A stretch of 64,000 nucleotides of DNA from an uncultured Fibrobacterota bacterium (GCA_963753345.1 CAVWBU010000035.1:96001-160000), one strand, 5' to 3'. Positions 1-64,000 are shown, numbered from the stretch's first letter. Notes: a model not told the origin generated them from the sequence alone. Numbers and translations: made by a program.

Positions 1-408
1 TCGCGCGGAGAGGTAGGTGAGCCGCGTGACGTCCATGTCGTCGAGCACCTCCACCCGGATGCCGGCGGCGATGTACACGCGGTCGAGAAAAGCGTCCCGG
101 TTTGCCGCCTCGCGCACGGCCGTGGTCGCCACGGCGCGGACCCGCTCCTCCTGGGAAACGCCGTATTCCTCGAGTACCCGTTTAAAGTTCTTGAGTGCAC
201 GCACACAGTCCTCGATGGTGCCTTTCTCGATGTTGCCTTTTGTGAAGGTGTCCTTGCCGAGGCTCACCGCCTGCTGGAGAAATTCGAGCGGAATCACCCT
301 GCCGCCGGCGTGGGGCTGGGCTATGGTCATGCGGATCGATGTGCTGCCGATGTCGATGACGGCGATGGCGGGCGAACTTGACGGAACGGGCGGAGACTTC
401 TTTTCCAT
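1..408 (-). CDS. ppx: Ppx/GppA family exopolyphosphatase, N-terminal part (runs off the window edge)
   Basis: Manual translation from ATG at 408: MEKKSPPVPSSSPAIAVIDIGSTSIRMTIAQ...VRAVATTAVREAANR, the typical Ppx/GppA DxGS and ATxAxREA motifs. Confidence 0.85.
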   Translation of the reverse strand, partial: MEKKSPPVPSSSPAIAVIDIGSTSIRMTIAQPHAGGRVIPLEFLQQAVSLGKDTFTKGNIEKGTIEDCVRALKNFKRVLEEYGVSQEERVRAVATTAVREAANRDAFLDRVYIAAGIRVEVLDDMDVTRLTYLSAR

Positions 409-489
409 AGGTATCAAATATAGTAAAGGAGAGGGAGGCGTGGAGGCATCATCATGAAGGCGAATGGGTGTCAGAAAAGAGAACAATAA

Positions 490-632
490 GGGGAAGCATC
501 CCCCTCGCTCCGGCCCGGCGCTCATATTTTCAAAGTTCATCTCATTCCGCACCGGTCCTGCGCTACCCCCTCCTGGGTGGCCGCCTTGACAATGCAGCTG
601 CGAGACCACGCACTGTTGTGGCGGCACCCACG
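490..632 (+). repeat. Intergenic structured repeat, solo module A
   Basis: GGGGAagcaTCCCC hairpin, variable stem, ctaccccctcctgggtggccgcc...ggcggcaccc; homologous to the other module A copies. Confidence 0.85.
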
Positions 633-640
633 AGCAGCAG

Positions 641-758
641 TTGAATAGCACAGCCCGCGCATTCCCCGCGACTTGGCGCGGGGTTAGCGGGCGAATATTT
701 GTTATTCTATTTCCTTAGCTATGGGAGAATCCCCGCCACTTGGGGCGGGGTTCTTCAA
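641..758. mobile_element. Small non-autonomous IS200/IS605-end-like (PATE/REP-like) element
   Basis: Bounded by TTGAA...TTCAA; two near-identical hairpins ccccgcg-acttgg-cgcgggg (664-683) and ccccgcc-acttgg-ggcgggg (731-750); related copy at 41701-41751. Confidence 0.5.
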
Positions 759-780
759 TGAAGATCAGGCAAAGTCAAGT

Positions 781-807
781 GTCATTGCGAGCGCAGCGAA
801 GCAATCT
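781..807. repeat. REP-like element, GTCATTGCGAG type
   Basis: gtcattgcgagcgcagcgaagcaatct; complementary-type half agatcgcttcgtcgcttcgctcctcgcaatgac at about 55974-56006. Confidence 0.6.
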
Positions 808-946
808 ACCGTTGAAATCATAGCTCATGATTTGAAGGAAAGGCACCTCTACGCCAACCAGCGACCTTGCCAGTGCCTACTTAAAGGGAACGCCTTGAAC
901 CTTTCTTGCTTATTCTGGAGGCACAAATGAACCAACGCATGATTCT

Positions 947-1717
947 GTGCGACTATTCAGAAGAGACTTGATGATGCCCGAATTGTTCCTTTCCCCTTTT
1001 CCGAATCCAAAGAGGCCGCTCATGCGATCCAAGTCCGTTGGAATCTCGATTATGATGATTCTGCTTTGCCTTTCCTTGTTTGCCGCCCCAAAGTCGCCGG
1101 TTGTTTTCAACAAGGAATACGCCAATTATGCTTGGGGGTATGTTCATTACGGCTGGCTCATCGATTCGGCGGGAAATATACGAAGCTACTCGTTTAACCA
1201 GGGTGACAGCATGGAAGTCCGGCTTCCGTATCCGAGTCAGGCGTATTTGGACAAGATGTTTTCTCTCAGCACGCCAACCGGAAAGAAAATTGCCGCGGAC
1301 ACAATGAGCGCCAAAACAGCGTTGCTTGCGTCCGCGGTCCAGGGTTTGGTGACGTACGCGGGCATGTGCGCGGATGCGGGAATAATGTCGTACGAAGGGA
1401 TTCTGTACGATTCCGCCCATTCAAGATACCAGAGAATAGTATGCTTCGAAGCAGGCGATCAGACCGCATGTAATTCTTCCCTTTCCGCAAAGCTGATCGC
1501 CAAATGGTTTATTTCCCTGGACTCCATACCCCCGAACTTCTGCTTGCCGCCGGATTCCTGCCTGAATACCACCGCTGTTGCGGGCAAGCCTTCTTTTCCC
1601 AAGGCCAGCGCCGCTCGTCTGAAGGCGCAAGCTGTCTACTATGTCAACGGTAAGAAGATTGCGGAAGCGGGAAAGAAACCTGTTGTGAAGACGAAAGCAG
1701 GGTTGATACAGCACTAG
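947..1717 (+). CDS. Secreted hypothetical protein with basic C-terminal sorting-like tail (true start probably about 1022-1055)
   Basis: Hydrophobic signal-like MMILLCLSLFAA; C-terminal VYYVNGKKI...K-rich segment. Confidence 0.65.
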   Translation: MRLFRRDLMMPELFLSPFPNPKRPLMRSKSVGISIMMILLCLSLFAAPKSPVVFNKEYANYAWGYVHYGWLIDSAGNIRSYSFNQGDSMEVRLPYPSQAYLDKMFSLSTPTGKKIAADTMSAKTALLASAVQGLVTYAGMCADAGIMSYEGILYDSAHSRYQRIVCFEAGDQTACNSSLSAKLIAKWFISLDSIPPNFCLPPDSCLNTTAVAGKPSFPKASAARLKAQAVYYVNGKKIAEAGKKPVVKTKAGLIQH

Positions 1718-1789
1718 AAGATTTCTGGATTAAGAGAAGAGTGTCAAGGGGGGGAAAGGCCAGCCTGTCTCAAAACTCAAGAGAAGATC

Positions 1790-2312
1790 TGGGCGCCCCG
1801 CCGAAGACGGCGGCGGTTCTCCTTCCGGTCCACCCCTTCGGGTGCTTCCAAGGGTCGTCGGCCTTCGGCCTCGGGCTGCCACGGCCCTATGGCCCAGAGG
1901 GCCGGGCCCGGGCAGCATCCCGCTCTAGCGGGACCTCCAGTCGCCCCTGGCGCAAATACCACTATTCGGGTATCACGTGGCTCTCACTATTCCGCTTGTG
2001 CAAGACCATATCTTCCGTAAGTTGTAAATGGTGCATACCGGGCACCGAGAAGAATTGCGGATTGAAGAGGAGAAAGTTCCTAACGGATTGCCTTGGAATT
2101 CCAGGTGGCGAAAAGATAAGATTGACTAATGATATTTCTTCTGCCGCGCGTTAGGTGGACCGGAGGGTGCGCTGGAGCGCATTGCCGCCTGACCCGGCCG
2201 AAGGACGGTTGGGACAGGCGGCAACGAGGCGAACAGCCGAGCCCGGAGGGAGACGACGCCACGAAGCACCCGAAGGGCCGTGGAACCGACCCCCGAAGCG
2301 GGGGAACGCCCA
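1790..2312. repeat. Inverted B/B pair of structured repeat modules (1790-1953 and 2106-2312)
   Basis: tgggcgcccc...ccccttcgggtgcttccaagg...ctccagtcgcccctggcgc faces ttctgccgcgcgttagg...ggggaacgccca. Confidence 0.85.
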
Positions 2313-2356
2313 ACGCTATTGTCTTTGCATTAGAAGAGAGACGCCCAATACTTTCT

Positions 2357-3117
2357 TTACTTCTTCTTTCCCGCCTTCCGAATCGCCGCCGCAATCTCTT
2401 TCATCGCGCCGATACCGCCTTTGGATTGCAGCAAATTTCCCGTCACGATGATGTCCGCGCCCGCGCGGATCTTTTCCATTGCGGTTGTCGCGTCCCGTAT
2501 GCCGCCGCCCACGATTACCGGGATGTCAACCGCCGAGCGCACCAGCGAGATCATCTCGTTGGGAACGGTGCTAAGTGCGCCGCTGCCCGCTTCGAGGTAG
2601 ACGAGCTTCATGCCCATGTACTGGGCGGCCAGCGCGTGGGCTGCCGCGATGTTCGGCTTGCTGCGCGGCAGCGGCCTGGTGTTGCTCATGAATTCGACCG
2701 AGGTCACGGTCCCGGACTCCACGAGCATGTAGGCCGTTGAAATCGGCTCGATGCCGAGTTGCTTGATAAGAGGCGCGGCCTTTACGTGCTCGCTGATGAG
2801 GTTGACCGGGTTTCTGCCCGAGATGAGGGAGAGGTACAGGAGCGCGTCGGCGTCGCCGGAAAGCTGGGTGGCGTCGCCGGGGAACAGGATAACCGGAATG
2901 CGGACCGACTTCTTGACCGATGCGACAAGCGGCGCGAACCGGTCGGTGCGGATGAGGCTGCCGCCGATGAGCAGGGCGTGGGCGCCCGCGGCCTCGGCCT
3001 GTTTCGCGATTGCGGCGCCTTCCTTGGGAGAAAAATCGTCGGGATCGAGAAGGACCCAGTAGGACGGGACCTTTGCGCCGGTTTTCTTCAGGATGGATTG
3101 CAATACGGAGTTTGATT

Positions 3118-3121
<4 letters not shown>
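2357..3121 (-). CDS. pcrB: Geranylgeranylglyceryl/heptaprenylglyceryl phosphate synthase (GGGPS, group II-like)
   Basis: LLDPD, IGGS, ILFPG, DALLYLSLISGRNP, YLEAGSGA, VGGGIR motifs. Confidence 0.9.
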
Positions 3122-5813
<2,692 letters not shown>

Positions 5814-5857
5814 TTAGATTCTGTTTCCTTTTTTTGATTCAATAAATAATAAAAAAT

Positions 5858-6290
5858 TGGGCGTTCCCCCGCTTTGCGGGGTCGGTCTCCCTCCGGGCTC
5901 GGCTGTTCGCCTCGTTGCCGGACCGCCCTATGCCTAGCGGCCGGGTCGGCCGGCAATTCGCTCTGGCTCACCCTCCGGTCCACCTAACGCAGTGGCAGAG
6001 GGGAATCTGTTCTGTCAAGATCATTTTTCGCGCCAACCCGGAGCTTCAGGCCGTCCGTCACGGCTTTTTGTTTCATCTATGAACAGCTAACCACCAACCG
6101 TCAACTCGCTTCGTCTTCCTGTTTCGCATTCAACTGTCGCTCGTGGGTGCCGCCACAACAATGCATGGTCTCGCAGCTGCTTTATCAAGGCGGACACCCA
6201 GGAGGGGGTAGCGAAAGACTGGCGCGTGGTTGATAGTATGCCGAATTTTTAAAACGCGCCAGGCTGGAGCGAGGGGGAGACTTCCCCCCA
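5858..6290 (-). repeat. A-spacer-B structured repeat unit between recA and alaS
   Basis: tgggcgttcccc...cacctaacgc (B) and gggtgccgcc...caggagggggtagcg...gggggagacttccccc (A, reverse). Confidence 0.9.
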
Positions 6291-6302
6291 TGAAACTCTA
6301 TT

Positions 6303-7376
<1,074 letters not shown>

Positions 7377-7857
7377 GAGGATTCTCCTTATTGCATGAAG
7401 TTATACTCAGCGAAAGGAATTGCGCACTCGAAATAAAGAATGTATGATATAGGAAAATACGAAATTGCATTGGACTGCAAGGGATATTTGTGGTTGAGCG
7501 GCGTGCAGAAATATCAGGTTTGTGCGAGAGCCGGCTTGGTCGCGGTCTCTGGATCAGGTAATGGCTTCCCGCTCATGCAGGGAAAAGTTTCTCTGTAATG
7601 ATAGAGGAATTGGGGAGGGGACACCTCAGGAACCGGGCCTTTTCGTCCAATCGCATGATAATAGAAAAGATACCGCATGCCAGGATTGAATTTTTGGGAT
7701 TTTCTGGGGCTGCAAGACCCCAGAGTTCCACCGGGATGAGAACGCGGGGGATTGATAATGCAATGATTTATATGAGCATAAGCCGGTTTGGCGTGTGCTT
7801 TGAATCATTTTTCCAGTGACGGAGAATAATATTATATTTTGGTAAAGGCGGTTTCCT

Positions 7858-8259
7858 ATGAAGAAGACAATTCTCTGCGTCCTTGCAACCGTTGCTGCAG
7901 GCATGTTCGCTCTTGTCAACGCTCAGAGTGCATCGTCGGGCGCTGCCTTCGATCAGACCAGGAGCATTGTTCAGGCGAACTACGACGAGCTCTACAGGTC
8001 CCTTCCGCAGGACCTCCGGACGCGAATACAAAGCGCCTCCGCGACAATTGATAATATCAGAATGATGTCCCCGCAGCAAACGGGCGATTACCTCACGACC
8101 GAGCGCGAAAGGTCCGACCAGTTCATCAGGTCGACGATTTCCACAATGATACTGACCGACGAGGCAAAGGCGCAGGTTGACGATGCCAGCAAGGAAACGT
8201 GCCAGCAGATCAGCGAGAGAATGACCGAACTCAAGGCGCGACGGGCGGCTCGAAAATAG
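7858..8259 (+). CDS. Secreted helical hypothetical protein
   Basis: Sec-type signal MKKTILCVLATVAAGMFALVNA; amphipathic helical body. Confidence 0.7.
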   Translation: MKKTILCVLATVAAGMFALVNAQSASSGAAFDQTRSIVQANYDELYRSLPQDLRTRIQSASATIDNIRMMSPQQTGDYLTTERERSDQFIRSTISTMILTDEAKAQVDDASKETCQQISERMTELKARRAARK

Positions 8260-8391
8260 TTTGGGAAAGAAGATCGGGATTGATGCAAACCCATTCGATA
8301 GAGGCGATGATGAAAAAAACAGGGGAAACGCCCCTGTTTTTTTTGGTTCCGAAAAAAACATCGGGCGATTGATTTTGTGGAGCCGGCAGGC

Positions 8392-9525
8392 ATGAGAATG
8401 TTCCCCCGCAGCATTGCATGCTTCATACTTTCGGTCTTCATTGTCCGGGCGGCGTGCGGTGACACGCTCGTTATTGCCGGGGTGGTGACGAGCGCAGGGG
8501 ATGCATCGGTGATCCGCAGCGCCCTGGTGACCGTTGCTCTGGCCGGCACCGCAGGGCCTGCTACCGTGGATTCCGCACGCACGGATGCGCTGGGAAGGTA
8601 TGCTATTGTCGCAGTCACCGCCGCCTCAATGGCCGCCATTACCGCAAGCGCCCAGGGATTTCAGGCAGCCCAGAACACGGTAGAAATTTCCTATCCGTCA
8701 AACAGGGTTCCGGACACCGTCCGCGCGGATTTCGCGTTGCATCCTCTAGGTTCCGCGCCCAGCGACACCACAACCATCAGCGGTACTGTTGCCGATTCAA
8801 TCACGCATCACCCGCTTGCCGGCGCGGCCGTCATCGCTCAGGGGTATGCGGGAATCGGCGGCGCGGCCGTAAGCGACACCGTGTGGACCGATTCGTCGGG
8901 CCGTTTTTTCATGCGGCTTTTTACGGCGAACCGCTATTATCCTTTGCTCGCAATTGAAAAGGACGGGTACCGGACACTCGATCGCCTGCTGCCTTCCGGG
9001 AGTCAAAACATAGAGCTTGACACGCTCCTCCTCGAAAAGTTTGAGGCGGGCGACAGCGTCACCTACGTGGTGAGCGGGACGGTGTCCGATTCCACGGGTG
9101 CGGGAATCCGCGGCGCCATCGTTTTGGTCCGGATAAGCAACGGCACCCTGCTGCTCTTTTCCGGAAAGGACACGACATCCCAGCTGGGAGGGTATTACAG
9201 CGTGACCGCACGGCGGCCGTATTATGCCGGCGCCGTCTCCCTGGAGGTTCACGTTGACAAAGACAGATATTTCTCGAAAGACACGGAGCAGGTCCTGCCT
9301 TCGAGCAGCGGGGGCGCGGTCATCAACATGGTGCTGTTTTCCACGCCCTTGTCGGTCCTCCGCTTGGTCAGGGCGCCCGTCCAGGGCGCCGCGCTTCGCC
9401 GAGCGTGTCTTTCGGTTGACGGACGGCTGCTCGGGCGGAACGCGCTGATGCCGGGCCTTGCAAGCGGCGTTGTTCTTTACAAAAGTGACGGCATGCCCGC
9501 ACAGGCTGTTGTGCGGTTGAAATAG
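8392..9525 (+). CDS. Secreted protein with tandem carboxypeptidase-regulatory-like (beta-sandwich) repeats
   Basis: Three repeats of IxGxVxD...GAxV...TDxxGxY/F; signal peptide; C-terminal LSVDGRL tail. Confidence 0.7.
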   Translation: MRMFPRSIACFILSVFIVRAACGDTLVIAGVVTSAGDASVIRSALVTVALAGTAGPATVDSARTDALGRYAIVAVTAASMAAITASAQGFQAAQNTVEISYPSNRVPDTVRADFALHPLGSAPSDTTTISGTVADSITHHPLAGAAVIAQGYAGIGGAAVSDTVWTDSSGRFFMRLFTANRYYPLLAIEKDGYRTLDRLLPSGSQNIELDTLLLEKFEAGDSVTYVVSGTVSDSTGAGIRGAIVLVRISNGTLLLFSGKDTTSQLGGYYSVTARRPYYAGAVSLEVHVDKDRYFSKDTEQVLPSSSGGAVINMVLFSTPLSVLRLVRAPVQGAALRRACLSVDGRLLGRNALMPGLASGVVLYKSDGMPAQAVVRLK

Positions 9526-9594
9526 GCCGTTGTCTCTCTACTGGGGACAGGTTAGTGGAAAAGCCGGACGGGGTCATGGCCTCTTCCGGCTTTT

Positions 9595-10140
9595 CTATTT
9601 GCGTCTGAGGTGCTCAAACAGCCTGGCATATTCGTCGGGGTGGGGGGCAAATGCGGGATCACCCGGCGTGGCAAGCGTTTCAAGTTCTCTAAAGTGAAGA
9701 AACATCGCCTCCGAAACCTCGGATGCCTGCAAGTGCAGCTCGCCGACAAGCAGATTCTTCCTTAGAAGATAGACGTTGTTGAATTCATTGTCGATAAATG
9801 TCCCCGAGCGCTGGATCGATGACGTTTGCAGGGTGAAAAGGCGGCTCATGTCGCTTCCCGCGGCGTGCACTCCGAGTTCCTGCCAAAGCTCCCTCTGCGC
9901 CGCAGCAACCGCGGATTCGCCGGCCGTGATGTGTCCTGCGGCGGACACGTCCCACAGCCCCGGAAACGATTCTCTGGAAAGCGACCGTTTCTGAAAAAGA
10001 AGCAGTCCCCTGCTGTTGACAATCCAGACATGGACCGTTTCGTGCCACAGGCCGAGACGGTGGACGTCGCTTCGGGGTTTTGCGACACCGAGCGGTCTGC
10101 CCGATGGGTCCACGATGTCGATGAATTCTTCGTCCATCAC
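9595..10140 (-). CDS. NUDIX hydrolase, IPP-isomerase-like
   Basis: HRLGLWHETVHVWI, FPGLWDVSAAGH, GESAVAAAQRELWQELG Nudix box. Confidence 0.85.
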   Translation of the reverse strand: MMDEEFIDIVDPSGRPLGVAKPRSDVHRLGLWHETVHVWIVNSRGLLLFQKRSLSRESFPGLWDVSAAGHITAGESAVAAAQRELWQELGVHAAGSDMSRLFTLQTSSIQRSGTFIDNEFNNVYLLRKNLLVGELHLQASEVSEAMFLHFRELETLATPGDPAFAPHPDEYARLFEHLRRK

Positions 10141-10883
10141 CGGAGGGGCTTATTGGAAACCACGAGGAGCGCGGGAACGTCGCCTTCGCCCGCGTAGGGG
10201 AGGGGGATGGACGCGGCCGGATAGGACCTGTTGTTGAGGAGGATCGTATCGCCTTTCACCTCGGAGATCGATTCCACGTTGTCCATGCCGATGACCGTTG
10301 ACCCTTTCTTGACAAGAACAGAATATCCGGGCCAGCAGGCAAGCCCGGCGCAGAAGTCCCTGCCGACGGCGATCCCGCCGCAGGCGAAAAACACGGCAGT
10401 GTCGAGGATGGTGAAACGCGCCTTTGCCTGCAGCGTGAGCACGTTCTCGCCTTTCACGTTGTCCATGACAAAGGCGGGAGCCGCGGCGAGGTTCCTTGCG
10501 GCCGAAAAGACGGTGCCGGTGTTCGCGGGAAAATGGCCGCAGGAAAGAATGACGTACTGTGAGTCCGTTATGGAAAGCACCGAAAGCGCCATGGGCCCGA
10601 GGTATTTCTGGGCAAGCTCGGTCACCTCGGGTGCGGAGCGGTCCTTGTCGACAAAGAGCTTCATGGAAAACTCCCTGTCTGCCGCGACGACGCCGGCGAA
10701 AGCGGCGATCTGGCCCGAAAGCAGGTCCATCCTCGACGTGAGCTGGCGGCCGACCGCCTGCTTCACAAACGCGAGTTCCGCGGAGGCCGCGGCCTGTTTG
10801 TCGGACTGGCCGCACCGGAGAAACAGGGCCGCAGGGACAAGCAGCGCCGCGCAGGCCGCGCGCACGGGAAGCCGCGACATCAT
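10137..10883 (-). CDS. Hypothetical exported or lipoprotein, possibly Cache-like domain
   Basis: Start MMSRLP overlaps the adk stop; hydrophobic N-terminus followed by Cys-Gly. Confidence 0.6.
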   Translation of the reverse strand: MMSRLPVRAACAALLVPAALFLRCGQSDKQAAASAELAFVKQAVGRQLTSRMDLLSGQIAAFAGVVAADREFSMKLFVDKDRSAPEVTELAQKYLGPMALSVLSITDSQYVILSCGHFPANTGTVFSAARNLAAAPAFVMDNVKGENVLTLQAKARFTILDTAVFFACGGIAVGRDFCAGLACWPGYSVLVKKGSTVIGMDNVESISEVKGDTILLNNRSYPAASIPLPYAGEGDVPALLVVSNKPLR

Positions 10884-11453
10884 GCAAAGACCTTTCGTAT
10901 CCTGGCGAAAACGTCGTCGATGGAGCCGATGCCGTCTATGTCCCGCACGATCCCCTGGGGCCGGTAATAGTTGATGCACGGCTCGCTCTGGCTCTTATAC
11001 GTATCGATGCGGTTCTGGATAACCTTCGGGTCCGCGTCGTCGGCGCGGCCTTCGATGGAGGCGCGCTTGAGCAGGCGGGTGCGGATTTCCTCGTCCCTGA
11101 TCGCGATGTTGATGATATGGTCGAGCTTCATCCCGAGCTCCGAAAGGATTTTGTCGAGCGCCTGCGCCTGCGGCACGCTGCGCGGAAAACCGTCGAGCAG
11201 AAAGCCGGCCTTCATGTCGGCTTTGCCGAGCCGGTCCTTTCACCATTGCGATGGTCACTTCGTCGGGCACGAGCTTGCCCTTGTTTGAAAAGAGCATTGC
11301 GGTCTTTCCGAGTTCGGTGTTGCCCTTGATGTTGACGCGGAACATGTCGCCGGTTGACACATGCGGAAGCGACAGCAGCTCAACCAGTTTTTTCGCCTGC
11401 GTGCCCTTGCCCGCGCCCGGAGGGCCGAAGAGGACGATGTTGTTGCCTGCCAT
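10880..11453 (-). CDS. adk: Adenylate kinase (short LID), one frameshift near 11240
   Basis: [25 protein letters not shown], then in the next frame [14 protein letters not shown]. Confidence 0.93.
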
Positions 11454-11568
11454 GATGAGAAAGCCTTTCTGTGGGGGTGGAATGGAAGATTTTCAAAATA
11501 ATTCAATGAAGGAAATGGGGGAGGTATTTAATGGGGCGACAAATACTAGAGAAAATCAAGAAATGATC

Positions 11569-11930
11569 GGGGGAGAAGTCTCTCCCCCGGCCTCGGCCGG
11601 CCCTGCCGTCCTTGGCACTCCCCTCTCAGGGGTGCACCCCTAGTGGATGCAGTGGCAAGAGTCAACTTCGGCTGGGGGGCACCCACGGGCGATAGTGGCA
11701 TGAGGAAATTACGGCTGTTTTCTTTGGTTCTTTGTTGCTTCTATAAGTTCTGGCGCAAGAAGAATACTTGACAAAACATATTCCTCTTGCCGCGCGTTAG
11801 GAGCGACTGGAGGCCGCGCCGGAGCGCGGTGCTGCCTGACCACGGCACGAAGTGCCCTCGTGGCAGGCAGCCCGAGGCCGAAGGCCGAGACCGGAAGGAG
11901 AACCGACCCCGCGTAGCGGGGGAACGCCCA
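11569..11930 (+). repeat. A-spacer-B structured repeat unit between divergent adk and amrS
   Basis: ggggagaagtctctcccc...ggggtgcacccc...ggggggcaccc; ttgccgcgcgttagg...ggggaacgccca. Confidence 0.85.
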
Positions 11931-12030
11931 GTTTTTTATCTTTATTGGTAATTTCCTCCCCTCGAAAACGAATAACTCCGTGGAAGGATCATGGAATTAT
12001 CTTTGTAATACAGGAATTAATTAAACCATC

Positions 12031-13125
12031 ATGATTACCAGACGAGACCTTCTCAAATCCTCCGCCGCGGTGGCGGGAATGTGCGCGGCGCCGGGGTGCT
12101 TTGCCAAGCCCGCGAGCGCGAGAAAAACCGCCCTGTACTGGCAGGCCATGGGCGAGAACGCGGTGGCGTGCGAGCTGTGCCCGCACCAGTGCGTCCTTCA
12201 GGACGGCAAGACAGGCATCTGCCGCACGCGCGAGAACGTGAAAGGCACGCTCGTCAACAACGCTTATGCCAACCCCTGCACCACCCACGTTGACCCGGTG
12301 GAAAAGAAACCGGTGTTCCATGTGCTTCCCGGCACCAAGGCATATTCGCTTGCCATTGCGGGCTGCAACCTGCGCTGCCTCAACTGCCAGAATTATACCA
12401 TCAGTCAACAATTCCCCAAAGACACCGAGACCATGTTCCTGCCGCCGGAAAAGGTTGTCGAAGAGGCAAAACGGGAAGGCTGCTCCTCCATTGCCTATAC
12501 CTATTCGGAGCCCATAACATGGTTCGAGTATGTGCTTGACACGTGCAAGCTGGCGAGAAAAGCCGGCCTCAAGAACATCCTGGTGACCGCGGGCTACATC
12601 AACGAGGCGCCGCTCAAGGAGCTTTCCGGGTACTTGGACGCGGCGACCATCGATCTGAAGGGCTTTAAAAACGAGACGTATCTCAAGCTGAATTCGGCGA
12701 AATTGCAGCCGGTGCTTGACGCCATAGCGAATGCCGTGAAATTCGGCATCTGGGTCGAAGTGTCTACCCTGGTTGTTCCCACCTACACCGACGATTTCGA
12801 CATGATCCGAAAAATGTGCGCCTGGCACAAACAGAACGTGGGCGCCGACGTGCCGCTGCATTTCCTGAGGTTCTTTCCGCTTTACAAACTGGAAAACCTT
12901 TATCCCACGCCCACCGACGTGCTGGTGAAGGCGAAGAAGATCGCGATTGAAGAGGGGATACAATTCGTCTACATAGGCAACGTGGCCGAGGTGGATTCCA
13001 GCACCTACTGCCCGTCATGCAAGAAAGCCCTTGTGGTGCGCGACGGCTACCTCATCAAAAAGATCGCGATCAGAAACGGGAAATGCGACAATTGCGGGAC
13101 CACGATCCGAGGGATCTGGTCTTAG
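12031..13125 (+). CDS. amrS: AmmeMemoRadiSam radical SAM enzyme with Tat-like leader
   Basis: CELCPHQC, DPVEKKP, GCNLRCLNCQNY (CxxxCxxC), YTYSEP; N-terminal TRRDLLK. Confidence 0.92.
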   Translation: MITRRDLLKSSAAVAGMCAAPGCFAKPASARKTALYWQAMGENAVACELCPHQCVLQDGKTGICRTRENVKGTLVNNAYANPCTTHVDPVEKKPVFHVLPGTKAYSLAIAGCNLRCLNCQNYTISQQFPKDTETMFLPPEKVVEEAKREGCSSIAYTYSEPITWFEYVLDTCKLARKAGLKNILVTAGYINEAPLKELSGYLDAATIDLKGFKNETYLKLNSAKLQPVLDAIANAVKFGIWVEVSTLVVPTYTDDFDMIRKMCAWHKQNVGADVPLHFLRFFPLYKLENLYPTPTDVLVKAKKIAIEEGIQFVYIGNVAEVDSSTYCPSCKKALVVRDGYLIKKIAIRNGKCDNCGTTIRGIWS

Positions 13126-13167
13126 CAGCCGCAGCGCTTTTCGCAAAAGCCGGGATTATATTTACCC

Positions 13168-14079
13168 ATGGATGTGCTTATGCCGTATCAGCGAAGCCCG
13201 AAAGTCACCGGCGTTCTGAGAGTGACCGTTTCCATCCTCGCGGGAGTGATGATCATGACTGCGGCATGCTCGGGTCAGGGACAGGACAGGGTGAGAAAGC
13301 CCGCGGTTGCGGGACAGTTCTATTCCGACAATCCGTCGGAACTGAGGCGGGACGTTGAATCGTACCTGTCGCACGGGAAGCAGCTCGCCTCGGCGCCGAA
13401 GATGCTCATCTGCCCTCACGCAGGCTATGTTTTTTCCGGGCCGGTGGCGGGCATCGGGTATGCGACGCTTGACAAAAACATCAAGACGGTTATCCTGCTC
13501 GGCCCGCCGCATCATGTTCCGGTGCGCGGCATTGCAACGGCCGGCGCAGACTGGTTCGAGACCCCGCTCGGCAGGGTGGCGGTCGACACGGATCGCGTGA
13601 AAAAGCTCCTTGCGAGTCGGCTTGCGTATGAGGACCCCGCCGCCCATGCTCCCGAGCACAGCGTTGAGGTGCAGGTGCCGTTTCTGCAGGTGCGGCTCGG
13701 ATCGTTCAAAATAGTGCCCCTGCTCGTTTACGACATCGACCCGCAGAAGGCTGCCGACGCCATTTTTCCGCTTATCGACGAATCCACCGTGGTGATCGCC
13801 TCGTCCGACCTTTCCCACTACCACAGCAGCAATGAGGCGAAGGCGATAGACCAGAGGACCATTGCCACGATCCTTGCAGGGAACGACCAGGGAGAGATTG
13901 ACGCATGCGGCGAGATGCCGATCCGCGTGGTGATACGGCTCGCGAAGATGATGTCGCTAACGCCGGTTCTCCTTGACGCCCGCAACTCATTCGAAACCGC
14001 TCCGGCGTTCGGTTCCGAAGACAGGGTGGTGGGATACGCCTCAATTGCATACGTAAAGAAGCCCGCCGGGAAGAAGTAG
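13168..14079 (+). CDS. amrB: AmmeMemoRadiSam protein B (MEMO1 family)
   Basis: RKPAVAGQFY, PHAGYVFSG, EHSVEVQVPFLQ, ASSDLSHY, ACG, VVGYAS. Confidence 0.92.
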   Translation: MDVLMPYQRSPKVTGVLRVTVSILAGVMIMTAACSGQGQDRVRKPAVAGQFYSDNPSELRRDVESYLSHGKQLASAPKMLICPHAGYVFSGPVAGIGYATLDKNIKTVILLGPPHHVPVRGIATAGADWFETPLGRVAVDTDRVKKLLASRLAYEDPAAHAPEHSVEVQVPFLQVRLGSFKIVPLLVYDIDPQKAADAIFPLIDESTVVIASSDLSHYHSSNEAKAIDQRTIATILAGNDQGEIDACGEMPIRVVIRLAKMMSLTPVLLDARNSFETAPAFGSEDRVVGYASIAYVKKPAGKK

Positions 14080-14145
14080 CAGTTTGTTGATGGAATCATG
14101 AACAACCTCACCGCAAAGGACGCAAAGACAAATTCGTGAAGGTCA

Positions 14146-14856
14146 ATGATTATGAAACGTCACTCGGCAATAATACGTGTCATCATTCTCGGAGCAACAC
14201 TCATGGCCGTCGTAAATTGCGATGCGTCGTCCGACAAGACCGGTGAGAAAAAAGCCGCCGCAGGGAAAGCGGACAGCGTGAATTCCGCCGCCACAAAGAA
14301 CGCGGACGATCTTTCTCAGGATGTCAAGACATTCCTGCTCAAGCTGGCGCGTCAGAACCTTGAGGCAGCGGTGAAGGGCGGATCCCCGGTGGTGCCCCAG
14401 AATTCTCCGGCCATAACCAAGGAATACCGCGGCTGTTTTGTCACGCTCACCAAGCATGGCGAGCTTCGCGGCTGCATCGGGTACATCGAGGGGATAAAGC
14501 CGTTGTACGAGGCCGTGATCGACAATGCCAAGAACGCCGCGCTTGAAGACCCCCGTTTTTCCCCGGTGACCCCGGACGAGCTCTCTGGCATCGAGGTGGA
14601 GGTGTCGGTGCTCACCAAACCCGAGCCCCTGCCGCATACGAGCCCGCAGGACCTTCTTGACAAGCTGGAGCCGGGCAAAGACGGCATCATTTTGTCCAGC
14701 GGCTACCACCAGTCCACGTTTCTGCCCCAGGTGTGGGACCAGCTCCCGGACAAGGTGGACTTCCTCGAACACCTCTCCATGAAGGGCGGCATGCCCGAAG
14801 ACGGATGGAAGACCGCAGATGTCAAGCGCTACCGCGCCGTGCATTTCCACGAGTGA
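14146..14856 (+). CDS. amrA: AmmeMemoRadiSam protein A (AMMECR1 family)
   Basis: GCFVTL, LRGCIG, AALEDPRF, EVSVLT, TFLPQVW. Confidence 0.92.
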   Translation: MIMKRHSAIIRVIILGATLMAVVNCDASSDKTGEKKAAAGKADSVNSAATKNADDLSQDVKTFLLKLARQNLEAAVKGGSPVVPQNSPAITKEYRGCFVTLTKHGELRGCIGYIEGIKPLYEAVIDNAKNAALEDPRFSPVTPDELSGIEVEVSVLTKPEPLPHTSPQDLLDKLEPGKDGIILSSGYHQSTFLPQVWDQLPDKVDFLEHLSMKGGMPEDGWKTADVKRYRAVHFHE

Positions 14857-16775
14857 CGTCAAGCCGGCGCCGTTTCTTTTCGGCGCCGGCCTGTTTGCGG
14901 CCGCGCTGCAGACCGTGTTCTTCCGCGAATTCCTCTCTGTTTTTTCCGGCAATGAACTTTCCATCGGGCTGATCCTGTGCGTGTGGCTCCTGGCCGTGGG
15001 CGCGGGCGACCACGATTTCGTCCCGTGGCCCGGGCCGGGAAGCGGGCAAAGGCTTTGCGCCGGGCGGCGCCGTGTTCGCGCTTGTCGTGTGCGCGGCCGC
15101 GGGTGTCACTATTGTCCGGGCCAGCCGCCTGGTGTTTCTGCCGGGCGAGGCCCTGGGCCCGCTTCAGATGCTGGCGGTGGCCGCCGCAACCGAACTGCCG
15201 TTCGCGTTTGCAAACGGGCTGGTGCTGGGCGCGCTGCTCTCGCGGCCGGCGCAACCGGCCAAGCTTTACGGATGGGAGAACGCGGGCGCGGCCGCGGGCG
15301 CGCTGTGCGTGTTCGCGTGCGTGCTCGCCGGCGCGCCCAACAGCCTGATCGCCGCCGTTGCCGCGCTTCCGCTATTGTTTCTGAGCCGCCGAACGCCGTG
15401 GTTTTGTCTCGCATCCTTGGCGGCGCTGGTTCTTGTCGTGTCGCTTGACCGCGTATCGGTGCAATGGAAATATAACGTTCCTTCGAACGGAATCGTGTAC
15501 GGCCGGGAGGGTGAAATCGTCCAGGCGGACATGGGCGGGGACACCACGTTCCTTCTTAACGGCGCGCTGTACAAGTCGACCATGCAGAAGCCGTTCCTTG
15601 AGCAGGCGGTCCACATCCCCATGGGGCAGCGGCCGAACGCGAAGCGTGCGCTTGTGGTGTTCGACCGGGGCCAGAAACGCGAGCTGGCAAAGTATCCCGA
15701 TTGTTCGGTTGACGTAGTGGAAACCGAGCCGGCGTTTGCCAAAAGGGGAGGCGCCGTCGCCGCGATCGAGACGTTTCGCCCCGCCGCGCGGTACGACGTC
15801 GTGTTTCTGGGGACCGGCATTCCGCGCACCGCGGCTGCGAACCGTTTTTACACGCGCTCATTTTTAGCGCGCGTAAGAACGTTCCTCACCGACGCGGGGA
15901 TCGTCACGTTCACGCTGCCGTTTTCCGAGAACTACTTCTCTCCGGCGGAGAAGAAGCTGTACGATGCGCTGCGCGCGACGCTTTCCTCGGTGTTCCCCTA
16001 TGTTCTGGTATTTCCGGGTGAAGGATATACCTTCATGGCCTCGGTTGCGCCGCTTTCCACACACTGGAACGTCAGGGCTGCCACCGAGTACCTTGCGCAG
16101 TCCATCATTCCCGCTGCTTCGGGCGAGCGGGTCAGGGAAGCGAACCAAAGTCCGGTATTCGCTGTTGTCAATACCCGGGACAGACCGCTCGCGCTGCTGC
16201 TCGGGCTGGAAAGCTGGACCGAGCTGTTCAGGAACCAGTTTGCCATTCTCATTGCGCTGCTCGCGGCCTGTTTTTGCGCCGCGCTCTGGTTTTCGCCTCG
16301 GACCCGCGCCGGCCTCTCGGTGGGAACGAGCGGGCTCGTTCTCGGGGCGTATTCGGTGTGCCTGCTTCTTATTTATCAATCGACCTGCGGCGCGCTCTAT
16401 TCGCGGGTATCGCTGCTGCTCGTCGCGCTCACGGCCGGGTTCTGGGCCGGAGCGTTTGTAAAGAAGCTGCCGCTGTCCGACCTCGCAGTGGGTATCTACT
16501 GCGGCGGCACCCTGCTTGTGCTTTCGGCAATCCCGTCTCCCATGCCGTTTTTGTTCTACGCGTTTCACGCGGGTGCGGGAGTTCTGGGGGGCGCGCAGAT
16601 CGTTTCGAGGAAAAACGCGGGACTCGGCGGGCTCTACGCAGCCGATGTGTTCGGCGGGGCGGTTGGGATGGCGCTGTGCTCGACGCTTTTGGTTCCGCTG
16701 GTGGGGATTGTGCCGGTGGCGCTGGGCATGGCCGCCATCAAGGTAATCGTTGAAATTGTCAATTTTATAAAATAA
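14819..16775 (+). CDS. Membrane-embedded spermidine-synthase-like protein (frameshift near 15010-15070; start uncertain)
   Basis: QTVFFREFLSVFSGNELSIGLIL N-terminus, LYGWENAGAAAG, ANRFYTRSF, LYAADVFGG; many TM helices. Confidence 0.75.
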
Positions 16776-16793
16776 ATCGATAAGATATTTAAA

Positions 16794-17238
16794 GGGGGAG
16801 GTATCCCCCTCGCTCCGGCCGCTTTCAGCGTCCTGCGCTACCCCCTCCAGGGTAGCCGCCTTGACAAAGCAGCTGCAAGATCAAACATTTTTGTGGCGGC
16901 ACCCGAGAAAAGTAGTTGAGGAGTTGAGAAGAAAAAGCGTTTGATACTTGAAACGGTGAAAAGAAACAAAATCCGAAGAGGATATCCGGTAACTGATTCA
17001 TTGCGAATACGGGTTGGCGCAAGGAAGGTAATTTGACAGAATAGATTCCCCTCTGCCGCGCGCCAGGCAGGACTGGAAGGTGCGCTGGAGCGCATTGCCG
17101 CCTGACCACGCCCGAAGGGCCATAGTGGCGGGCGGCAACGAGGCCGCAGGCCGAGCCTGAAAGGAGGGCCGACGCCGCGAAGCGGCGGGGCGCCCAAGTA
17201 TTTTATTGATCTATTGACGAAGGCGAGGGGAACGCCCA
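16794..17238 (+). repeat. A-spacer-B structured repeat unit with an extra B terminus (17221-17238)
   Basis: gggggaggtatccccc...; spacer nearly identical to 20860-20960; ends ggggcgccca, then gaggggaacgccca. Confidence 0.9.
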
Positions 17239-17253
17239 TTTCAAATTAATCAT

Positions 17254-18018
17254 TTACTTACCAGAATCCTTTACAATCCCCAAACTATCCGTAATCGCCC
17301 TGAATCTATAGTACTTCCGCAGCACCCTGTGGTAGTAGTCGCTTGACAAACGCTGCTGCGACGCAAGCTGTTCGAGAATTGACTCCCGGGCCCTGGTTGT
17401 AGGCGAGCAGGCCGAGCTTGAAACTGCGGAAATGCGCGATGAGCTGCGTGAGGTATGCGGCGCCGAGGACCACGTTGACGTCGGGCCTCAAGAGGTCGGC
17501 GGTTGCTGTGCACGGTCAATGCCCAGGCTCTGGGCGATCTTCTGCGCGGTCTCCAGCTTGAGCTGCATCAGGCCGAACGCGCCGCTTGCCTCGCCGCTCT
17601 TGTACTGCCCTGCCGCGCGCGACGAAAACCTGCTTTCCACGTCGATCACGGCGAGCAGCAGCAGCGGATCGTAGCCGTAGGTGGAACTGCTCTCGTGCAC
17701 CAGGTCTGCAAGATGCCAGTAGGTCTGCGCCGAGAACCTGGTGCCGAGCACCGCCCGCATGGCGGCGATGATTCGTTCCTTTGACGCAAGATCCGCCAGG
17801 TTCTTCTCGTCGGCCTGTTTGCTCTCGTGGAGCGACAGGATGCGGCGGTCGTTGGAGCGGATGATCGCTTCGTCAAGCACGATGAGGAAGGTGAGGGTGA
17901 AGAACGCGAAAAGAATGCCTGCGATGAGGACAATGCTGGCGAATTCGGAGATCCAGATCTTGTTTCCGTGCAGAATGACGCCGAGGCGGAGCAACAATGA
18001 CGAGCGGCCCGGTTTCAC
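17254..18018 (-). CDS. Lytic transglycosylase (SLT domain) membrane protein, two frameshifts
   Basis: LLAVIDVESRF, GAFGLMQL, NVVLGAAYL, LLAYNQGP, and a final frame DYYHRVLRKY ending at 17254. Confidence 0.8.
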
Positions 18019-18644
18019 GGCGATTTCCTTGCAGTGCTGTCTTTGAGGATGCCGAGCTGCTCGAGCGGCCGGATGCGGTCGCGGAGCTCCTTGATTTCCG
18101 CGGTGGCGCTGCGGTTCCATTCGGTGAGCGCACGCGTTTCGGTCTCCTGCCTACGGATGCGCTGGTTCTGCTGATGGATGATGAACATGAGCGTGAGGAT
18201 CCACCCGAACAGGGTGATGAGAAGCGTGAGCGCCACCGGGCGCGACAGCCTGATACCGGTCTTTCTCGAAAGCATCCGTCCCCTGCGGCGCAGGTTGCCG
18301 AAGATCCCGCCTGCCGGCAGCGACTGTGCGTCCGGATAGATGGAGAAAATGCTCCGGTAGGGAGAGAACGCCTTTGAAACGCCTTCGTTCCGGAAAATAA
18401 ACAGGATGTCGCCGCCCTTGCCGCGCATGAGGTTAAGCAGCGAAAGGAACATCTGCGCAACGGAGTCGTCGATGTCAAGCACGTTCTCCATGTCGACCAC
18501 GAGCCGGCGGTTGCCGTCGTCGATAAGGCCGGCGATTTTCTCGCGCATGCTCGGCACCTGCTCGCCGTGGAACGGGCCCGATAAAAACAGCCACACCGCC
18601 TGGTTCCGGCCTTCGATGGTGATGTCGAGCGCTTCAGATCTCAT
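18015..18644 (-). CDS. STAS-domain (anti-sigma antagonist-like) protein with C-terminal TM helix and coiled coil
   Basis: LVVDMENVLDIDDS STAS-like motif; TM LTLLITLFGWILTLMFII. Confidence 0.75.
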   Translation of the reverse strand: MRSEALDITIEGRNQAVWLFLSGPFHGEQVPSMREKIAGLIDDGNRRLVVDMENVLDIDDSVAQMFLSLLNLMRGKGGDILFIFRNEGVSKAFSPYRSIFSIYPDAQSLPAGGIFGNLRRRGRMLSRKTGIRLSRPVALTLLITLFGWILTLMFIIHQQNQRIRRQETETRALTEWNRSATAEIKELRDRIRPLEQLGILKDSTARKSP

Positions 18645-20571
18645 CCGACTGCCTTTCCGCAAGAGCGATGCGCCTGAACTGCAGCCTGCCGATAAGCGAC
18701 CACATGCCGCTGCCCTCGAGCGTGACCGGCGCGGTGAGCACGATCGTGATTGCTTCTGCCTGGCCCGGATCGACGCCCGGCGGCACGGCCGGATAGCACC
18801 ACACGTCCACCGGTTTCTGCAGCGCGCAGGCCACCATCACCCCGCACAAGGGATCGGCCACGAGCCATTCGGTAACCTGTGCAAGTTCCCGAAGACCGCT
18901 GCCCAGTCCCCGCAATCTTTCCTTCTTGTTAAGGAGGTAGGCCTTGTCCGCCGCGATGCCGGGAAGCGACACGGTGAGTTCAACCGCGAGGCGGAACGAG
19001 TACGGGGTGAGCGAGTTGTTGGTGATCTGGTAGACAAAGGACAGCGCGGGGCGGTCCTTTTCGAGCCCCAGAACCTTTTCCATTGACAAGGGGCAGTTCC
19101 TGCCTGCCTGCACGAGGGATCCCTGGCGGTGGAGGGACGTCTTGATGCTGTCGCCCGCCTTCTTGATCTTGTACTCGTACGCGCCGCAGAAGAAATCGCC
19201 GAGCTCGGGCGCGCTCTTCGCCCGGTACTGCTCCGCCTGCGTCGCGGTGTCCACCATGCGGTCCACGAACATGGTATACGAGAGCCCGGGCTCGATCACC
19301 ATGGGAAGGGCGTGGCGCGACGGGTTGTACCCGGCGCACACGTTGGCGCGCCTGCGTTTGAAATCGATTTCGAACACGCTGCCGCCGTTCTGGTGGTCCA
19401 CGTAGACCGCGAGGTTCTTGTTTGTCATGATGATGCTTTTGCCGCCGTTGCGCAGGAAATCGGCGATGCGGATCTGGCCGCCGCTCACGCCGTCGCGCTC
19501 GCGCAGTTCAGCCTCTATCCCGATGAGCTTTTCGTAGCACCACATGCGGTCGTGCAGCCGCGTGAAGCCGCTTGACTTCGACGGGATGAACCGGTTTATG
19601 TCGGAAACGAAGAACAGCGTCTTCTTGTGCGGCTCCACGTGCTTGGCGTCGCGGCGCGAGCCGATGACGTCCGCGACGTCCATCAGCTTGCGCTGGATGA
19701 TGCCCACCTGGTCGAACGAATGCAGGTAATTGACGAAATGCGGGGCGGTGTCGGAATCGTCCCGCCGGAGCACCAGGCTCTGCGGCAGGTACATGAGCCC
19801 GAGCGGCGGGTTCGACGAGAGAAACTCGGTGAATCGAATGGGCTGGTAGGTGAGCAGCAGCCGGTCGAACACGGCGGCCGCCTCCAGAAGCGCGCGCTGC
19901 GTCGCGGCCATGTCCTGCGACAGCAGGGGGCAGAGAAAGTCGATGCACAGCAGCTTGACAGGATCGGAATTCTTCTCGTCTGCGGCGAACTGGTCCTGTA
20001 TCCACGTTTCCATGGAGCCGGCCACCGTGGACGGATAGATGGCATGCACGGGAAACAGAACGGTCGACGAACCGGCGAATTCGGTGACCCAGTATCCCAG
20101 GCGCGATCGGTGCTGGCCCGCAAGGAGCGAGCGCGACAGCACGCTGTAATGGATGCCCGCGCCGTTGAGAACATCGATATACGACGGCTCCCAGTTGGAA
20201 AACGGGGGTGCGAAGCCGGCCGGGCGGCATCCCGCGTATTCCTGGAACGTTGCAATGCCGTGCCGCAGGTTCTCATTGAACAGCCACTGGGGGCAAAAGC
20301 TCAAAAACGGCTCGGTGTAGCCTGTTGTCAACCACTCGATCGCGCCCTTCTTGTGCATCTCGCGGAACTGCAGAAGGAGCATGGGGTCGATCGCTTCGAG
20401 AAAATACCCGGGCATCACGAGATTGAGCCGGATGTTCTGGTACGAATTGCCTATGTCAAGAACGGTCCTGGCGAAATCGTTCACCGCTTCCCGGAACGTG
20501 TTTCGGGGAGCGAGTGCGTTCTTATAGGGATGGATGAGAAAGGCGATGGAGTGGCGTTTCATGACTATCAT
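18634..20571 (-). CDS. GH57-family alpha-amylase/4-alpha-glucanotransferase-like protein
   Basis: EWLTTGYTEPFL, WEPS, LMYLPQS, IADFLRNGG and C-terminal beta-sandwich resemble the GH57 plus DUF1925/1926 layout. Confidence 0.7.
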   Translation of the reverse strand: MIVMKRHSIAFLIHPYKNALAPRNTFREAVNDFARTVLDIGNSYQNIRLNLVMPGYFLEAIDPMLLLQFREMHKKGAIEWLTTGYTEPFLSFCPQWLFNENLRHGIATFQEYAGCRPAGFAPPFSNWEPSYIDVLNGAGIHYSVLSRSLLAGQHRSRLGYWVTEFAGSSTVLFPVHAIYPSTVAGSMETWIQDQFAADEKNSDPVKLLCIDFLCPLLSQDMAATQRALLEAAAVFDRLLLTYQPIRFTEFLSSNPPLGLMYLPQSLVLRRDDSDTAPHFVNYLHSFDQVGIIQRKLMDVADVIGSRRDAKHVEPHKKTLFFVSDINRFIPSKSSGFTRLHDRMWCYEKLIGIEAELRERDGVSGGQIRIADFLRNGGKSIIMTNKNLAVYVDHQNGGSVFEIDFKRRRANVCAGYNPSRHALPMVIEPGLSYTMFVDRMVDTATQAEQYRAKSAPELGDFFCGAYEYKIKKAGDSIKTSLHRQGSLVQAGRNCPLSMEKVLGLEKDRPALSFVYQITNNSLTPYSFRLAVELTVSLPGIAADKAYLLNKKERLRGLGSGLRELAQVTEWLVADPLCGVMVACALQKPVDVWCYPAVPPGVDPGQAEAITIVLTAPVTLEGSGMWSLIGRLQFRRIALAERQSDEI

Positions 20572-20600
20572 AGTATATAATGGCCGGATGAATGAGACAA
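20572..20600 (-). promoter_or_regulatory. Sigma70-like promoter TTGTCT-N17-TATACT
   Basis: Minus strand ttgtct cattcatccggccatta tatact, 9 nt before ATG at 20562. Confidence 0.55.
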
Positions 20601-20640
20601 TGGTGAAAGATGGGGAATTTTATACAGGATATGCTTTTGA

Positions 20641-21151
20641 TGGGGGACGTTTCCCCCTCGCTCCGGCCCGGCGCTAACATTCAGATTTTGGCATATCGTC
20701 AACTGCGCCGGTCCTGCGCTACCCCCTCCTGGGTGGCCCCCAAGAAGAAGTAGTTGCAGAACCAGACTCCTGCGTGGGGGCACCCAAGTAGATCGGCTGT
20801 GTTGAAACTTTCTTTACTTTGTCACTTTGTTACTATGTCACTCTTTTTCTGCGGCAGCACCGAGAAAAAGAGTTGAGGAGTTGAGAAGAAAAAGCGTTGA
20901 ATAGTTGAAACGTTGAAAAGAAATAAAATCCGAAGAGGATATCCGGAAACTGATTTATTGTGGATGCGGATTGGCGGTGGAAGAGGTAGTTGACTAATGG
21001 ATTTCTTCTGCCGCGCGCTAGGCAGGACCGTAGGGTGCGCTGGAGCGCATTGCCGCCTGATCCCTCGCCGAAGGCGGTAGGGACAGGCGGCAACGAGGCG
21101 AATAGCCGAGCCCGGAGGGAGGGCCGCCGCTGCGCAGCAGCGGGGCGCCCA
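20641..21151 (+). repeat. A-spacer-B structured repeat unit
   Basis: tgggggacgtttccccctcgctccggcc...gggtggccccca...tgggggcaccc; ...gagcgcattgccgcc...ggggcgccca. Confidence 0.9.
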
Positions 21152-21166
21152 GATTTTAGGTATTTA

Positions 21167-21694
21167 TTAATATTTTACATCGGCAAACTCAACCCATCCC
21201 CCGGCCTTGACAAGCGCCTCATCAAAAGGATTGAGCGAGAACGCCACGGAACGGCTCTTGTCCCTGCCCCACGAGAAGATAAGCGTCTTCTCGTGAAAGT
21301 CAACATCGCATACGGTGTTGGATCGGTCGCACGCGGAAAACAGGCCGTCGATGTCGGCCTTGGGAAGCTCTATGGCCATCATGCCGCAGTTGAACATGTT
21401 CTGCCGGAAGATGCGCGCAAAGCTCTCTGCGACGACAACCGTGATGGCGTTTTCCTCGAGCGCCCATGGCGCGTGCTCGCGCGACGACCCGCACCCGAAG
21501 TTCGAGCGCGACACCACGACGCGGCGGTTCTTGATCCCGGATTTCGGATCAAAACCCGCAAGCTTCAGGTCTTCGAGCAGGTGCGGCCCCAGCGCGTCCT
21601 TCGTCACCTCGTTGAGATATTTGGCCGGAATGATTTCGTCGGTGTTGATGTCCGGTCTGTCGAGAAATAATACCGGGCCTCCGAATGTTTTCAT
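21167..21694 (-). CDS. leuD: 3-isopropylmalate dehydratase small subunit
   Basis: DINTDEIIPAKYL, NFGCGSSREHAPWAL, SFARIFRQN. Confidence 0.93.
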   Translation of the reverse strand: MKTFGGPVLFLDRPDINTDEIIPAKYLNEVTKDALGPHLLEDLKLAGFDPKSGIKNRRVVVSRSNFGCGSSREHAPWALEENAITVVVAESFARIFRQNMFNCGMMAIELPKADIDGLFSACDRSNTVCDVDFHEKTLIFSWGRDKSRSVAFSLNPFDEALVKAGGWVEFADVKY

Positions 21695-21696
21695 GA

Positions 21697-22995
21697 TTAG
21701 TTCCTTTCCTTCAGATAGTTTCTGGGATCTGTCAATTTGCCCGTGATCCCGCTCGCGGCTGCCGTGGCAGGGCTCACTAAATGCACCATGCCGCCCTTGC
21801 CCATGCGGCCGTAGAAATTCCTGTTCGTGGTCGACGCGCACACCTCACCTTCGGCGAGCACGCCGTTGCTCATCCCGAGGCATGCGCCGCAGGTCGGGTT
21901 GGTCACGCAGTAACCCGCGTCCAAGAATGTTTGGATGATCCCTTCCTTCATGGCCTCTGCGAAAACTTTTGGGGTGGCGGGACTCACGATGCCGCGTACG
22001 CCCTTTGCCAGCCGTGTGCCCTTGACAATTGCCGCAGCGATGCGCAGATCGGAAATCCTGCCGTTGGTGCAGGAGCCTATGTACACTTGGTCAATCTTTA
22101 CATCCGCAAGCTCGCGGACCTTCTTCACCTGGTCGGGCTTGTAGCCGATGGTTGCGACAGGTTCAAGGACGCTTGCGTCTATTGTCAAGCGTTTCTCGTA
22201 GGCCGCGTCCGGATCGGAATGCCACTTCCTGAAATCGGCGAGCGCCGCGGCCTTGTCGTTCTTGTACTGCGCTGCGATAAAGGGCCAGAGATATTCCACG
22301 GTCTGCATGTCGGGCATGCATATGCCGCTTGTTGCGCCCGCCTCCACTGCCATGTTACAGAGCGTCATGCGCTCGTCCATGGTCATTGCATCAACCACCG
22401 GCCCGCAAAATTCGATGATGCGGTCTGTTGCGCCGTTTACCGTGAGCGTCCGGATGATTTCGAGAATGACGTCTTTGGCATAGACTCCCTTTGCAAGCGT
22501 TCCGGTTATGTCAATTCTGATCGTTTGCGGCGGCCGGAACGCGCACACGCCCTTGAGGATGCCCACCTCCAGATCGGTGGTGCCCACGCCGGCAGCAAAC
22601 GCTCCGAACGCGCCGTGCGTGCACGTGTGGCTGTCACCCATGATAACCGTGTATCCGGGCCGGACAAATCCCTTTTCGGGAAAAAGGGCGTGACACACGC
22701 CGTTGTATCCTATGTCAAAGAAGTCAACGATGTTGTGCCGCGTCGCCCAGTCGCGCAGCATTTTCGCCTGCGTGGCGCTTTTGCTGTCCTTGGGCGGGCT
22801 CACATGGTCGATGACGGCCTTGATCTTCGCCGGATCGAATACGCGGTCCTTACCGCGGGCCATTAAATCCGCGATCGCGATGGGCGTGGTTATCTCGTGG
22901 CACATGACCACGTCGATGGCCAATACTTTTGTGCCCGGGAAGGGTTCGTCCTTGACATGCGAGTCGAAAATTTTCTGGGTGATTGTTCTACTCAT
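21697..22995 (-). CDS. leuC: 3-isopropylmalate dehydratase large subunit
   Basis: GVCH, GDSHTCTHGAFG, IGSCTNGR, CGACLG, STTNRNFYGRMG. Confidence 0.93.
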   Translation of the reverse strand: MSRTITQKIFDSHVKDEPFPGTKVLAIDVVMCHEITTPIAIADLMARGKDRVFDPAKIKAVIDHVSPPKDSKSATQAKMLRDWATRHNIVDFFDIGYNGVCHALFPEKGFVRPGYTVIMGDSHTCTHGAFGAFAAGVGTTDLEVGILKGVCAFRPPQTIRIDITGTLAKGVYAKDVILEIIRTLTVNGATDRIIEFCGPVVDAMTMDERMTLCNMAVEAGATSGICMPDMQTVEYLWPFIAAQYKNDKAAALADFRKWHSDPDAAYEKRLTIDASVLEPVATIGYKPDQVKKVRELADVKIDQVYIGSCTNGRISDLRIAAAIVKGTRLAKGVRGIVSPATPKVFAEAMKEGIIQTFLDAGYCVTNPTCGACLGMSNGVLAEGEVCASTTNRNFYGRMGKGGMVHLVSPATAAASGITGKLTDPRNYLKERN

Positions 22996-23035
22996 GATGG
23001 CTTTGTTTCCTTTCTTTTTGCTAATATGTTCTGGT

Positions 23036-23388
23036 GGGGACACCGCTTCGCGGTTTCCCCTGGGGTGCAGCTTCCTCCCGCCGATTTCGACGGGAGGTGA
23101 TCTGCACCCACACCCTTTCCAGCGGAAACCGTGCACGAGGCGCACCGTTTACACAGTGCGCGCGTGTCACGTTTCCGCAACGCCTTCGCTATGGAATGCC
23201 GCTTCGCGGCGATGAATGCGAAACGGCCCGACCTTACTTATTATCCGTCAACAACTCTCCTTGGGTGCCCCCCAGCCGCAGATTGATTCTTGCAACTACT
23301 CCATCTTGGGGGTCACCCAGGAGGGGGTAGCGCAGGACACCGCAGGCCGAAGGCCGAGGAGGCCGGAGCGAGGGGGAAACTTCCCCCA
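23036..23388. repeat. Inverted A/A pair of structured repeat modules (divergent forward A from 23036; reverse A 23261-23388)
   Basis: ggggacaccgcttcgcggtttcccc tggggtgcag...ctgcacccacaccc matches the 43393 copy; reverse A nearly identical to 61240-61307. Confidence 0.75.
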
Positions 23389-23406
23389 CATGAACATGAA
23401 TTGACA

Positions 23407-24000
23407 TTATTTCTCCTCCAAATAATCCTTATGCGGCGGAAGTGCATTCCACACGGCCCTGAACACCGACTTTCCTTTATTCACAAGTTTGTGGGGCAGG
23501 TGCGAATCGTAGGAGACGCTGTCCCCTTCGCCCACGGCGAACTCCTCGCCGTTGACAACAAGGACCGCGTTTCCCGACAGCACGTACCCCATCTCCACCC
23601 CTTCGTGGCCGTTGCCCGACATGCCGGCCTCTCTGCCCGGCGCGATTTCCAGAAGCAGCATTTCGGCAGGATGGCCTGCGTCGCCGCTTGCGGCGAGCTG
23701 TTCGAACCGCACGCCCCTGCTCTGCGTCGAAAGCCGTTTCCCGCGGTGATGCACTCTTACCGGCGCACCAGGCGAGACTCTGCGGAACAAGTCCGCCGCG
23801 TCCATGTCGAGCGCAGCGCATACCCCCATGAGGGTATCGATCGAGGGCGCCACGCTGCCCCGCTCGATCTGGGAGAGCATGCTCGTGGAGATTCCGGCCT
23901 TCTGTGCCACCTCGCCCTGATTCTTCCCGAGCTTTTCGCGGAAAAGCCTGAGAATCTTGCCTATTTCAGGTACGAGCGATTTAAGTGATACTGTACTCAT
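23407..24000 (-). CDS. XRE-family HTH plus cupin transcriptional regulator
   Basis: QGEVAQKAGISTSMLSQIERGSVAPS HTH; HEGVEMGYVLSG, GDSVSYDSHLPH cupin. Confidence 0.9.
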   Translation of the reverse strand: MSTVSLKSLVPEIGKILRLFREKLGKNQGEVAQKAGISTSMLSQIERGSVAPSIDTLMGVCAALDMDAADLFRRVSPGAPVRVHHRGKRLSTQSRGVRFEQLAASGDAGHPAEMLLLEIAPGREAGMSGNGHEGVEMGYVLSGNAVLVVNGEEFAVGEGDSVSYDSHLPHKLVNKGKSVFRAVWNALPPHKDYLEEK

Positions 24001-24007
24001 TACAGTA

Positions 24008-24036
24008 ATTATAAAACATTTCCGGCGAAAAAGCAA
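24008..24036 (-). promoter_or_regulatory. Sigma70-like promoter TTGCTT-N17-TATAAT, 7 nt before the ATG (leaderless-type)
   Basis: Plus strand attata 24008-24013 and aagcaa 24031-24036. Confidence 0.65.
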
Positions 24037-24136
24037 GCATTTTATTTGCGGCCATGGGACAGGCACGGGAAATTATTTTTATTCGTGCCGAGCAACCATC
24101 CGCATTTGTGGAGCGTTGGGCGGCAGGGAGCATGCC

Positions 24137-25069
24137 ATGGACAGCAGCGAACAGAAACAGGCCCCCGAGCAGAGCCCGGGAAGCCTTATCAACATAGAGG
24201 ACCTCGACAACCTCAAGAAACTCACCGACCTGCGCTGGATCGAGATCGCCAGCGGCGACGTTGAGACCCACATTCAAAACGACGAAAGCGCGCTTGACAC
24301 CATCGGCAAGAAACCGGGCACCTACTACCGGGACATCATCTTCGCGCTCATCCAGATCCGGCTTCCCGAGGAGGAGGCCCAGCGCGACTGGAAGGAGATC
24401 CTCAAGCACAAGTTCCTCATCAGCGAGAAGCTGGGCCGCAACGTGGGCATCCACGTGGCCACGCTCGACTATTACACCAATATCAAGCGCAAGATCATCA
24501 GCCCCAAGATCGTTGACGCACGCGAGTATGTGGACACGGCGAGCCGCGCCCTTGTCGACGATTTGACAAAAGCATATAACCGCCACTTCTTCGACGAAGA
24601 GTTCAAACGCCTGTTTTCCGAGGCGTCTCGGAAGGGAACGTTGTTCTCGCTCATCATGCTCGATCTGGACCATTTCAAGATTTACAACGATCTCAACGGC
24701 CACATCCAGGGCGACCTTGCGCTCATCGAGACCGTGAGGATCCTGCACGCCGTGTGCAGCCCCGACGACTCGGTCACGCGCTACGGCGGGGAGGAATTCG
24801 CGATCCTTTTGCCGTCCCAGCCGCTCAATCTGGCCCTCAAGACGGCCGAAAACATCCGCGCGGCCATCTTCGATTACCGGTTTGTAAACGAGCAGCAGCT
24901 TCCCAACAAGCGTCTCACCGCGTCGCTCGGCGTCACCGCGTACCGCAGTGAACTCAAATCCGCCATTGCCATGACCGAAGAGGCCGATTCGGCGCTGTAC
25001 CAGGCGAAAAATACGGGCCGCAACCAGGTGAAGGCGTACCTCACCAGCGTTGCCGGACAGCAGCTATGA
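24137..25069 (+). CDS. Diguanylate cyclase (GGDEF)
   Basis: DDLTKAYNR, DLDHFKIYNDLNGHIQGD, RYGGEEF, ADSALYQAK. Confidence 0.92.
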   Translation: MDSSEQKQAPEQSPGSLINIEDLDNLKKLTDLRWIEIASGDVETHIQNDESALDTIGKKPGTYYRDIIFALIQIRLPEEEAQRDWKEILKHKFLISEKLGRNVGIHVATLDYYTNIKRKIISPKIVDAREYVDTASRALVDDLTKAYNRHFFDEEFKRLFSEASRKGTLFSLIMLDLDHFKIYNDLNGHIQGDLALIETVRILHAVCSPDDSVTRYGGEEFAILLPSQPLNLALKTAENIRAAIFDYRFVNEQQLPNKRLTASLGVTAYRSELKSAIAMTEEADSALYQAKNTGRNQVKAYLTSVAGQQL

Positions 25070-25944
25070 AGGACCAGACGATTACAGGCGACACCCGTCT
25101 TGTGGGATTGCTGGGAAATCCGGTGGCGCATTCGCTGTCGCCGGCCATTCACAACCACGTGTACGCGACGCTCGGGCTTCCGCTCGCGTACGTGCCGCTC
25201 GCGGTTTCCCCGGCCTGCCTCCACCAGGCCGTGCAGGCGATGCGGGCCTGCGGCTTTGCGGGCGCGAACGTCACCATTCCCCACAAGCAGGAAGTGCTGC
25301 CCTTCTGCGACATGGTTTCGCCGCTGTCCGCGCTTTCCAAAACGGTGAATACCCTTTACTTCCGCGACAACATCCTTCACGGAACGACAACCGATTTCGA
25401 GGGGCTGCTTGCCGCGCTGGGCCGCATGGGGCATAACCCGACAGACGGCCGCATCGTGATCCTGGGCAACGGCGGCACCGCGCGCACGTTTGCCTTTGCG
25501 TTTGCATCCGAGAAGATCCCGGGCAAGCTCACACTGGCGGGACGCGACGAACGCAAAGTGCGTGGCCTGGCGGAGGAAGTTGCCGCCGCCACAGGCTTCC
25601 CTGTCGCCGCGGTGCAGTTCTCATCCGACAAGCTGCAACAGGCCGTGCGCGAAGGCACGCTGTGCATCAACTGCACGCCCGTGGGCATGCACCCGGACAC
25701 GGCCGCGTCGCCCCTCATCGGCCGCATGCTTCACAAAGGCATTGCGGTGTTCGACACCGTGTACAATCCCCGCAAAACGTTGCTGTGCAGGGAGGCCGAA
25801 CAAGCGGGGTGCGCCTGGTCGGGCGGGCTGCACATGCTCGTGCACCAGGCGCTTGCGTCCATGAAATACTGGACCGGCCGCGACATCAACCCGGCCATTG
25901 TCGACATGGACGAGCTTGCCGGGCTGGCCGAAGCCGGGAATTGA
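25066..25944 (+). CDS. aroE: Shikimate dehydrogenase
   Basis: GNPVAHSLSP, GANVTIPHK, GNGGTAR, NCTPVGM, DTVYNP. Confidence 0.93.
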   Translation: MKDQTITGDTRLVGLLGNPVAHSLSPAIHNHVYATLGLPLAYVPLAVSPACLHQAVQAMRACGFAGANVTIPHKQEVLPFCDMVSPLSALSKTVNTLYFRDNILHGTTTDFEGLLAALGRMGHNPTDGRIVILGNGGTARTFAFAFASEKIPGKLTLAGRDERKVRGLAEEVAAATGFPVAAVQFSSDKLQQAVREGTLCINCTPVGMHPDTAASPLIGRMLHKGIAVFDTVYNPRKTLLCREAEQAGCAWSGGLHMLVHQALASMKYWTGRDINPAIVDMDELAGLAEAGN

Positions 25945-25961
25945 CAGAACGGAGCATTCGC

Positions 25962-27239
25962 GTGAAGTGGCGGGTGAAAAAGTCCGTACTCTCGGGAACG
26001 ATCGCGGTCCCGGCCTCAAAATCGCACACCATCCGGGCGCTGGCGGTTTCGACCCTGGCGCAGGGCACGTCGCATATAGCAAACGCGCTTTGCACGGGCG
26101 ACGGCGCCTCGGCGATCGCGGCCGCACGGAGCATGGGCGCGGACGTAAGCCTTTCGGGAACCGCGCTTGCCGTGACGGGCGTCGGCGGGGATTACAACCG
26201 TGGCGCGGACAATTTCTGCATGGAAAATTCCGGGACCAGTACTAACCTGTTCGCCTCAATCGCGGCGCTGGGAAGCAGACGCCGGCGGTTCGACGGCGAC
26301 GCATCGCTGCGCACCAGACCGTTTCGACCGGTTCTGGAAGCCCTCGGGAAGCTCGGAGCGACGTTCGGGTTCGAACAGCAGGGGAGCGACTTGCCGTTCT
26401 GGGTATGCGGCCCGATCCGCGGCGGAACCACCACGGTAAACGGTTTTTCGTCGCAGTTTGTTTCGGGCCTTCTGTTCGCGTGCCCCTACGCGCCAGAGGA
26501 CACGAATATCATCGTTGAGAACCTTCACGAGCGGCCGTACGTCGAAATGACGCTGCGCTGGCTTGACAGGATGGGCATCCGGTACGAGGCGTCGGCCGAT
26601 CTCGCGCATTTTCGCATGCAGGGCAGGCAAACGTACCGCCCCGTCGACGTCGCCGTTCCCGGCGATTTTTCGTCGGCCACGTTTGCCGCGGTCGCCGCGC
26701 CGCTCACCGGTTCAAGAATTGCGCTTACCGGCCTTGACTTTAGCGATTCTCAAGGCGACAAGGCCGTGTTCGACGTGATTTCCCGCATGGGCGGTCTCGT
26801 GGAGAAAAGCGCCGCGGGCGCGGCCGTGGACGGCCGGGGCGACATCCGCGGCGTGGAAATAGACCTCAATGCCATGCCCGACGCTTTGCCGGCGCTCAGC
26901 GTGCTCGGCTGCAGGGCCCAAGGCGAAACCGCAATTGTAAACGTCGCGCAGGCGCGCATCAAGGAGACCGACCGTATCGGCGTAATGGCTGCCGAGCTTG
27001 CGAAAATGGGAGCCGATGTGGCCGAGAAGAAAGACGGCCTTGTCATCCGCCACCGCTCGCTGAAAGGCGCGCAGGTCGACGGCCGCGGAGACCATCGCGT
27101 GGTGATGGCGCTGGCGCTCGCCGGCATGGCAGCGGAGGGGGAAACCGTTATTGACTCGGCCGAAGCTGCGGCCGTGACGTACCCGGGCTTTGTGAAGGAC
27201 TTTCGGGCGCTCGGGGCGGATATCGATACAATTGACTAA
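25962..27239 (+). CDS. aroA: EPSP synthase
   Basis: PASKSHTIR, NSGTS, GDASLRTRP, SSQFVSGL, RIKETDRI, DHRVVMA. Confidence 0.95.
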   Translation: MKWRVKKSVLSGTIAVPASKSHTIRALAVSTLAQGTSHIANALCTGDGASAIAAARSMGADVSLSGTALAVTGVGGDYNRGADNFCMENSGTSTNLFASIAALGSRRRRFDGDASLRTRPFRPVLEALGKLGATFGFEQQGSDLPFWVCGPIRGGTTTVNGFSSQFVSGLLFACPYAPEDTNIIVENLHERPYVEMTLRWLDRMGIRYEASADLAHFRMQGRQTYRPVDVAVPGDFSSATFAAVAAPLTGSRIALTGLDFSDSQGDKAVFDVISRMGGLVEKSAAGAAVDGRGDIRGVEIDLNAMPDALPALSVLGCRAQGETAIVNVAQARIKETDRIGVMAAELAKMGADVAEKKDGLVIRHRSLKGAQVDGRGDHRVVMALALAGMAAEGETVIDSAEAAAVTYPGFVKDFRALGADIDTID

Positions 27240-27350
27240 TCAGAATGCAGAGTTCTGGAGGAGCGACATTTCTCCCCGGTAAAAAAAGATCAGGCCGCTT
27301 TCCCGGGGAAATACGGCCTGGAAATCGCACGTGAAGCCTTTCAAGCTTCC

Positions 27351-28346
27351 TTACTTCAAATCTATCACCACGAGATCGACCCGCCGGTTCTTGGCCCTTC
27401 CTTCCTTGGTGCTGTTGGTCGCTATGGGCCGCTTGAAACCGTATCCTGCGAAGGATAGCCGGTTTTCGGTGATGCTCTGTGAAACGAGGAAGTCGCGAAC
27501 GTTTTTCGCCCTTCTCGTTGAAAGGTCTTTGTTGTATGCTTCGGTCCCGATATTGTCGGTGTGGCCCTCCACAACGACGCGGCACCTGGTGTACACCGAA
27601 AGAATCCCCGCCATTTTTGCAAGGCTTGTCTTGAGCTCGTTTGTCAAGTCTGCTTTGTCAAAACCGAAAAGAAGGTCGGACATTGAAATAATAATGCCGC
27701 GCGCGTCCTTTCTCACCTTGATGAGCTGGCTCTCCAGGGACTTGAACCTTCGCTCGGCATCTTCCTTGAGCTTCTTGTTCTTTTCGTTTTCGCTGTCGAG
27801 CTTCGCCCGAAGCTCCGACGCCTTGTCCTTTTCAATGCCCGCGATCTTCTCGTACACGGCGTTGAGTTCGCCATGGAGCGAATCGCGGCTCGCGGCGATT
27901 TGCGACAGCTCATTTTCCAGGTCGTTTTGCTGGAACTGGATCATTGCGGCCTCAGAGGCCAGCGAGCATACCTCGAACATCTCTCGGGCCCTTTTCTCCT
28001 TGGCGCCGGACCCAATCCATTCGAGAATCCCTTTGTTTTCCTTTCCGCCCGGGTAGTTTTCCAGCATAAATTGGTAAGCGACCTCAATTCTGGCAAGAGC
28101 ATAGCTATAGAGATCAATGCCGCTCAGCGTGCCGCTTGATCGCTGCTGGTACGCGTCCTTTAATTCCGTCTTGAGCTCAAGAAGCGCGTTTGTCATGGCG
28201 GCAGGTCCGCGCGTGGCGCTGAGCGTGTCCGGCGCGGCAGCAGGCGCGGCCGCAGCTCCGGTCCCCGGTTTTGAAGCGGAGTCAACGGCGGCTGTTGCAG
28301 ACATTGCTGTCAGCAGCACTGCTATGAAAAGGATTGTCCGTTTCAT
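27351..28346 (-). CDS. OmpA-family peptidoglycan-binding protein with coiled coil
   Basis: LLFGFDKA, EGHTDNIG, LSTRRA, GRAKNRRV. Confidence 0.9.
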   Translation of the reverse strand: MKRTILFIAVLLTAMSATAAVDSASKPGTGAAAAPAAAPDTLSATRGPAAMTNALLELKTELKDAYQQRSSGTLSGIDLYSYALARIEVAYQFMLENYPGGKENKGILEWIGSGAKEKRAREMFEVCSLASEAAMIQFQQNDLENELSQIAASRDSLHGELNAVYEKIAGIEKDKASELRAKLDSENEKNKKLKEDAERRFKSLESQLIKVRKDARGIIISMSDLLFGFDKADLTNELKTSLAKMAGILSVYTRCRVVVEGHTDNIGTEAYNKDLSTRRAKNVRDFLVSQSITENRLSFAGYGFKRPIATNSTKEGRAKNRRVDLVVIDLK

Positions 28347-28744
28347 CGTTTTGTTTCTCCCTTCAGCTCCTCGAGAACCTTCTTGTTGATGTTCAATTGC
28401 TCGTCATCGTCGGTCAGCTTTTGCCGTGCATCTTCAACAACGCGCTCGGTTCTCGCGAGCTCGTTTTTCGACAAAGCCAACCGATAGTAAATGATCGCCA
28501 ACTCCCAGGCCGCAAACGCATCCTCTTTCTGATTGTTTTGCTGCTGCACGAGGGCCGATGACACGAGCGAGTCCGCGCGCGTGATCTCGCCGGACTTGAG
28601 ATTGTTCTGATCGCAATAGCCTTTGAGCGCGGTCGCCTCGGCCATTGCCGCCCGCAGAATCATGGTGTAGCCCGTGTCGTCACAGCCGACCAGACAGAGA
28701 GCAACCCCCGCTGCTGCGATGCCCGCAAGGATTTTCTTTTTCAT
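28343..28744 (-). CDS. Lipoprotein, partner of the OmpA-domain protein
   Basis: MKKKILAGIAAAGVALCLVGC lipobox; stop overlaps the OmpA gene start. Confidence 0.75.
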   Translation of the reverse strand: MKKKILAGIAAAGVALCLVGCDDTGYTMILRAAMAEATALKGYCDQNNLKSGEITRADSLVSSALVQQQNNQKEDAFAAWELAIIYYRLALSKNELARTERVVEDARQKLTDDDEQLNINKKVLEELKGETKR

Positions 28745-28952
28745 GAGCAACCTCGTCTGAAAAGGGTGAATACAGAATGAAAAATATATAATCATGCCCC
28801 GCCGCAACGCAAAGCATTTTCCCGGGTCGACACCGACAGCCCCGTCCGCCGCCTTTGGAAAAACTGTGGACGCGCCAGTATTCCGCAGCGTATCTTTACA
28901 GAGGACGGCAGCGAAAACTCCAGGACTCACGGCTTGCATCAGGATAAGTTCC

Positions 28953-30044
28953 ATGAAAATTCCCGTCAAACTCGGCCTCAGGTCCTACCCGGTAATCCTC
29001 ACAAACCGGGCCTTTGATTCCTTTCCATCGCAGCTCAAAAAACGGTTTCCGGATTCCAGGTTCGCGTTTGTCACCAATGCCACCTTGGCGCGTTTGTATT
29101 GCCGGGTAATTTCGTCGTGGAAGAAAAAGCTTTCGTTCGAGATGCTCGCAATTCCTGACGGCGAAAGATATAAAACTGTTGAAACATGGAGTTCGGTGCT
29201 TGATTTCCTATTGAAATCACATTTAGACAGAAAATCGGTTGTTCTCGCCCTCGGCGGCGGCGTTGTGGGCGATATCGCGGGATTTGCCGCTGCGTCGTTT
29301 CTGCGCGGGGTGTCGTATGTCCAGATTCCTACCACGCTTCTCGCCATAGTTGATTCGAGCGTTGGCGGAAAGACGGGGGTGAATCACAGGCTCGGAAAGA
29401 ATCTTATCGGTGCGTTTTTCCAGCCATCCCTGGTCTGGATGGACATGGCATTCCTGAAAACGCTGCCGCGCAGGGAATTTGTCGCTGGCTACGCCGAGCT
29501 GTTCAAGTACGCGTTCATCGGCGGCAGAAGCATGTTCGACTTTGTGAAAAAACACCACCTGAGATTGCTGGAAGGCGAAAGGTCCGTTCTCACCAAGGGG
29601 ATCCGACGGGCCGTTGAAATCAAGGCGGCGGTGGTGGAAAGCGACGAAAAGGAAACGTCGGGACGGCGCGAGCTGCTCAATTTCGGCCATACCTTTGCCC
29701 ACGCCATCGAGCGGGTCGCCGGGTACAAGGGCATCCTGCACGGCGAGGCAGTGATGCTCGGCATCAAGTGCGCGTGCGACCTTGGCGTGCGCACGGGAAC
29801 GGTCCCGTCCTCCTGCTTTGCATTGTACGCCGCCATGACGCGCGGCCTGCCGAACATGCGCCTTCCCTTTGTGCCGCGACCGCAGGAGCTCTACGCCGCC
29901 ATGTTTACAGACAAGAAAGCACGCGCCGGAAAGCTCGTGTTCGTGCTGCCGGAAAAACCGGGCGAGTCGGTTTGTGTGCGGGACGTGAGGAAGGAACAGG
30001 TCCTTGCAACGCTGCGCAACGTTCTGGTGAACCCCGGCACGTGA
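28953..30044 (+). CDS. aroB: 3-dehydroquinate synthase
   Basis: GERYKT, GGGVVGDIAGF, PTTLLAIVDSSVGGKTG, LNFGHTFAHAIE, HGEAV. Confidence 0.96.
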   Translation: MKIPVKLGLRSYPVILTNRAFDSFPSQLKKRFPDSRFAFVTNATLARLYCRVISSWKKKLSFEMLAIPDGERYKTVETWSSVLDFLLKSHLDRKSVVLALGGGVVGDIAGFAAASFLRGVSYVQIPTTLLAIVDSSVGGKTGVNHRLGKNLIGAFFQPSLVWMDMAFLKTLPRREFVAGYAELFKYAFIGGRSMFDFVKKHHLRLLEGERSVLTKGIRRAVEIKAAVVESDEKETSGRRELLNFGHTFAHAIERVAGYKGILHGEAVMLGIKCACDLGVRTGTVPSSCFALYAAMTRGLPNMRLPFVPRPQELYAAMFTDKKARAGKLVFVLPEKPGESVCVRDVRKEQVLATLRNVLVNPGT

Positions 30045-30050
30045 AGGCCG

Positions 30051-30287
30051 CTACAATTTCTTTAGCAGCTCTTCAACGGATTCGCACGTGTTAAGAGCGA
30101 TTTCGAGGTTGAGCAGGTCATCGTGATTGATGGCCGTCTCGCGGTTGGGCCTGCCTTCCAGGTACGGGATAGAACGAGCGAGCGACAGAGCATGCTCCTT
30201 CTCTTCGCTTGGTGTTTTTCGGTTTTCCAGTGATTTCCCCTTCACCTGCTTTTCTGCACGTTCATCAACACTAGTCGCTCCCAGCAT
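30051..30287 (-). CDS. Small hypothetical protein
   Basis: 78 aa ORF with plausible composition, ending INHDDLLNLEIALNTCESVEELLKKL. Confidence 0.55.
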   Translation of the reverse strand: MLGATSVDERAEKQVKGKSLENRKTPSEEKEHALSLARSIPYLEGRPNRETAINHDDLLNLEIALNTCESVEELLKKL

Positions 30288-30824
30288 CCTTACGGTTCAA
30301 TTTCACCGGCTGATAACGGAATAGCCACTCACTCTGATATACGTGCGAAAAGGGGCGAAAATTGAAGAACCCCGGCCTAGGCAGCAGAGAAGAGAATAAT
30401 TAAATGCTGGTAGGGCCTCACCCTCATTCCAAGCTCGCGCGCTCGCTTTGAGCTAAAACCCGGCAAGGAAAGGGCAAAAGACCTAATAAATGGCGCGAAG
30501 CGCTACTACCTTACCCTTAAGAAATGAAATGACAAAATGCCTTTTATAACAACCCCCGCGGCCATACGGCCGCTCTCCCCTTTGAAAGGGGGAGCACACT
30601 CTCCTTGCAAAGCAGCAATTGTGTGGAGTCAAGTGTTCTTGCCTTGCGTCTGTCTTGAGCAACTGCCCGTTCATGTTCGACATATTCGATCGGTATAGGA
30701 GCTCGTCACTATTGGCTGGGTTGGCGAGTTTTTGGGAAAAAAGCCCTCATTTCGCACCTCTACCGCGGTTATATTATCAACGAGTATTATAACCTTCCTT
30801 TCCACCGCTCAAAAAGGAACGAAA

Positions 30825-32795
30825 ATGTCATTCAAAATCATAACCATGATTCTATGCACGACGGCCATGGTGTTTTCCTCAAACGCCGCAATTGCAATAA
30901 CAGGAACGGTGACGGACCAGGCCACCCAAACCGGGATACAAGGCGCGGTGGTGAGCCTTGCCGCGGCAGGAATCACAACCGTGACCGACAGCAACGGGAA
31001 ATACTCTTTCAGCGACGGCGTTTCGGCAGGTGCCGTTCAAAAGCATGAAATGGCACTGGCAAAACCGGTTATTTCCAACAACCATCTTATATTCAACGTC
31101 GCTGGCAAGGCCTCACGCGTTTTTGTCGGCCTGTACACCTTTTCCGGAAGGCGCGTGCGAACGCTACTCGACAAGACCCTGGCAAAAGGAGATTACCGTC
31201 TCGATCTCCCTTTGGGCCAGGTCGCGTCCCAGCCTTGTGCGCTTCAGGTACGGCTTGGAAGCAACACCTCGGTCCTTCGGCTGCCCCTGCTTGGCGGAAT
31301 TGCGCAACGTGCGGAGACTGCCGCGAAAATCGGGCCCGCGGACCTGCAAGCCCCGTCCGCGAAAATCCTGGCTGCCACGGACACGATCCTGGCGTGGGCC
31401 GTCGGATACAACAACGCGAACCTGGGCATCGGCAATCTGACGGGCACCTACGACATCGCGCTGCAGCGGGCAGTTCCCGTCGGTCAAGTCCTTGTCCTGC
31501 AGAGTTCGCAAACCGACAATGTCGCGCAGGAACCCGCTCTCACTTTTGTCAACGACGACGGGTCGGCACTGCCCACCGTGACCGTGACCCCGTCCACCAC
31601 GTATCAAAGCATCGTTGGTTTTGGGGCGGCATTCACGGAAACGTCGGTCTTCAATTTAAACGGTATGGCCGCTGCGAAGAAAAACCAGATACTGAACGCA
31701 TTTTTCAATCCCTACACCGGGGCGGGCTACACGCTCTGCCGCGTCACCATCAACAGCTGCGATTTTTCCCTTGCAAGCTACTCGTACGACGACGCGGCCG
31801 GCGACTACAACCTTGACAATTTCGACATCTCGCACGACAAGAAATGGATGATACCGGCCATCAAGGCGGCGCTCGTGGTTCCCGGTTCAAATTTCAAACT
31901 TTTCGGCTCGCCCTGGTCGCCGCCGGCGTGGATGAAAAGCAACGGCACCATGGTCAACGGCGGCCAGCTCAAATCGGACTGCTTCGCCGCCTGGGCGCTC
32001 TATTACGTCAAGTATATCAACGCCATGAAAGACAACGGCATCACGATCTGGGGCTTAACCGTTCAAAACGAACCCCTGGCCGTCCAGACCTGGGAGAGCT
32101 GCATTTATTCCTCGCAGCAGGAGCGCGATTTCGTGAAGAATTATCTGGGCCCGACTCTTGCGCAAAACAACGTCGCGCCAAAGCTCATGATCTGGGATCA
32201 TAACAAAGACAGCATCGTGAACCGTGCCACCACGGTCCTGAGCGATGTCGGTGCTGCGAAGTACGTATGGGCCACGGCCTATCACCATTACGCGGGCGAT
32301 TACTTCGACAACATGAACACCGTGCATGACGCTTTTCCGCAAAAGCTCCTGGTTGGAACGGAAAACAGCGTTCACGCGGGATTCTCCGAGGTCGAGCGCA
32401 TGGCGCACGAGATCATCGGCGATTTGAACCACTGGTCGAGCGGGTATCTCACCTGGAACCTTATCACCGATCTCGACGGCGGTCCGTACCACGATCGAAG
32501 TCCCGGCGTACCCGGCGATATCGAGGTTGATTCCCTCTCAGGCGCAGTCAATTACATGACCAATTACTATTATATGACCCATTTCAGCAAGTACATCCGG
32601 CCGGATGCGGTGAGAATCGCATGCGTGTATCCAGGTACCGACATCGAAGTTACCGCCTGCAAAAACACAAACGGCAGCATCGTGGTAGCGGTGCTGAACA
32701 AAACCGCCAATGCGGTGAATTTCAAGATAAAGCAGGGAACGCAGATTGTCAAGCCGACGATTCCTGCGCATTCAATTATGGATTTTATTTACTAA
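30825..32795 (+). CDS. Secreted GH30 glycoside hydrolase with N-terminal accessory domains
   Basis: YQSIVGFGAAFT, CDFS, SPWSPPAWMK, TVQNEP, WDHN, HHY, GTE, HFSKYIRP. Confidence 0.9.
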   Translation: MSFKIITMILCTTAMVFSSNAAIAITGTVTDQATQTGIQGAVVSLAAAGITTVTDSNGKYSFSDGVSAGAVQKHEMALAKPVISNNHLIFNVAGKASRVFVGLYTFSGRRVRTLLDKTLAKGDYRLDLPLGQVASQPCALQVRLGSNTSVLRLPLLGGIAQRAETAAKIGPADLQAPSAKILAATDTILAWAVGYNNANLGIGNLTGTYDIALQRAVPVGQVLVLQSSQTDNVAQEPALTFVNDDGSALPTVTVTPSTTYQSIVGFGAAFTETSVFNLNGMAAAKKNQILNAFFNPYTGAGYTLCRVTINSCDFSLASYSYDDAAGDYNLDNFDISHDKKWMIPAIKAALVVPGSNFKLFGSPWSPPAWMKSNGTMVNGGQLKSDCFAAWALYYVKYINAMKDNGITIWGLTVQNEPLAVQTWESCIYSSQQERDFVKNYLGPTLAQNNVAPKLMIWDHNKDSIVNRATTVLSDVGAAKYVWATAYHHYAGDYFDNMNTVHDAFPQKLLVGTENSVHAGFSEVERMAHEIIGDLNHWSSGYLTWNLITDLDGGPYHDRSPGVPGDIEVDSLSGAVNYMTNYYYMTHFSKYIRPDAVRIACVYPGTDIEVTACKNTNGSIVVAVLNKTANAVNFKIKQGTQIVKPTIPAHSIMDFIY

Positions 32796-32811
32796 ATCAA
32801 AGAAGAAATAC

Positions 32812-33255
32812 GGGGGAGAGGTTTCTCCCCCGGCCTCGGCCGGCTTCGCCGTCCTCAGCACTCCCCTCTCCTGGGTGCACCCCAAGTAGAAGCAGTTGCA
32901 GAACCGGACACTTGTGTGGGGGCACCCACGAGCAATAGTTGATAAAGAAACCTGGTGGATGTTTATCCCGCCCAGAAACCTTGGCTGGCGCAAGAAAAGT
33001 CATTTGACAGAACGGATTTCCGTTGCCGCTGCGTTAGGGACGACGGAGGGTGTGCAAGAGCACATTGCCGGCCGACCCCGGCCGAGCCGGAGCGCCAGAG
33101 GCGCGGAGACCACCGCCGCAGGCGGCCCGCAGGGCGCGAAGCGTGAACGCCATCGGGGCTGACTGGCAACGAGGCCAACGGCCGAGCCCGGAGGATGACC
33201 CTTGGAAGCACCCGAAGGGGTGGAACCGACCCGAGCGCAGCGAGGGGAACGCCCA
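32812..33255 (+). repeat. A-spacer-B structured repeat unit with an expanded insert in B
   Basis: ggggagaggtttctcccc...gggtgcacccc...gggggcaccc; gtgtgcaagagcacattgcc...ggcaacgagg...ggggaacgccca. Confidence 0.9.
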
Positions 33256-33379
33256 AGTCTAATTCTTGATTTCCGAGCGCCACGAATCCTGATCATCCCT
33301 GATCGTGTGCCGAATGAAAACGACTCTCCTCATCATGCCTTCTGTTCCAGTTTGATCTTTATGGAAAGAATGTCTATGA

Positions 33380-35083
33380 TCAAGGTTGCTTTATAAGATC
33401 ACGAAAATCTTTCTCGTCCCATAAAATGGAAAGAGACTTGTCTCGTTTCCAAGCCGCGAAATCCTTGAAGCCTTTGTCGATGGCCCTCTTGAGCCAAGCA
33501 AGGGCATCCACGTTATCTTGCTTGAGTGAATAACATTCGGCGATTCGCCAGCAGGACTTGGCAGCAATTGGCGGGAACACGGATGCGTTCTGATAATCGG
33601 CGATAGCCTCATCATATTTGCCTTGAGATCTTAACACGTTGCCCCGATGAAAGTGGGCATAATGATCATCGGGCCTTTGCCGTATCGCCTCATTGAAATC
33701 TTTCAGCGCCGAATCAATCTTTCCTGTGAGACTGTATATCAAGCCTCTGCCGAAATAAGCATGCTCCTGGGCCCCGTTGTATTCCATTGGTGATAGCCAC
33801 GCGATGGCCTTCGTGTACCACACAATGGCGCTGTCGTACCGTCTTGCATCACCAAGGGCAATCGCTTTGTTCAGTGCCGCCAGAGAATGATTGCCCGAAA
33901 GGAACAGGGTACTGTCGAAATCCATAATGGCCTTGGCAAGATCTCCCATCTTGTAGTACACAATTCCCCTGCCGAAATATGCGTTTGCAAAATGGAGCGT
34001 AGGGTCGTATAGGTATGAACTGCTGTCGAGTGTTATCGCTTTCGTGTAATCGGCAATGGCATCCTTTAACTTGCCCAGAGTCTTGTACGTGGCGGCTCTC
34101 TTGGCGTACGCGTCGGCCCACGATGGATTGATCTTTATGGCAAGGTTGTAATCCTTGATCGCCCCTTGGTAGTCGTTGCGGATATCGCGAAGCACTCCGC
34201 GATTCGTCAACGCATCAACGCAGGAACTGTCAAGCATTATCGCGTTTGTGTATTCTGCTATCGCGCTGTCGTACTGCACTTGTACGTACCGCGCCGGATC
34301 GGGAATTTTCATGCGTGCGGCGTAGCGCGGGTTGGCAGCCATGGTCGAAATAAAGTAGCGGGCGGAACCAAGTCCGTTGTGGACAGCGGCGATTCGTGGA
34401 TTCACCTTGAGGGCGGATTCATAAAAGCCGATCGCTGAGTCGAGAAGTCCGGTATAGAGAAACAATTCACCCATACCGGCAAGCGCGGTGACATTGTTCG
34501 GGTCTTGCTTGAGTACCTGCCGAAACGCCGAAAAGGCTTTGGCTCGGTCTCCAATAATCTTGTTTGCATTTCCCAGATTTATGAGACTGGTCTCATCCTT
34601 GGTCATAGCTTCAGTCCGCTGATACGTGAGGCCATCACCTCCTCTGGCTTTAATCTCAACCGGTGTTTGCGTACCGGTTTGCTTCATACGAGGCAGGGGA
34701 GCACCATTTCTTGCGGGTATTTTGCTGTATTTTGCGATTGAGACCGTTTTGGGTTGCGTTGGGGCATACTTCGCGGCCTCAAGCTCCTTGCTCGGTTCAC
34801 TTTCCTTTGTCAAGGAAGGATTCGGTCCGCGCCAGAGCCTTGCCGCTTGTTCTTTTTGAGTATTATGATAGACAGGGGGAGCGGCCTTACCCAACGGAAT
34901 GGTGCAGAGCACTATGCCGAAGACTACGCCGATCACCAGGGCGAGCGCCTCAAAGGTCGCCACCCTGTTCCCTGATTCGATGAGAAAAATATCCCCGCGA
35001 TCTTCCAGAACCCGCAGGAACTCAGCATCGCTCAGGAGCTTTCCCTCATCATCTTCTTCGTTTTCAAGTTGACGAGGATACAT
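33380..35083 (-). CDS. Membrane-anchored TPR-repeat protein
   Basis: Repeated AYxxRG...AIxDYxKAI TPR motifs; N-terminal TM helix. Confidence 0.85.
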   Translation of the reverse strand: MYPRQLENEEDDEGKLLSDAEFLRVLEDRGDIFLIESGNRVATFEALALVIGVVFGIVLCTIPLGKAAPPVYHNTQKEQAARLWRGPNPSLTKESEPSKELEAAKYAPTQPKTVSIAKYSKIPARNGAPLPRMKQTGTQTPVEIKARGGDGLTYQRTEAMTKDETSLINLGNANKIIGDRAKAFSAFRQVLKQDPNNVTALAGMGELFLYTGLLDSAIGFYESALKVNPRIAAVHNGLGSARYFISTMAANPRYAARMKIPDPARYVQVQYDSAIAEYTNAIMLDSSCVDALTNRGVLRDIRNDYQGAIKDYNLAIKINPSWADAYAKRAATYKTLGKLKDAIADYTKAITLDSSSYLYDPTLHFANAYFGRGIVYYKMGDLAKAIMDFDSTLFLSGNHSLAALNKAIALGDARRYDSAIVWYTKAIAWLSPMEYNGAQEHAYFGRGLIYSLTGKIDSALKDFNEAIRQRPDDHYAHFHRGNVLRSQGKYDEAIADYQNASVFPPIAAKSCWRIAECYSLKQDNVDALAWLKRAIDKGFKDFAAWKRDKSLSILWDEKDFRDLIKQP

Positions 35084-35391
35084 ACATCTTCCCTTCCATC
35101 TCCTTTATTAGAGCAGAAATTTGGGGGAAAGTTCCCAATTATTGGAAATACTTGCCTTGCTCAGTTGTTGCAACGGCCAGCATTGTGGGCGTTTGCAAGC
35201 TTCCCTCGCGTCGTTTATGGAGTCCAAATCTCGATTCGCAACTGAGGAGAACCGAGCATTGACGATAAAGCCAGCAACCCGTTCAGACGTTCTTTGGTCA
35301 AATAGGATGAACGAAGAAAGTCACCAATCGTTGTGGAAAGGAAGATAACATCTTCGGGGCATGGTACTATCCCCAGAAAAAGGAGGCGCAT

Positions 35392-35943
35392 TTGACTTCG
35401 CGAATGTTTTACAGAATTGCAGCGTTCCTTGCAGTCTTTGTCAGTGTTCCGTTTCTTGCCCTTGCGGGTGAGGAGATGTTTGAAGGACTTAAAATCACCA
35501 CCGACAACAAAGGTCACATTGCTTCGATTTCAGTCAGCAATCCCGATTCATATTTAAAGACCGAAGCCGAATTTCTCTTTTCCGTATCCCCCGATGGAAC
35601 TCCCACAAGCTGCACGATTACATTTAAGGACAATGTAAAGCGTCCCATGAAACACGGTGAAGTCGAGCTTCATTTTAAACAATGCGGAGGTCCCAACGCG
35701 GTATGGGACTACTATTCGCAACATGGGAAAACCGTGTCGTATCCGCCTGAAAACGACAAGCTTCCGCCCGAAGCCTATGGGAAAGTGTCCAGGATAATAT
35801 GTGTTGATGGGAGCCGATTCATCGGACGGCTCGCCCAATGGGCCAACAAACCCGAGGGCTTTTCACTTACTATGGAAGGAGCAAGTGGCGGTCCGATTCC
35901 GTTTTTCAACGGCAAGGTAAAAGAGATTCAGCAGATGAAGTAA
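35392..35943 (+). CDS. Secreted hypothetical protein, paralog 1
   Basis: Signal peptide; highly similar to 36210-36773; ends VKEIQQMK. Confidence 0.75.
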   Translation: MTSRMFYRIAAFLAVFVSVPFLALAGEEMFEGLKITTDNKGHIASISVSNPDSYLKTEAEFLFSVSPDGTPTSCTITFKDNVKRPMKHGEVELHFKQCGGPNAVWDYYSQHGKTVSYPPENDKLPPEAYGKVSRIICVDGSRFIGRLAQWANKPEGFSLTMEGASGGPIPFFNGKVKEIQQMK

Positions 35944-36209
35944 GAATAATGGCGCAATTGGGCAAGCAAAGAATAGTGTGAGATCAGGACAATTGGTTCG
36001 ATAAGGGAAAGTGTGATTCAGCACATCCGGAACAAAACTGTTGGATTGAAGGAAGGCTTCCACTCGATCTTCAGGCCTCTTTGCAAAGAAAACAAGTTCC
36101 CCTCCCACACAATCCCCAGACACCTGTGTGTGGAGGGATAGTCACCGCAGCCCACATGATCTTCGGTAATCCACTACCCCAGAAGCCGTCGACTCCTATT
36201 GGCGAAGGT

Positions 36210-36773
36210 TCATTTCATCTGTTGAATTTCCTTGACGGTTCCGTTGAAAAACTGGATCGGGCCGCAGCATGCGCCCTCTACAGCAAGTGAAAAGCCATCG
36301 GGTTTGTCGGCGAGTTTGGCGAGCCGACCGATGAACTGCTTTCCGTTATTGAGAATCAGCCTGGATATTTTTCCATAAGCGTCATCTGGGACCCTGTCGG
36401 TACCAAGGTTGAATGAGGTAGTTTTTCCATGCTGTGAGTAGTAGTCCCACACCGCAGTTTGACCGCCGTACTGTTGAAAATAGAACGTGAGTTCGCCGTC
36501 CTTCATGGGACGTTGGACCTTGTCTCTGAAAGTAATGGTGCCGCTTGTGGGAGTTCCGCCGGGAGACACGGAAATGAGGAACTCTGATTCGATGTTGAGG
36601 GTAGTGCCGGGATTGCTTATTGAAATCGAAGCAACGTGACCGCTGTAGTCGGTTGTGAGCTTAAGTCCCTCAAATTCCTCCTCTCCGGCGAAAACTACGA
36701 ATGGTATGCCGGCCACGACAGCAAGCGTAGTAACAAATCCGCACCACATTCGTGATTTCATACCTGCCTCCAT
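36210..36773 (-). CDS. Secreted hypothetical protein, paralog 2
   Basis: EEEFEGLKLTTD...AVWDYYSQHGKT...VKEIQQMK. Confidence 0.75.
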   Translation of the reverse strand: MEAGMKSRMWCGFVTTLAVVAGIPFVVFAGEEEFEGLKLTTDYSGHVASISISNPGTTLNIESEFLISVSPGGTPTSGTITFRDKVQRPMKDGELTFYFQQYGGQTAVWDYYSQHGKTTSFNLGTDRVPDDAYGKISRLILNNGKQFIGRLAKLADKPDGFSLAVEGACCGPIQFFNGTVKEIQQMK

Positions 36774-37246
36774 TTTTAGGTTGATGGGCCGCGTTAAAAG
36801 AGTCTTTCGCTTTCCGACGCCGGAGTTTGCTTTTGTCTCTTCAATCTATTTGACGCAGGAAACTGCTGATCGGTTGCTTTATATTGCTGTCCTATGTACG
36901 AAACTGCGGACCCGTCTATCGCGATGTTTTTTGGTGGCATAGCCTCATTGATAATATAATATAACGAAGAAGGGTTTGGGCTTGCCATGGAGCTGATGGA
37001 AAATCTCGCGACTATGCCGGGGATTGGATTGTCAGCCTTGAGCGCTTAAGCGTGGCTTGCAAGTGTTCCCCATTAACCTCTGGAGGCAAGATAACGGATT
37101 TTCAATATTTTTGGCGGCAACCTTATCGGGTACTATTGGTCAAAGATAAAGGAAGAGAGGATGCTAATCGGACTAGGATAAATGATCAAAGCAGAGCTAT
37201 TTTGATTACGACAGATCTTCAAAAATCATTTCCAAAGGAGGTTCCC

Positions 37247-37837
37247 ATGAATCTGTTAAGAACCAACGTTAGAACCACCCTCATGACGAACATGTTCATG
37301 GGAGCGTTTCTTCTTGTTGCGCTGGCGCCGCAAACGGGATCTTGTCAAAATAACGTTTGCGCTGTGCACCTCGACGCCAATGGCGTCATGACTTCCATGA
37401 CCGTCACCAATCCGCTCACCTCGCTGCAAATCGAAAAACAATTCGATTTTGATGTGGACAATCAGGGCAATCCGACAAAAGGGATTGTCACCTTCAAGAA
37501 GAGCCTGTATTACGGTGAAGTCCAGCGCGAGCTCAAAGTTCCGATTGAGCTGAACCTCATGTGGGAGCAGTTTGGAGGGCCGCAGGAATTTTGGAACAAC
37601 GCGGAAAAGAACGGGAGAATAGTTGCATACAATTCCGTGGAAGATCTTCCCAATGACGTTTTCGGCAAGAAGGTACGTCTCTTTCTTAAAGCCGCTTCGT
37701 CAGCGCATTTGACGGACTATATTGGGATATTGTCAAAGCCGGCAACCCATCCGGAATCCATCCTGCTCAATACAGGAGGCGCGCAACCGCTGCAAATAGA
37801 TAAAGGACTTATCCGCGAAATCCAGCGGCTTAAGTAG
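37247..37837 (+). CDS. Secreted hypothetical protein, distant paralog 3
   Basis: RBS aaggagg; shares SxTVxNP, QFGGP..W, LPxDxFGK, IREIQRLK with paralogs 1 and 2. Confidence 0.7.
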   Translation: MNLLRTNVRTTLMTNMFMGAFLLVALAPQTGSCQNNVCAVHLDANGVMTSMTVTNPLTSLQIEKQFDFDVDNQGNPTKGIVTFKKSLYYGEVQRELKVPIELNLMWEQFGGPQEFWNNAEKNGRIVAYNSVEDLPNDVFGKKVRLFLKAASSAHLTDYIGILSKPATHPESILLNTGGAQPLQIDKGLIREIQRLK

Positions 37838-37881
37838 GAAAGGCTCGAATTGCGTCGGGGTGGCGCAGGGGATTTGCATAA

Positions 37882-37993
37882 TTATTTGAGCACCCCCGGT
37901 TCATTCACCTTGAGCCATTCCATTCCTTTCCGGTTGCAATACAGGATGGCCCCGGGCTGGCCGCCTTGACGATCACGATCTCGAGACTGTTCC
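37882..37993 (-). pseudogene. Orphan 3-prime fragment of the 39827-40246 gene
   Basis: Diverged copy encoding ...RAILYCNRKGMEWLKVNEPGVLK-stop. Confidence 0.75.
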
Positions 37994-38096
37994 TTGCTTT
38001 GTCTCTATTTTTTTGCCCCCCTCTCCCGCATTTACCATATTTCCTTATCACGCCCAAACCGGAATAATTGTCGCTTCTTCAACAAAGGAGGTCCTC

Positions 38097-38402
38097 ATGA
38101 AATGGTACCATTATGTCGCGTGCTTTTTTGCAGGCCTGTTCCTGGCAAATTTTGTCCCGCATTATATTCACGGGGTATCCGGCGACGCCTTTCCCAGCCC
38201 GTTTGCAAACCCGCCGGGCAAAGGATTGTCCTCCCCCCTGGTCAATGTTCTGTGGGGGCTCGGCAACCTTGTGGTCGGATACATCCTGGCGCGCGCGGGC
38301 AAGCTTACAAAAGCGGACATTTGGGGGCTTCTCGTGTTCTTTGCCGGCGTGGCATTCATAAGCATACAACTGTCCTTTGCATTTGCGGGAAAGATGCATT
38401 AA
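38097..38402 (+). CDS. Small membrane protein
   Basis: RBS aaggagg; MKWYHYVACFFAGLFLANFVPH...FPSPFANPPGKGLSSP; three hydrophobic segments. Confidence 0.75.
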   Translation: MKWYHYVACFFAGLFLANFVPHYIHGVSGDAFPSPFANPPGKGLSSPLVNVLWGLGNLVVGYILARAGKLTKADIWGLLVFFAGVAFISIQLSFAFAGKMH

Positions 38403-38448
38403 AAGAAATCGGTCCCGCCGATACAACATTTTTCAGAGGTAGTTTGGC

Positions 38449-39510
38449 ATGAAAATCATTCTTGCCTTATTACTGTTTGTCTTGCCATGCCTTGTCTTTG
38501 CCGCTCCTCCGGCCGATCAAGGGTATAGTCTCACATGGTCCGACGAATTCAACGGCGCCGGCATTGATACCAATACATGGAGTTTCGATACGGGGTGCAC
38601 CTATGATGATAGCTATGAATATTATTCTCCGGGAAAAAATGTTTTCATTGAAAATGGGGCTGTCGTTCTTGAAGCAAGGAAAGAACCGGTCCGGCAGAGG
38701 TGCGGTAATTATTACACTTCCTGCAAAATGAATACCCTGGGAAAGGCGGAATTCAAGTACGGATACATGGAAATCCGGATGAAAAGTCCAAAGGGCGATG
38801 GACCTGTTCCCGAAATCTGGATGATGGGTTCGAACTACTCTCACGTGGCGTGGCCGACATGCGGTGAAATTGACTTATGTATACAAAGGACCGGTTCCCA
38901 ACTATACAACGGAACCCCTGGCGACAATTGTTTCGTCTCCTCATGTGACTTTAGTCATGGTCCCGGTACGGCGGATTACCGTTACCTCCAACATGACTAT
39001 TCAGAATGTCTATGCAACGATTATCATCTCTATGCCATCGAATGGGATTCGCTCAAGATACAGTACTTCTTCGATGACCAGAAATTCTGGGAATACGACT
39101 CGATTTGCCAGAGCGTCAATTTCGCCACATTTCATCAGCCATTCTTTTTTATCGCGAATATCACGATCGGAGGATCATATCAGGGGAATGTTATCGACAC
39201 AACCATTTTCCCCCAACGCATGTACATCGATTACATCCGGGTGTATCAGAAGAGCACCCCGGTAATCAACACACGACAAAAACGCACGCTTCCCGAATTG
39301 GCGCTTTTCAATTCATCCCGAGCCGGCCTTAACGTGTACGACCTGCAAGGCCGTTTTGTGGGCGATCTTTCCGGCTTGTCCGGCATGACTGAACATGATG
39401 GGGTTCTGTTCGTCAAGGCGGTAAAATCCAGGGTCCCGCAAGGAGTATATGTTGCAGCCGTTTCCAGCGGTGGGCAGTTCATCAATGAAAAGGTGGTCAT
39501 TAGGAAGTAA
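38449..39510 (+). CDS. Secreted GH16-family protein with atypical catalytic motif
   Basis: WSDEFNG, FKYGYMEIR, WPTCGEIDLCI, YHLYAIEW, MYIDYIRVYQ. Confidence 0.85.
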   Translation: MKIILALLLFVLPCLVFAAPPADQGYSLTWSDEFNGAGIDTNTWSFDTGCTYDDSYEYYSPGKNVFIENGAVVLEARKEPVRQRCGNYYTSCKMNTLGKAEFKYGYMEIRMKSPKGDGPVPEIWMMGSNYSHVAWPTCGEIDLCIQRTGSQLYNGTPGDNCFVSSCDFSHGPGTADYRYLQHDYSECLCNDYHLYAIEWDSLKIQYFFDDQKFWEYDSICQSVNFATFHQPFFFIANITIGGSYQGNVIDTTIFPQRMYIDYIRVYQKSTPVINTRQKRTLPELALFNSSRAGLNVYDLQGRFVGDLSGLSGMTEHDGVLFVKAVKSRVPQGVYVAAVSSGGQFINEKVVIRK

Positions 39511-39562
39511 AGCGGGATGGGCCTACGTTTTCTTGATTGACAAAAACAGCGCTACCCTTTGT

Positions 39563-39786
39563 CCAGAAACCTCGGCTGGCGCAAGAAAAGTAATTTGACA
39601 GAACAGATTTCCGTTGCCGCCGCGTTAGGGGCGACTGGAGGCCGCGCAGGAGCGCGGTGCCGCCCGACCACGGCCCGCAGGGCCATCGTGGCAGGCGGCC
39701 CGAGGCCGAAGGCCGACGACCCTTGGAAGCACCCGAAGGGGTGGACCGGAAGGAGAACCGACCCGGCTTTAGCCGGGGAACGCCCA
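39563..39786 (+). repeat. Solo module B with part of the spacer
   Basis: ccagaaacctcggctggcgcaagaaaagt (as at 32972)...gcgttagg...ggggaacgccca. Confidence 0.85.
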
Positions 39787-39826
39787 AATCTTTTCCTTGG
39801 TATTTAGATTGGGGGGATTTGTATCA

Positions 39827-40246
39827 TTACTTGAGTGTGTCAATGACCCCCGGCTCATTCACTTTGAGCCATTCCATTCCCTTACGGTTGCAATACAGGA
39901 TGGCTCTGGGGCTGGCCGGCTTGACGATCACGATCTCCAGGCTGTCTTTGGTGTTCCATTCCACACGGTAGTAGTATTCCCCTTTTGTCGGTTTCCCGAT
40001 TTTTGTTTCGATGGAGGCCTTCAGGTTGTCGATAACGGCCTTGTTCTTGAGCGGGCAGACCGTGATCATGTCCCGCAGCACCGAATCGATGACCACGTTC
40101 CGCATCGAATAGATGAGCGATAAATTCGTGGTCTCGATAATCGGCCTTCCCACGGAATCCTTGACGATATACGTTACTGCGTGCTGGGCATGGGCGGGGA
40201 CGACAAACGCGACGACGATGCACATAAGGAGCGAATGGTTTTTCAT
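39827..40246 (-). CDS. Secreted hypothetical protein
   Basis: Signal peptide MKNHSLLMCIVVAFVVPAHA. Confidence 0.7.
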   Translation of the reverse strand: MKNHSLLMCIVVAFVVPAHAQHAVTYIVKDSVGRPIIETTNLSLIYSMRNVVIDSVLRDMITVCPLKNKAVIDNLKASIETKIGKPTKGEYYYRVEWNTKDSLEIVIVKPASPRAILYCNRKGMEWLKVNEPGVIDTLK

Positions 40247-40390
40247 GATGTTCCTTCCGGAAACCGGGCCATGACCGACTTTGAAGAAAATATAGCTATG
40301 CGCGCTCCTTATTGTCAAATCCGACGATAACGCCGCCCTGGAAGAAGACTTCGAGCCGGTAATTTACTCATTGTCAAGATTCGTTATTTC

Positions 40391-41530
40391 CTATTTCATA
40401 AATAAAAACGTCCGGGCAATGTCCTGTCTCCCGCCCGTTGGCCGTGCAATGTAGCTTCCCGCGGGAACAGGCGCGCCGCTGGTATTCGTTCCCCGCCAGA
40501 CGGCCGTAGTGCCCTGCACGGGCACCCGCGCCACGATGCGGCCATGGATGTCGTAAATGTAAAGAGCGGAATACGGATTTTCCTTGGGGAGATTGAACGT
40601 CACCCCGAACGAATTACAATAGACTGCAGTTGCGGGCGTGCCTTCTTTTGTTGCTGCGGACGCTGGCCTGCGAACAGAGGTAAGAACCGTGGCCGGGTCA
40701 ATCAATTGTTTGGTCTTGGCAGCCGATCCCCAATAGCCCACCCCGGGATTCTGGATTCCTCCGGTACTGTCCTGAAACACGCGCGAATAATCTGTTGTCA
40801 AGGTCATCGGCCATATCGTCGAGCTGTTCGGAAGGCCGGGCCAGGATCCGCCTATCGCTACATCGTACATAAGCCACATGAAGTCATTCGTATTGTCGGA
40901 TGAAACGTCGCAATGTTTCGTCGCTATGCCGTCTATGTACCAGGTCACTCCGGAGGATGTCCACAAAAATCCATAGATATGATAGACGTTGTTGTTGCCG
41001 CTGAGCTTGTTGCTGGATAGATCAGCGCAGGTGTCAAGACCTCCCGCGGTTATGTGCGGGGTTTGATAGCACGTCAGGGAATCCGATGCAAACTCGAAGA
41101 TGTCCCACTCCGGCGGCCAGCGGGATGTCGAGCTCAGCCAGTATGCGGGCCACGAGCCCTGGGTCACTTTCATTTTTATCCGGCTTTCAAAATAGCCGTG
41201 CTTGAATGAAGGGACCGCGGAAAAATAACCGGAAGAGGAATCCTTTCTCCCTTCAATGGTGATCGCGCCGTTGCCTGCGACAAGATTGCTTCCGTCCGTG
41301 GTGACATGTTCGATGCCGTAGCTGCCGCCCGGCCAGCTGGCATTCGTTTTCATCCAACGATCGGTGCTGAGAGAGTCGCTGTTGAATTCGTCGCTGAAGA
41401 CAAGGTGATATCCAGACGGAACATATGAAATTCCGGGGTCGGGCTGGTCGGTGGCAGTTGCGATGAATGGGAACAAGACAACTGTTAGAAAGAGGAAGGG
41501 CAGGCCTACAGTGGAAATTTTCTTCTGCAT
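40391..41530 (-). CDS. Secreted GH16 glycoside hydrolase with C-terminal FlgD-Ig-like sorting domain
   Basis: FSDEFN, GYFESR, WPAYW, PPEWDIFE (intact ExDxxE), HIYGFLW, IYDIHGRIV...WRG. Confidence 0.88.
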   Translation of the reverse strand: MQKKISTVGLPFLFLTVVLFPFIATATDQPDPGISYVPSGYHLVFSDEFNSDSLSTDRWMKTNASWPGGSYGIEHVTTDGSNLVAGNGAITIEGRKDSSSGYFSAVPSFKHGYFESRIKMKVTQGSWPAYWLSSTSRWPPEWDIFEFASDSLTCYQTPHITAGGLDTCADLSSNKLSGNNNVYHIYGFLWTSSGVTWYIDGIATKHCDVSSDNTNDFMWLMYDVAIGGSWPGLPNSSTIWPMTLTTDYSRVFQDSTGGIQNPGVGYWGSAAKTKQLIDPATVLTSVRRPASAATKEGTPATAVYCNSFGVTFNLPKENPYSALYIYDIHGRIVARVPVQGTTAVWRGTNTSGAPVPAGSYIARPTGGRQDIARTFLFMK

Positions 41531-41700
41531 GACAGGAAAATATGATGCAGTGGGGGAGCAGGTCAAATGGTATTATCTGAGATTCCGGGTCAGGAATGTA
41601 ATATGAATCGCGTATTGTTTTGCACCCCCAAACGAATACCCCGAAAAATCTGGACGAATGTATTTTCTGAGCGTATCTTAATGACTTGAGAGTATTGGTT

Positions 41701-41751
41701 TTGAATCCCACAGCGAGCGCATTCCTCGCAGCTTGCTGCGGGGATCTTCAA
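41701..41751. repeat. Short TTGAA...TTCAA-bounded hairpin element related to 641-758
   Basis: cacagcgagcgcattcctcgcagcttgctgcggggatcttcaa. Confidence 0.55.
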
Positions 41752-41794
41752 TTCGCTTCAAGTCGATGAGAAGAGAAAACTACCGGACGCCATC

Positions 41795-42139
41795 ATGGAA
41801 ATACTAACTCGGAAAATTACAACCGCCTCTCTCAAATCAATGGCGGAAGAAACGTTCGGCAATCTGGTGAAGGCTGTTGTGGATGTGCGGTTAAGCAAGA
41901 TGGCGGTGGACGCAGAGCTGCATTCGGACGAAGAAGCTTTGCTCCTGGAAAGCGGGTCCCTGCAGCAGGACTTGTGGGGAATCAACATCTACCCAGAGTA
42001 CGAAAAGACAAGCGCCAGCTTTGTCGAATTTGATTCCATGATCAATGTACGTCCCTCGCAGGGAAACAGGAGCCGCGGCGTTGAGAACGCCCAAACCCGT
42101 GAAAAGATACTTGCCGTCGTCCATGAGTGGATTTCATGA
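41795..42139 (+). CDS. DUF5674-like protein
   Basis: VKAVVDV, ELHSDEEALLLE, DLWGINIYP, FDSMINVRPSQGNRSR. Confidence 0.7.
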   Translation: MEILTRKITTASLKSMAEETFGNLVKAVVDVRLSKMAVDAELHSDEEALLLESGSLQQDLWGINIYPEYEKTSASFVEFDSMINVRPSQGNRSRGVENAQTREKILAVVHEWIS

Positions 42140-42495
42140 ATTATCAGCATAAGCAGCTTGCCCAAGGCCGCTGGAAGGAATTCTCCTTTGTTGAACAGAT
42201 GGGTAATATCGGAAGCGAAATCGAGCGGACGATTCTCTGGAAGGAAAAGGGCAATCCGGATTACAGTAATCTTGCATTTGAGCGGGCGCTTGAGTTGCTC
42301 GATCTGACGATCGACAACGCAAAAACCGGATCTCGCCTGAGGGAACTCACCCGCACGCGTGAAGCGCTTGTAGACCATTTTATCTTTTCCAATGAATACG
42401 GCACAACGGACGAATGCTGGAGGAAATATTTTTTCTGTTTTGCCTATGCGGCCCGGGTGCGGAAAGCAAATGGCGTAATCACGTCGGCCACGTAG
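42136..42495 (+). CDS. Conserved hypothetical helical protein coupled to the DUF5674-like gene
   Basis: ATGA overlap; EQMGNIGSEIER, AFERALELLDLT, ELTRTRE. Confidence 0.7.
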   Translation: MNYQHKQLAQGRWKEFSFVEQMGNIGSEIERTILWKEKGNPDYSNLAFERALELLDLTIDNAKTGSRLRELTRTREALVDHFIFSNEYGTTDECWRKYFFCFAYAARVRKANGVITSAT

Positions 42496-42511
42496 AACCT
42501 TGGGAGGTTCC

Positions 42512-42736
42512 ATGCATTTCAAAATCACCTACTGCGGCATGTGAAATTATCGGCCGCAGGCCGCCGGTCTGGCGGCAGAGCTTAAGAAGAAATTCGGCGC
42601 CGACACCGACCTCGTTGAATCGAGGGGTGGCGTTTTCGAAGTGGAACTTGACGGAAAGCTTATCTTTTCGAAGAAGAAGCTGGAAAGGTTCCCCGACAGC
42701 GGCGAGATCGAAGCGATAGTAAGGAAGTCGGTCTGA
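42512..42736 (+). CDS. Rdx (SelW/SelT/SelH) family selenoprotein with in-frame UGA
   Basis: RBS gggagg; MHFKITYCGM-U(TGA 42542)-NYRPQAAGLAAEL...SRGGVFEVELDGKLIFSKKKLERFP; hairpin gccgcc-ggtct-ggcggc downstream of the TGA. Confidence 0.85.
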
Positions 42737-42767
42737 ACCGTCACAACGGGCCGGCTTGGCAATCCCC

Positions 42768-43376
42768 ATGGTGCATTACAAAATCCATCCGCAGAACCCG
42801 CAGACGAGGATCCTTGACAAGGCGGTGCATGCGCTCATGCACGAGGACGGCATCTGCGTGTATCCCACCGACACGGTCTACGGGCTGGGCGCCTGCGTCA
42901 CCAACCCCAAGGCCCTCGACAGGATCAGCGCGATAATCGACAAGGAGAAATCGCGGCTGTTTTCCTTTATCTGCTCCGATTTTTCGCAGATGAGCAGGTA
43001 TGTTCTCATCGACAACGCCCATTACAAGCTCATGAAGCATTACCTTCCCGGCCCCTATACGTTTATTCTCCCGGCGACAAGCTACGTGCCGAAGAAGGTG
43101 AGCCCCAAGCGCCGCACTGTGGGCGTGCGGATCCCCGACAACAGGGTGTGCCAGGACCTCGTGCGCATGCTCGGCGAGCCGCTCGCCAACGCGTCATTGA
43201 AACTTTCCGGCGAATTACGGGCCGATCCGGAAATCATCGCCACAGCGATACAGCACGAGGTCGATGTCTTTCTCGACATGGGGCCGCTTGACAATCCGAC
43301 AAGCTCGACGATCGTAGACTTGACTGAGAGAGAACCGGTGGTAGTGAGGATCGGAAAAGGGGAGTGGAGAGGATAA
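42768..43376 (+). CDS. Sua5/YciO/YrdC family threonylcarbamoyl-AMP synthase
   Basis: HPQNPQ, YPTDTVYGLG, LPGPYTFIL, VGVRIPD, STIVDLT. Confidence 0.9.
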   Translation: MVHYKIHPQNPQTRILDKAVHALMHEDGICVYPTDTVYGLGACVTNPKALDRISAIIDKEKSRLFSFICSDFSQMSRYVLIDNAHYKLMKHYLPGPYTFILPATSYVPKKVSPKRRTVGVRIPDNRVCQDLVRMLGEPLANASLKLSGELRADPEIIATAIQHEVDVFLDMGPLDNPTSSTIVDLTEREPVVVRIGKGEWRG

Positions 43377-43392
43377 TACAATAATTCTTTGA

Positions 43393-43813
43393 GGGGGGGA
43401 GGTGTCCCCCTAGGGTGCGGCTTCCGGCGCCTCCTTAACAAATGCGCACAAGAATAGAACTCGGAGGCGCCGGCGATCCGCACCCATACCCCCTCGTGGG
43501 TAGCCCCCAAGGAAGTTTATCAGCAAGAAAGAAACATCAGCTGCGGGGGCGCCGAGAAAGAGAGTTGAAAAGTCAAAGATGAAGCCAGACTGATTTGTTA
43601 TACATATAGATTGGCGTGAGAACAAGTAGTTGACTAAATAGATTCCTCCTGCCGCGCGTTAGGGACGACGGAAGGTGTGCTGGAGCACATTGCCGGCCGA
43701 CCCGGCCGAAGGCATAGGGCGGTCCGGCAACGAGGCTGACCAGCCGAGCCTGGAGGAGAACCGACCCCAAGTAGAGCCGCACGGCCGTGCGGCTCTACTT
43801 GGGGGAACGCCCA
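43393..43813 (+). repeat. A-spacer-B structured repeat unit with a nested GTAG-type palindrome (43765-43804)
   Basis: gggggaggtgtccccc tagggtgcgg...ccgcaccc; B ending ccccaagtagagccgcacggccgtgcggctctacttgggggaacgccca. Confidence 0.9.
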
Positions 43814-43852
43814 AATGTTTATCTTATTAATAGAAAAGGGAATCTAGCATTC

Positions 43853-44626
43853 ATGGGAAAAGAACTTGACAGATTTGTGAACATCGTCGCGAAACTCCGC
43901 GCCCCGGGCGGATGCCCGTGGGACCGGGAGCAGAACAACAAGAGCATCCTCTCGTGCCTGCTCGACGAGACGTACGAGTTCTTCGAAGCGGTTGACGAAA
44001 ACGACAACCACAAGATGACCGAAGAGCTGGGCGACCTCCTGTTGCAGGTGGTGCTGCATGCGCAGATCGCGCAGGACGAGGGCCGCTTCGACCTCGAAGA
44101 CGTGGCGCGCGACATCGCCGACAAGCTCATCCGCCGCCATCCCCACGTGTTCGGCGACGTCACGGTCGGCTCGTCGACCGAGGTGATTCACAACTGGGAA
44201 CGGATCAAGAAGGACGAAAAGGAACACCGCAAGTACCTCGTCGACGACATCCCCGACGCACTGCCCGCGCTGTTCAAGGCCGAAAAGATCCAGCGCCGCG
44301 TGGCCAAAGTCGGGTTCGACTGGAAGGACATCGGGCCCGTGCTCGACAAAGTGGAAGAGGAGTTCCGTGAGTTCCGCGAGGCGCTCGTTAAGGGCGACCG
44401 CACCAACGCCGAGGAGGAGCTGGGCGACATCCTGTTCGCGCTCGTCAATGTGGGCCGGCACAACCGAATATCGGCCGAAGACGCCCTGCGCGTGACCGTC
44501 AAGAAATTCGCGAAGCGCTTCCGCTATATCGAAGACCGGTACAAGGAGCTGGGAAAAGACATCCACAAGGCGCCGCTTGCGGAAATGGACACGTTCTGGG
44601 AGGAGAGCAAGAAGAAGGTCGGGTGA
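43853..44626 (+). CDS. mazG: Nucleoside triphosphate pyrophosphohydrolase MazG
   Basis: GCPWDREQ, EELGDLLLQ, KLIRRHPHVF, GFDW, EEELGDILF. Confidence 0.95.
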   Translation: MGKELDRFVNIVAKLRAPGGCPWDREQNNKSILSCLLDETYEFFEAVDENDNHKMTEELGDLLLQVVLHAQIAQDEGRFDLEDVARDIADKLIRRHPHVFGDVTVGSSTEVIHNWERIKKDEKEHRKYLVDDIPDALPALFKAEKIQRRVAKVGFDWKDIGPVLDKVEEEFREFREALVKGDRTNAEEELGDILFALVNVGRHNRISAEDALRVTVKKFAKRFRYIEDRYKELGKDIHKAPLAEMDTFWEESKKKVG

Positions 44627-44638
44627 GGGGAGAGGACG

Positions 44639-45031
44639 TTGTCGTTCATTTCAATCCCGCGTGAATGGCTCGTGATTGCGGCGGGCATTCTGTCCCTGGC
44701 GCTTGGTGTCGTTTATATCGCAAGGAGCGGAGTCGTGGCGCGCGATTTCAAGCTCGTGCTCTCCGACCATAAGAGAGTACTCACGATGGCGCTTGTAAAC
44801 CAGGGGCTTGGACTGTGCTTCATAGGAGCGTTGGTGATCCTTTCCGCAATCTTGGGAAAAGGAAATACGATCAGCAGGATCGTTGAATGGATGAGCGCGG
44901 GAATGCTGTTTGTGCTTACCTTTGTGACCGCGGCAACAGGCGGACGGGGCGAATACGTGATATTCCGCTTTGGTCAATTAGGGCTGATCGTGGCAGCCAT
45001 CTTGATACTGGTAGGGATGGTACCGCGATGA
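44639..45031 (+). CDS. Four-TM membrane hypothetical protein
   Basis: RBS gggagagg; four hydrophobic helices. Confidence 0.65.
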   Translation: MSFISIPREWLVIAAGILSLALGVVYIARSGVVARDFKLVLSDHKRVLTMALVNQGLGLCFIGALVILSAILGKGNTISRIVEWMSAGMLFVLTFVTAATGGRGEYVIFRFGQLGLIVAAILILVGMVPR

Positions 45032-45268
45032 TCCTATTTTGGGGTTGACGGAATTGGACCCCTTTACAAAATGCGCCCGCAGCCGACGTCGCTTGCATCT
45101 TCGAAAATGTTAACAGAAACAAACGAGTTTACACAAATAATGTGAATTACGGTTGAATGTCTCCCCGCGAGGGGAGAAACAGAGGGGCGATACAATAAGC
45201 ATTTTCCTTGGCGGGTCTAAGGGCCGGCCAGGCCCTTCCATCTCTTGAATTTTGTTTTGACTTTTTAT

Positions 45269-45343
45269 CTACCTCATCCTCCACCCGAACATCACCTTCC
45301 CGTCATTCACCACGTACATCGCCGGATCGCTGGTCCACGCCGC
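45269..45343 (-). pseudogene. Orphan 3-prime fragment of the 47456-48674 gene family
   Basis: Encodes AAWTSDPAMYVVNDGKVMFGWRMR-stop versus AAWTSDPAAYIVNDGNVMFQWRMR-stop at 47456. Confidence 0.8.
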
Positions 45344-45447
45344 CCCATTTCCCTTTCAGCAATAATCCGCCCACCGCCCCGTAGTTTATTCTCCGTAAAT
45401 CATCCGCGCTTCCAACATTTTTCCGACCGGGTCCTGCTTTTAGTTTC

Positions 45448-47439
45448 GTGAGGACGAAAAGACTTCGCATGATTCAACACGCGTTTCTTGCCGGTTTAAT
45501 CTTCATGGTCGGTTCGTCATGGGCCAATACCGATTCTTCCGGAACGGTTCCCGACAAACTTGTCGTTGAAGGCAAGAGGAGCCAGGTATCGGAACGGATC
45601 GCGGTTGAAAAAGAGGAAACCAGGACTGGGCTCACCGACGACATTGACAAATTGCTTGTGCTCAAGCCGGGGGTCACCGGCGTTCCGGAGGCGGGATCGT
45701 CCCTTCTGGTGCATGGCGAAAGTCCGCTTGACAATAAGTTTCTTCTCTACGGCGTCCCCATGTTTGCGCCGTCGCATTTTTCAAACAGCACCTTCTGTGA
45801 CCACAGCGCGACCATGATCTCCACGGTCAATGAGGTCCGGATCGTCACCGACGAACTGGGCGGCCGGTTTTCCGGCGCGTCGGGCTCGGTGATCGCATGC
45901 GATCCCGGCGTGTGCCGGCTTGCGGACCCGCGCCTGATTCCCAGGCCGGAACTCTCCGTCGGCATCGGCGCGCTGTGCCAGGATTTTTCCCTGTCGTTTC
46001 CCGCGCGCAAGGGCGCGGACATCTATCAGCTCTCCTTCACCAACACCGATGCATACAGAATCAGTTTTCAGGGTGTCGAACAACTGAGCTCCCAACAGGC
46101 CGCGCTGGGATATGGAATGCCGGCGACATTCGGCGATCTTGTCTACACGGGCGCGCATGCATGGGGCAAATTTGCGCTCAGGGAATATGCCCTTTATGCG
46201 TACGACAAGTACAAGCCGTCGATCCAGGGCGACGGCATGACCGTGCCGTGGGGCGTCGGCGGTTTGATAGCCGAGGACACCCTTGCAAACGGCATACTCA
46301 AGGTTTCCGCTGGCGGGTCCAGACAGCAATACTACGAGGGGAAAAAATATGGGTTGATAATTCCCCTTGTGCATGCTGAAAGGACAAACGGGATTCTGAG
46401 CGCCAGCCTGTACCGGGTGAAGAGCGGGGCTTCGCTTTACGACGCTGCAGTGCAGGTCGAAGGCCTCGATTGGCAGGGAGAACAGACCATACGCGGGAAC
46501 ACGGGGCCGGACTCCGCGAAGATAATAGCGTCCCCGTTTACAAAGGCGGAAACCGGGAAAGAGGCGGAAGTCACCCTTCATGGCGGCGCACAGCGCGGAT
46601 TCGGCAGGACGGGCGTGGGCGCCAATGTCCTTCTCGGCTGCATAGCGCCATGGTACCGCGCCTATGCCGACCCCGGACTCTGGGCGCGGCTGGAGCTGGA
46701 CAGGTGGTCGGCGGGCGTTTGCGCCGGCATAACGACGACACGGCCCGACATCCGCGGGCTGCCCACGCACGATTACCGCGGCACCCTGCAGAAAACCTAT
46801 TCGGTCTCCGTGAACGGACAGGCCGCGCCCGTGCGCTGGCTCGATGCTGGCGCGGATGCCTATGTCAAGCGGAAGGACCGGTGCGCGGCGCTCTCGCTTG
46901 AGCCGGGAAATCTGGTGTGGGATCCGTCGGTCGAAAGCCCGGTGCTCACCGAAGGCATCAACACGACGCTGGCCCTCAGTCCCGTGGAGCACTGGACCCT
47001 CACCATGCTCCAGGATTTTGCCCGGGCAAACCGCATGTATCCCGGCGGCAGACAGCTCTATGAATGGAACGTGCCCTGGTCGCAGAAGTCAATTCTGCGG
47101 TACAGCGTGCTTTCCGACAGGCTCCAGTTTTTTCTCATCGGCATTTTCTCCGCGGGCCTGCCGTACCGGGACGTCGTCCGGCAGGACTCCAGCGTGACCT
47201 TATCTTCCGATTTTTCCAGGGACTCGACGTACAAGCGGATTGATTTCAAGGTGCAGGTCAACCAGAACATCAAGGACAATCGCCTTCTTACGAGGTATGA
47301 CTGCTATGTTGAGGTGACCAATATTGCCGATTGGACGAACATCAGAGAATACTATTGGGATTCGAACATGGAAAAGCTGCCTGTGTTTCTGGATCGGCTC
47401 GGCATCAACCTGGGTGTTCGGCTGGGTTTCCGGTTTTAG
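45448..47439 (+). CDS. TonB-dependent receptor-like outer membrane protein (start probably 45469)
   Basis: Signal peptide, plug-like DIDKLLVLKPGV...LLVHG...DN...GVP, alternating beta-strands, C-terminal Phe (GVRLGFRF). Confidence 0.7.
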   Translation: MRTKRLRMIQHAFLAGLIFMVGSSWANTDSSGTVPDKLVVEGKRSQVSERIAVEKEETRTGLTDDIDKLLVLKPGVTGVPEAGSSLLVHGESPLDNKFLLYGVPMFAPSHFSNSTFCDHSATMISTVNEVRIVTDELGGRFSGASGSVIACDPGVCRLADPRLIPRPELSVGIGALCQDFSLSFPARKGADIYQLSFTNTDAYRISFQGVEQLSSQQAALGYGMPATFGDLVYTGAHAWGKFALREYALYAYDKYKPSIQGDGMTVPWGVGGLIAEDTLANGILKVSAGGSRQQYYEGKKYGLIIPLVHAERTNGILSASLYRVKSGASLYDAAVQVEGLDWQGEQTIRGNTGPDSAKIIASPFTKAETGKEAEVTLHGGAQRGFGRTGVGANVLLGCIAPWYRAYADPGLWARLELDRWSAGVCAGITTTRPDIRGLPTHDYRGTLQKTYSVSVNGQAAPVRWLDAGADAYVKRKDRCAALSLEPGNLVWDPSVESPVLTEGINTTLALSPVEHWTLTMLQDFARANRMYPGGRQLYEWNVPWSQKSILRYSVLSDRLQFFLIGIFSAGLPYRDVVRQDSSVTLSSDFSRDSTYKRIDFKVQVNQNIKDNRLLTRYDCYVEVTNIADWTNIREYYWDSNMEKLPVFLDRLGINLGVRLGFRF

Positions 47440-47455
47440 AAACGTTCCGTTCCCT

Positions 47456-48674
47456 CTACCGCATCCGCCATTGAAACATTACGTTTCCGTCGTTCACAAT
47501 GTATGCCGCGGGATCGCTGGTCCAGGCCGCCGACCACGGCGGATTGTCCTTTACAGGATAGCCGTCAAGCGGCGTGCGGGCGGTAATGAACCACGGGTTC
47601 TTGGGATCAATGGAAAGCAGCTCGAAGCTGTACTGGTCCTGGGCGGTCTGCGGAATTATACTTATAGATCCAGAAAGCCACGAGATTTCCGTCCTTGGAA
47701 AACTCGAAATGATCGCAGTGCGTGCCTCCGTCAAAAGAAAGCACGGGCATCAACGCAGGCTTGTCTCCTCCCCATGTTGCGACCCAGAGCACACAATCGT
47801 CAAAGCAGTCCGGCGCGGATTCCACCAGGAGCACAAACGGCAATGTCGGATGCACATAGAGCTGGTTGAGCTCGCGAAAGACCTTCCTGCTGTCCTTGAA
47901 TACTTTTGAAAGTGGGTGCTCGACTTCTTTCCCTTTTGTATCGAACGCCTTGACGAGTGCGGTTTTCCTGTCGTACACAAAAAACTTGCCGGATTGAATT
48001 CCCCACAAAAGGTCACGGGGGTCCGAAATTTTGTATATGGTGTCGAGCGTCTTGGGATACTCCTTGCCGCTGCAGTCGCACGTGTAAATCCACCTGATGG
48101 TCTGGTCGGCGCTGTCGCCCGTCTCGATGCCCATGAGCTTTTCGAGTTCGAAAGCAAAGATGTTCTTTTTGGCATCGACGGCAGTGCCGCGCTTGGCGGT
48201 GCAATCGAGATCTCCCGTGACAAGGAAATCCTTGACTCCGTGGTTCTTTGTGTCGAGGAGAGCGAAGCGCCGTGTTTGGGTGTATCCGATCTCCCGGTCG
48301 GAGAATAACGGCAGGAAGGATAGCTGGCCTCCGGAAACCTGCTGGAAATAATCGGCCCGGATTTCCTTGATCGCCAACGCGTCGTACTCGAAAACCACCG
48401 CGCTCGCCGCGTTGTTGAGGTCAAGCGTGGCGACTGCGCCGGGCAGGGGAACGGGAAAAATAAATTTGATCTCTTCCCCGCGGGATTGGGAAGGGATCGC
48501 AAACAGGGTTGCGCGGAGGGGAGCGGATTTCGGCAGAAGAAACGTGCCCTGAGTGTTCATCGCAATGTCTCCTTGAAGCGTGCTCTTTTGTTTGTGAAGA
48601 GGTGCTGCATGCGCCGACGCCGCTGTAAAAGCCGCGGCAACCAGGAAACGGATAATAAAGGGCCAGCTCCTCAT
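47456..48674 (-). CDS. Secreted beta-rich hypothetical protein (candidate immunity protein), frameshift near 47660
   Basis: Signal MRSWPFIIRFLVAAAFTAASAHA; continues in the 47456-47734 frame. Confidence 0.65.
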
Positions 48675-48689
48675 CTCCGGTCCCGGCGG

Positions 48690-51149
48690 TCAGGCGTTCT
48701 TCTTGAGGACGTCGATTTTCTTTTTCATCCTGCCGACCATCTTGTATCCGTCAATCAGTTTTGCGTCGGTTTCCTTGAGGCCCCAGGAAAGCATCACTTT
48801 TTTTATGTCGTCCCGCAGTGCGAAGAAATCGTAGAACTCGAACGGATTCATCATGCTGAACCGCTGCCAGAGTGTGGGGCTGCCGTGTTTGAGATGCCCC
48901 TTTTTCCGGAGCGCATCGTCGAGTTTGGCGATCTGTTCGACATTTGCGTCGTAGAAGGCGCGATAGTTCTTTCCGTCGATTTCGGTGACGTACCAGTCGG
49001 TGCCGAACATGATCCGGCTGAGCAGATGGGCTCCCTTTTCCGCGCTTTTGTCAAAGACGGACTGAATGGTCGACAGAACCTTGTCGTAGTGCTCTGCAAT
49101 CTGAAAACACGAGATATCGGTGTACAGGTTCGGGTATTTGCCGCAGGTTATCATGTCGACAAGGGTGTCGCGCCAGCTGTAGACAAGCGCGTCGCTCTGC
49201 TTGGCGCCGCTGTTCTTTATCGCGGCGTCCTTGTTCCACCCGGCATATAAAATATCGACGCTGGCGTCGCCGCCGCCGGCGAAATGGGCCAGGCACAGTT
49301 TGAGGCCGCCGCATCCGGGAAGGTCCAAAACTTTCTTCCAGCATTGCGGTGCGGCGATGTTCTCCATGAAGAACTGGGCCTGGGGCGAGACGCCGCCGAT
49401 GGTCGATTGATAAATGCCGTACGATTTGTTCTCCGGGGTCCGTGACGGCTTGGCGCTGCGGTAATAGCCGAGATAGTTCTCCCACTCGTGGGTGCGGTAG
49501 CCGCCCGGGCTGCAATGGGCCAGAATGGGGATTCTTTGTTTCGCGCACTCGGCGTAGAAATTGTTCAGGCGCGGCAAGTGCTCGTCGAGAGGATGATAGC
49601 CGAGCGACGGGTACATCTTGAAGCCGAGGAACGCGCGAGGGGAGTGCCTGGGCTCCGGGTCGGCGCTTGCGGTTTGCAGCAACCGTGAAAACGGAAACTT
49701 CCACGAATTGATCCACCGGCGGGGATCGTAGTGGTACAGGGGGAAAAGTTTCCAGGGATTTTTCATGGCAACGCCGACCGAGCGAGTCATCTGCGTCGGA
49801 TAGTTTTCGAACAGCTTGGTCTCTTCGAGGTACATCCACAGGGCGGGACCCTTGGTGCCGGAGGCGTCTCTGTCGTAGCGGTAATAGCGAAACGAATCAA
49901 ATGACTCCGACTGGACGTTCTGCAGCGCATCGTGGCCGGGTTCGTAATCCGGCGGAAGGGAGGCGTTGTTCTGAACCTCGATACCCTCGGAATTGACAAA
50001 AGAGGACTGAACGTAATAGCGTTTGGTCGCCTTTCGGTACACCGGCAGGCCCTGGTAGCCGTCGAGGTGCGCATATTCCATGTCCATGAGCAGACCGACA
50101 AGAGGATTGAAGGCTGCGGCCTTTCCGGGAATGGCTGCGCAGGCCCTTGCACCGATCACGTCCGTTCCGTTCTTCTGGATCGAAAGCAAATGCGAGAGGT
50201 TGACAATGTCATTTTCGGTGCCCTGGACGATGTTCGCCGCGGTCTCGCAGACCGCGGCGGCGGCTCCCGCAACGGCACTGTTTGCCTGGGTTTCCTCTTT
50301 GACAAGGGCCAGAAACGCCTCGGCGCCGGCATGAAAGGCGGCCTGAACGCCATGGTCGAAAAACGATTGTGCCACGGAGGCCGCGCCCTCGCCGATCGAA
50401 TGGGCGAGCTTTTCAAGGCCGCTTGCGCAGCTGCCGGCGATTCCCGTCACCGTCTGTGCGAGCTTGGCCGCGCCCTCGCTTGCCGAGGAAACCGCGCCGA
50501 TGATCCCCTCGGCGACGCTCGCGGCGAGTTCTATGGTGGAAAGCGCGAGCTTTTCCTGAGGCGTGCTCAGGCGGTATTCGCCGACAACCGGCCCGAGCGA
50601 CTGCGCGGCCTTCGAGACCTGCGCGCGCGCCGTTTCCATTTTCGCGCACACGCGCTGGACCACGGCGTCGAGGTCCGACGCAAGGTCGGCCCCCGCCGAA
50701 AGCTCGTCTTTGACAAACTGTAAGATTCCGCAGACCGTGTCCAGCCCCGTGCGCGACTCCTGCGCGACGATCTTCCGCTGGGTCTGCAGTATGTTTTGCG
50801 CGACGCCGACAAGCATGACCGCGCAGCCGTTTTCGGCGGCGTTGAGCGCAGCGCCGGCTTTCTTGGCCAAGCCGCCGAGCTTCGTCGCGATCGCGGAGAT
50901 CTTCTGCACCTGGTCGCGCACGATCGCGCTGTCGGCAAGCTTTGCAGGCAGGGAATCCGCCGAGGCGTTGATGAGCGACCGGGGAGCGAGCTTGAGCCCC
51001 GGAAGGATCGCCTCCGGCATCTGCGCCCAGGCAACGGGCAGGGGCGAGCAGTTGCCGCTCATGATGTGCATGTGCGCGTCGATGACGCCGCAGGAAGGAA
51101 TGACGAACGTCCGCGCTTCGCCGGTAGGGGCTTTCAGCTTCGTGCTCAT
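48690..51149 (-). CDS. Amidohydrolase-superfamily protein with a long Ala-rich helical insert
   Basis: IDAHMH, YHYDPRR, GFKMYPSLGY, AHCS, CLAHFAGG, YTDISC, IMFGTDW. Confidence 0.8.
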   Translation of the reverse strand: MSTKLKAPTGEARTFVIPSCGVIDAHMHIMSGNCSPLPVAWAQMPEAILPGLKLAPRSLINASADSLPAKLADSAIVRDQVQKISAIATKLGGLAKKAGAALNAAENGCAVMLVGVAQNILQTQRKIVAQESRTGLDTVCGILQFVKDELSAGADLASDLDAVVQRVCAKMETARAQVSKAAQSLGPVVGEYRLSTPQEKLALSTIELAASVAEGIIGAVSSASEGAAKLAQTVTGIAGSCASGLEKLAHSIGEGAASVAQSFFDHGVQAAFHAGAEAFLALVKEETQANSAVAGAAAAVCETAANIVQGTENDIVNLSHLLSIQKNGTDVIGARACAAIPGKAAAFNPLVGLLMDMEYAHLDGYQGLPVYRKATKRYYVQSSFVNSEGIEVQNNASLPPDYEPGHDALQNVQSESFDSFRYYRYDRDASGTKGPALWMYLEETKLFENYPTQMTRSVGVAMKNPWKLFPLYHYDPRRWINSWKFPFSRLLQTASADPEPRHSPRAFLGFKMYPSLGYHPLDEHLPRLNNFYAECAKQRIPILAHCSPGGYRTHEWENYLGYYRSAKPSRTPENKSYGIYQSTIGGVSPQAQFFMENIAAPQCWKKVLDLPGCGGLKLCLAHFAGGGDASVDILYAGWNKDAAIKNSGAKQSDALVYSWRDTLVDMITCGKYPNLYTDISCFQIAEHYDKVLSTIQSVFDKSAEKGAHLLSRIMFGTDWYVTEIDGKNYRAFYDANVEQIAKLDDALRKKGHLKHGSPTLWQRFSMMNPFEFYDFFALRDDIKKVMLSWGLKETDAKLIDGYKMVGRMKKKIDVLKKNA

Positions 51150-51220
51150 CGGACAATACCCTTGTTCCCGCAAAGAAACGTGTTTGCAGGGGGTTGAAAA
51201 AGTCTTCTTCATGCCGTTCA

Positions 51221-51305
51221 TGGTTCGACACGCTCACCACGAACGGTAAGTTTGTTAAAATTTCGCCACTGAACCGCTCGCCCTGAGCGTGTCGAAGGGC
51301 GAGCG
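51221..51305. repeat. REP-like inverted pair (TTCGACACGCTCA / TGAGCGTGTCGAA type)
   Basis: tggttcgacacgctcaccacgaacgg ... ccgctcgccctgagcgtgtcgaaggg. Confidence 0.65.
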
Positions 51306-51325
51306 ACAAGTTTTTGAACAGCCTG

Positions 51326-52216
51326 TCAAGACTGTTGTTCGTCTTCGTCCGCAAATTCGACGTCGCACGGGCCAGGAGGAACATCGTCTGCGCGGCAGCG
51401 GCCGTCCTTGTCGAGCGTGATCGATTTCGTCGTGCCGTCCGCAAACGTAACGTTGGCTTTGTAGTCGGCATAGGGCGCACCGTATTCGTCGGTAAACACA
51501 AAATCCGCGAAGTCCCGGAACACGAGCAGTCCGGATTCCCGGTTCACGCCGATTCGTATTCCGTCGAGTGCAACAATGAAAAAGTATTGCGGAGCAGCAT
51601 AGTGTTTTTTGTGTTTGGAAAGCTCTTTCTCGGTGAGGATGCCGTCGGTGCGGTCCGCGTAGGCAAAATGCCACTGCAGTTCGATCTTCATGCCCGAAAC
51701 CTTGGCGGGGATCGAGGTGACCGGGCGGTCCGCGGCATTGGGGTCGTGCTCCTTGACAAGCACAACCGCCTCGTCTCCGTCGGCCGCGCCGCCGTCGAAT
51801 TCGCAGGTGAGCGTGACGTCGTCGCCGCGACGCACCGTGTCCCTGTCCCATTTCATGCTTTTCACGCTCGGCCGGGGCTTCACCGGTATCCGGTTGGATT
51901 CGGCCGTAAGGCCGTGTTTGGGCAGCTTTGCCTCAAAGTAAATTAGGTCGCCGATGTCGACCTTGTCCGGGATGTCAAGCTCGCCCGTATATTCGTTCTG
52001 CTTAATTTTGCCGGTTGCCGTGCCGAGCTTCGTGCCGTTTTCGCTTTTTTCGGTGATTTGGATCTGCGCTCCATCACCCACGAAGGATGTTTTCACCTGT
52101 AATGGTGCCGTGCCGCCGGCGCGGCCTGCGCCGGATAGCCACAGGGCCGAGACAAGGTTTCCCTTGAGGGAAATTTTGTGCTTTGCGTTGGTGGACTTGG
52201 TGTAGGTTGCAGCCAT
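51326..52216 (-). CDS. Hypothetical Ig-like protein with a C-terminal transthyretin-like segment of the type seen in T6SS tip-associated proteins
   Basis: FTDEYGAPYADYKANVTFADGTTKSITLDKDGRCRADDVPPGPCDVEF; no signal peptide. Confidence 0.6.
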   Translation of the reverse strand: MAATYTKSTNAKHKISLKGNLVSALWLSGAGRAGGTAPLQVKTSFVGDGAQIQITEKSENGTKLGTATGKIKQNEYTGELDIPDKVDIGDLIYFEAKLPKHGLTAESNRIPVKPRPSVKSMKWDRDTVRRGDDVTLTCEFDGGAADGDEAVVLVKEHDPNAADRPVTSIPAKVSGMKIELQWHFAYADRTDGILTEKELSKHKKHYAAPQYFFIVALDGIRIGVNRESGLLVFRDFADFVFTDEYGAPYADYKANVTFADGTTKSITLDKDGRCRADDVPPGPCDVEFADEDEQQS

Positions 52217-52237
52217 AGAAGTATGCGAAGCTCCAGG

Positions 52238-52670
52238 CTATTCCGACTCGACAAGGGCGAGACTTTCAACAATCCTGTCAACGGCATCGGCAACGGTCTG
52301 GATCGTTGCTTTTGAGAAGGTCGACGTGAAGACATAACCCCTGCCGCCGTCGATGATGAAGTACTGCTTCTGATAATACGTCACCAGATCGGCGGGCGTG
52401 TATTGGTATACGGCCACGTACATCCGGCGGCCCGACGGGATGTCGCGCTCCGTCTCGGAAAGCATCTCGAACGCGGGAAGCGCCTTTGCGGAAAGGGAAA
52501 GCTGGTTCCGGGCGAATTCGGCCAGTGTTGCCTTTCTGTCAAGCTCCGGCAGAATCGAGAGCACCAGGTTGTGCTGAACGCCGCTGTCAAGCGGGCCCTC
52601 AAAGGTGTGGACCGTGGTTTCCTTCCAACCCTCAGGGAAGGTCAAGGCGGAAAAGCGAGTTTGAGGGCAT
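52238..52670 (-). CDS. DcrB/DUF1795 (Mog1p/PsbP-like) protein; likely start ATG 52670 with a 1-nt frameshift near 52636
   Basis: RBS aaggag before MPSNSLFRLDL, then PEGWKETTVHTF...NLVLS...LAEFARNQL...YQKQYF...FTST. Confidence 0.65.
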
Positions 52671-52779
52671 GGCGGAGCTTTCTCCTTGGATAAGCTTGTA
52701 AAGTACAGTTTCAAAATAGCAATCGCAGGGAAGGGATAACAATAGTAAAATATTTGCGGATAATTATGATGTTGTTGGA

Positions 52780-53190
52780 GGGGGAAGTATCCCCCTGGGG
52801 TCCAGCCAGCCGGCGCAATTTAGCGACACATCATGATGTGCCATTTTTTTTCGGCCGCCGGTTGTCTGGACCCACACCCCCTCCTGGGTGGCCCCCAAGA
52901 GAGTTGGTCGGCAAGATGGTAACTTCTGACGCGGGGGCACGGAGAAAGAGAGCTGGAAGTTGACAGTTGAAAGTTGAAGGCTGGCGCGAGAAATAACAAT
53001 TGACTGAATACATTTCTTATGCCGTGCGTTAGGGGCGACTGGAGGTCCCGCCAAAGCGGGATGCCGCCCGGACCCGGCCCTGCGGGCCATAGGGCCGTGG
53101 CGGCCCGAGGCCTACGGCCGACGACCCTTGGAAGCACCCGAAGGGGTGGACCGGAAGGAGAACCGACCCCGCGAAGCGGGGGAACGCCCA
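52780..53190 (+). repeat. A-spacer-B structured repeat unit
   Basis: gggggaagtatccccc tggggtccag...ctggaccc; B subtype shared with 1790 and 39563; ends ggggaacgccca. Confidence 0.9.
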
Positions 53191-53204
53191 ACTCTTACTC
53201 CTTA

Positions 53205-54367
53205 CTAAGGAACAAGCACCTTCCTGCACGCAACAATATCATTCCCTTTAAGCAATTGCGCAACGTAGAAACCGGCCGGCGCGCGACCCGCCGGGCCCGT
53301 GTACTTCCAGGTGAAGTTCGTGCCCGAACCGAGCTTGGCCACGCAATGGCCTTGAGCGTCGAGAATCCGCAATTCTCCAGGCTCCGGAAACGAGAAGGCG
53401 ATTGAACCGGGCAGTGCGGTCACGCGAAAAAGCTGGCTGGGCGATGATGTGACGCTTTGCCGCACGCCAAGAATCGGGTCGAAGCTGCCTGTTAAGGTGG
53501 CCTTGCCCTGTCCGCCCGAGAACGAGATAGTGTCGCCCACGGCAATGGTCGGCGCGGAGACGGTGGTGGAGAGCGTGATCAGCAATTTTACATAATTCGG
53601 GTTCCACACCGCGCTGCCGATGGTGCCGAAACCGCTGAGCCATGTGTGGCCGTTTGACAAGGGGAAAATCGAATCCACGTTGAGTGCGGTCACGGTAACA
53701 TTGTTGACCGCCTTGTCGAACGTGAGCAGCACGTAATCGTCGTTGTCGATACCCGCCTGCTGGATTGCATTGTCGCTCGCGACCGCGGAAATAAGGGTGG
53801 GAGGATTCGCCACATGGACCTGGAAAGACAAGGTCGTCGAACCAGGCAGTGCCGGCGTCGCCGGCGACCGCGGTACATTCCAGGTATACCTGGGCAAAGC
53901 TGCAGGAGTCCGGCGCGACCAAGGTTCGGGACAGGTTTGTCCAATCATTAGTCCCCCAAAGTTTGCCCAACGTATCGATTCTGATGAAATTGGTCGGCAC
54001 TTGATTGTTCTGACCAACCGTATCGTCGAAACCACAGAACCATGATCTGGGCAGTGGATGCCGTAATGGCATCGGTCTTTAGCCATCCGGAGACGTCATA
54101 CGAGACGCCGGGCATGACCATTACGTTCTGCCATACCGCGCGCGGGAAAGCCACGCCGGGAAGGACCATCTGCTCGCTGTGGGTTCCGGTGTGGGCGACG
54201 TTGTTGACAATTGAGCGTCCGCCGCTGGTGTTCATCTGCCACGCGGAACCCCCGTTTTCAAAACCGGGGTCGATGAGAAGGTTCTGGGCTCCGGCCGCAA
54301 GGGCGAAAAACCCGATAAACAGGAATATCGAGATACGGCAGAATGAATTGAAACGTGAGGAGATCAT
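53205..54367 (-). CDS. Secreted CBM4/9-like carbohydrate-binding protein with C-terminal FlgD-Ig-like tail, two frameshifts
   Basis: QNLLIDPGFE, AHTGTHS, YDVSGWLKT, AWFDDL, ILDAQGHCV...FTW. Confidence 0.65.
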
Positions 54368-54481
54368 GACACCCCCTTGATGGAAGAAGACCGACGATGT
54401 TTTACAATGTGTAATTATTATACCATGAATGAGGCATTCGGGCAAGGTTGTTTCAAGAGGCAAATTTTGATGGAGGCGCCC

Positions 54482-54610
54482 ATTGAGAATTGTTGATTGA
54501 TGATTGCGAAATGCGGATTGAAGAGGTAAAAATCATTCCACTAAAGATGTTTTCAAATCCGCAATCCGAATTCCGCAATCTGCAATCTACATTCTACAAT
54601 CTACAATTTA
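54482..54610. repeat. Inverted arrays of degenerate heptamer repeats (AATCCGC/AATCTAC)
   Basis: attgagaattgttgattgatgattgcgaaatgcggatt ... aatccgcaatccgaattccgcaatctgcaatctacattctacaatctacaatt. Confidence 0.7.
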
Positions 54611-54619
54611 AATTCTTCC

Positions 54620-55735
54620 TCACCCCGCCGCTCTATCCGCGAACTCCTCAAAAATTTCCCCGAACTTTTCATGGTTCTTCTTGAACGCATCGAAAATGAC
54701 CGGATCAAAATGCTCGGGCATAGTGCGGCCGTCGCCTTTGGTGATGATTTCGGTTGCTTTTGCGTGATCGAGCGCGGGTTTGTACGGACGCTTGCTGCGG
54801 AGAGCATCGTAGATGTCGCAGATGTTCAAGATGCGCGCCGACAGGGGAATTGCCGATCCTTTAACCCCGTGGGGGTATCCTTTGCCGTCCCAGCGCTCGT
54901 GGTGGTTCACCGCAATTTCCGCGCCCATGGTGAGGTAGGGCGACCTGCAGTTGCCGAGGATGTTGCCGCCGAGCGTGGTATGGCCCTTCATGATTTCCAT
55001 TTCCTGGGGCGTAAAGCTGCCGGGCTTGAGAAGAATATGGTCCGGAATGCCTATCTTGCCGATGTCGTGCATGGGACTTGCGAAAAAAATCCTGTCGGCA
55101 AAGTCCGCATCGCAGCCGAGCATGCCCGCAAGCTCCTTGGAGAAGAAACTCATGCGCTCAAGGTGGTCGCCGGTGTCCGTGTCCTTGTATTCGGCCGCGC
55201 GGGTCATGGCCACGATAGTCTCAAGGTAGCTCAGCTTCAGGTCGGTGGTGCGCTTGACCACTTCCTGCTCCAGGGACTCGTTGTAATTGTGCAGTTCCTT
55301 GTGCAACAGCCTCACTTCCAGCATGTTGTACACCCGCATCAGCAGTTCGTCGGGCTCAAAGGGCTTGGAGATGAAGTCCTTTGCGCCTGACTGCAGGGCG
55401 AGGATCTTTTTGTCGAGTTCGCCGGTTATCACCACCACGGGAAGGTAGCCCGCCGTCTCGACCTCCCTGAGCTTTTTCATCACGCCGAAACCGTCCATGC
55501 CCGGCATCATAAGGTCGAGCAGGATAAGGTCGTAGTTGTTTTCGGCGTGGAGCGACGCCACCGCCAGCGGCTTCCCGGAGGAGCTCACCGACGTATAGCC
55601 AGCATCGCCGAGGATGCGCTTTATCAAATCAACTTCCATTTCTTCATCGTCAACGATCAGGATCTTGCTCTTGAGGACCTCGGGTTTTTGGATCATAGGG
55701 TGTTCCTTTGTTTTTGGGTCTTTAGATTTATTCAA
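54620..55735 (-). CDS. Response regulator with HD-GYP phosphodiesterase domain (RpfG-like)
   Basis: ILIVDDE, LLDLMMP, SKPF; MHDIGKIGIPD, HHERWDGKGYP, DIYDAL. Confidence 0.93.
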   Translation of the reverse strand: MNKSKDPKTKEHPMIQKPEVLKSKILIVDDEEMEVDLIKRILGDAGYTSVSSSGKPLAVASLHAENNYDLILLDLMMPGMDGFGVMKKLREVETAGYLPVVVITGELDKKILALQSGAKDFISKPFEPDELLMRVYNMLEVRLLHKELHNYNESLEQEVVKRTTDLKLSYLETIVAMTRAAEYKDTDTGDHLERMSFFSKELAGMLGCDADFADRIFFASPMHDIGKIGIPDHILLKPGSFTPQEMEIMKGHTTLGGNILGNCRSPYLTMGAEIAVNHHERWDGKGYPHGVKGSAIPLSARILNICDIYDALRSKRPYKPALDHAKATEIITKGDGRTMPEHFDPVIFDAFKKNHEKFGEIFEEFADRAAG

Positions 55736-55747
55736 TATGAAAAGACT

Positions 55748-56181
55748 TGGGCGTTCCCCCGCTCCGCGGGGTCGGTCTCCCTACAGGCTCGGCCGTTCGG
55801 CCTCGTTGCCGGACCGCCCTAGTCGCCTGCGGCGAGGGTCGGCCGGCAATTCGCTTTTGCTCACCCTCCGGTCCACCTAACGCGCGGCAGAAGAAATCTA
55901 TTCAGTCAATCTACATCGTTGCGCCGTCCGGAATCCTTGGGGAGGCTAATTTTTTGACCGTCAACTCCTCAGGAGATCGCTTCGTCGCTTCGCTCCTCGC
56001 AATGACATGTTTTCTTCACACAATCCATGCTCTGAATTCCACAATCCTTCTCGGTGCCCCCGCAGCCCAAGCTTCTTTCTCGCAAATCAACTTGCTGGGG
56101 GGCTACCCACGAGGGGGTGTGCCCCGAGACCCCGCAGACCTTAGGTCGAGGAGGCTCGGGGCCAGGGGGACGCTTCCCCCA
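55748..56181 (-). repeat. A-spacer-B structured repeat unit with a nested REP-like half at about 55974-56006
   Basis: tgggcgttcccc...cacctaacgcgcggcagaag; ...cccacgagggggtgtgccccgag...ctcggggccagggggacgcttccccc. Confidence 0.9.
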
Positions 56182-56199
56182 CCAACATTTACTTATCCG

Positions 56200-58797
56200 T
56201 CACCTCTTTTTCCCGTCCAATACTTCCTTTACCGCCGAAAGCAGATCGGGAATGGAAAACGGCTTGCGCAGGAAACGGAAGTCTTTGGTTTTTATATAAT
56301 CCCAGTTTGATTTTTCGTCGGTGTAGCCGCTGCAAAACAGCACCGGCATGTTCGCGCGCTTGAGAAGCTCTTCAACCAGCCACACCCCGCTCTTGTCGGG
56401 GAGGCCCACATCGGTGAGCACCAGGTCGAATCCTCCGTTTTCCTTTTCGTACGCCGCCAGCGCATCTTTCGCGCAGGAAACGGCGAACACCGAGTAGCCG
56501 TTTGTCGAAAGGATCTCGTTCGTAAGAAAGCGGACTTCCTGATGGTCTTCCACGAGAAGGATGCGCTCGCCGTTTCCCCTGAGCGACGATAGCGGGACAG
56601 CCTCCGTGCCTTTCTGTTCGGTCTTGACGGATGAGCAAGGGAAATACACCATGAACGTGCTGCCCTTGCCGGGCTCGCTATGCACCTCGATCCATCCTTC
56701 GTGCTGCTGGACTATGCCGAGCACCACGGACAATCCGAGTCCTGTTCCTTTGCCCGCCGCCTTGGTGGTGAAAAACGGTTCGAAAATGTGTTCCTGCACC
56801 AGCTCGTCCATGCCGGTGCCGGTGTCGGCTATTGAAAGGCAGACAAAACGTCCGGGGCGGCCTGCGCTGTGTTTGCGGCAATACTCCAGATCGGTGGTCA
56901 CGTTCTCGGTTGTAATCGACAGGGTCCCGCCGCTTTGCATGGCGTCTCGTGCATTGACGGCAAGGTTCATAAGCACCTGTTCGATGCTTCCTTCGTCGCC
57001 CCGAATGGGCCACAGTTCCTTGCCGAGGCCGAGCTCGATGGCGATGTCCTCTCCGATGACGCGCTCCAGCATTTTCACCAGCGACTTTATCGCGTTGTTG
57101 AGATTGACAGGCACGAGTTCCATCGGGTGCTTCCGGCTGAAGAGAAGAAGCTGGCGCACCACGCCCGCCGCGCGAGCCGCGGCGTTGCTCACCTGCGTAA
57201 GGTCCCTGTGCAGCGGATCGGATTCGGGCACTTTCGCCATTGCCAGGGACGTATAGCCGGAAATTGCCGAAAGAAGGTTGTTGAAATCGTGGGCAACGCC
57301 TCCGGCCAGGGCGCCGATGGCCTCCATTTTCTGCGCCTGCAAAAGCTGGGACAGGAGTTTTTCCTTTTCATTTTCAAGATGTTTGCGCTCGGCGATGTCG
57401 GTGAGAAAACTCAGCGCGGCGGGCTTGCCGTTCCAATCGATAAGGACCGAGTTTATGTTCACCCATCGTGTGCTTTTGTCAACAGTCAACAGCCTGAATT
57501 CATAGCGCGACGGTACCTGCTCGCCTTTCATCCGCCTCGTATAGTTGTCGACCACCATTGCACGGTCGTCCGGAAAAATGAATTCCGAAAAAGGTTTTGA
57601 CAGGAGCTCCTGTTCCGAATAGCCCGAAAGTTCCGCGGTCTTGTGATTGACGAATCTGATCATGCCGTCCTGGGCCACTAAAATGGCTTCGTTGGCGCCG
57701 TCCACCAGGCTCCGGTATTTTTCCTCGCTTGCGCGCAATGCCTCCTCGCTGAGCTTGCGGTCGGTGATGTCGCGGAACACACCAAGAAGGTAACGGCGGC
57801 CTTCAATTTCGGCCGGGCCAGTGCTTATTTCTACGGGAATCTCTTTTCCGCTTTTGGAAAGAAGCAGATCCTGGTGGGTCCGTTCCGCGGTGGCCGCATC
57901 CGACTCGGCAAAGCCTGCGGTGAAACCGTTTTTAAGCTCCTGCGGCGGATGAAGAGCCGACTGAGGTTTTCCAATAATCTCCGACTGTTCCCTCTCCACC
58001 ATGTCGCAGAGTGCCTTGTTGCAATCGACTATGAGGCCGGTCTTTGCATCGGCAAGGGCAATGCCGTCCTTGGCGTGATCGAAAACCATGCGGTAGCGCA
58101 TCTCATTTTCACCGAGCGCAGTCTCGGCCTTCCTCCTGGCGATGGCCATGGCGGCCTGGGCTGCAAGCCCTTCAAGCACCGACGGATTGGCAATGGAGCT
58201 TTCGCCCCGGAGAAAGATGCAAAGCCCGCCCAAAATCTTTCCTTCCTTGACAAAGCCGACCACATAAAACGCGGTAACGCCGATAAGCTTTGCCAGCGGC
58301 GTCAGGATGCTCTCCGGGAACAGGTGAGCAAAGTCCTGCAGGCCGGCGCGGATTTTGTGCAGTTTTCCGGTCGACACCGCCTGTCGCGCCTCAGGCCCGA
58401 AATCGCCGCGGATTTGCATGGGGTCACGGCCGAGAATCTTTTTGATCATCCCCATGATTTTATCCAATCCCATGAGGGACTGCGGAAGAAATGTATTGGC
58501 GGTTTCATCGAATTCGCACACCGCCAGGATGGCGCCGGGCGGCGTTATCTGTTCGAGCTGTTCGCCGATGAGCTGGTACACATCCTTTTCCCGCGGCAAT
58601 TCGACAAGGTCCATTGCCGAGTGCGAAATAAAGAGCAGGTCGCGGACAAGTTGCTGCAACGTCTCCTCGCCCTGTTTGTGCTTCCCGGAATCGCGGTTGG
58701 AGGCACGCGCCTTTGCGGCATGGCGCCATGTCTTTGCTGCGGCCGCAGCACGCAGGGATTTATTCCTTCCAAGTATTCTTTTTGATTTCAATGCCAT
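56200..58797 (-). CDS. PAS-domain hybrid sensor histidine kinase/response regulator
   Basis: Two PAS domains, AHDFNNLL, QVLMNLAVNARDAM, FEPFFTTK..GKGTGLGL, C-terminal receiver. Confidence 0.93.
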   Translation of the reverse strand: MALKSKRILGRNKSLRAAAAAKTWRHAAKARASNRDSGKHKQGEETLQQLVRDLLFISHSAMDLVELPREKDVYQLIGEQLEQITPPGAILAVCEFDETANTFLPQSLMGLDKIMGMIKKILGRDPMQIRGDFGPEARQAVSTGKLHKIRAGLQDFAHLFPESILTPLAKLIGVTAFYVVGFVKEGKILGGLCIFLRGESSIANPSVLEGLAAQAAMAIARRKAETALGENEMRYRMVFDHAKDGIALADAKTGLIVDCNKALCDMVEREQSEIIGKPQSALHPPQELKNGFTAGFAESDAATAERTHQDLLLSKSGKEIPVEISTGPAEIEGRRYLLGVFRDITDRKLSEEALRASEEKYRSLVDGANEAILVAQDGMIRFVNHKTAELSGYSEQELLSKPFSEFIFPDDRAMVVDNYTRRMKGEQVPSRYEFRLLTVDKSTRWVNINSVLIDWNGKPAALSFLTDIAERKHLENEKEKLLSQLLQAQKMEAIGALAGGVAHDFNNLLSAISGYTSLAMAKVPESDPLHRDLTQVSNAAARAAGVVRQLLLFSRKHPMELVPVNLNNAIKSLVKMLERVIGEDIAIELGLGKELWPIRGDEGSIEQVLMNLAVNARDAMQSGGTLSITTENVTTDLEYCRKHSAGRPGRFVCLSIADTGTGMDELVQEHIFEPFFTTKAAGKGTGLGLSVVLGIVQQHEGWIEVHSEPGKGSTFMVYFPCSSVKTEQKGTEAVPLSSLRGNGERILLVEDHQEVRFLTNEILSTNGYSVFAVSCAKDALAAYEKENGGFDLVLTDVGLPDKSGVWLVEELLKRANMPVLFCSGYTDEKSNWDYIKTKDFRFLRKPFSIPDLLSAVKEVLDGKKR

Positions 58798-58973
58798 GAC
58801 AATTGCTTCCGGACCAGACGACAAACGGTCAGCACGGGTACAGAACAATAACGACATGCCCATACCACAGTGTATTTGGACAGATATGCCTTGAGTATAC
58901 CACGGCTTAAGCAGTTTTACAACGAAATCGATTTTGTTCGTCAATATGGGGGGGTAAGTCTCAAAGGCTTTGT

Positions 58974-59070
58974 TGGGGGAAGTATCCCCCTGCCTGAGGC
59001 ACCCGAAGGGGTGGACCTTAAGGAGGGCCGACCCGAGCCTGAGCGCTCGCAAGGGCGAGGGGAACGCCCA
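58974..59070 (+). repeat. Internally deleted A-B unit (A hairpin fused to the B terminus)
   Basis: tgggggaagtatccccc then gcacccgaaggggtggacc...gaggggaacgccca. Confidence 0.8.
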
Positions 59071-59098
59071 ATACATTTAGCATAGCAGGAAGAGACAC

Positions 59099-60100
59099 CT
59101 AGCGCGCAAGAAACGGCGCCAGCGCAAGGTAGGCAAGGCCGGCGAACATCGCCGACGCGGGGATGGTGAGGATCCACGCCCATACAATCTTGCGGGCAAC
59201 GATCCACCTGACGCTCGCGGCGTGCTCAACCGCCCCCACGCCCATGATGGAGCCGGCAATCACATGCGTGGTGCTTACCGGAATGCCGAAATGCGCTGTT
59301 CCGATGAGGACGAGCGCGGACGCGGAGCTCGAGCAGAACCCTTCCATTTCCCGGATCTTGGTGATGCTCGTGCCCATGGTCTTGACAATGCGCCAACCGC
59401 CGAACACGGTGCCGAGGGAAATGGCCGTATAGGCCGAAAAAACGACCCAATCCGGGATCACAAAGGACGACGTAACGCCCCCGGTGAAAAGAGCAAGCGC
59501 AATGATGCCCATGGTCTTCTGGGCATCGTTGGTGCCGTGTCCGATACTGGAGAATATCGACGCGATAAGCTGGAGCGCCTTGAACCTTCTGGCGTTTTTT
59601 GCCGGATGTGATTTCCTGAAAATCCATAATGTCAAGGTCGTGAATATGGCGGCGCCGATGCCGCCGAGTACAGGCGCAATGAAAATAAAAAGGAATATTT
59701 TCAATACGCCGCCCCATATCACGACGTTTGTTCCGACCGCCGCTATGCCGCTGCCCACAAGCCCTCCAATGAGCGCATGGCTGCTGGAGGTGGGCAGACC
59801 GATCAGCCAGGTACAGATGTCCCACAATACGGCGCCAAGGAGCGAGGCCAAAAGCAGCGGCAGCGTTACCTGGTCGAAATGGACAACGCCTTTCCCGATC
59901 ATGGTGGCAACGGCAAGACCGAACGTGAAGTATCCTATGAAGTTCGCGGCGCCGGCAAGGATCACGGCCTGCAGGGGCGTAAGGGTCTTGGAGACGACGA
60001 TGGTGGCAATCGCGTTGGCCGCATCGTGGAACCCATTGACAAAATCGAACAGGAGCGCGACGACGACGACGATTACAACAAGGGTGAATGAGGATGCCAC
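59099..60100 (-). CDS. pit: Inorganic phosphate transporter (PiT family)
   Basis: NGFHDAANAIAT, GLPTSSSHALIGG, HGTNDAQKTMG, GIPVSTTH. Confidence 0.95.
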   Translation of the reverse strand: MASSFTLVVIVVVVALLFDFVNGFHDAANAIATIVVSKTLTPLQAVILAGAANFIGYFTFGLAVATMIGKGVVHFDQVTLPLLLASLLGAVLWDICTWLIGLPTSSSHALIGGLVGSGIAAVGTNVVIWGGVLKIFLFIFIAPVLGGIGAAIFTTLTLWIFRKSHPAKNARRFKALQLIASIFSSIGHGTNDAQKTMGIIALALFTGGVTSSFVIPDWVVFSAYTAISLGTVFGGWRIVKTMGTSITKIREMEGFCSSSASALVLIGTAHFGIPVSTTHVIAGSIMGVGAVEHAASVRWIVARKIVWAWILTIPASAMFAGLAYLALAPFLAR

Positions 60101-60104
60101 GGGC

Positions 60105-60746
60105 CTATCCCTGCTTCACCTTGATGCCGCGTATCAGCTTGCCCACATAGTCGATGGCGTCCACCACCGATTCAAGGTGCTCGTACACTTCCTTGAATTT
60201 GATGATGTGGATGGGATCCTTCTCCTTGAACAGCTCGGCCATGCTCACATGAAACAGCTCGTCCGCCTCTATTTCGAGTTCATGCATGCGGGTTGCGACT
60301 TCCCCGATGCTTTTGTGCGTCTTGAGCTGCCGGACGGCGTTGTTCATTTCCGCCGCGATTTTCACGATGATGTCGGCGAATTTCCACACGTTGGCGGGAA
60401 CGTTGCGGATCTGGTAAATTTCGATTTTTCGTGATATGCTGTTGAGGATGTCGAGCGCGCGATCCACGTTGATCGCGAGAGTGTGGATGTCTTCCCTGTC
60501 AATGGGCGTGATGAAGGTCTTGTTGAGCTCCTCAATGATGGTCCGCTCGACCACGTCGCCGCTGGACTCGCAGTCCTTGATGACCAGCAGTTCCTTCTTG
60601 ATCGCGTCTTCGGAAAGCGTTTCAATCTTGCCCACGAGTTCCTTAAAGGTAAAGCACCCCTTTTCCAGCAATCCCACCTGCTGCTCCATGTAGGTGAAAA
60701 ACTTGGTCTCGCGTGGAAGCAGCAGGTCGAAGATGTTAAAGCCCAT
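60105..60746 (-). CDS. DUF47 phosphate transport regulator
   Basis: LNKTFITPIDREDIH, LEIEADE, KEVYEHLE; upstream of pit. Confidence 0.92.
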   Translation of the reverse strand: MGFNIFDLLLPRETKFFTYMEQQVGLLEKGCFTFKELVGKIETLSEDAIKKELLVIKDCESSGDVVERTIIEELNKTFITPIDREDIHTLAINVDRALDILNSISRKIEIYQIRNVPANVWKFADIIVKIAAEMNNAVRQLKTHKSIGEVATRMHELEIEADELFHVSMAELFKEKDPIHIIKFKEVYEHLESVVDAIDYVGKLIRGIKVKQG

Positions 60747-60866
60747 GTGAGGTCCCTTTCAATGAAGAATTGCGGGCGGCTAAAAGCCAAGTAATATAAT
60801 AAAAAACTAATCAAAATCAAACGAAGGGCTAATAGATTATAGATAGGTAGAAAAGAGAAGAAGAGT

Positions 60867-61307
60867 TGGGCGTTCCCCGCAAATGCAGAGACGTAGCGCG
60901 CTACGTCTCTGCATTTGCGGGTCGGTCTCCCTTCGGGCTCGGCTATTCGCCTCGTTGCCGCCTGTCCCAACCGCCTTCGGCGAGGGATCAGGCGGCAATT
61001 TGCTCCTGCTCACCCTCCGGTCCACCTAACGCGCGGCAACCGGAATTCTATTCTGTCAACAACTTCTTCTCGCGCCAATCGGCAAGCCAGTAAATCAGTT
61101 ATGGTCTTTCTTTTCAACCTTTTCTCTTCTCAACTTTTTTCGCTTCAACTATTCGACGTTTTTTCTTCCCAACTACGCTCCATGGGTGCCGCCACAACAA
61201 TGCATGGTCTCGCAGCCGCTTTGTCAAGGCGGCTACCCAGGAGGGGGTAGCGCAGGACACCGCAGGCCGAAGGCCGAGGAGGCCGGAGCGAGGGGGAGAC
61301 TTCCCCC
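60867..61307 (-). repeat. A-spacer-B structured repeat unit with a nested 46-bp perfect palindrome (60876-60921)
   Basis: tgggcgttcccc gcaaatgcagagacgtagcgcgctacgtctctgcatttgc gggtcgg...; A reverse to gggggagacttccccc. Confidence 0.9.
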
Positions 61308-61322
61308 GCCCAGGGAATCTCT

Positions 61323-64000
61323 TTATTTTACCTTAGTACCCAACTCTTTTATTATCCTCTGCACCTCATTCATCGCCTGCCCATATCCCGCCCAGTTCTT
61401 CTTTGACAACTCCTCCTGCGCCTTTTCGAACTCGCGGTTCGCCTCCGCGATAAGCTTCTTTACCGATGCGGATTCCGGCTCCTGCGCCGCGGCGGCCTGC
61501 TTCGGCGTTTCGACATGCTGCTCCTGGGACGCACCGCCGAAAATAGCCGACAGCGACCGCTCAAGGGTTTCCTCCATGGCGATGCTCTTGCCGAACGAGA
61601 CGATGACGCGCTTGAGCTCGGGCACGCCTCCCCCGTTTTCCGCGGCAAGGTACAGCGGCTGGACATACAGGAGTGCTTGCTCAACGGGAATGACGAGCAG
61701 GCTCCCCCAGATCACGCGCGATCCGCCCTGGTTCCACAGCGTGATCTGCTTTGAGATATCCGGGTCCTGGTTGATGCGCGATTCGATCTGCTGGGGCCCG
61801 TACACGAGCTGCTGCTTGGGAAAATCGAACACCAGAAGCTTGCCGTAATTGGGCTCGTCGCACCGTGCGGCGAGCCACGCGATCATGTTTTCCTTCTTGG
61901 CGGGAGAGAACGGCACCATGAGGATGAACTCCTCCTGCTTCCCCACCTCGGCGAGTTTCATGATGGTGTAGTAGGGCACCATCTGGTCGGTCTGGCCCTC
62001 GGCAAAGCTTTCCGGGATGCGCCACAGGTCTTCCTTGTTGTAAAACACCTGAGGGTCGGTCATATGGTACAGGGCATACACCCTGGCCTGGATGCCGAAG
62101 TAAGACTGCGGGTAGCGGATATGGCGACGCAGGTCCGGTGGCATGTCGGAAAGCGGCTTGAACACGCCGGGAAAAATGTTCCGGTATGCCCGGATGATCG
62201 GGTCCTTGGGATCGGCGACGTAGTACGACACCGTGCCGTTGTAGGCGTCAACCGTTACCTTCACGGAGTTGCGGATGTAATTGCCCACATTGCCGACGTA
62301 GGCCGAATACGGATACCGAGACGTGGTGGTGTAGGCATCGATGAACCAGAAGAGCCTGCCGTCCTCCGCGATCACCATGTAGGGGTCGCCGTCGTAGTCG
62401 AGGAACGGCATGGCCTTTTTCACCCGTTCGCCGATCCTGCGGTAATACATGATTCTGCTTTGTGAAGAAATATCCGTGGAAAGAAAGATCTTGATTTCCC
62501 CGAACCGCGTTACGAACAGCAGTTTCTTGATGAAGCCCCCCATGGGAACCCCGCCGGTCCCCGTGTAGGTGGTGTACACGTTCTGGTCGCCCGACGGATA
62601 GTCGAACTCCTTGGAGCGGGTGTTGACAATTGCGTACCCGGCGTCCGACTCGCCGTAGTAGATCTCGGGACGCCGCACGGCGACATCGCCGTTGGAGGCG
62701 GGCGGTATGTTCTGGACAAAGAACTCGGGGAGCCCCTCGGCGGTGACGTTGTTCACCGGCCCCATGCACAGGCCGTACCCGTGCGTGTACGAAAGGTGCT
62801 CGTTGATCCAGATGCGGCTGGGAAGGCTTGCCGGCACCAGTTCGCGCGACGCAAGCATCACCTGACGGTATTTGCCGTTGATCATGTAGCGGTCGTTGTC
62901 TACATCAAGGAATTTGTAGTAGGTGCGGATCTCCTGGAGCTGCGAAAACGTGGTGAGCAGGGGCGCGTTGTCCCACAGCCGTATGTTCTTGACGGTGAGG
63001 TCGTTCTTCTGCAGCATCTCGCGCGTGAGACTGTCGGTGGGGAAAAAATGCCGCTGTTCTATTTCGTCAAGATTGTAGGCGGCGCGGGTGTTTGCGATGC
63101 TCCATTTGATGTAGGGCGTCTCCTTGGACACCTCGTTGGGCGCCACCACGAACTTCTGCACGAGGCCGCTCGCTCCCCTGCCGATAAGGTTGAGCACGAA
63201 CACCAGCAGGATGCCAGCCACCGCAAACTTGAGCGTCTTGGTCCAGATGTTGATCCACACGAGCAGCGCGGCCGCGAGGCAGATGTAGCGCATGATCCTG
63301 AGGAACGGCAGGTAATAGTGGATGTCGGCAAAGCCCGCGCCGTTGACAATGTGGCTGCCGCCCGTGACCATGCCGTACATGCGGAACTGGAAGAAGAAGA
63401 ACAGCGAACCCACCACGAGGCCCGTGAGCACCAGGATGTGCGCCTTTGCCGCGCCTGCCGCGGATATCCACCGGCCCGTGAACGTGATGTTCTGCCGCAG
63501 AAAGTACACGATAAAACTGCCCGCGAGTGAGAACACTGCGATGGCAAGCGCGCCGTTGTAGAGAAGACGGTAAAACGGCAGCCTGAACACGTAGAAACTT
63601 ATGTCTTTTCCCAAAAGCGGGTCGGCCGCGCCGAACGCCACCGCGCCTCTGTACTTGAGAAACAGGTCCCAGTATCCGCTGGCCACGCTGCCGATGAAAA
63701 ATGCCGCAACCACTGCCGCCGCCGGAAGTATGTACTTTACAAAAGGCATGACGCCGTACGCTTCCACATACGCAAGGAGCGGCGATTGCCGCGCATGCGA
63801 CAGCGGTTTGGACAGCGCCTGCGCCAGCAGCAGGTTGCCGTAGATCACCACGAGCGCCACAAGCCCGGCGCACACCGAAACGCCCACCTGCGCCGAGAGC
63901 ATGGTGACGAACACCTGGGACAGGCGGAGCTCCGAATACCAGAAGTAATCGGTGACAAGCGCGGCGATCTGCCCGGCGAACACCATCACGATCAGGACGA
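61323..64000 (-). CDS. UPF0182 family membrane protein (5-prime end outside the window)
   Basis: DPLLGKDISFY, APNE, NIRLWD, YTHGYG, NYIRNSVK, RYP, VFYNKEDLW, VYGPQQI. Confidence 0.92.
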   Translation of the reverse strand, partial: VLIVMVFAGQIAALVTDYFWYSELRLSQVFVTMLSAQVGVSVCAGLVALVVIYGNLLLAQALSKPLSHARQSPLLAYVEAYGVMPFVKYILPAAAVVAAFFIGSVASGYWDLFLKYRGAVAFGAADPLLGKDISFYVFRLPFYRLLYNGALAIAVFSLAGSFIVYFLRQNITFTGRWISAAGAAKAHILVLTGLVVGSLFFFFQFRMYGMVTGGSHIVNGAGFADIHYYLPFLRIMRYICLAAALLVWINIWTKTLKFAVAGILLVFVLNLIGRGASGLVQKFVVAPNEVSKETPYIKWSIANTRAAYNLDEIEQRHFFPTDSLTREMLQKNDLTVKNIRLWDNAPLLTTFSQLQEIRTYYKFLDVDNDRYMINGKYRQVMLASRELVPASLPSRIWINEHLSYTHGYGLCMGPVNNVTAEGLPEFFVQNIPPASNGDVAVRRPEIYYGESDAGYAIVNTRSKEFDYPSGDQNVYTTYTGTGGVPMGGFIKKLLFVTRFGEIKIFLSTDISSQSRIMYYRRIGERVKKAMPFLDYDGDPYMVIAEDGRLFWFIDAYTTTSRYPYSAYVGNVGNYIRNSVKVTVDAYNGTVSYYVADPKDPIIRAYRNIFPGVFKPLSDMPPDLRRHIRYPQSYFGIQARVYALYHMTDPQVFYNKEDLWRIPESFAEGQTDQMVPYYTIMKLAEVGKQEEFILMVPFSPAKKENMIAWLAARCDEPNYGKLLVFDFPKQQLVYGPQQIESRINQDPDISKQITLWNQGGSRVIWGSLLVIPVEQALLYVQPLYLAAENGGGVPELKRVIVSFGKSIAMEETLERSLSAIFGGASQEQHVETPKQAAAAQEPESASVKKLIAEANREFEKAQEELSKKNWAGYGQAMNEVQRIIKELGTKVK

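Follow-up and report, generated by a model that had tools for sequence, protein, structure and literature searches.

The recurrence of large structured sequences between the genes of an uncultured Fibrobacterota bacterium raises the question of what these elements are and what keeps them in place. A preliminary description of a 64,000-nt stretch of this genome (the window, by which we mean the whole stretch) had placed one bipartite element, composed of modules A and B, at 14 loci, and had read it either as a multi-copy structured non-coding RNA or as a very large REPIN- or MITE-like element. We built covariance models from the window copies, R1 for B (from seven copies) and R2 for A, and counted full copies of B in the window at E≤1e-5. 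Each of the 14 loci holds at least one module, as had been described, but the 13 copies then claimed for each module are reduced to 11 full copies of A and 12 of B.

Elements of the window

A and B occur joined, as an A>B composite, on the plus strand at 11561-11935 (A 11561-11704, B 11788-11935), 16784-17238 (A 16784-16924, B 17054-17201), 20632-21156 (A 20632-20805, B 21009-21156), 32804-33260 (A 32804-32947, B 33024-33260), 43385-43818 (A 43385-43573, B 43650-43818) and 52770-53195 (A 52770-52961, B 53020-53195), and on the minus strand at 5853-6298 (B 5853-5997, A 6125-6298), 55743-56190 (B 55743-55889, A 56033-56190) and 60862-61317 (B 60862-61038, A 61164-61317), all of them found with R1 and R2. 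According to Pfam, the composite at 5853-6298 lies between recA and the next gene, and that at 43385-43818 between a Sua5/YrdC-family gene and a MazG-family gene. The 16784-17238 composite contains a purine-rich GTTGAG tract from about 16903 and a second GGGGAACGCCCA at 17227-17238, after B; an 8-nt tandem tract is located at 20863-20920 in the 20632-21156 composite, and a large insert occupies the helix-7 loop of B at 32804-33260.

Other loci are simpler. A stands alone at 479-649 (+; 128.9 bits with R2, nhmmer A match at 487-645), and B stands alone, with a TGGCG..TTGAC leader, at 39563-39791 (+; core 39615-39791, R1). Two B copies without A are arranged head to head at 1785-1961 (-) and 2142-2317 (+), with R1 scores of 107.3 and 92.1 bits and a spacer of 180 nt between them. 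The 97-nt segment 58974-59070 (+), whose sequence was read directly, derives from an internal deletion that fused the first A hairpin straight to the 3' part of B, with GGGGAACGCCCA at 59059-59070; just the two outer ends are retained. At 23036-23397 (-), A (23243-23397, R2) is accompanied by a different, third module, C (23036-23242), which ends in CGGTGTCCCCACCAGAA; this segment is not B, and R1 finds no B there. A twelfth R2 row for A, at 23026-23336 (+) with 20.9 bits, overlaps the genuine copy on the opposite strand and was not counted.

The short motifs of the elements recur in the window far beyond chance expectation. TGCCGCGCGTTAGG (up to two mismatches) has 9 matches against 0.88 expected, GGGGAACGCCCA (up to one mismatch) 11 against 0.52, and YACCCCCTCSTGGGT (up to two mismatches) 11 against 0.34; for each motif the observed count was reached in 0 of 100 shuffles.

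Conservation of the fold

B is about 145 nt long and folds into nine helices, its 5' and 3' ends pairing with each other to close the fold; A measures about 150 nt. Over the 42 pairs of B, 97.0% of 1814 cells are paired, compared with 36-52% in slid-partner controls; 23 of these pairs vary on both sides, long-range closing helices among them, and the covariation score was reached by none of 500 shuffles. For A, 85.3% of the cells of 27 pairs are paired (41-59% in slid controls) and 12 pairs vary on both sides. G-U cells far exceed A-C cells in both modules (38 vs 8 in B, 74 vs 21 in A), which indicates that one particular strand folds.

Among 35 nearest-neighbour pairs of copies, the sequence difference is 5.8% in paired columns and 14.5% in unpaired ones. 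When 100 base pairs changed between closest copies are examined, 49 were compensated on both sides and 12 are still paired after a one-sided change, chiefly as G-U wobble. Compensating changes preserve the fold even among the closest copies, and the earlier proposal that the structure is under selection is supported both by this constraint and by the covariation in A and B. The individual examples given for it mostly hold: gggtgcgg/ccgcaccc is present in the A copy at 43393, gggtccag/ctggaccc in that at 52780 and gccccgag/ctcggggc in that at 56181, while a fourth pair, gggtgcag/ctgcaccc, was not seen among the 11 aligned copies. The B copies contain the swap of tgcgc/gcgca and tgtgc/gcaca, and inserts of widely differing length do sit in the same loops, namely those of helix 7 (a 66-nt insert in one copy) and helix 9 (24-34 nt in 7 of 44 copies).

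The minimum free energy is -0.53 to -0.55 kcal/mol per nt whether the elements are sense, antisense, convergent or divergent to their neighbours, and this independence weakens the case for a role relying on read-through from flanking genes. Among 44 copies, C(GNA)G triloops cap helix 7 in 32 and helix 9 in 18. The hints as to the nature of the folding strand conflict, as the many G-U pairs favour RNA, whereas C(GNA)G triloops recall very stable DNA mini-hairpins.

Abundance, layout and gene context

Hundreds of copies are present genome-wide. A search with nhmmer returned about 282 A and 415 B matches, even between strands, and the loci detected by BLAST amount to 126,713 nt of the 4,516,072-nt genome (~2.8%). 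The 433 arrays include 193 A>B composites, 134 B alone, 75 A alone and 25 head-to-head B pairs. With this layout, the view of A and B as two modules of one element has to be abandoned: they belong to two separate families of interspersed repeats, non-coding and self-folding, that are frequently joined here. In this lineage the joined form often runs from A through a purine-rich 8-nt tandem tract to B. B is preceded, at a distance of 20-45 nt, by a conserved TGGCG..TTGAC block, and on its 3' side has a T-rich tail that starts 3-10 nt past the last helix. Intrinsic terminators consist of a GC-rich stem with a T run immediately after it; the first hairpin of A was flagged as a terminator once, on the opposite strand.

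Between genes of the same direction, A is co-oriented with the genes in 101 cases and opposed in 35, and B in 112 and 65, respectively, counts that rest on a crude ORF model in which 77% of the genome is called coding. Convergent gaps are enriched for the elements (26-29% vs 15.7% genome-wide). The orientation of the elements matches GC skew in 60-62% of copies, that of genes in 57%. Contigs end at the repeats, where depth rises 10 to 50-fold, and the repeats give rise to spurious ORFs.

Kinship with Flavo-1 and distribution across phyla

No Rfam model recognises B, either in the window at gathering thresholds or in two elements searched at E≤10, where neither HEARO nor another family matched. 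The Flavo-1 model (gathering threshold 42 bits) has no match in the window and none genome-wide among 150 candidates scored. R1 has 12 matches in a Bacteroidales genome (G156), and all eight of the loci fetched from it carry a Flavo-1 match at the same place and on the same strand, six of them at 42 bits or more; no such match was found at nine R1 loci from G155 and three from G153. Sequences with the B end motifs from Flavobacterium and Lutibacter (L126 and L151) score 47 bits with the Flavo-1 model, against the threshold of 42. The likeness of B to flavobacterial repeats, which had been suggested for its reverse, is real, but lies on the same strand as B. B is a GC-rich, enlarged and diverged relative of Flavo-1.

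The Flavo-1 RNA motif (Rfam RF01705) was reported by Weinberg et al. 2010 (PMC2864571). It has been an orphan motif since then. Like B, it is multi-copy and intergenic and has no fixed orientation to genes, and the two have a common core, a closing helix with UUAGGGAU... on its 5' side and ...AGCCCGA on its 3' side. The Rfam model, with 76 positions, covers the inner part only and lacks the outer GCGUU/AACGC helix, the 3' hairpin and GGGGAACGCCCA. B differs from Flavo-1 in its GC-rich interior, its up to nine helices, its Fibrobacterota host, its hundreds of copies and its usual fusion to module A and a tandem tract.

At least 89 stretches, from named genomes of Fibrobacterota, Bacteroidota and Spirochaetota, contain the end motifs of B, which comprise 27 fixed bases; across these phyla B is conserved at its ends only, and the interior is free. 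Of 151 genomes of the phylum, 17 have matches to the B model itself, and most of these 17 belong to the same order. Outside the order, the A model has 8, 9, 6 and 1 relatives in four genomes (three titled Bacteroidota or Spirochaetota and one Fibrobacter), and the conserved blocks recur in them. A, too, has stand-alone relatives in these phyla, and Rfam holds no family for A, which is a second, uncatalogued family.

Gain and loss of elements in related genomes

At four window loci the element is missing from the orthologous site in at least one congener. The site of 5853-6298 is filled in G005 and empty in G002, G003 and G004, where recA and the next gene are a few bases apart. The sites of 16784-17238 and 23036-23397 are empty in G004 and G003, respectively, and the element at 43385-43818 is absent from its site in G002 and G003, while G004 has other small modules there. 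In G003, which belongs to the same genus and is 99% complete, none of the candidates scored (76 of 284; 20 of 282) matched B, and 104 kb of syntenic contig contains neither A nor B. The elements are gained and lost at orthologous sites like mobile DNA.

A target duplication of at least 5 nt was not found, as words of k=5-8 are shared between the flanks of 115 full elements to the same extent as in the shuffled-pair control, which leaves room for duplications of 2-4 nt. CATG is frequent at the left end of the elements and unmatched at the right end, and the ends are only weakly similar (an A-rich tract and TTGGnnG). Since no target duplication was found and the left-end CATG is unmatched, insertion is indistinguishable from precise deletion. 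The identity of nearest neighbours has a median of 0.85-0.87, near-identical pairs are confined to redundant small contigs, and, assembly duplicates aside, the closest relative of any copy is no more than about 93% identical to it. No trace of recent copying was seen.

None of the 53 ORFs in the window has a transposase or integrase domain, in agreement with the preliminary description. The suggested RAYT-type gene flanked by the modules was not found: Y1_Tnp (PF01797) has no match in this genome (G000, 94% complete), and neither A nor B lies closer than 1.5 kb to the Y1_Tnp genes of G002, G004 and G005. TnpB was not found in this genome, nor in any of the five congeners, and there were no matches to RVT_1 in G000 and G005. 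G000 encodes one IS110-type gene, around which A and B are lacking for about 2 kb, and the element-rich G004 encodes none; when 20 copies from three other genomes were examined, no ORF recurred beside them. Neither module has a linked transposase.

Comparison with other repeat systems

REPs and REPINs of enterobacteria and Pseudomonas are high-copy, intergenic, palindromic and modular repeats without target duplication. The elements described here resemble REP/BIME in being high-copy, intergenic, enriched past gene ends, modular, sometimes arranged as inverted pairs and kept in place. A REP consists of one 20-40-nt hairpin and carries a conserved GTAG, whereas our modules are multi-helix folds of 145-150 nt, and REPINs, which go with RAYT transposases, form populations far less diverged than these copies. 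A REPIN in the strict sense is not supported: near-identical copies are lacking outside redundant contigs, no Y1/RAYT gene was found and inverted pairs are scarce (25 of 433 arrays). Nor do the elements show the terminal inverted repeats and target-site duplication of a MITE derived from a DDE transposon.

Correia and ERIC elements (Neisseria and enterobacteria) are co-transcribed miniature elements that carry folded segments into mRNAs; they have clear terminal inverted repeats, a TA duplication and mutually similar copies. Our elements are likewise intergenic and can interrupt operons (as between recA and the following gene), but no duplication was found, the similarity of their ends is weak and their divergence is high. 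Integron attC sites (the Vibrio cholerae repeats) have the consensus RYYYAAC...GTTRRRY and form arrays beside the intI gene. Features in common with attC are the conservation of the two ends only, which pair together, an interior of variable length and sequence, the folding of one strand, and hundreds of copies that lie after genes and are mostly co-oriented with them. In contrast to attC, B reads 5' GCGTT...AACGC 3', the opposite polarity, on both strands, and its copies do not form one array but are dispersed among housekeeping genes. IS200/IS605-type elements have a strong strand bias; an IS200/IS605-derived element or a TnpB omega RNA is not supported, as Y1 and TnpB were not found and agreement with GC skew is 60-62%.

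Nature and possible role of the elements

We lean, tentatively and at a little short of an even chance, towards a REP/BIME-like dispersed element in which the fold of one single strand, RNA or DNA, is under selection. The working mode would be like that of REP/BIME elements: past spread of the repeats may have gone through a single-stranded nucleic acid form and a hypothetical enzyme acting in trans, and their retention in place today would reflect some activity of the folded strand at each site. The most plausible role would be to punctuate transcripts, or exposed single-stranded DNA, between genes, through end protection, termination or insulation, more than to serve as a free small RNA gene.

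A functional RNA, produced by each module and above all by B from its own promoter or by cutting of longer transcripts, seems to us rather unlikely. It would act in trans or bind protein, with the purine-rich GUUGAGAA tract as the binding platform, and could account for a nine-helix multi-junction whose conserved unpaired blocks are kept across an order, for G-U pairs that are frequent and one-sided, and for a fold quality independent of the direction of neighbouring genes. The TGGCG..TTGAC block before B and the T-rich tail after it would suit such a gene, but a search of 19 kb revealed no sigma-70-like promoter in the elements, a -10 partner of TTGAC at 16-18 nt is missing, and head-to-head B copies lack the block on their own strand. 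Rfam does file Flavo-1 as a small RNA, yet one trans-acting RNA in hundreds of diverged copies would lack precedent, and a study of Flavobacterium psychrophilum (PMC9723704) places Flavo-1 matches sense or antisense to transcribed regions, with many outside them, which also argues against this explanation. Purely selfish and still active single-stranded-DNA elements, comparable to REPINs, IS200/IS605-derived palindromes or attC, are an unlikely explanation, according to which the fold is the substrate of a hypothetical HUH or tyrosine recombinase and covariation reflects merely which lineages can still copy themselves. Conservation across phyla of the ends only, which pair and close the fold, would be expected of such a substrate, as would a deletion derivative that keeps both ends (58974-59070); the predominance of C(GNA)G loops, the lack of a detected target duplication, the patchy distribution inside one genus and the 25 arrays of inverted B pairs point the same way. 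Faithful copy-and-paste should, however, yield identical pairs, whereas even the closest copies, assembly duplicates excepted, share no more than about 93% identity; Y1 was not found in this genome, and congener Y1 genes do not lie beside elements; agreement with GC skew scarcely exceeds that of genes, and the end polarity of B is opposite to that of attC. Relics of transposon guide RNAs (protein-less derivatives of TnpB/IscB omega RNA or IS110 bridge RNA) are a very improbable source, and one largely refuted by the TnpB domain not found in five congeners, the lack of an IS110 gene in the element-rich G004, the absence of A or B near the IS110-type gene of G000, the lack of a recurrent ORF and that of any Rfam match to HEARO or another family, even though B falls within the range of such RNAs in size and multi-helix fold and the genome does contain that one IS110-type gene.

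A further interpretation, which we regard as unlikely, is that Flavo-1-type (B) and A-type repeats form an undescribed class of self-closing, single-strand-folding elements common to Fibrobacterota, Bacteroidota and Spirochaetota. Selection would then keep each site, in any gene direction, because the host uses the folded strand, and the elements and their 8-nt tracts would be handled by a dedicated, hypothetical protein system of these phyla.

Significance

Repeats of three phyla that had previously been seen separately are now linked. The genome shows a far larger form of Flavo-1, whose outer closing helix, conserved 3' hairpin and tail have no counterpart in the Rfam model, and hundreds of diverged copies that are still base-paired provide a much richer alignment for the full fold. 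A is a second family that behaves alike and has no catalogue entry. Because such repeats break short-read assemblies and create spurious ORFs, their annotation would improve the genomes of these groups, and the filled and empty sites are natural material for the study of gain and loss.

Two repeat families that are often joined

We built covariance models from the copies found within the window. R1, derived from seven copies of module B, has 149 positions and 42 pairs, and R2, the model of module A, has 157 positions and 27 pairs. Searches with R1 and R2 recovered 12 full copies of B and 11 full copies of A in the window, instead of the 13 of each counted in the preliminary description; all 14 loci reported there carry at least one module, but their layouts differ. 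Nine of the 14 are composites in which A is followed by B (A>B). The others are a lone A (479-649), a lone B (39563-39791), two B copies placed head to head (1785-2317), an A followed by a non-B module ending in CGGTGTCCCCACCAGAA (23036-23397), and a derivative of 97 nt that fuses A's first hairpin straight onto the 3' portion of B (58974-59070). Three motifs previously quoted as typical of the elements occur 9, 11 and 11 times against 0.88, 0.52 and 0.34 expected by chance, and shuffled sequences never reached these counts. The 53 ORFs scanned in the window are ordinary genes (recA, adenylate kinase, aconitase, shikimate-pathway enzymes, glycoside hydrolases and sensor kinases), and none of them contains a transposase or integrase domain, as had been stated from the sequence alone.

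Several other repeat sequences were observed as well. The non-B module mentioned above is a third module, located at 23036-23242 (minus strand), and its end, in the form GGTG(C/T)CCCCACCAAGA, also adjoins several B copies genome-wide. A fourth, small module (GGGGGAAAGGCCAGCCTGTCTCAAAACTCAAGAGAAGAT, 1741-1790) directly borders a B copy at its outer end, and it is also found beside other B ends and in the congener G004 at the site of the 43385-43818 locus. At 54556-54615 lies a 7-nt tandem array with about seven copies of AATCTGC; read in reverse complement, it resembles GATTGCGGA, a tandem motif that precedes some lone B copies and also occurs in the congener G002.

Within the 4.52-Mb host draft genome G000 (55 contigs; the window is G000:C35:96001-160000), nhmmer profiles match 282 A and 415 B, equally on both strands, and the repeat loci detected by BLAST occupy 2.8% of the draft (126,713 nt). 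Modules scoring 40 bits or more group into 433 arrays: 193 are A>B, 134 consist of B alone and 75 of A alone, 25 are head-to-head B pairs, and six other layouts occur once or twice each. These layouts indicate that A and B are separate families that are often joined, and not the single bipartite element originally proposed. Joined modules are always ordered A then B, and are separated by a purine-rich tract, often made of 8-nt tandem units (GTTGAGAA, GTTGAAAC), after which comes the conserved TGGCG..TTGAC block. The idea that a gene is carried between A and B was rejected, as the ORFs found in the 30 cases where A and B are 300-6000 nt apart are unrelated.

Orientation relative to genes was counted on our own crude gene calls, which assign 77% of the genome as coding. 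Between genes of the same direction, A runs with the genes in 101 cases and against them in 35, and for B these two numbers are 112 and 65. Of the modules, 26-29% lie in convergent gaps, a class that makes up 15.7% of all gaps. Agreement with GC skew is 60-62% for modules and 57% for genes.

Two further features of the window were observed. The alanyl-tRNA synthetase gene (3118-5811, minus strand) is represented by three consecutive minus-strand ORFs, at 5416-5811, 4357-5391 (tRNA-synt_2c from profile position 186) and 3118-4314 (tRNA_SAD, DHHA1). The DNA of this region aligns with G004 in a single piece (window 2382-5834), and the three ORFs may reflect assembly frameshift errors or a broken gene. 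In addition, about 12.5 kb (approximately 30000-42500), encoding GH30, TPR, two GH16 and DUF5674 genes and including two repeat loci, is missing from the syntenic contigs of the congeners G002, G003 and G004, where synteny breaks off at about 29800 and resumes at about 42500. The stretch may represent an island or the result of a rearrangement.

Conserved pairing and selection on the fold

RNAalifold recovered almost no structure from HMM-aligned copies because the variable stems are misaligned in such an alignment, and the pairing statistics rest on covariance-model alignments used in their place. When 47 copies of B (44 distinct) are aligned to R1, standard pairs fill 97.0% of 1814 cells, compared with 36-52% in a slid control with partners moved by 1-3 columns, and none of 500 shuffles reached the covariation score. 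For A, 85.3% of the cells are paired in 27 distinct copies versus 41-59% in slid controls. Changes on both sides are seen in 23 of 42 pairs of B and in 12 of 27 pairs of A, counts which overstate the number of independent events because they come from related copies in alignments that were themselves fitted to the model. The long-range helices of B covary, with the outermost helix alternating between GCGUU/AACGC and GCGCC/GGCGC (at its two variable pairs, 21 and 20 of 44 copies), indicating that B is a closed multi-junction fold rather than a row of hairpins. In both modules the fold is a property of one strand: the ratio of G-U to A-C cells is 38 to 8 in B and 74 to 21 in A.

Selection on the pairing of B is visible at short range. 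Among 35 nearest-neighbour pairs of B copies the difference is 5.8% in paired columns versus 14.5% in unpaired columns, and out of 100 differing base pairs 49 are compensated on both sides, 12 remain paired after a one-sided change, and in the other 39 the pairing is lost in one copy or in both. Short-patch gene conversion among copies could account for part of the compensation signal in local hairpins. The constraint on paired columns, the compensation and the slid controls agree with the earlier proposal that the structure is under selection. Fold stability ranges from -0.53 to -0.55 kcal/mol per nt and is alike in sense, antisense, convergent and divergent contexts (n = 52, 17, 39 and 31). 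A tRNA-like end, considered for the terminal CCA of B, is unsupported, as ARAGORN detected neither a tRNA-like nor a tmRNA-like gene in the window.

Relatives in three phyla and the link to Flavo-1

R1 matches B in four of the five other genomes of the genus, where the per-genome counts are to be read as "at least". In the remaining one, G003 (99% complete), B has no match among the best 76 of 284 and the best 20 of 282 candidates, and none in 104 kb of the syntenic contig. Other families of the order contain weaker and smaller forms; within the order, helices are gained and lost while the unpaired blocks and 3' end persist. In the phylum as a whole, 17 of 151 genomes have R1 matches, just two of them outside the order.

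An exact pattern of the three end blocks of B, with 27 fixed bases, occurs in at least 89 stretches of named genomes. Among the matches listed, the carriers belong to Fibrobacterota (Chitinivibrionales, Fibrobacteres and Fibrobacter MAGs, and Fibrobacter intestinalis ATCC 43854), Bacteroidota (Bacteroidales, Flavobacterium, Lutibacter and Pedobacter) and Spirochaetota (Treponema and Treponemataceae). They share the ends GCGUUAGGGAU... and ...AGCCCGACCC-hairpin-GGGGAACGCCCA around unrelated interiors, and the repeat ends are conserved across three phyla.

The end-block copies of Flavobacterium and Lutibacter score 47 bits against the Rfam family Flavo-1, above its threshold of 42, and the match is to the B strand. 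Independently of the end-block pattern, R1 finds 12 matches in the Bacteroidales genome G156, 18 in genome G155 and three in F. intestinalis. Among the R1 loci compared with Rfam, Flavo-1 matches the same place and strand at all eight from G156, six of them above threshold, and at none of the nine from G155 or the three from G153. Taken together, the matches at end-block copies and at the G156 loci identify B as a diverged, long-form member of the Flavo-1 kind. The Rfam model, which spans only the inner part of the fold of B, finds nothing in the window or in G000 (150 candidates scored). The likeness to flavobacterial repeats noted in the preliminary description was real, but the strand is that of B and not its reverse. 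It had also been pointed out that a strong Rfam match would remove the novelty of the elements; nothing in the window reaches a gathering score, and single elements return chance-level rows only, e.g. Twister-sister at 16.4 bits (threshold 34).

Stand-alone relatives of A, about 110 nt long, are found in F. intestinalis (eight), G155 (nine), a Treponemataceae MAG (six) and G156 (one), and no Rfam family matches them. They carry the A blocks GGGGGAAGnnUCCCCCUCGCUCC...GCUACCCCnUCUCCUAGGGG, and their bit scores are low (18-33), so that the kinship of A outside the order rests mainly on these visible shared blocks. Rfam TD-2 comes near its threshold (42.5 bits versus 48.7) at L202:2389-2510, in a Treponemataceae MAG (G157), about 800 nt from an A-type element.

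Gain, loss and the search for a mobilising enzyme

The preliminary description had suggested looking for empty orthologous sites, and sites do differ among the congeners. The composite at 5853-6298 sits between recA and the next gene; the element is absent from G002, G003 and G004, where the two genes are a few bases apart, and a diverged element is present in G005. The 16784-17238 locus has an empty site in G004, the 43385-43818 locus is absent from G002 and G003, and the 23036-23397 locus has an empty site in G003. Target duplications were not detected, 5-8 nt words common to both flanks of 115 full elements being at control level, and insertion is thus indistinguishable from precise deletion at orthologous sites. 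Weak conserved flank signals consist of an A-rich stretch and tttTgGt or TCATGT before the first A hairpin, and AnTCTTttt after the B end. In contigs from four DNA runs, the joints listed link repeat copy to repeat copy and contigs stop at repeats, with no clean empty-site joint among them.

Enzyme searches spanned G000 and the congeners G002, G003, G004 and G005. The nuclease gene flanked by modules that had been suggested as a target did not emerge: a Pfam search found no Y1_Tnp in G000, and no A or B lies within 1.5 kb of the Y1_Tnp copies of congeners. RVT_1 is absent from G000 and G005. A search for a recurrent protein beside copies in other phyla (124 ORFs at 20 loci in three genomes) yielded one pair only, and, with regard to phage carriage, the 27-base pattern has no exact match in viral contigs. 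A and B are gained or lost at orthologous sites, with no linked enzyme. Separately, G002 encodes six identical copies of a 144-aa IS200-type Y1 transposase gene (six loci, e.g. L054, L057, L060 and L061); this genome has an active IS, and the gene is unrelated to A and B.

Interpretation

A and B are two repeat families folding on one strand, with strongly constrained pairing. Tentatively, we read them as behaving like REP/BIME elements, the likeness being one of inferred behaviour, dispersal followed by retention at the site: old elements that would have spread in the past with help supplied in trans and would at present be kept in place. The median identity over all pairs of copies is 0.67 (A) and 0.70 (B), and that between nearest neighbours 0.87 (A) and 0.85 (B); judged from these sequences, the copies appear old and diverse. 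A purely selfish single-strand mobile element that is still active is unlikely, given that copies with a neighbour at 0.97 identity or more are nearly all on small or redundant contigs. It is highly improbable that the repeats are guide-RNA relics, since the TnpB zinc-ribbon domain is absent from each of the five genomes, and the IS110-type genes number one in G000, with no A or B module within about 2 kb, and none in G004.

The hints on whether the folded strand is RNA or single-stranded DNA point both ways. The G-U pairs and the intricate junctions of the fold speak for RNA, and with it for the reading of the repeats as an independent small-RNA gene, but no sigma-70-like promoter was found within any element in a promoter scan of 19 kb, and we regard this reading as somewhat unlikely. 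Single-stranded DNA is favoured by the dominant C(GNA)G triloops, by a fold quality indifferent to gene direction, and by a published remark that Flavo-1 in one transcriptome lies sense or antisense to transcribed regions, with many copies outside them (PMC9723704).

In the literature we found no description of A/B-type repeats in Fibrobacterota. The kind of repeat, Flavo-1, is already known. What is new is the long Flavo-1 form with an outer helix and a 3' hairpin, Fibrobacterota as a host of repeats of this kind, in a massive and diverged expansion, and the fusion of B with an uncatalogued second module, A, and a tandem tract.
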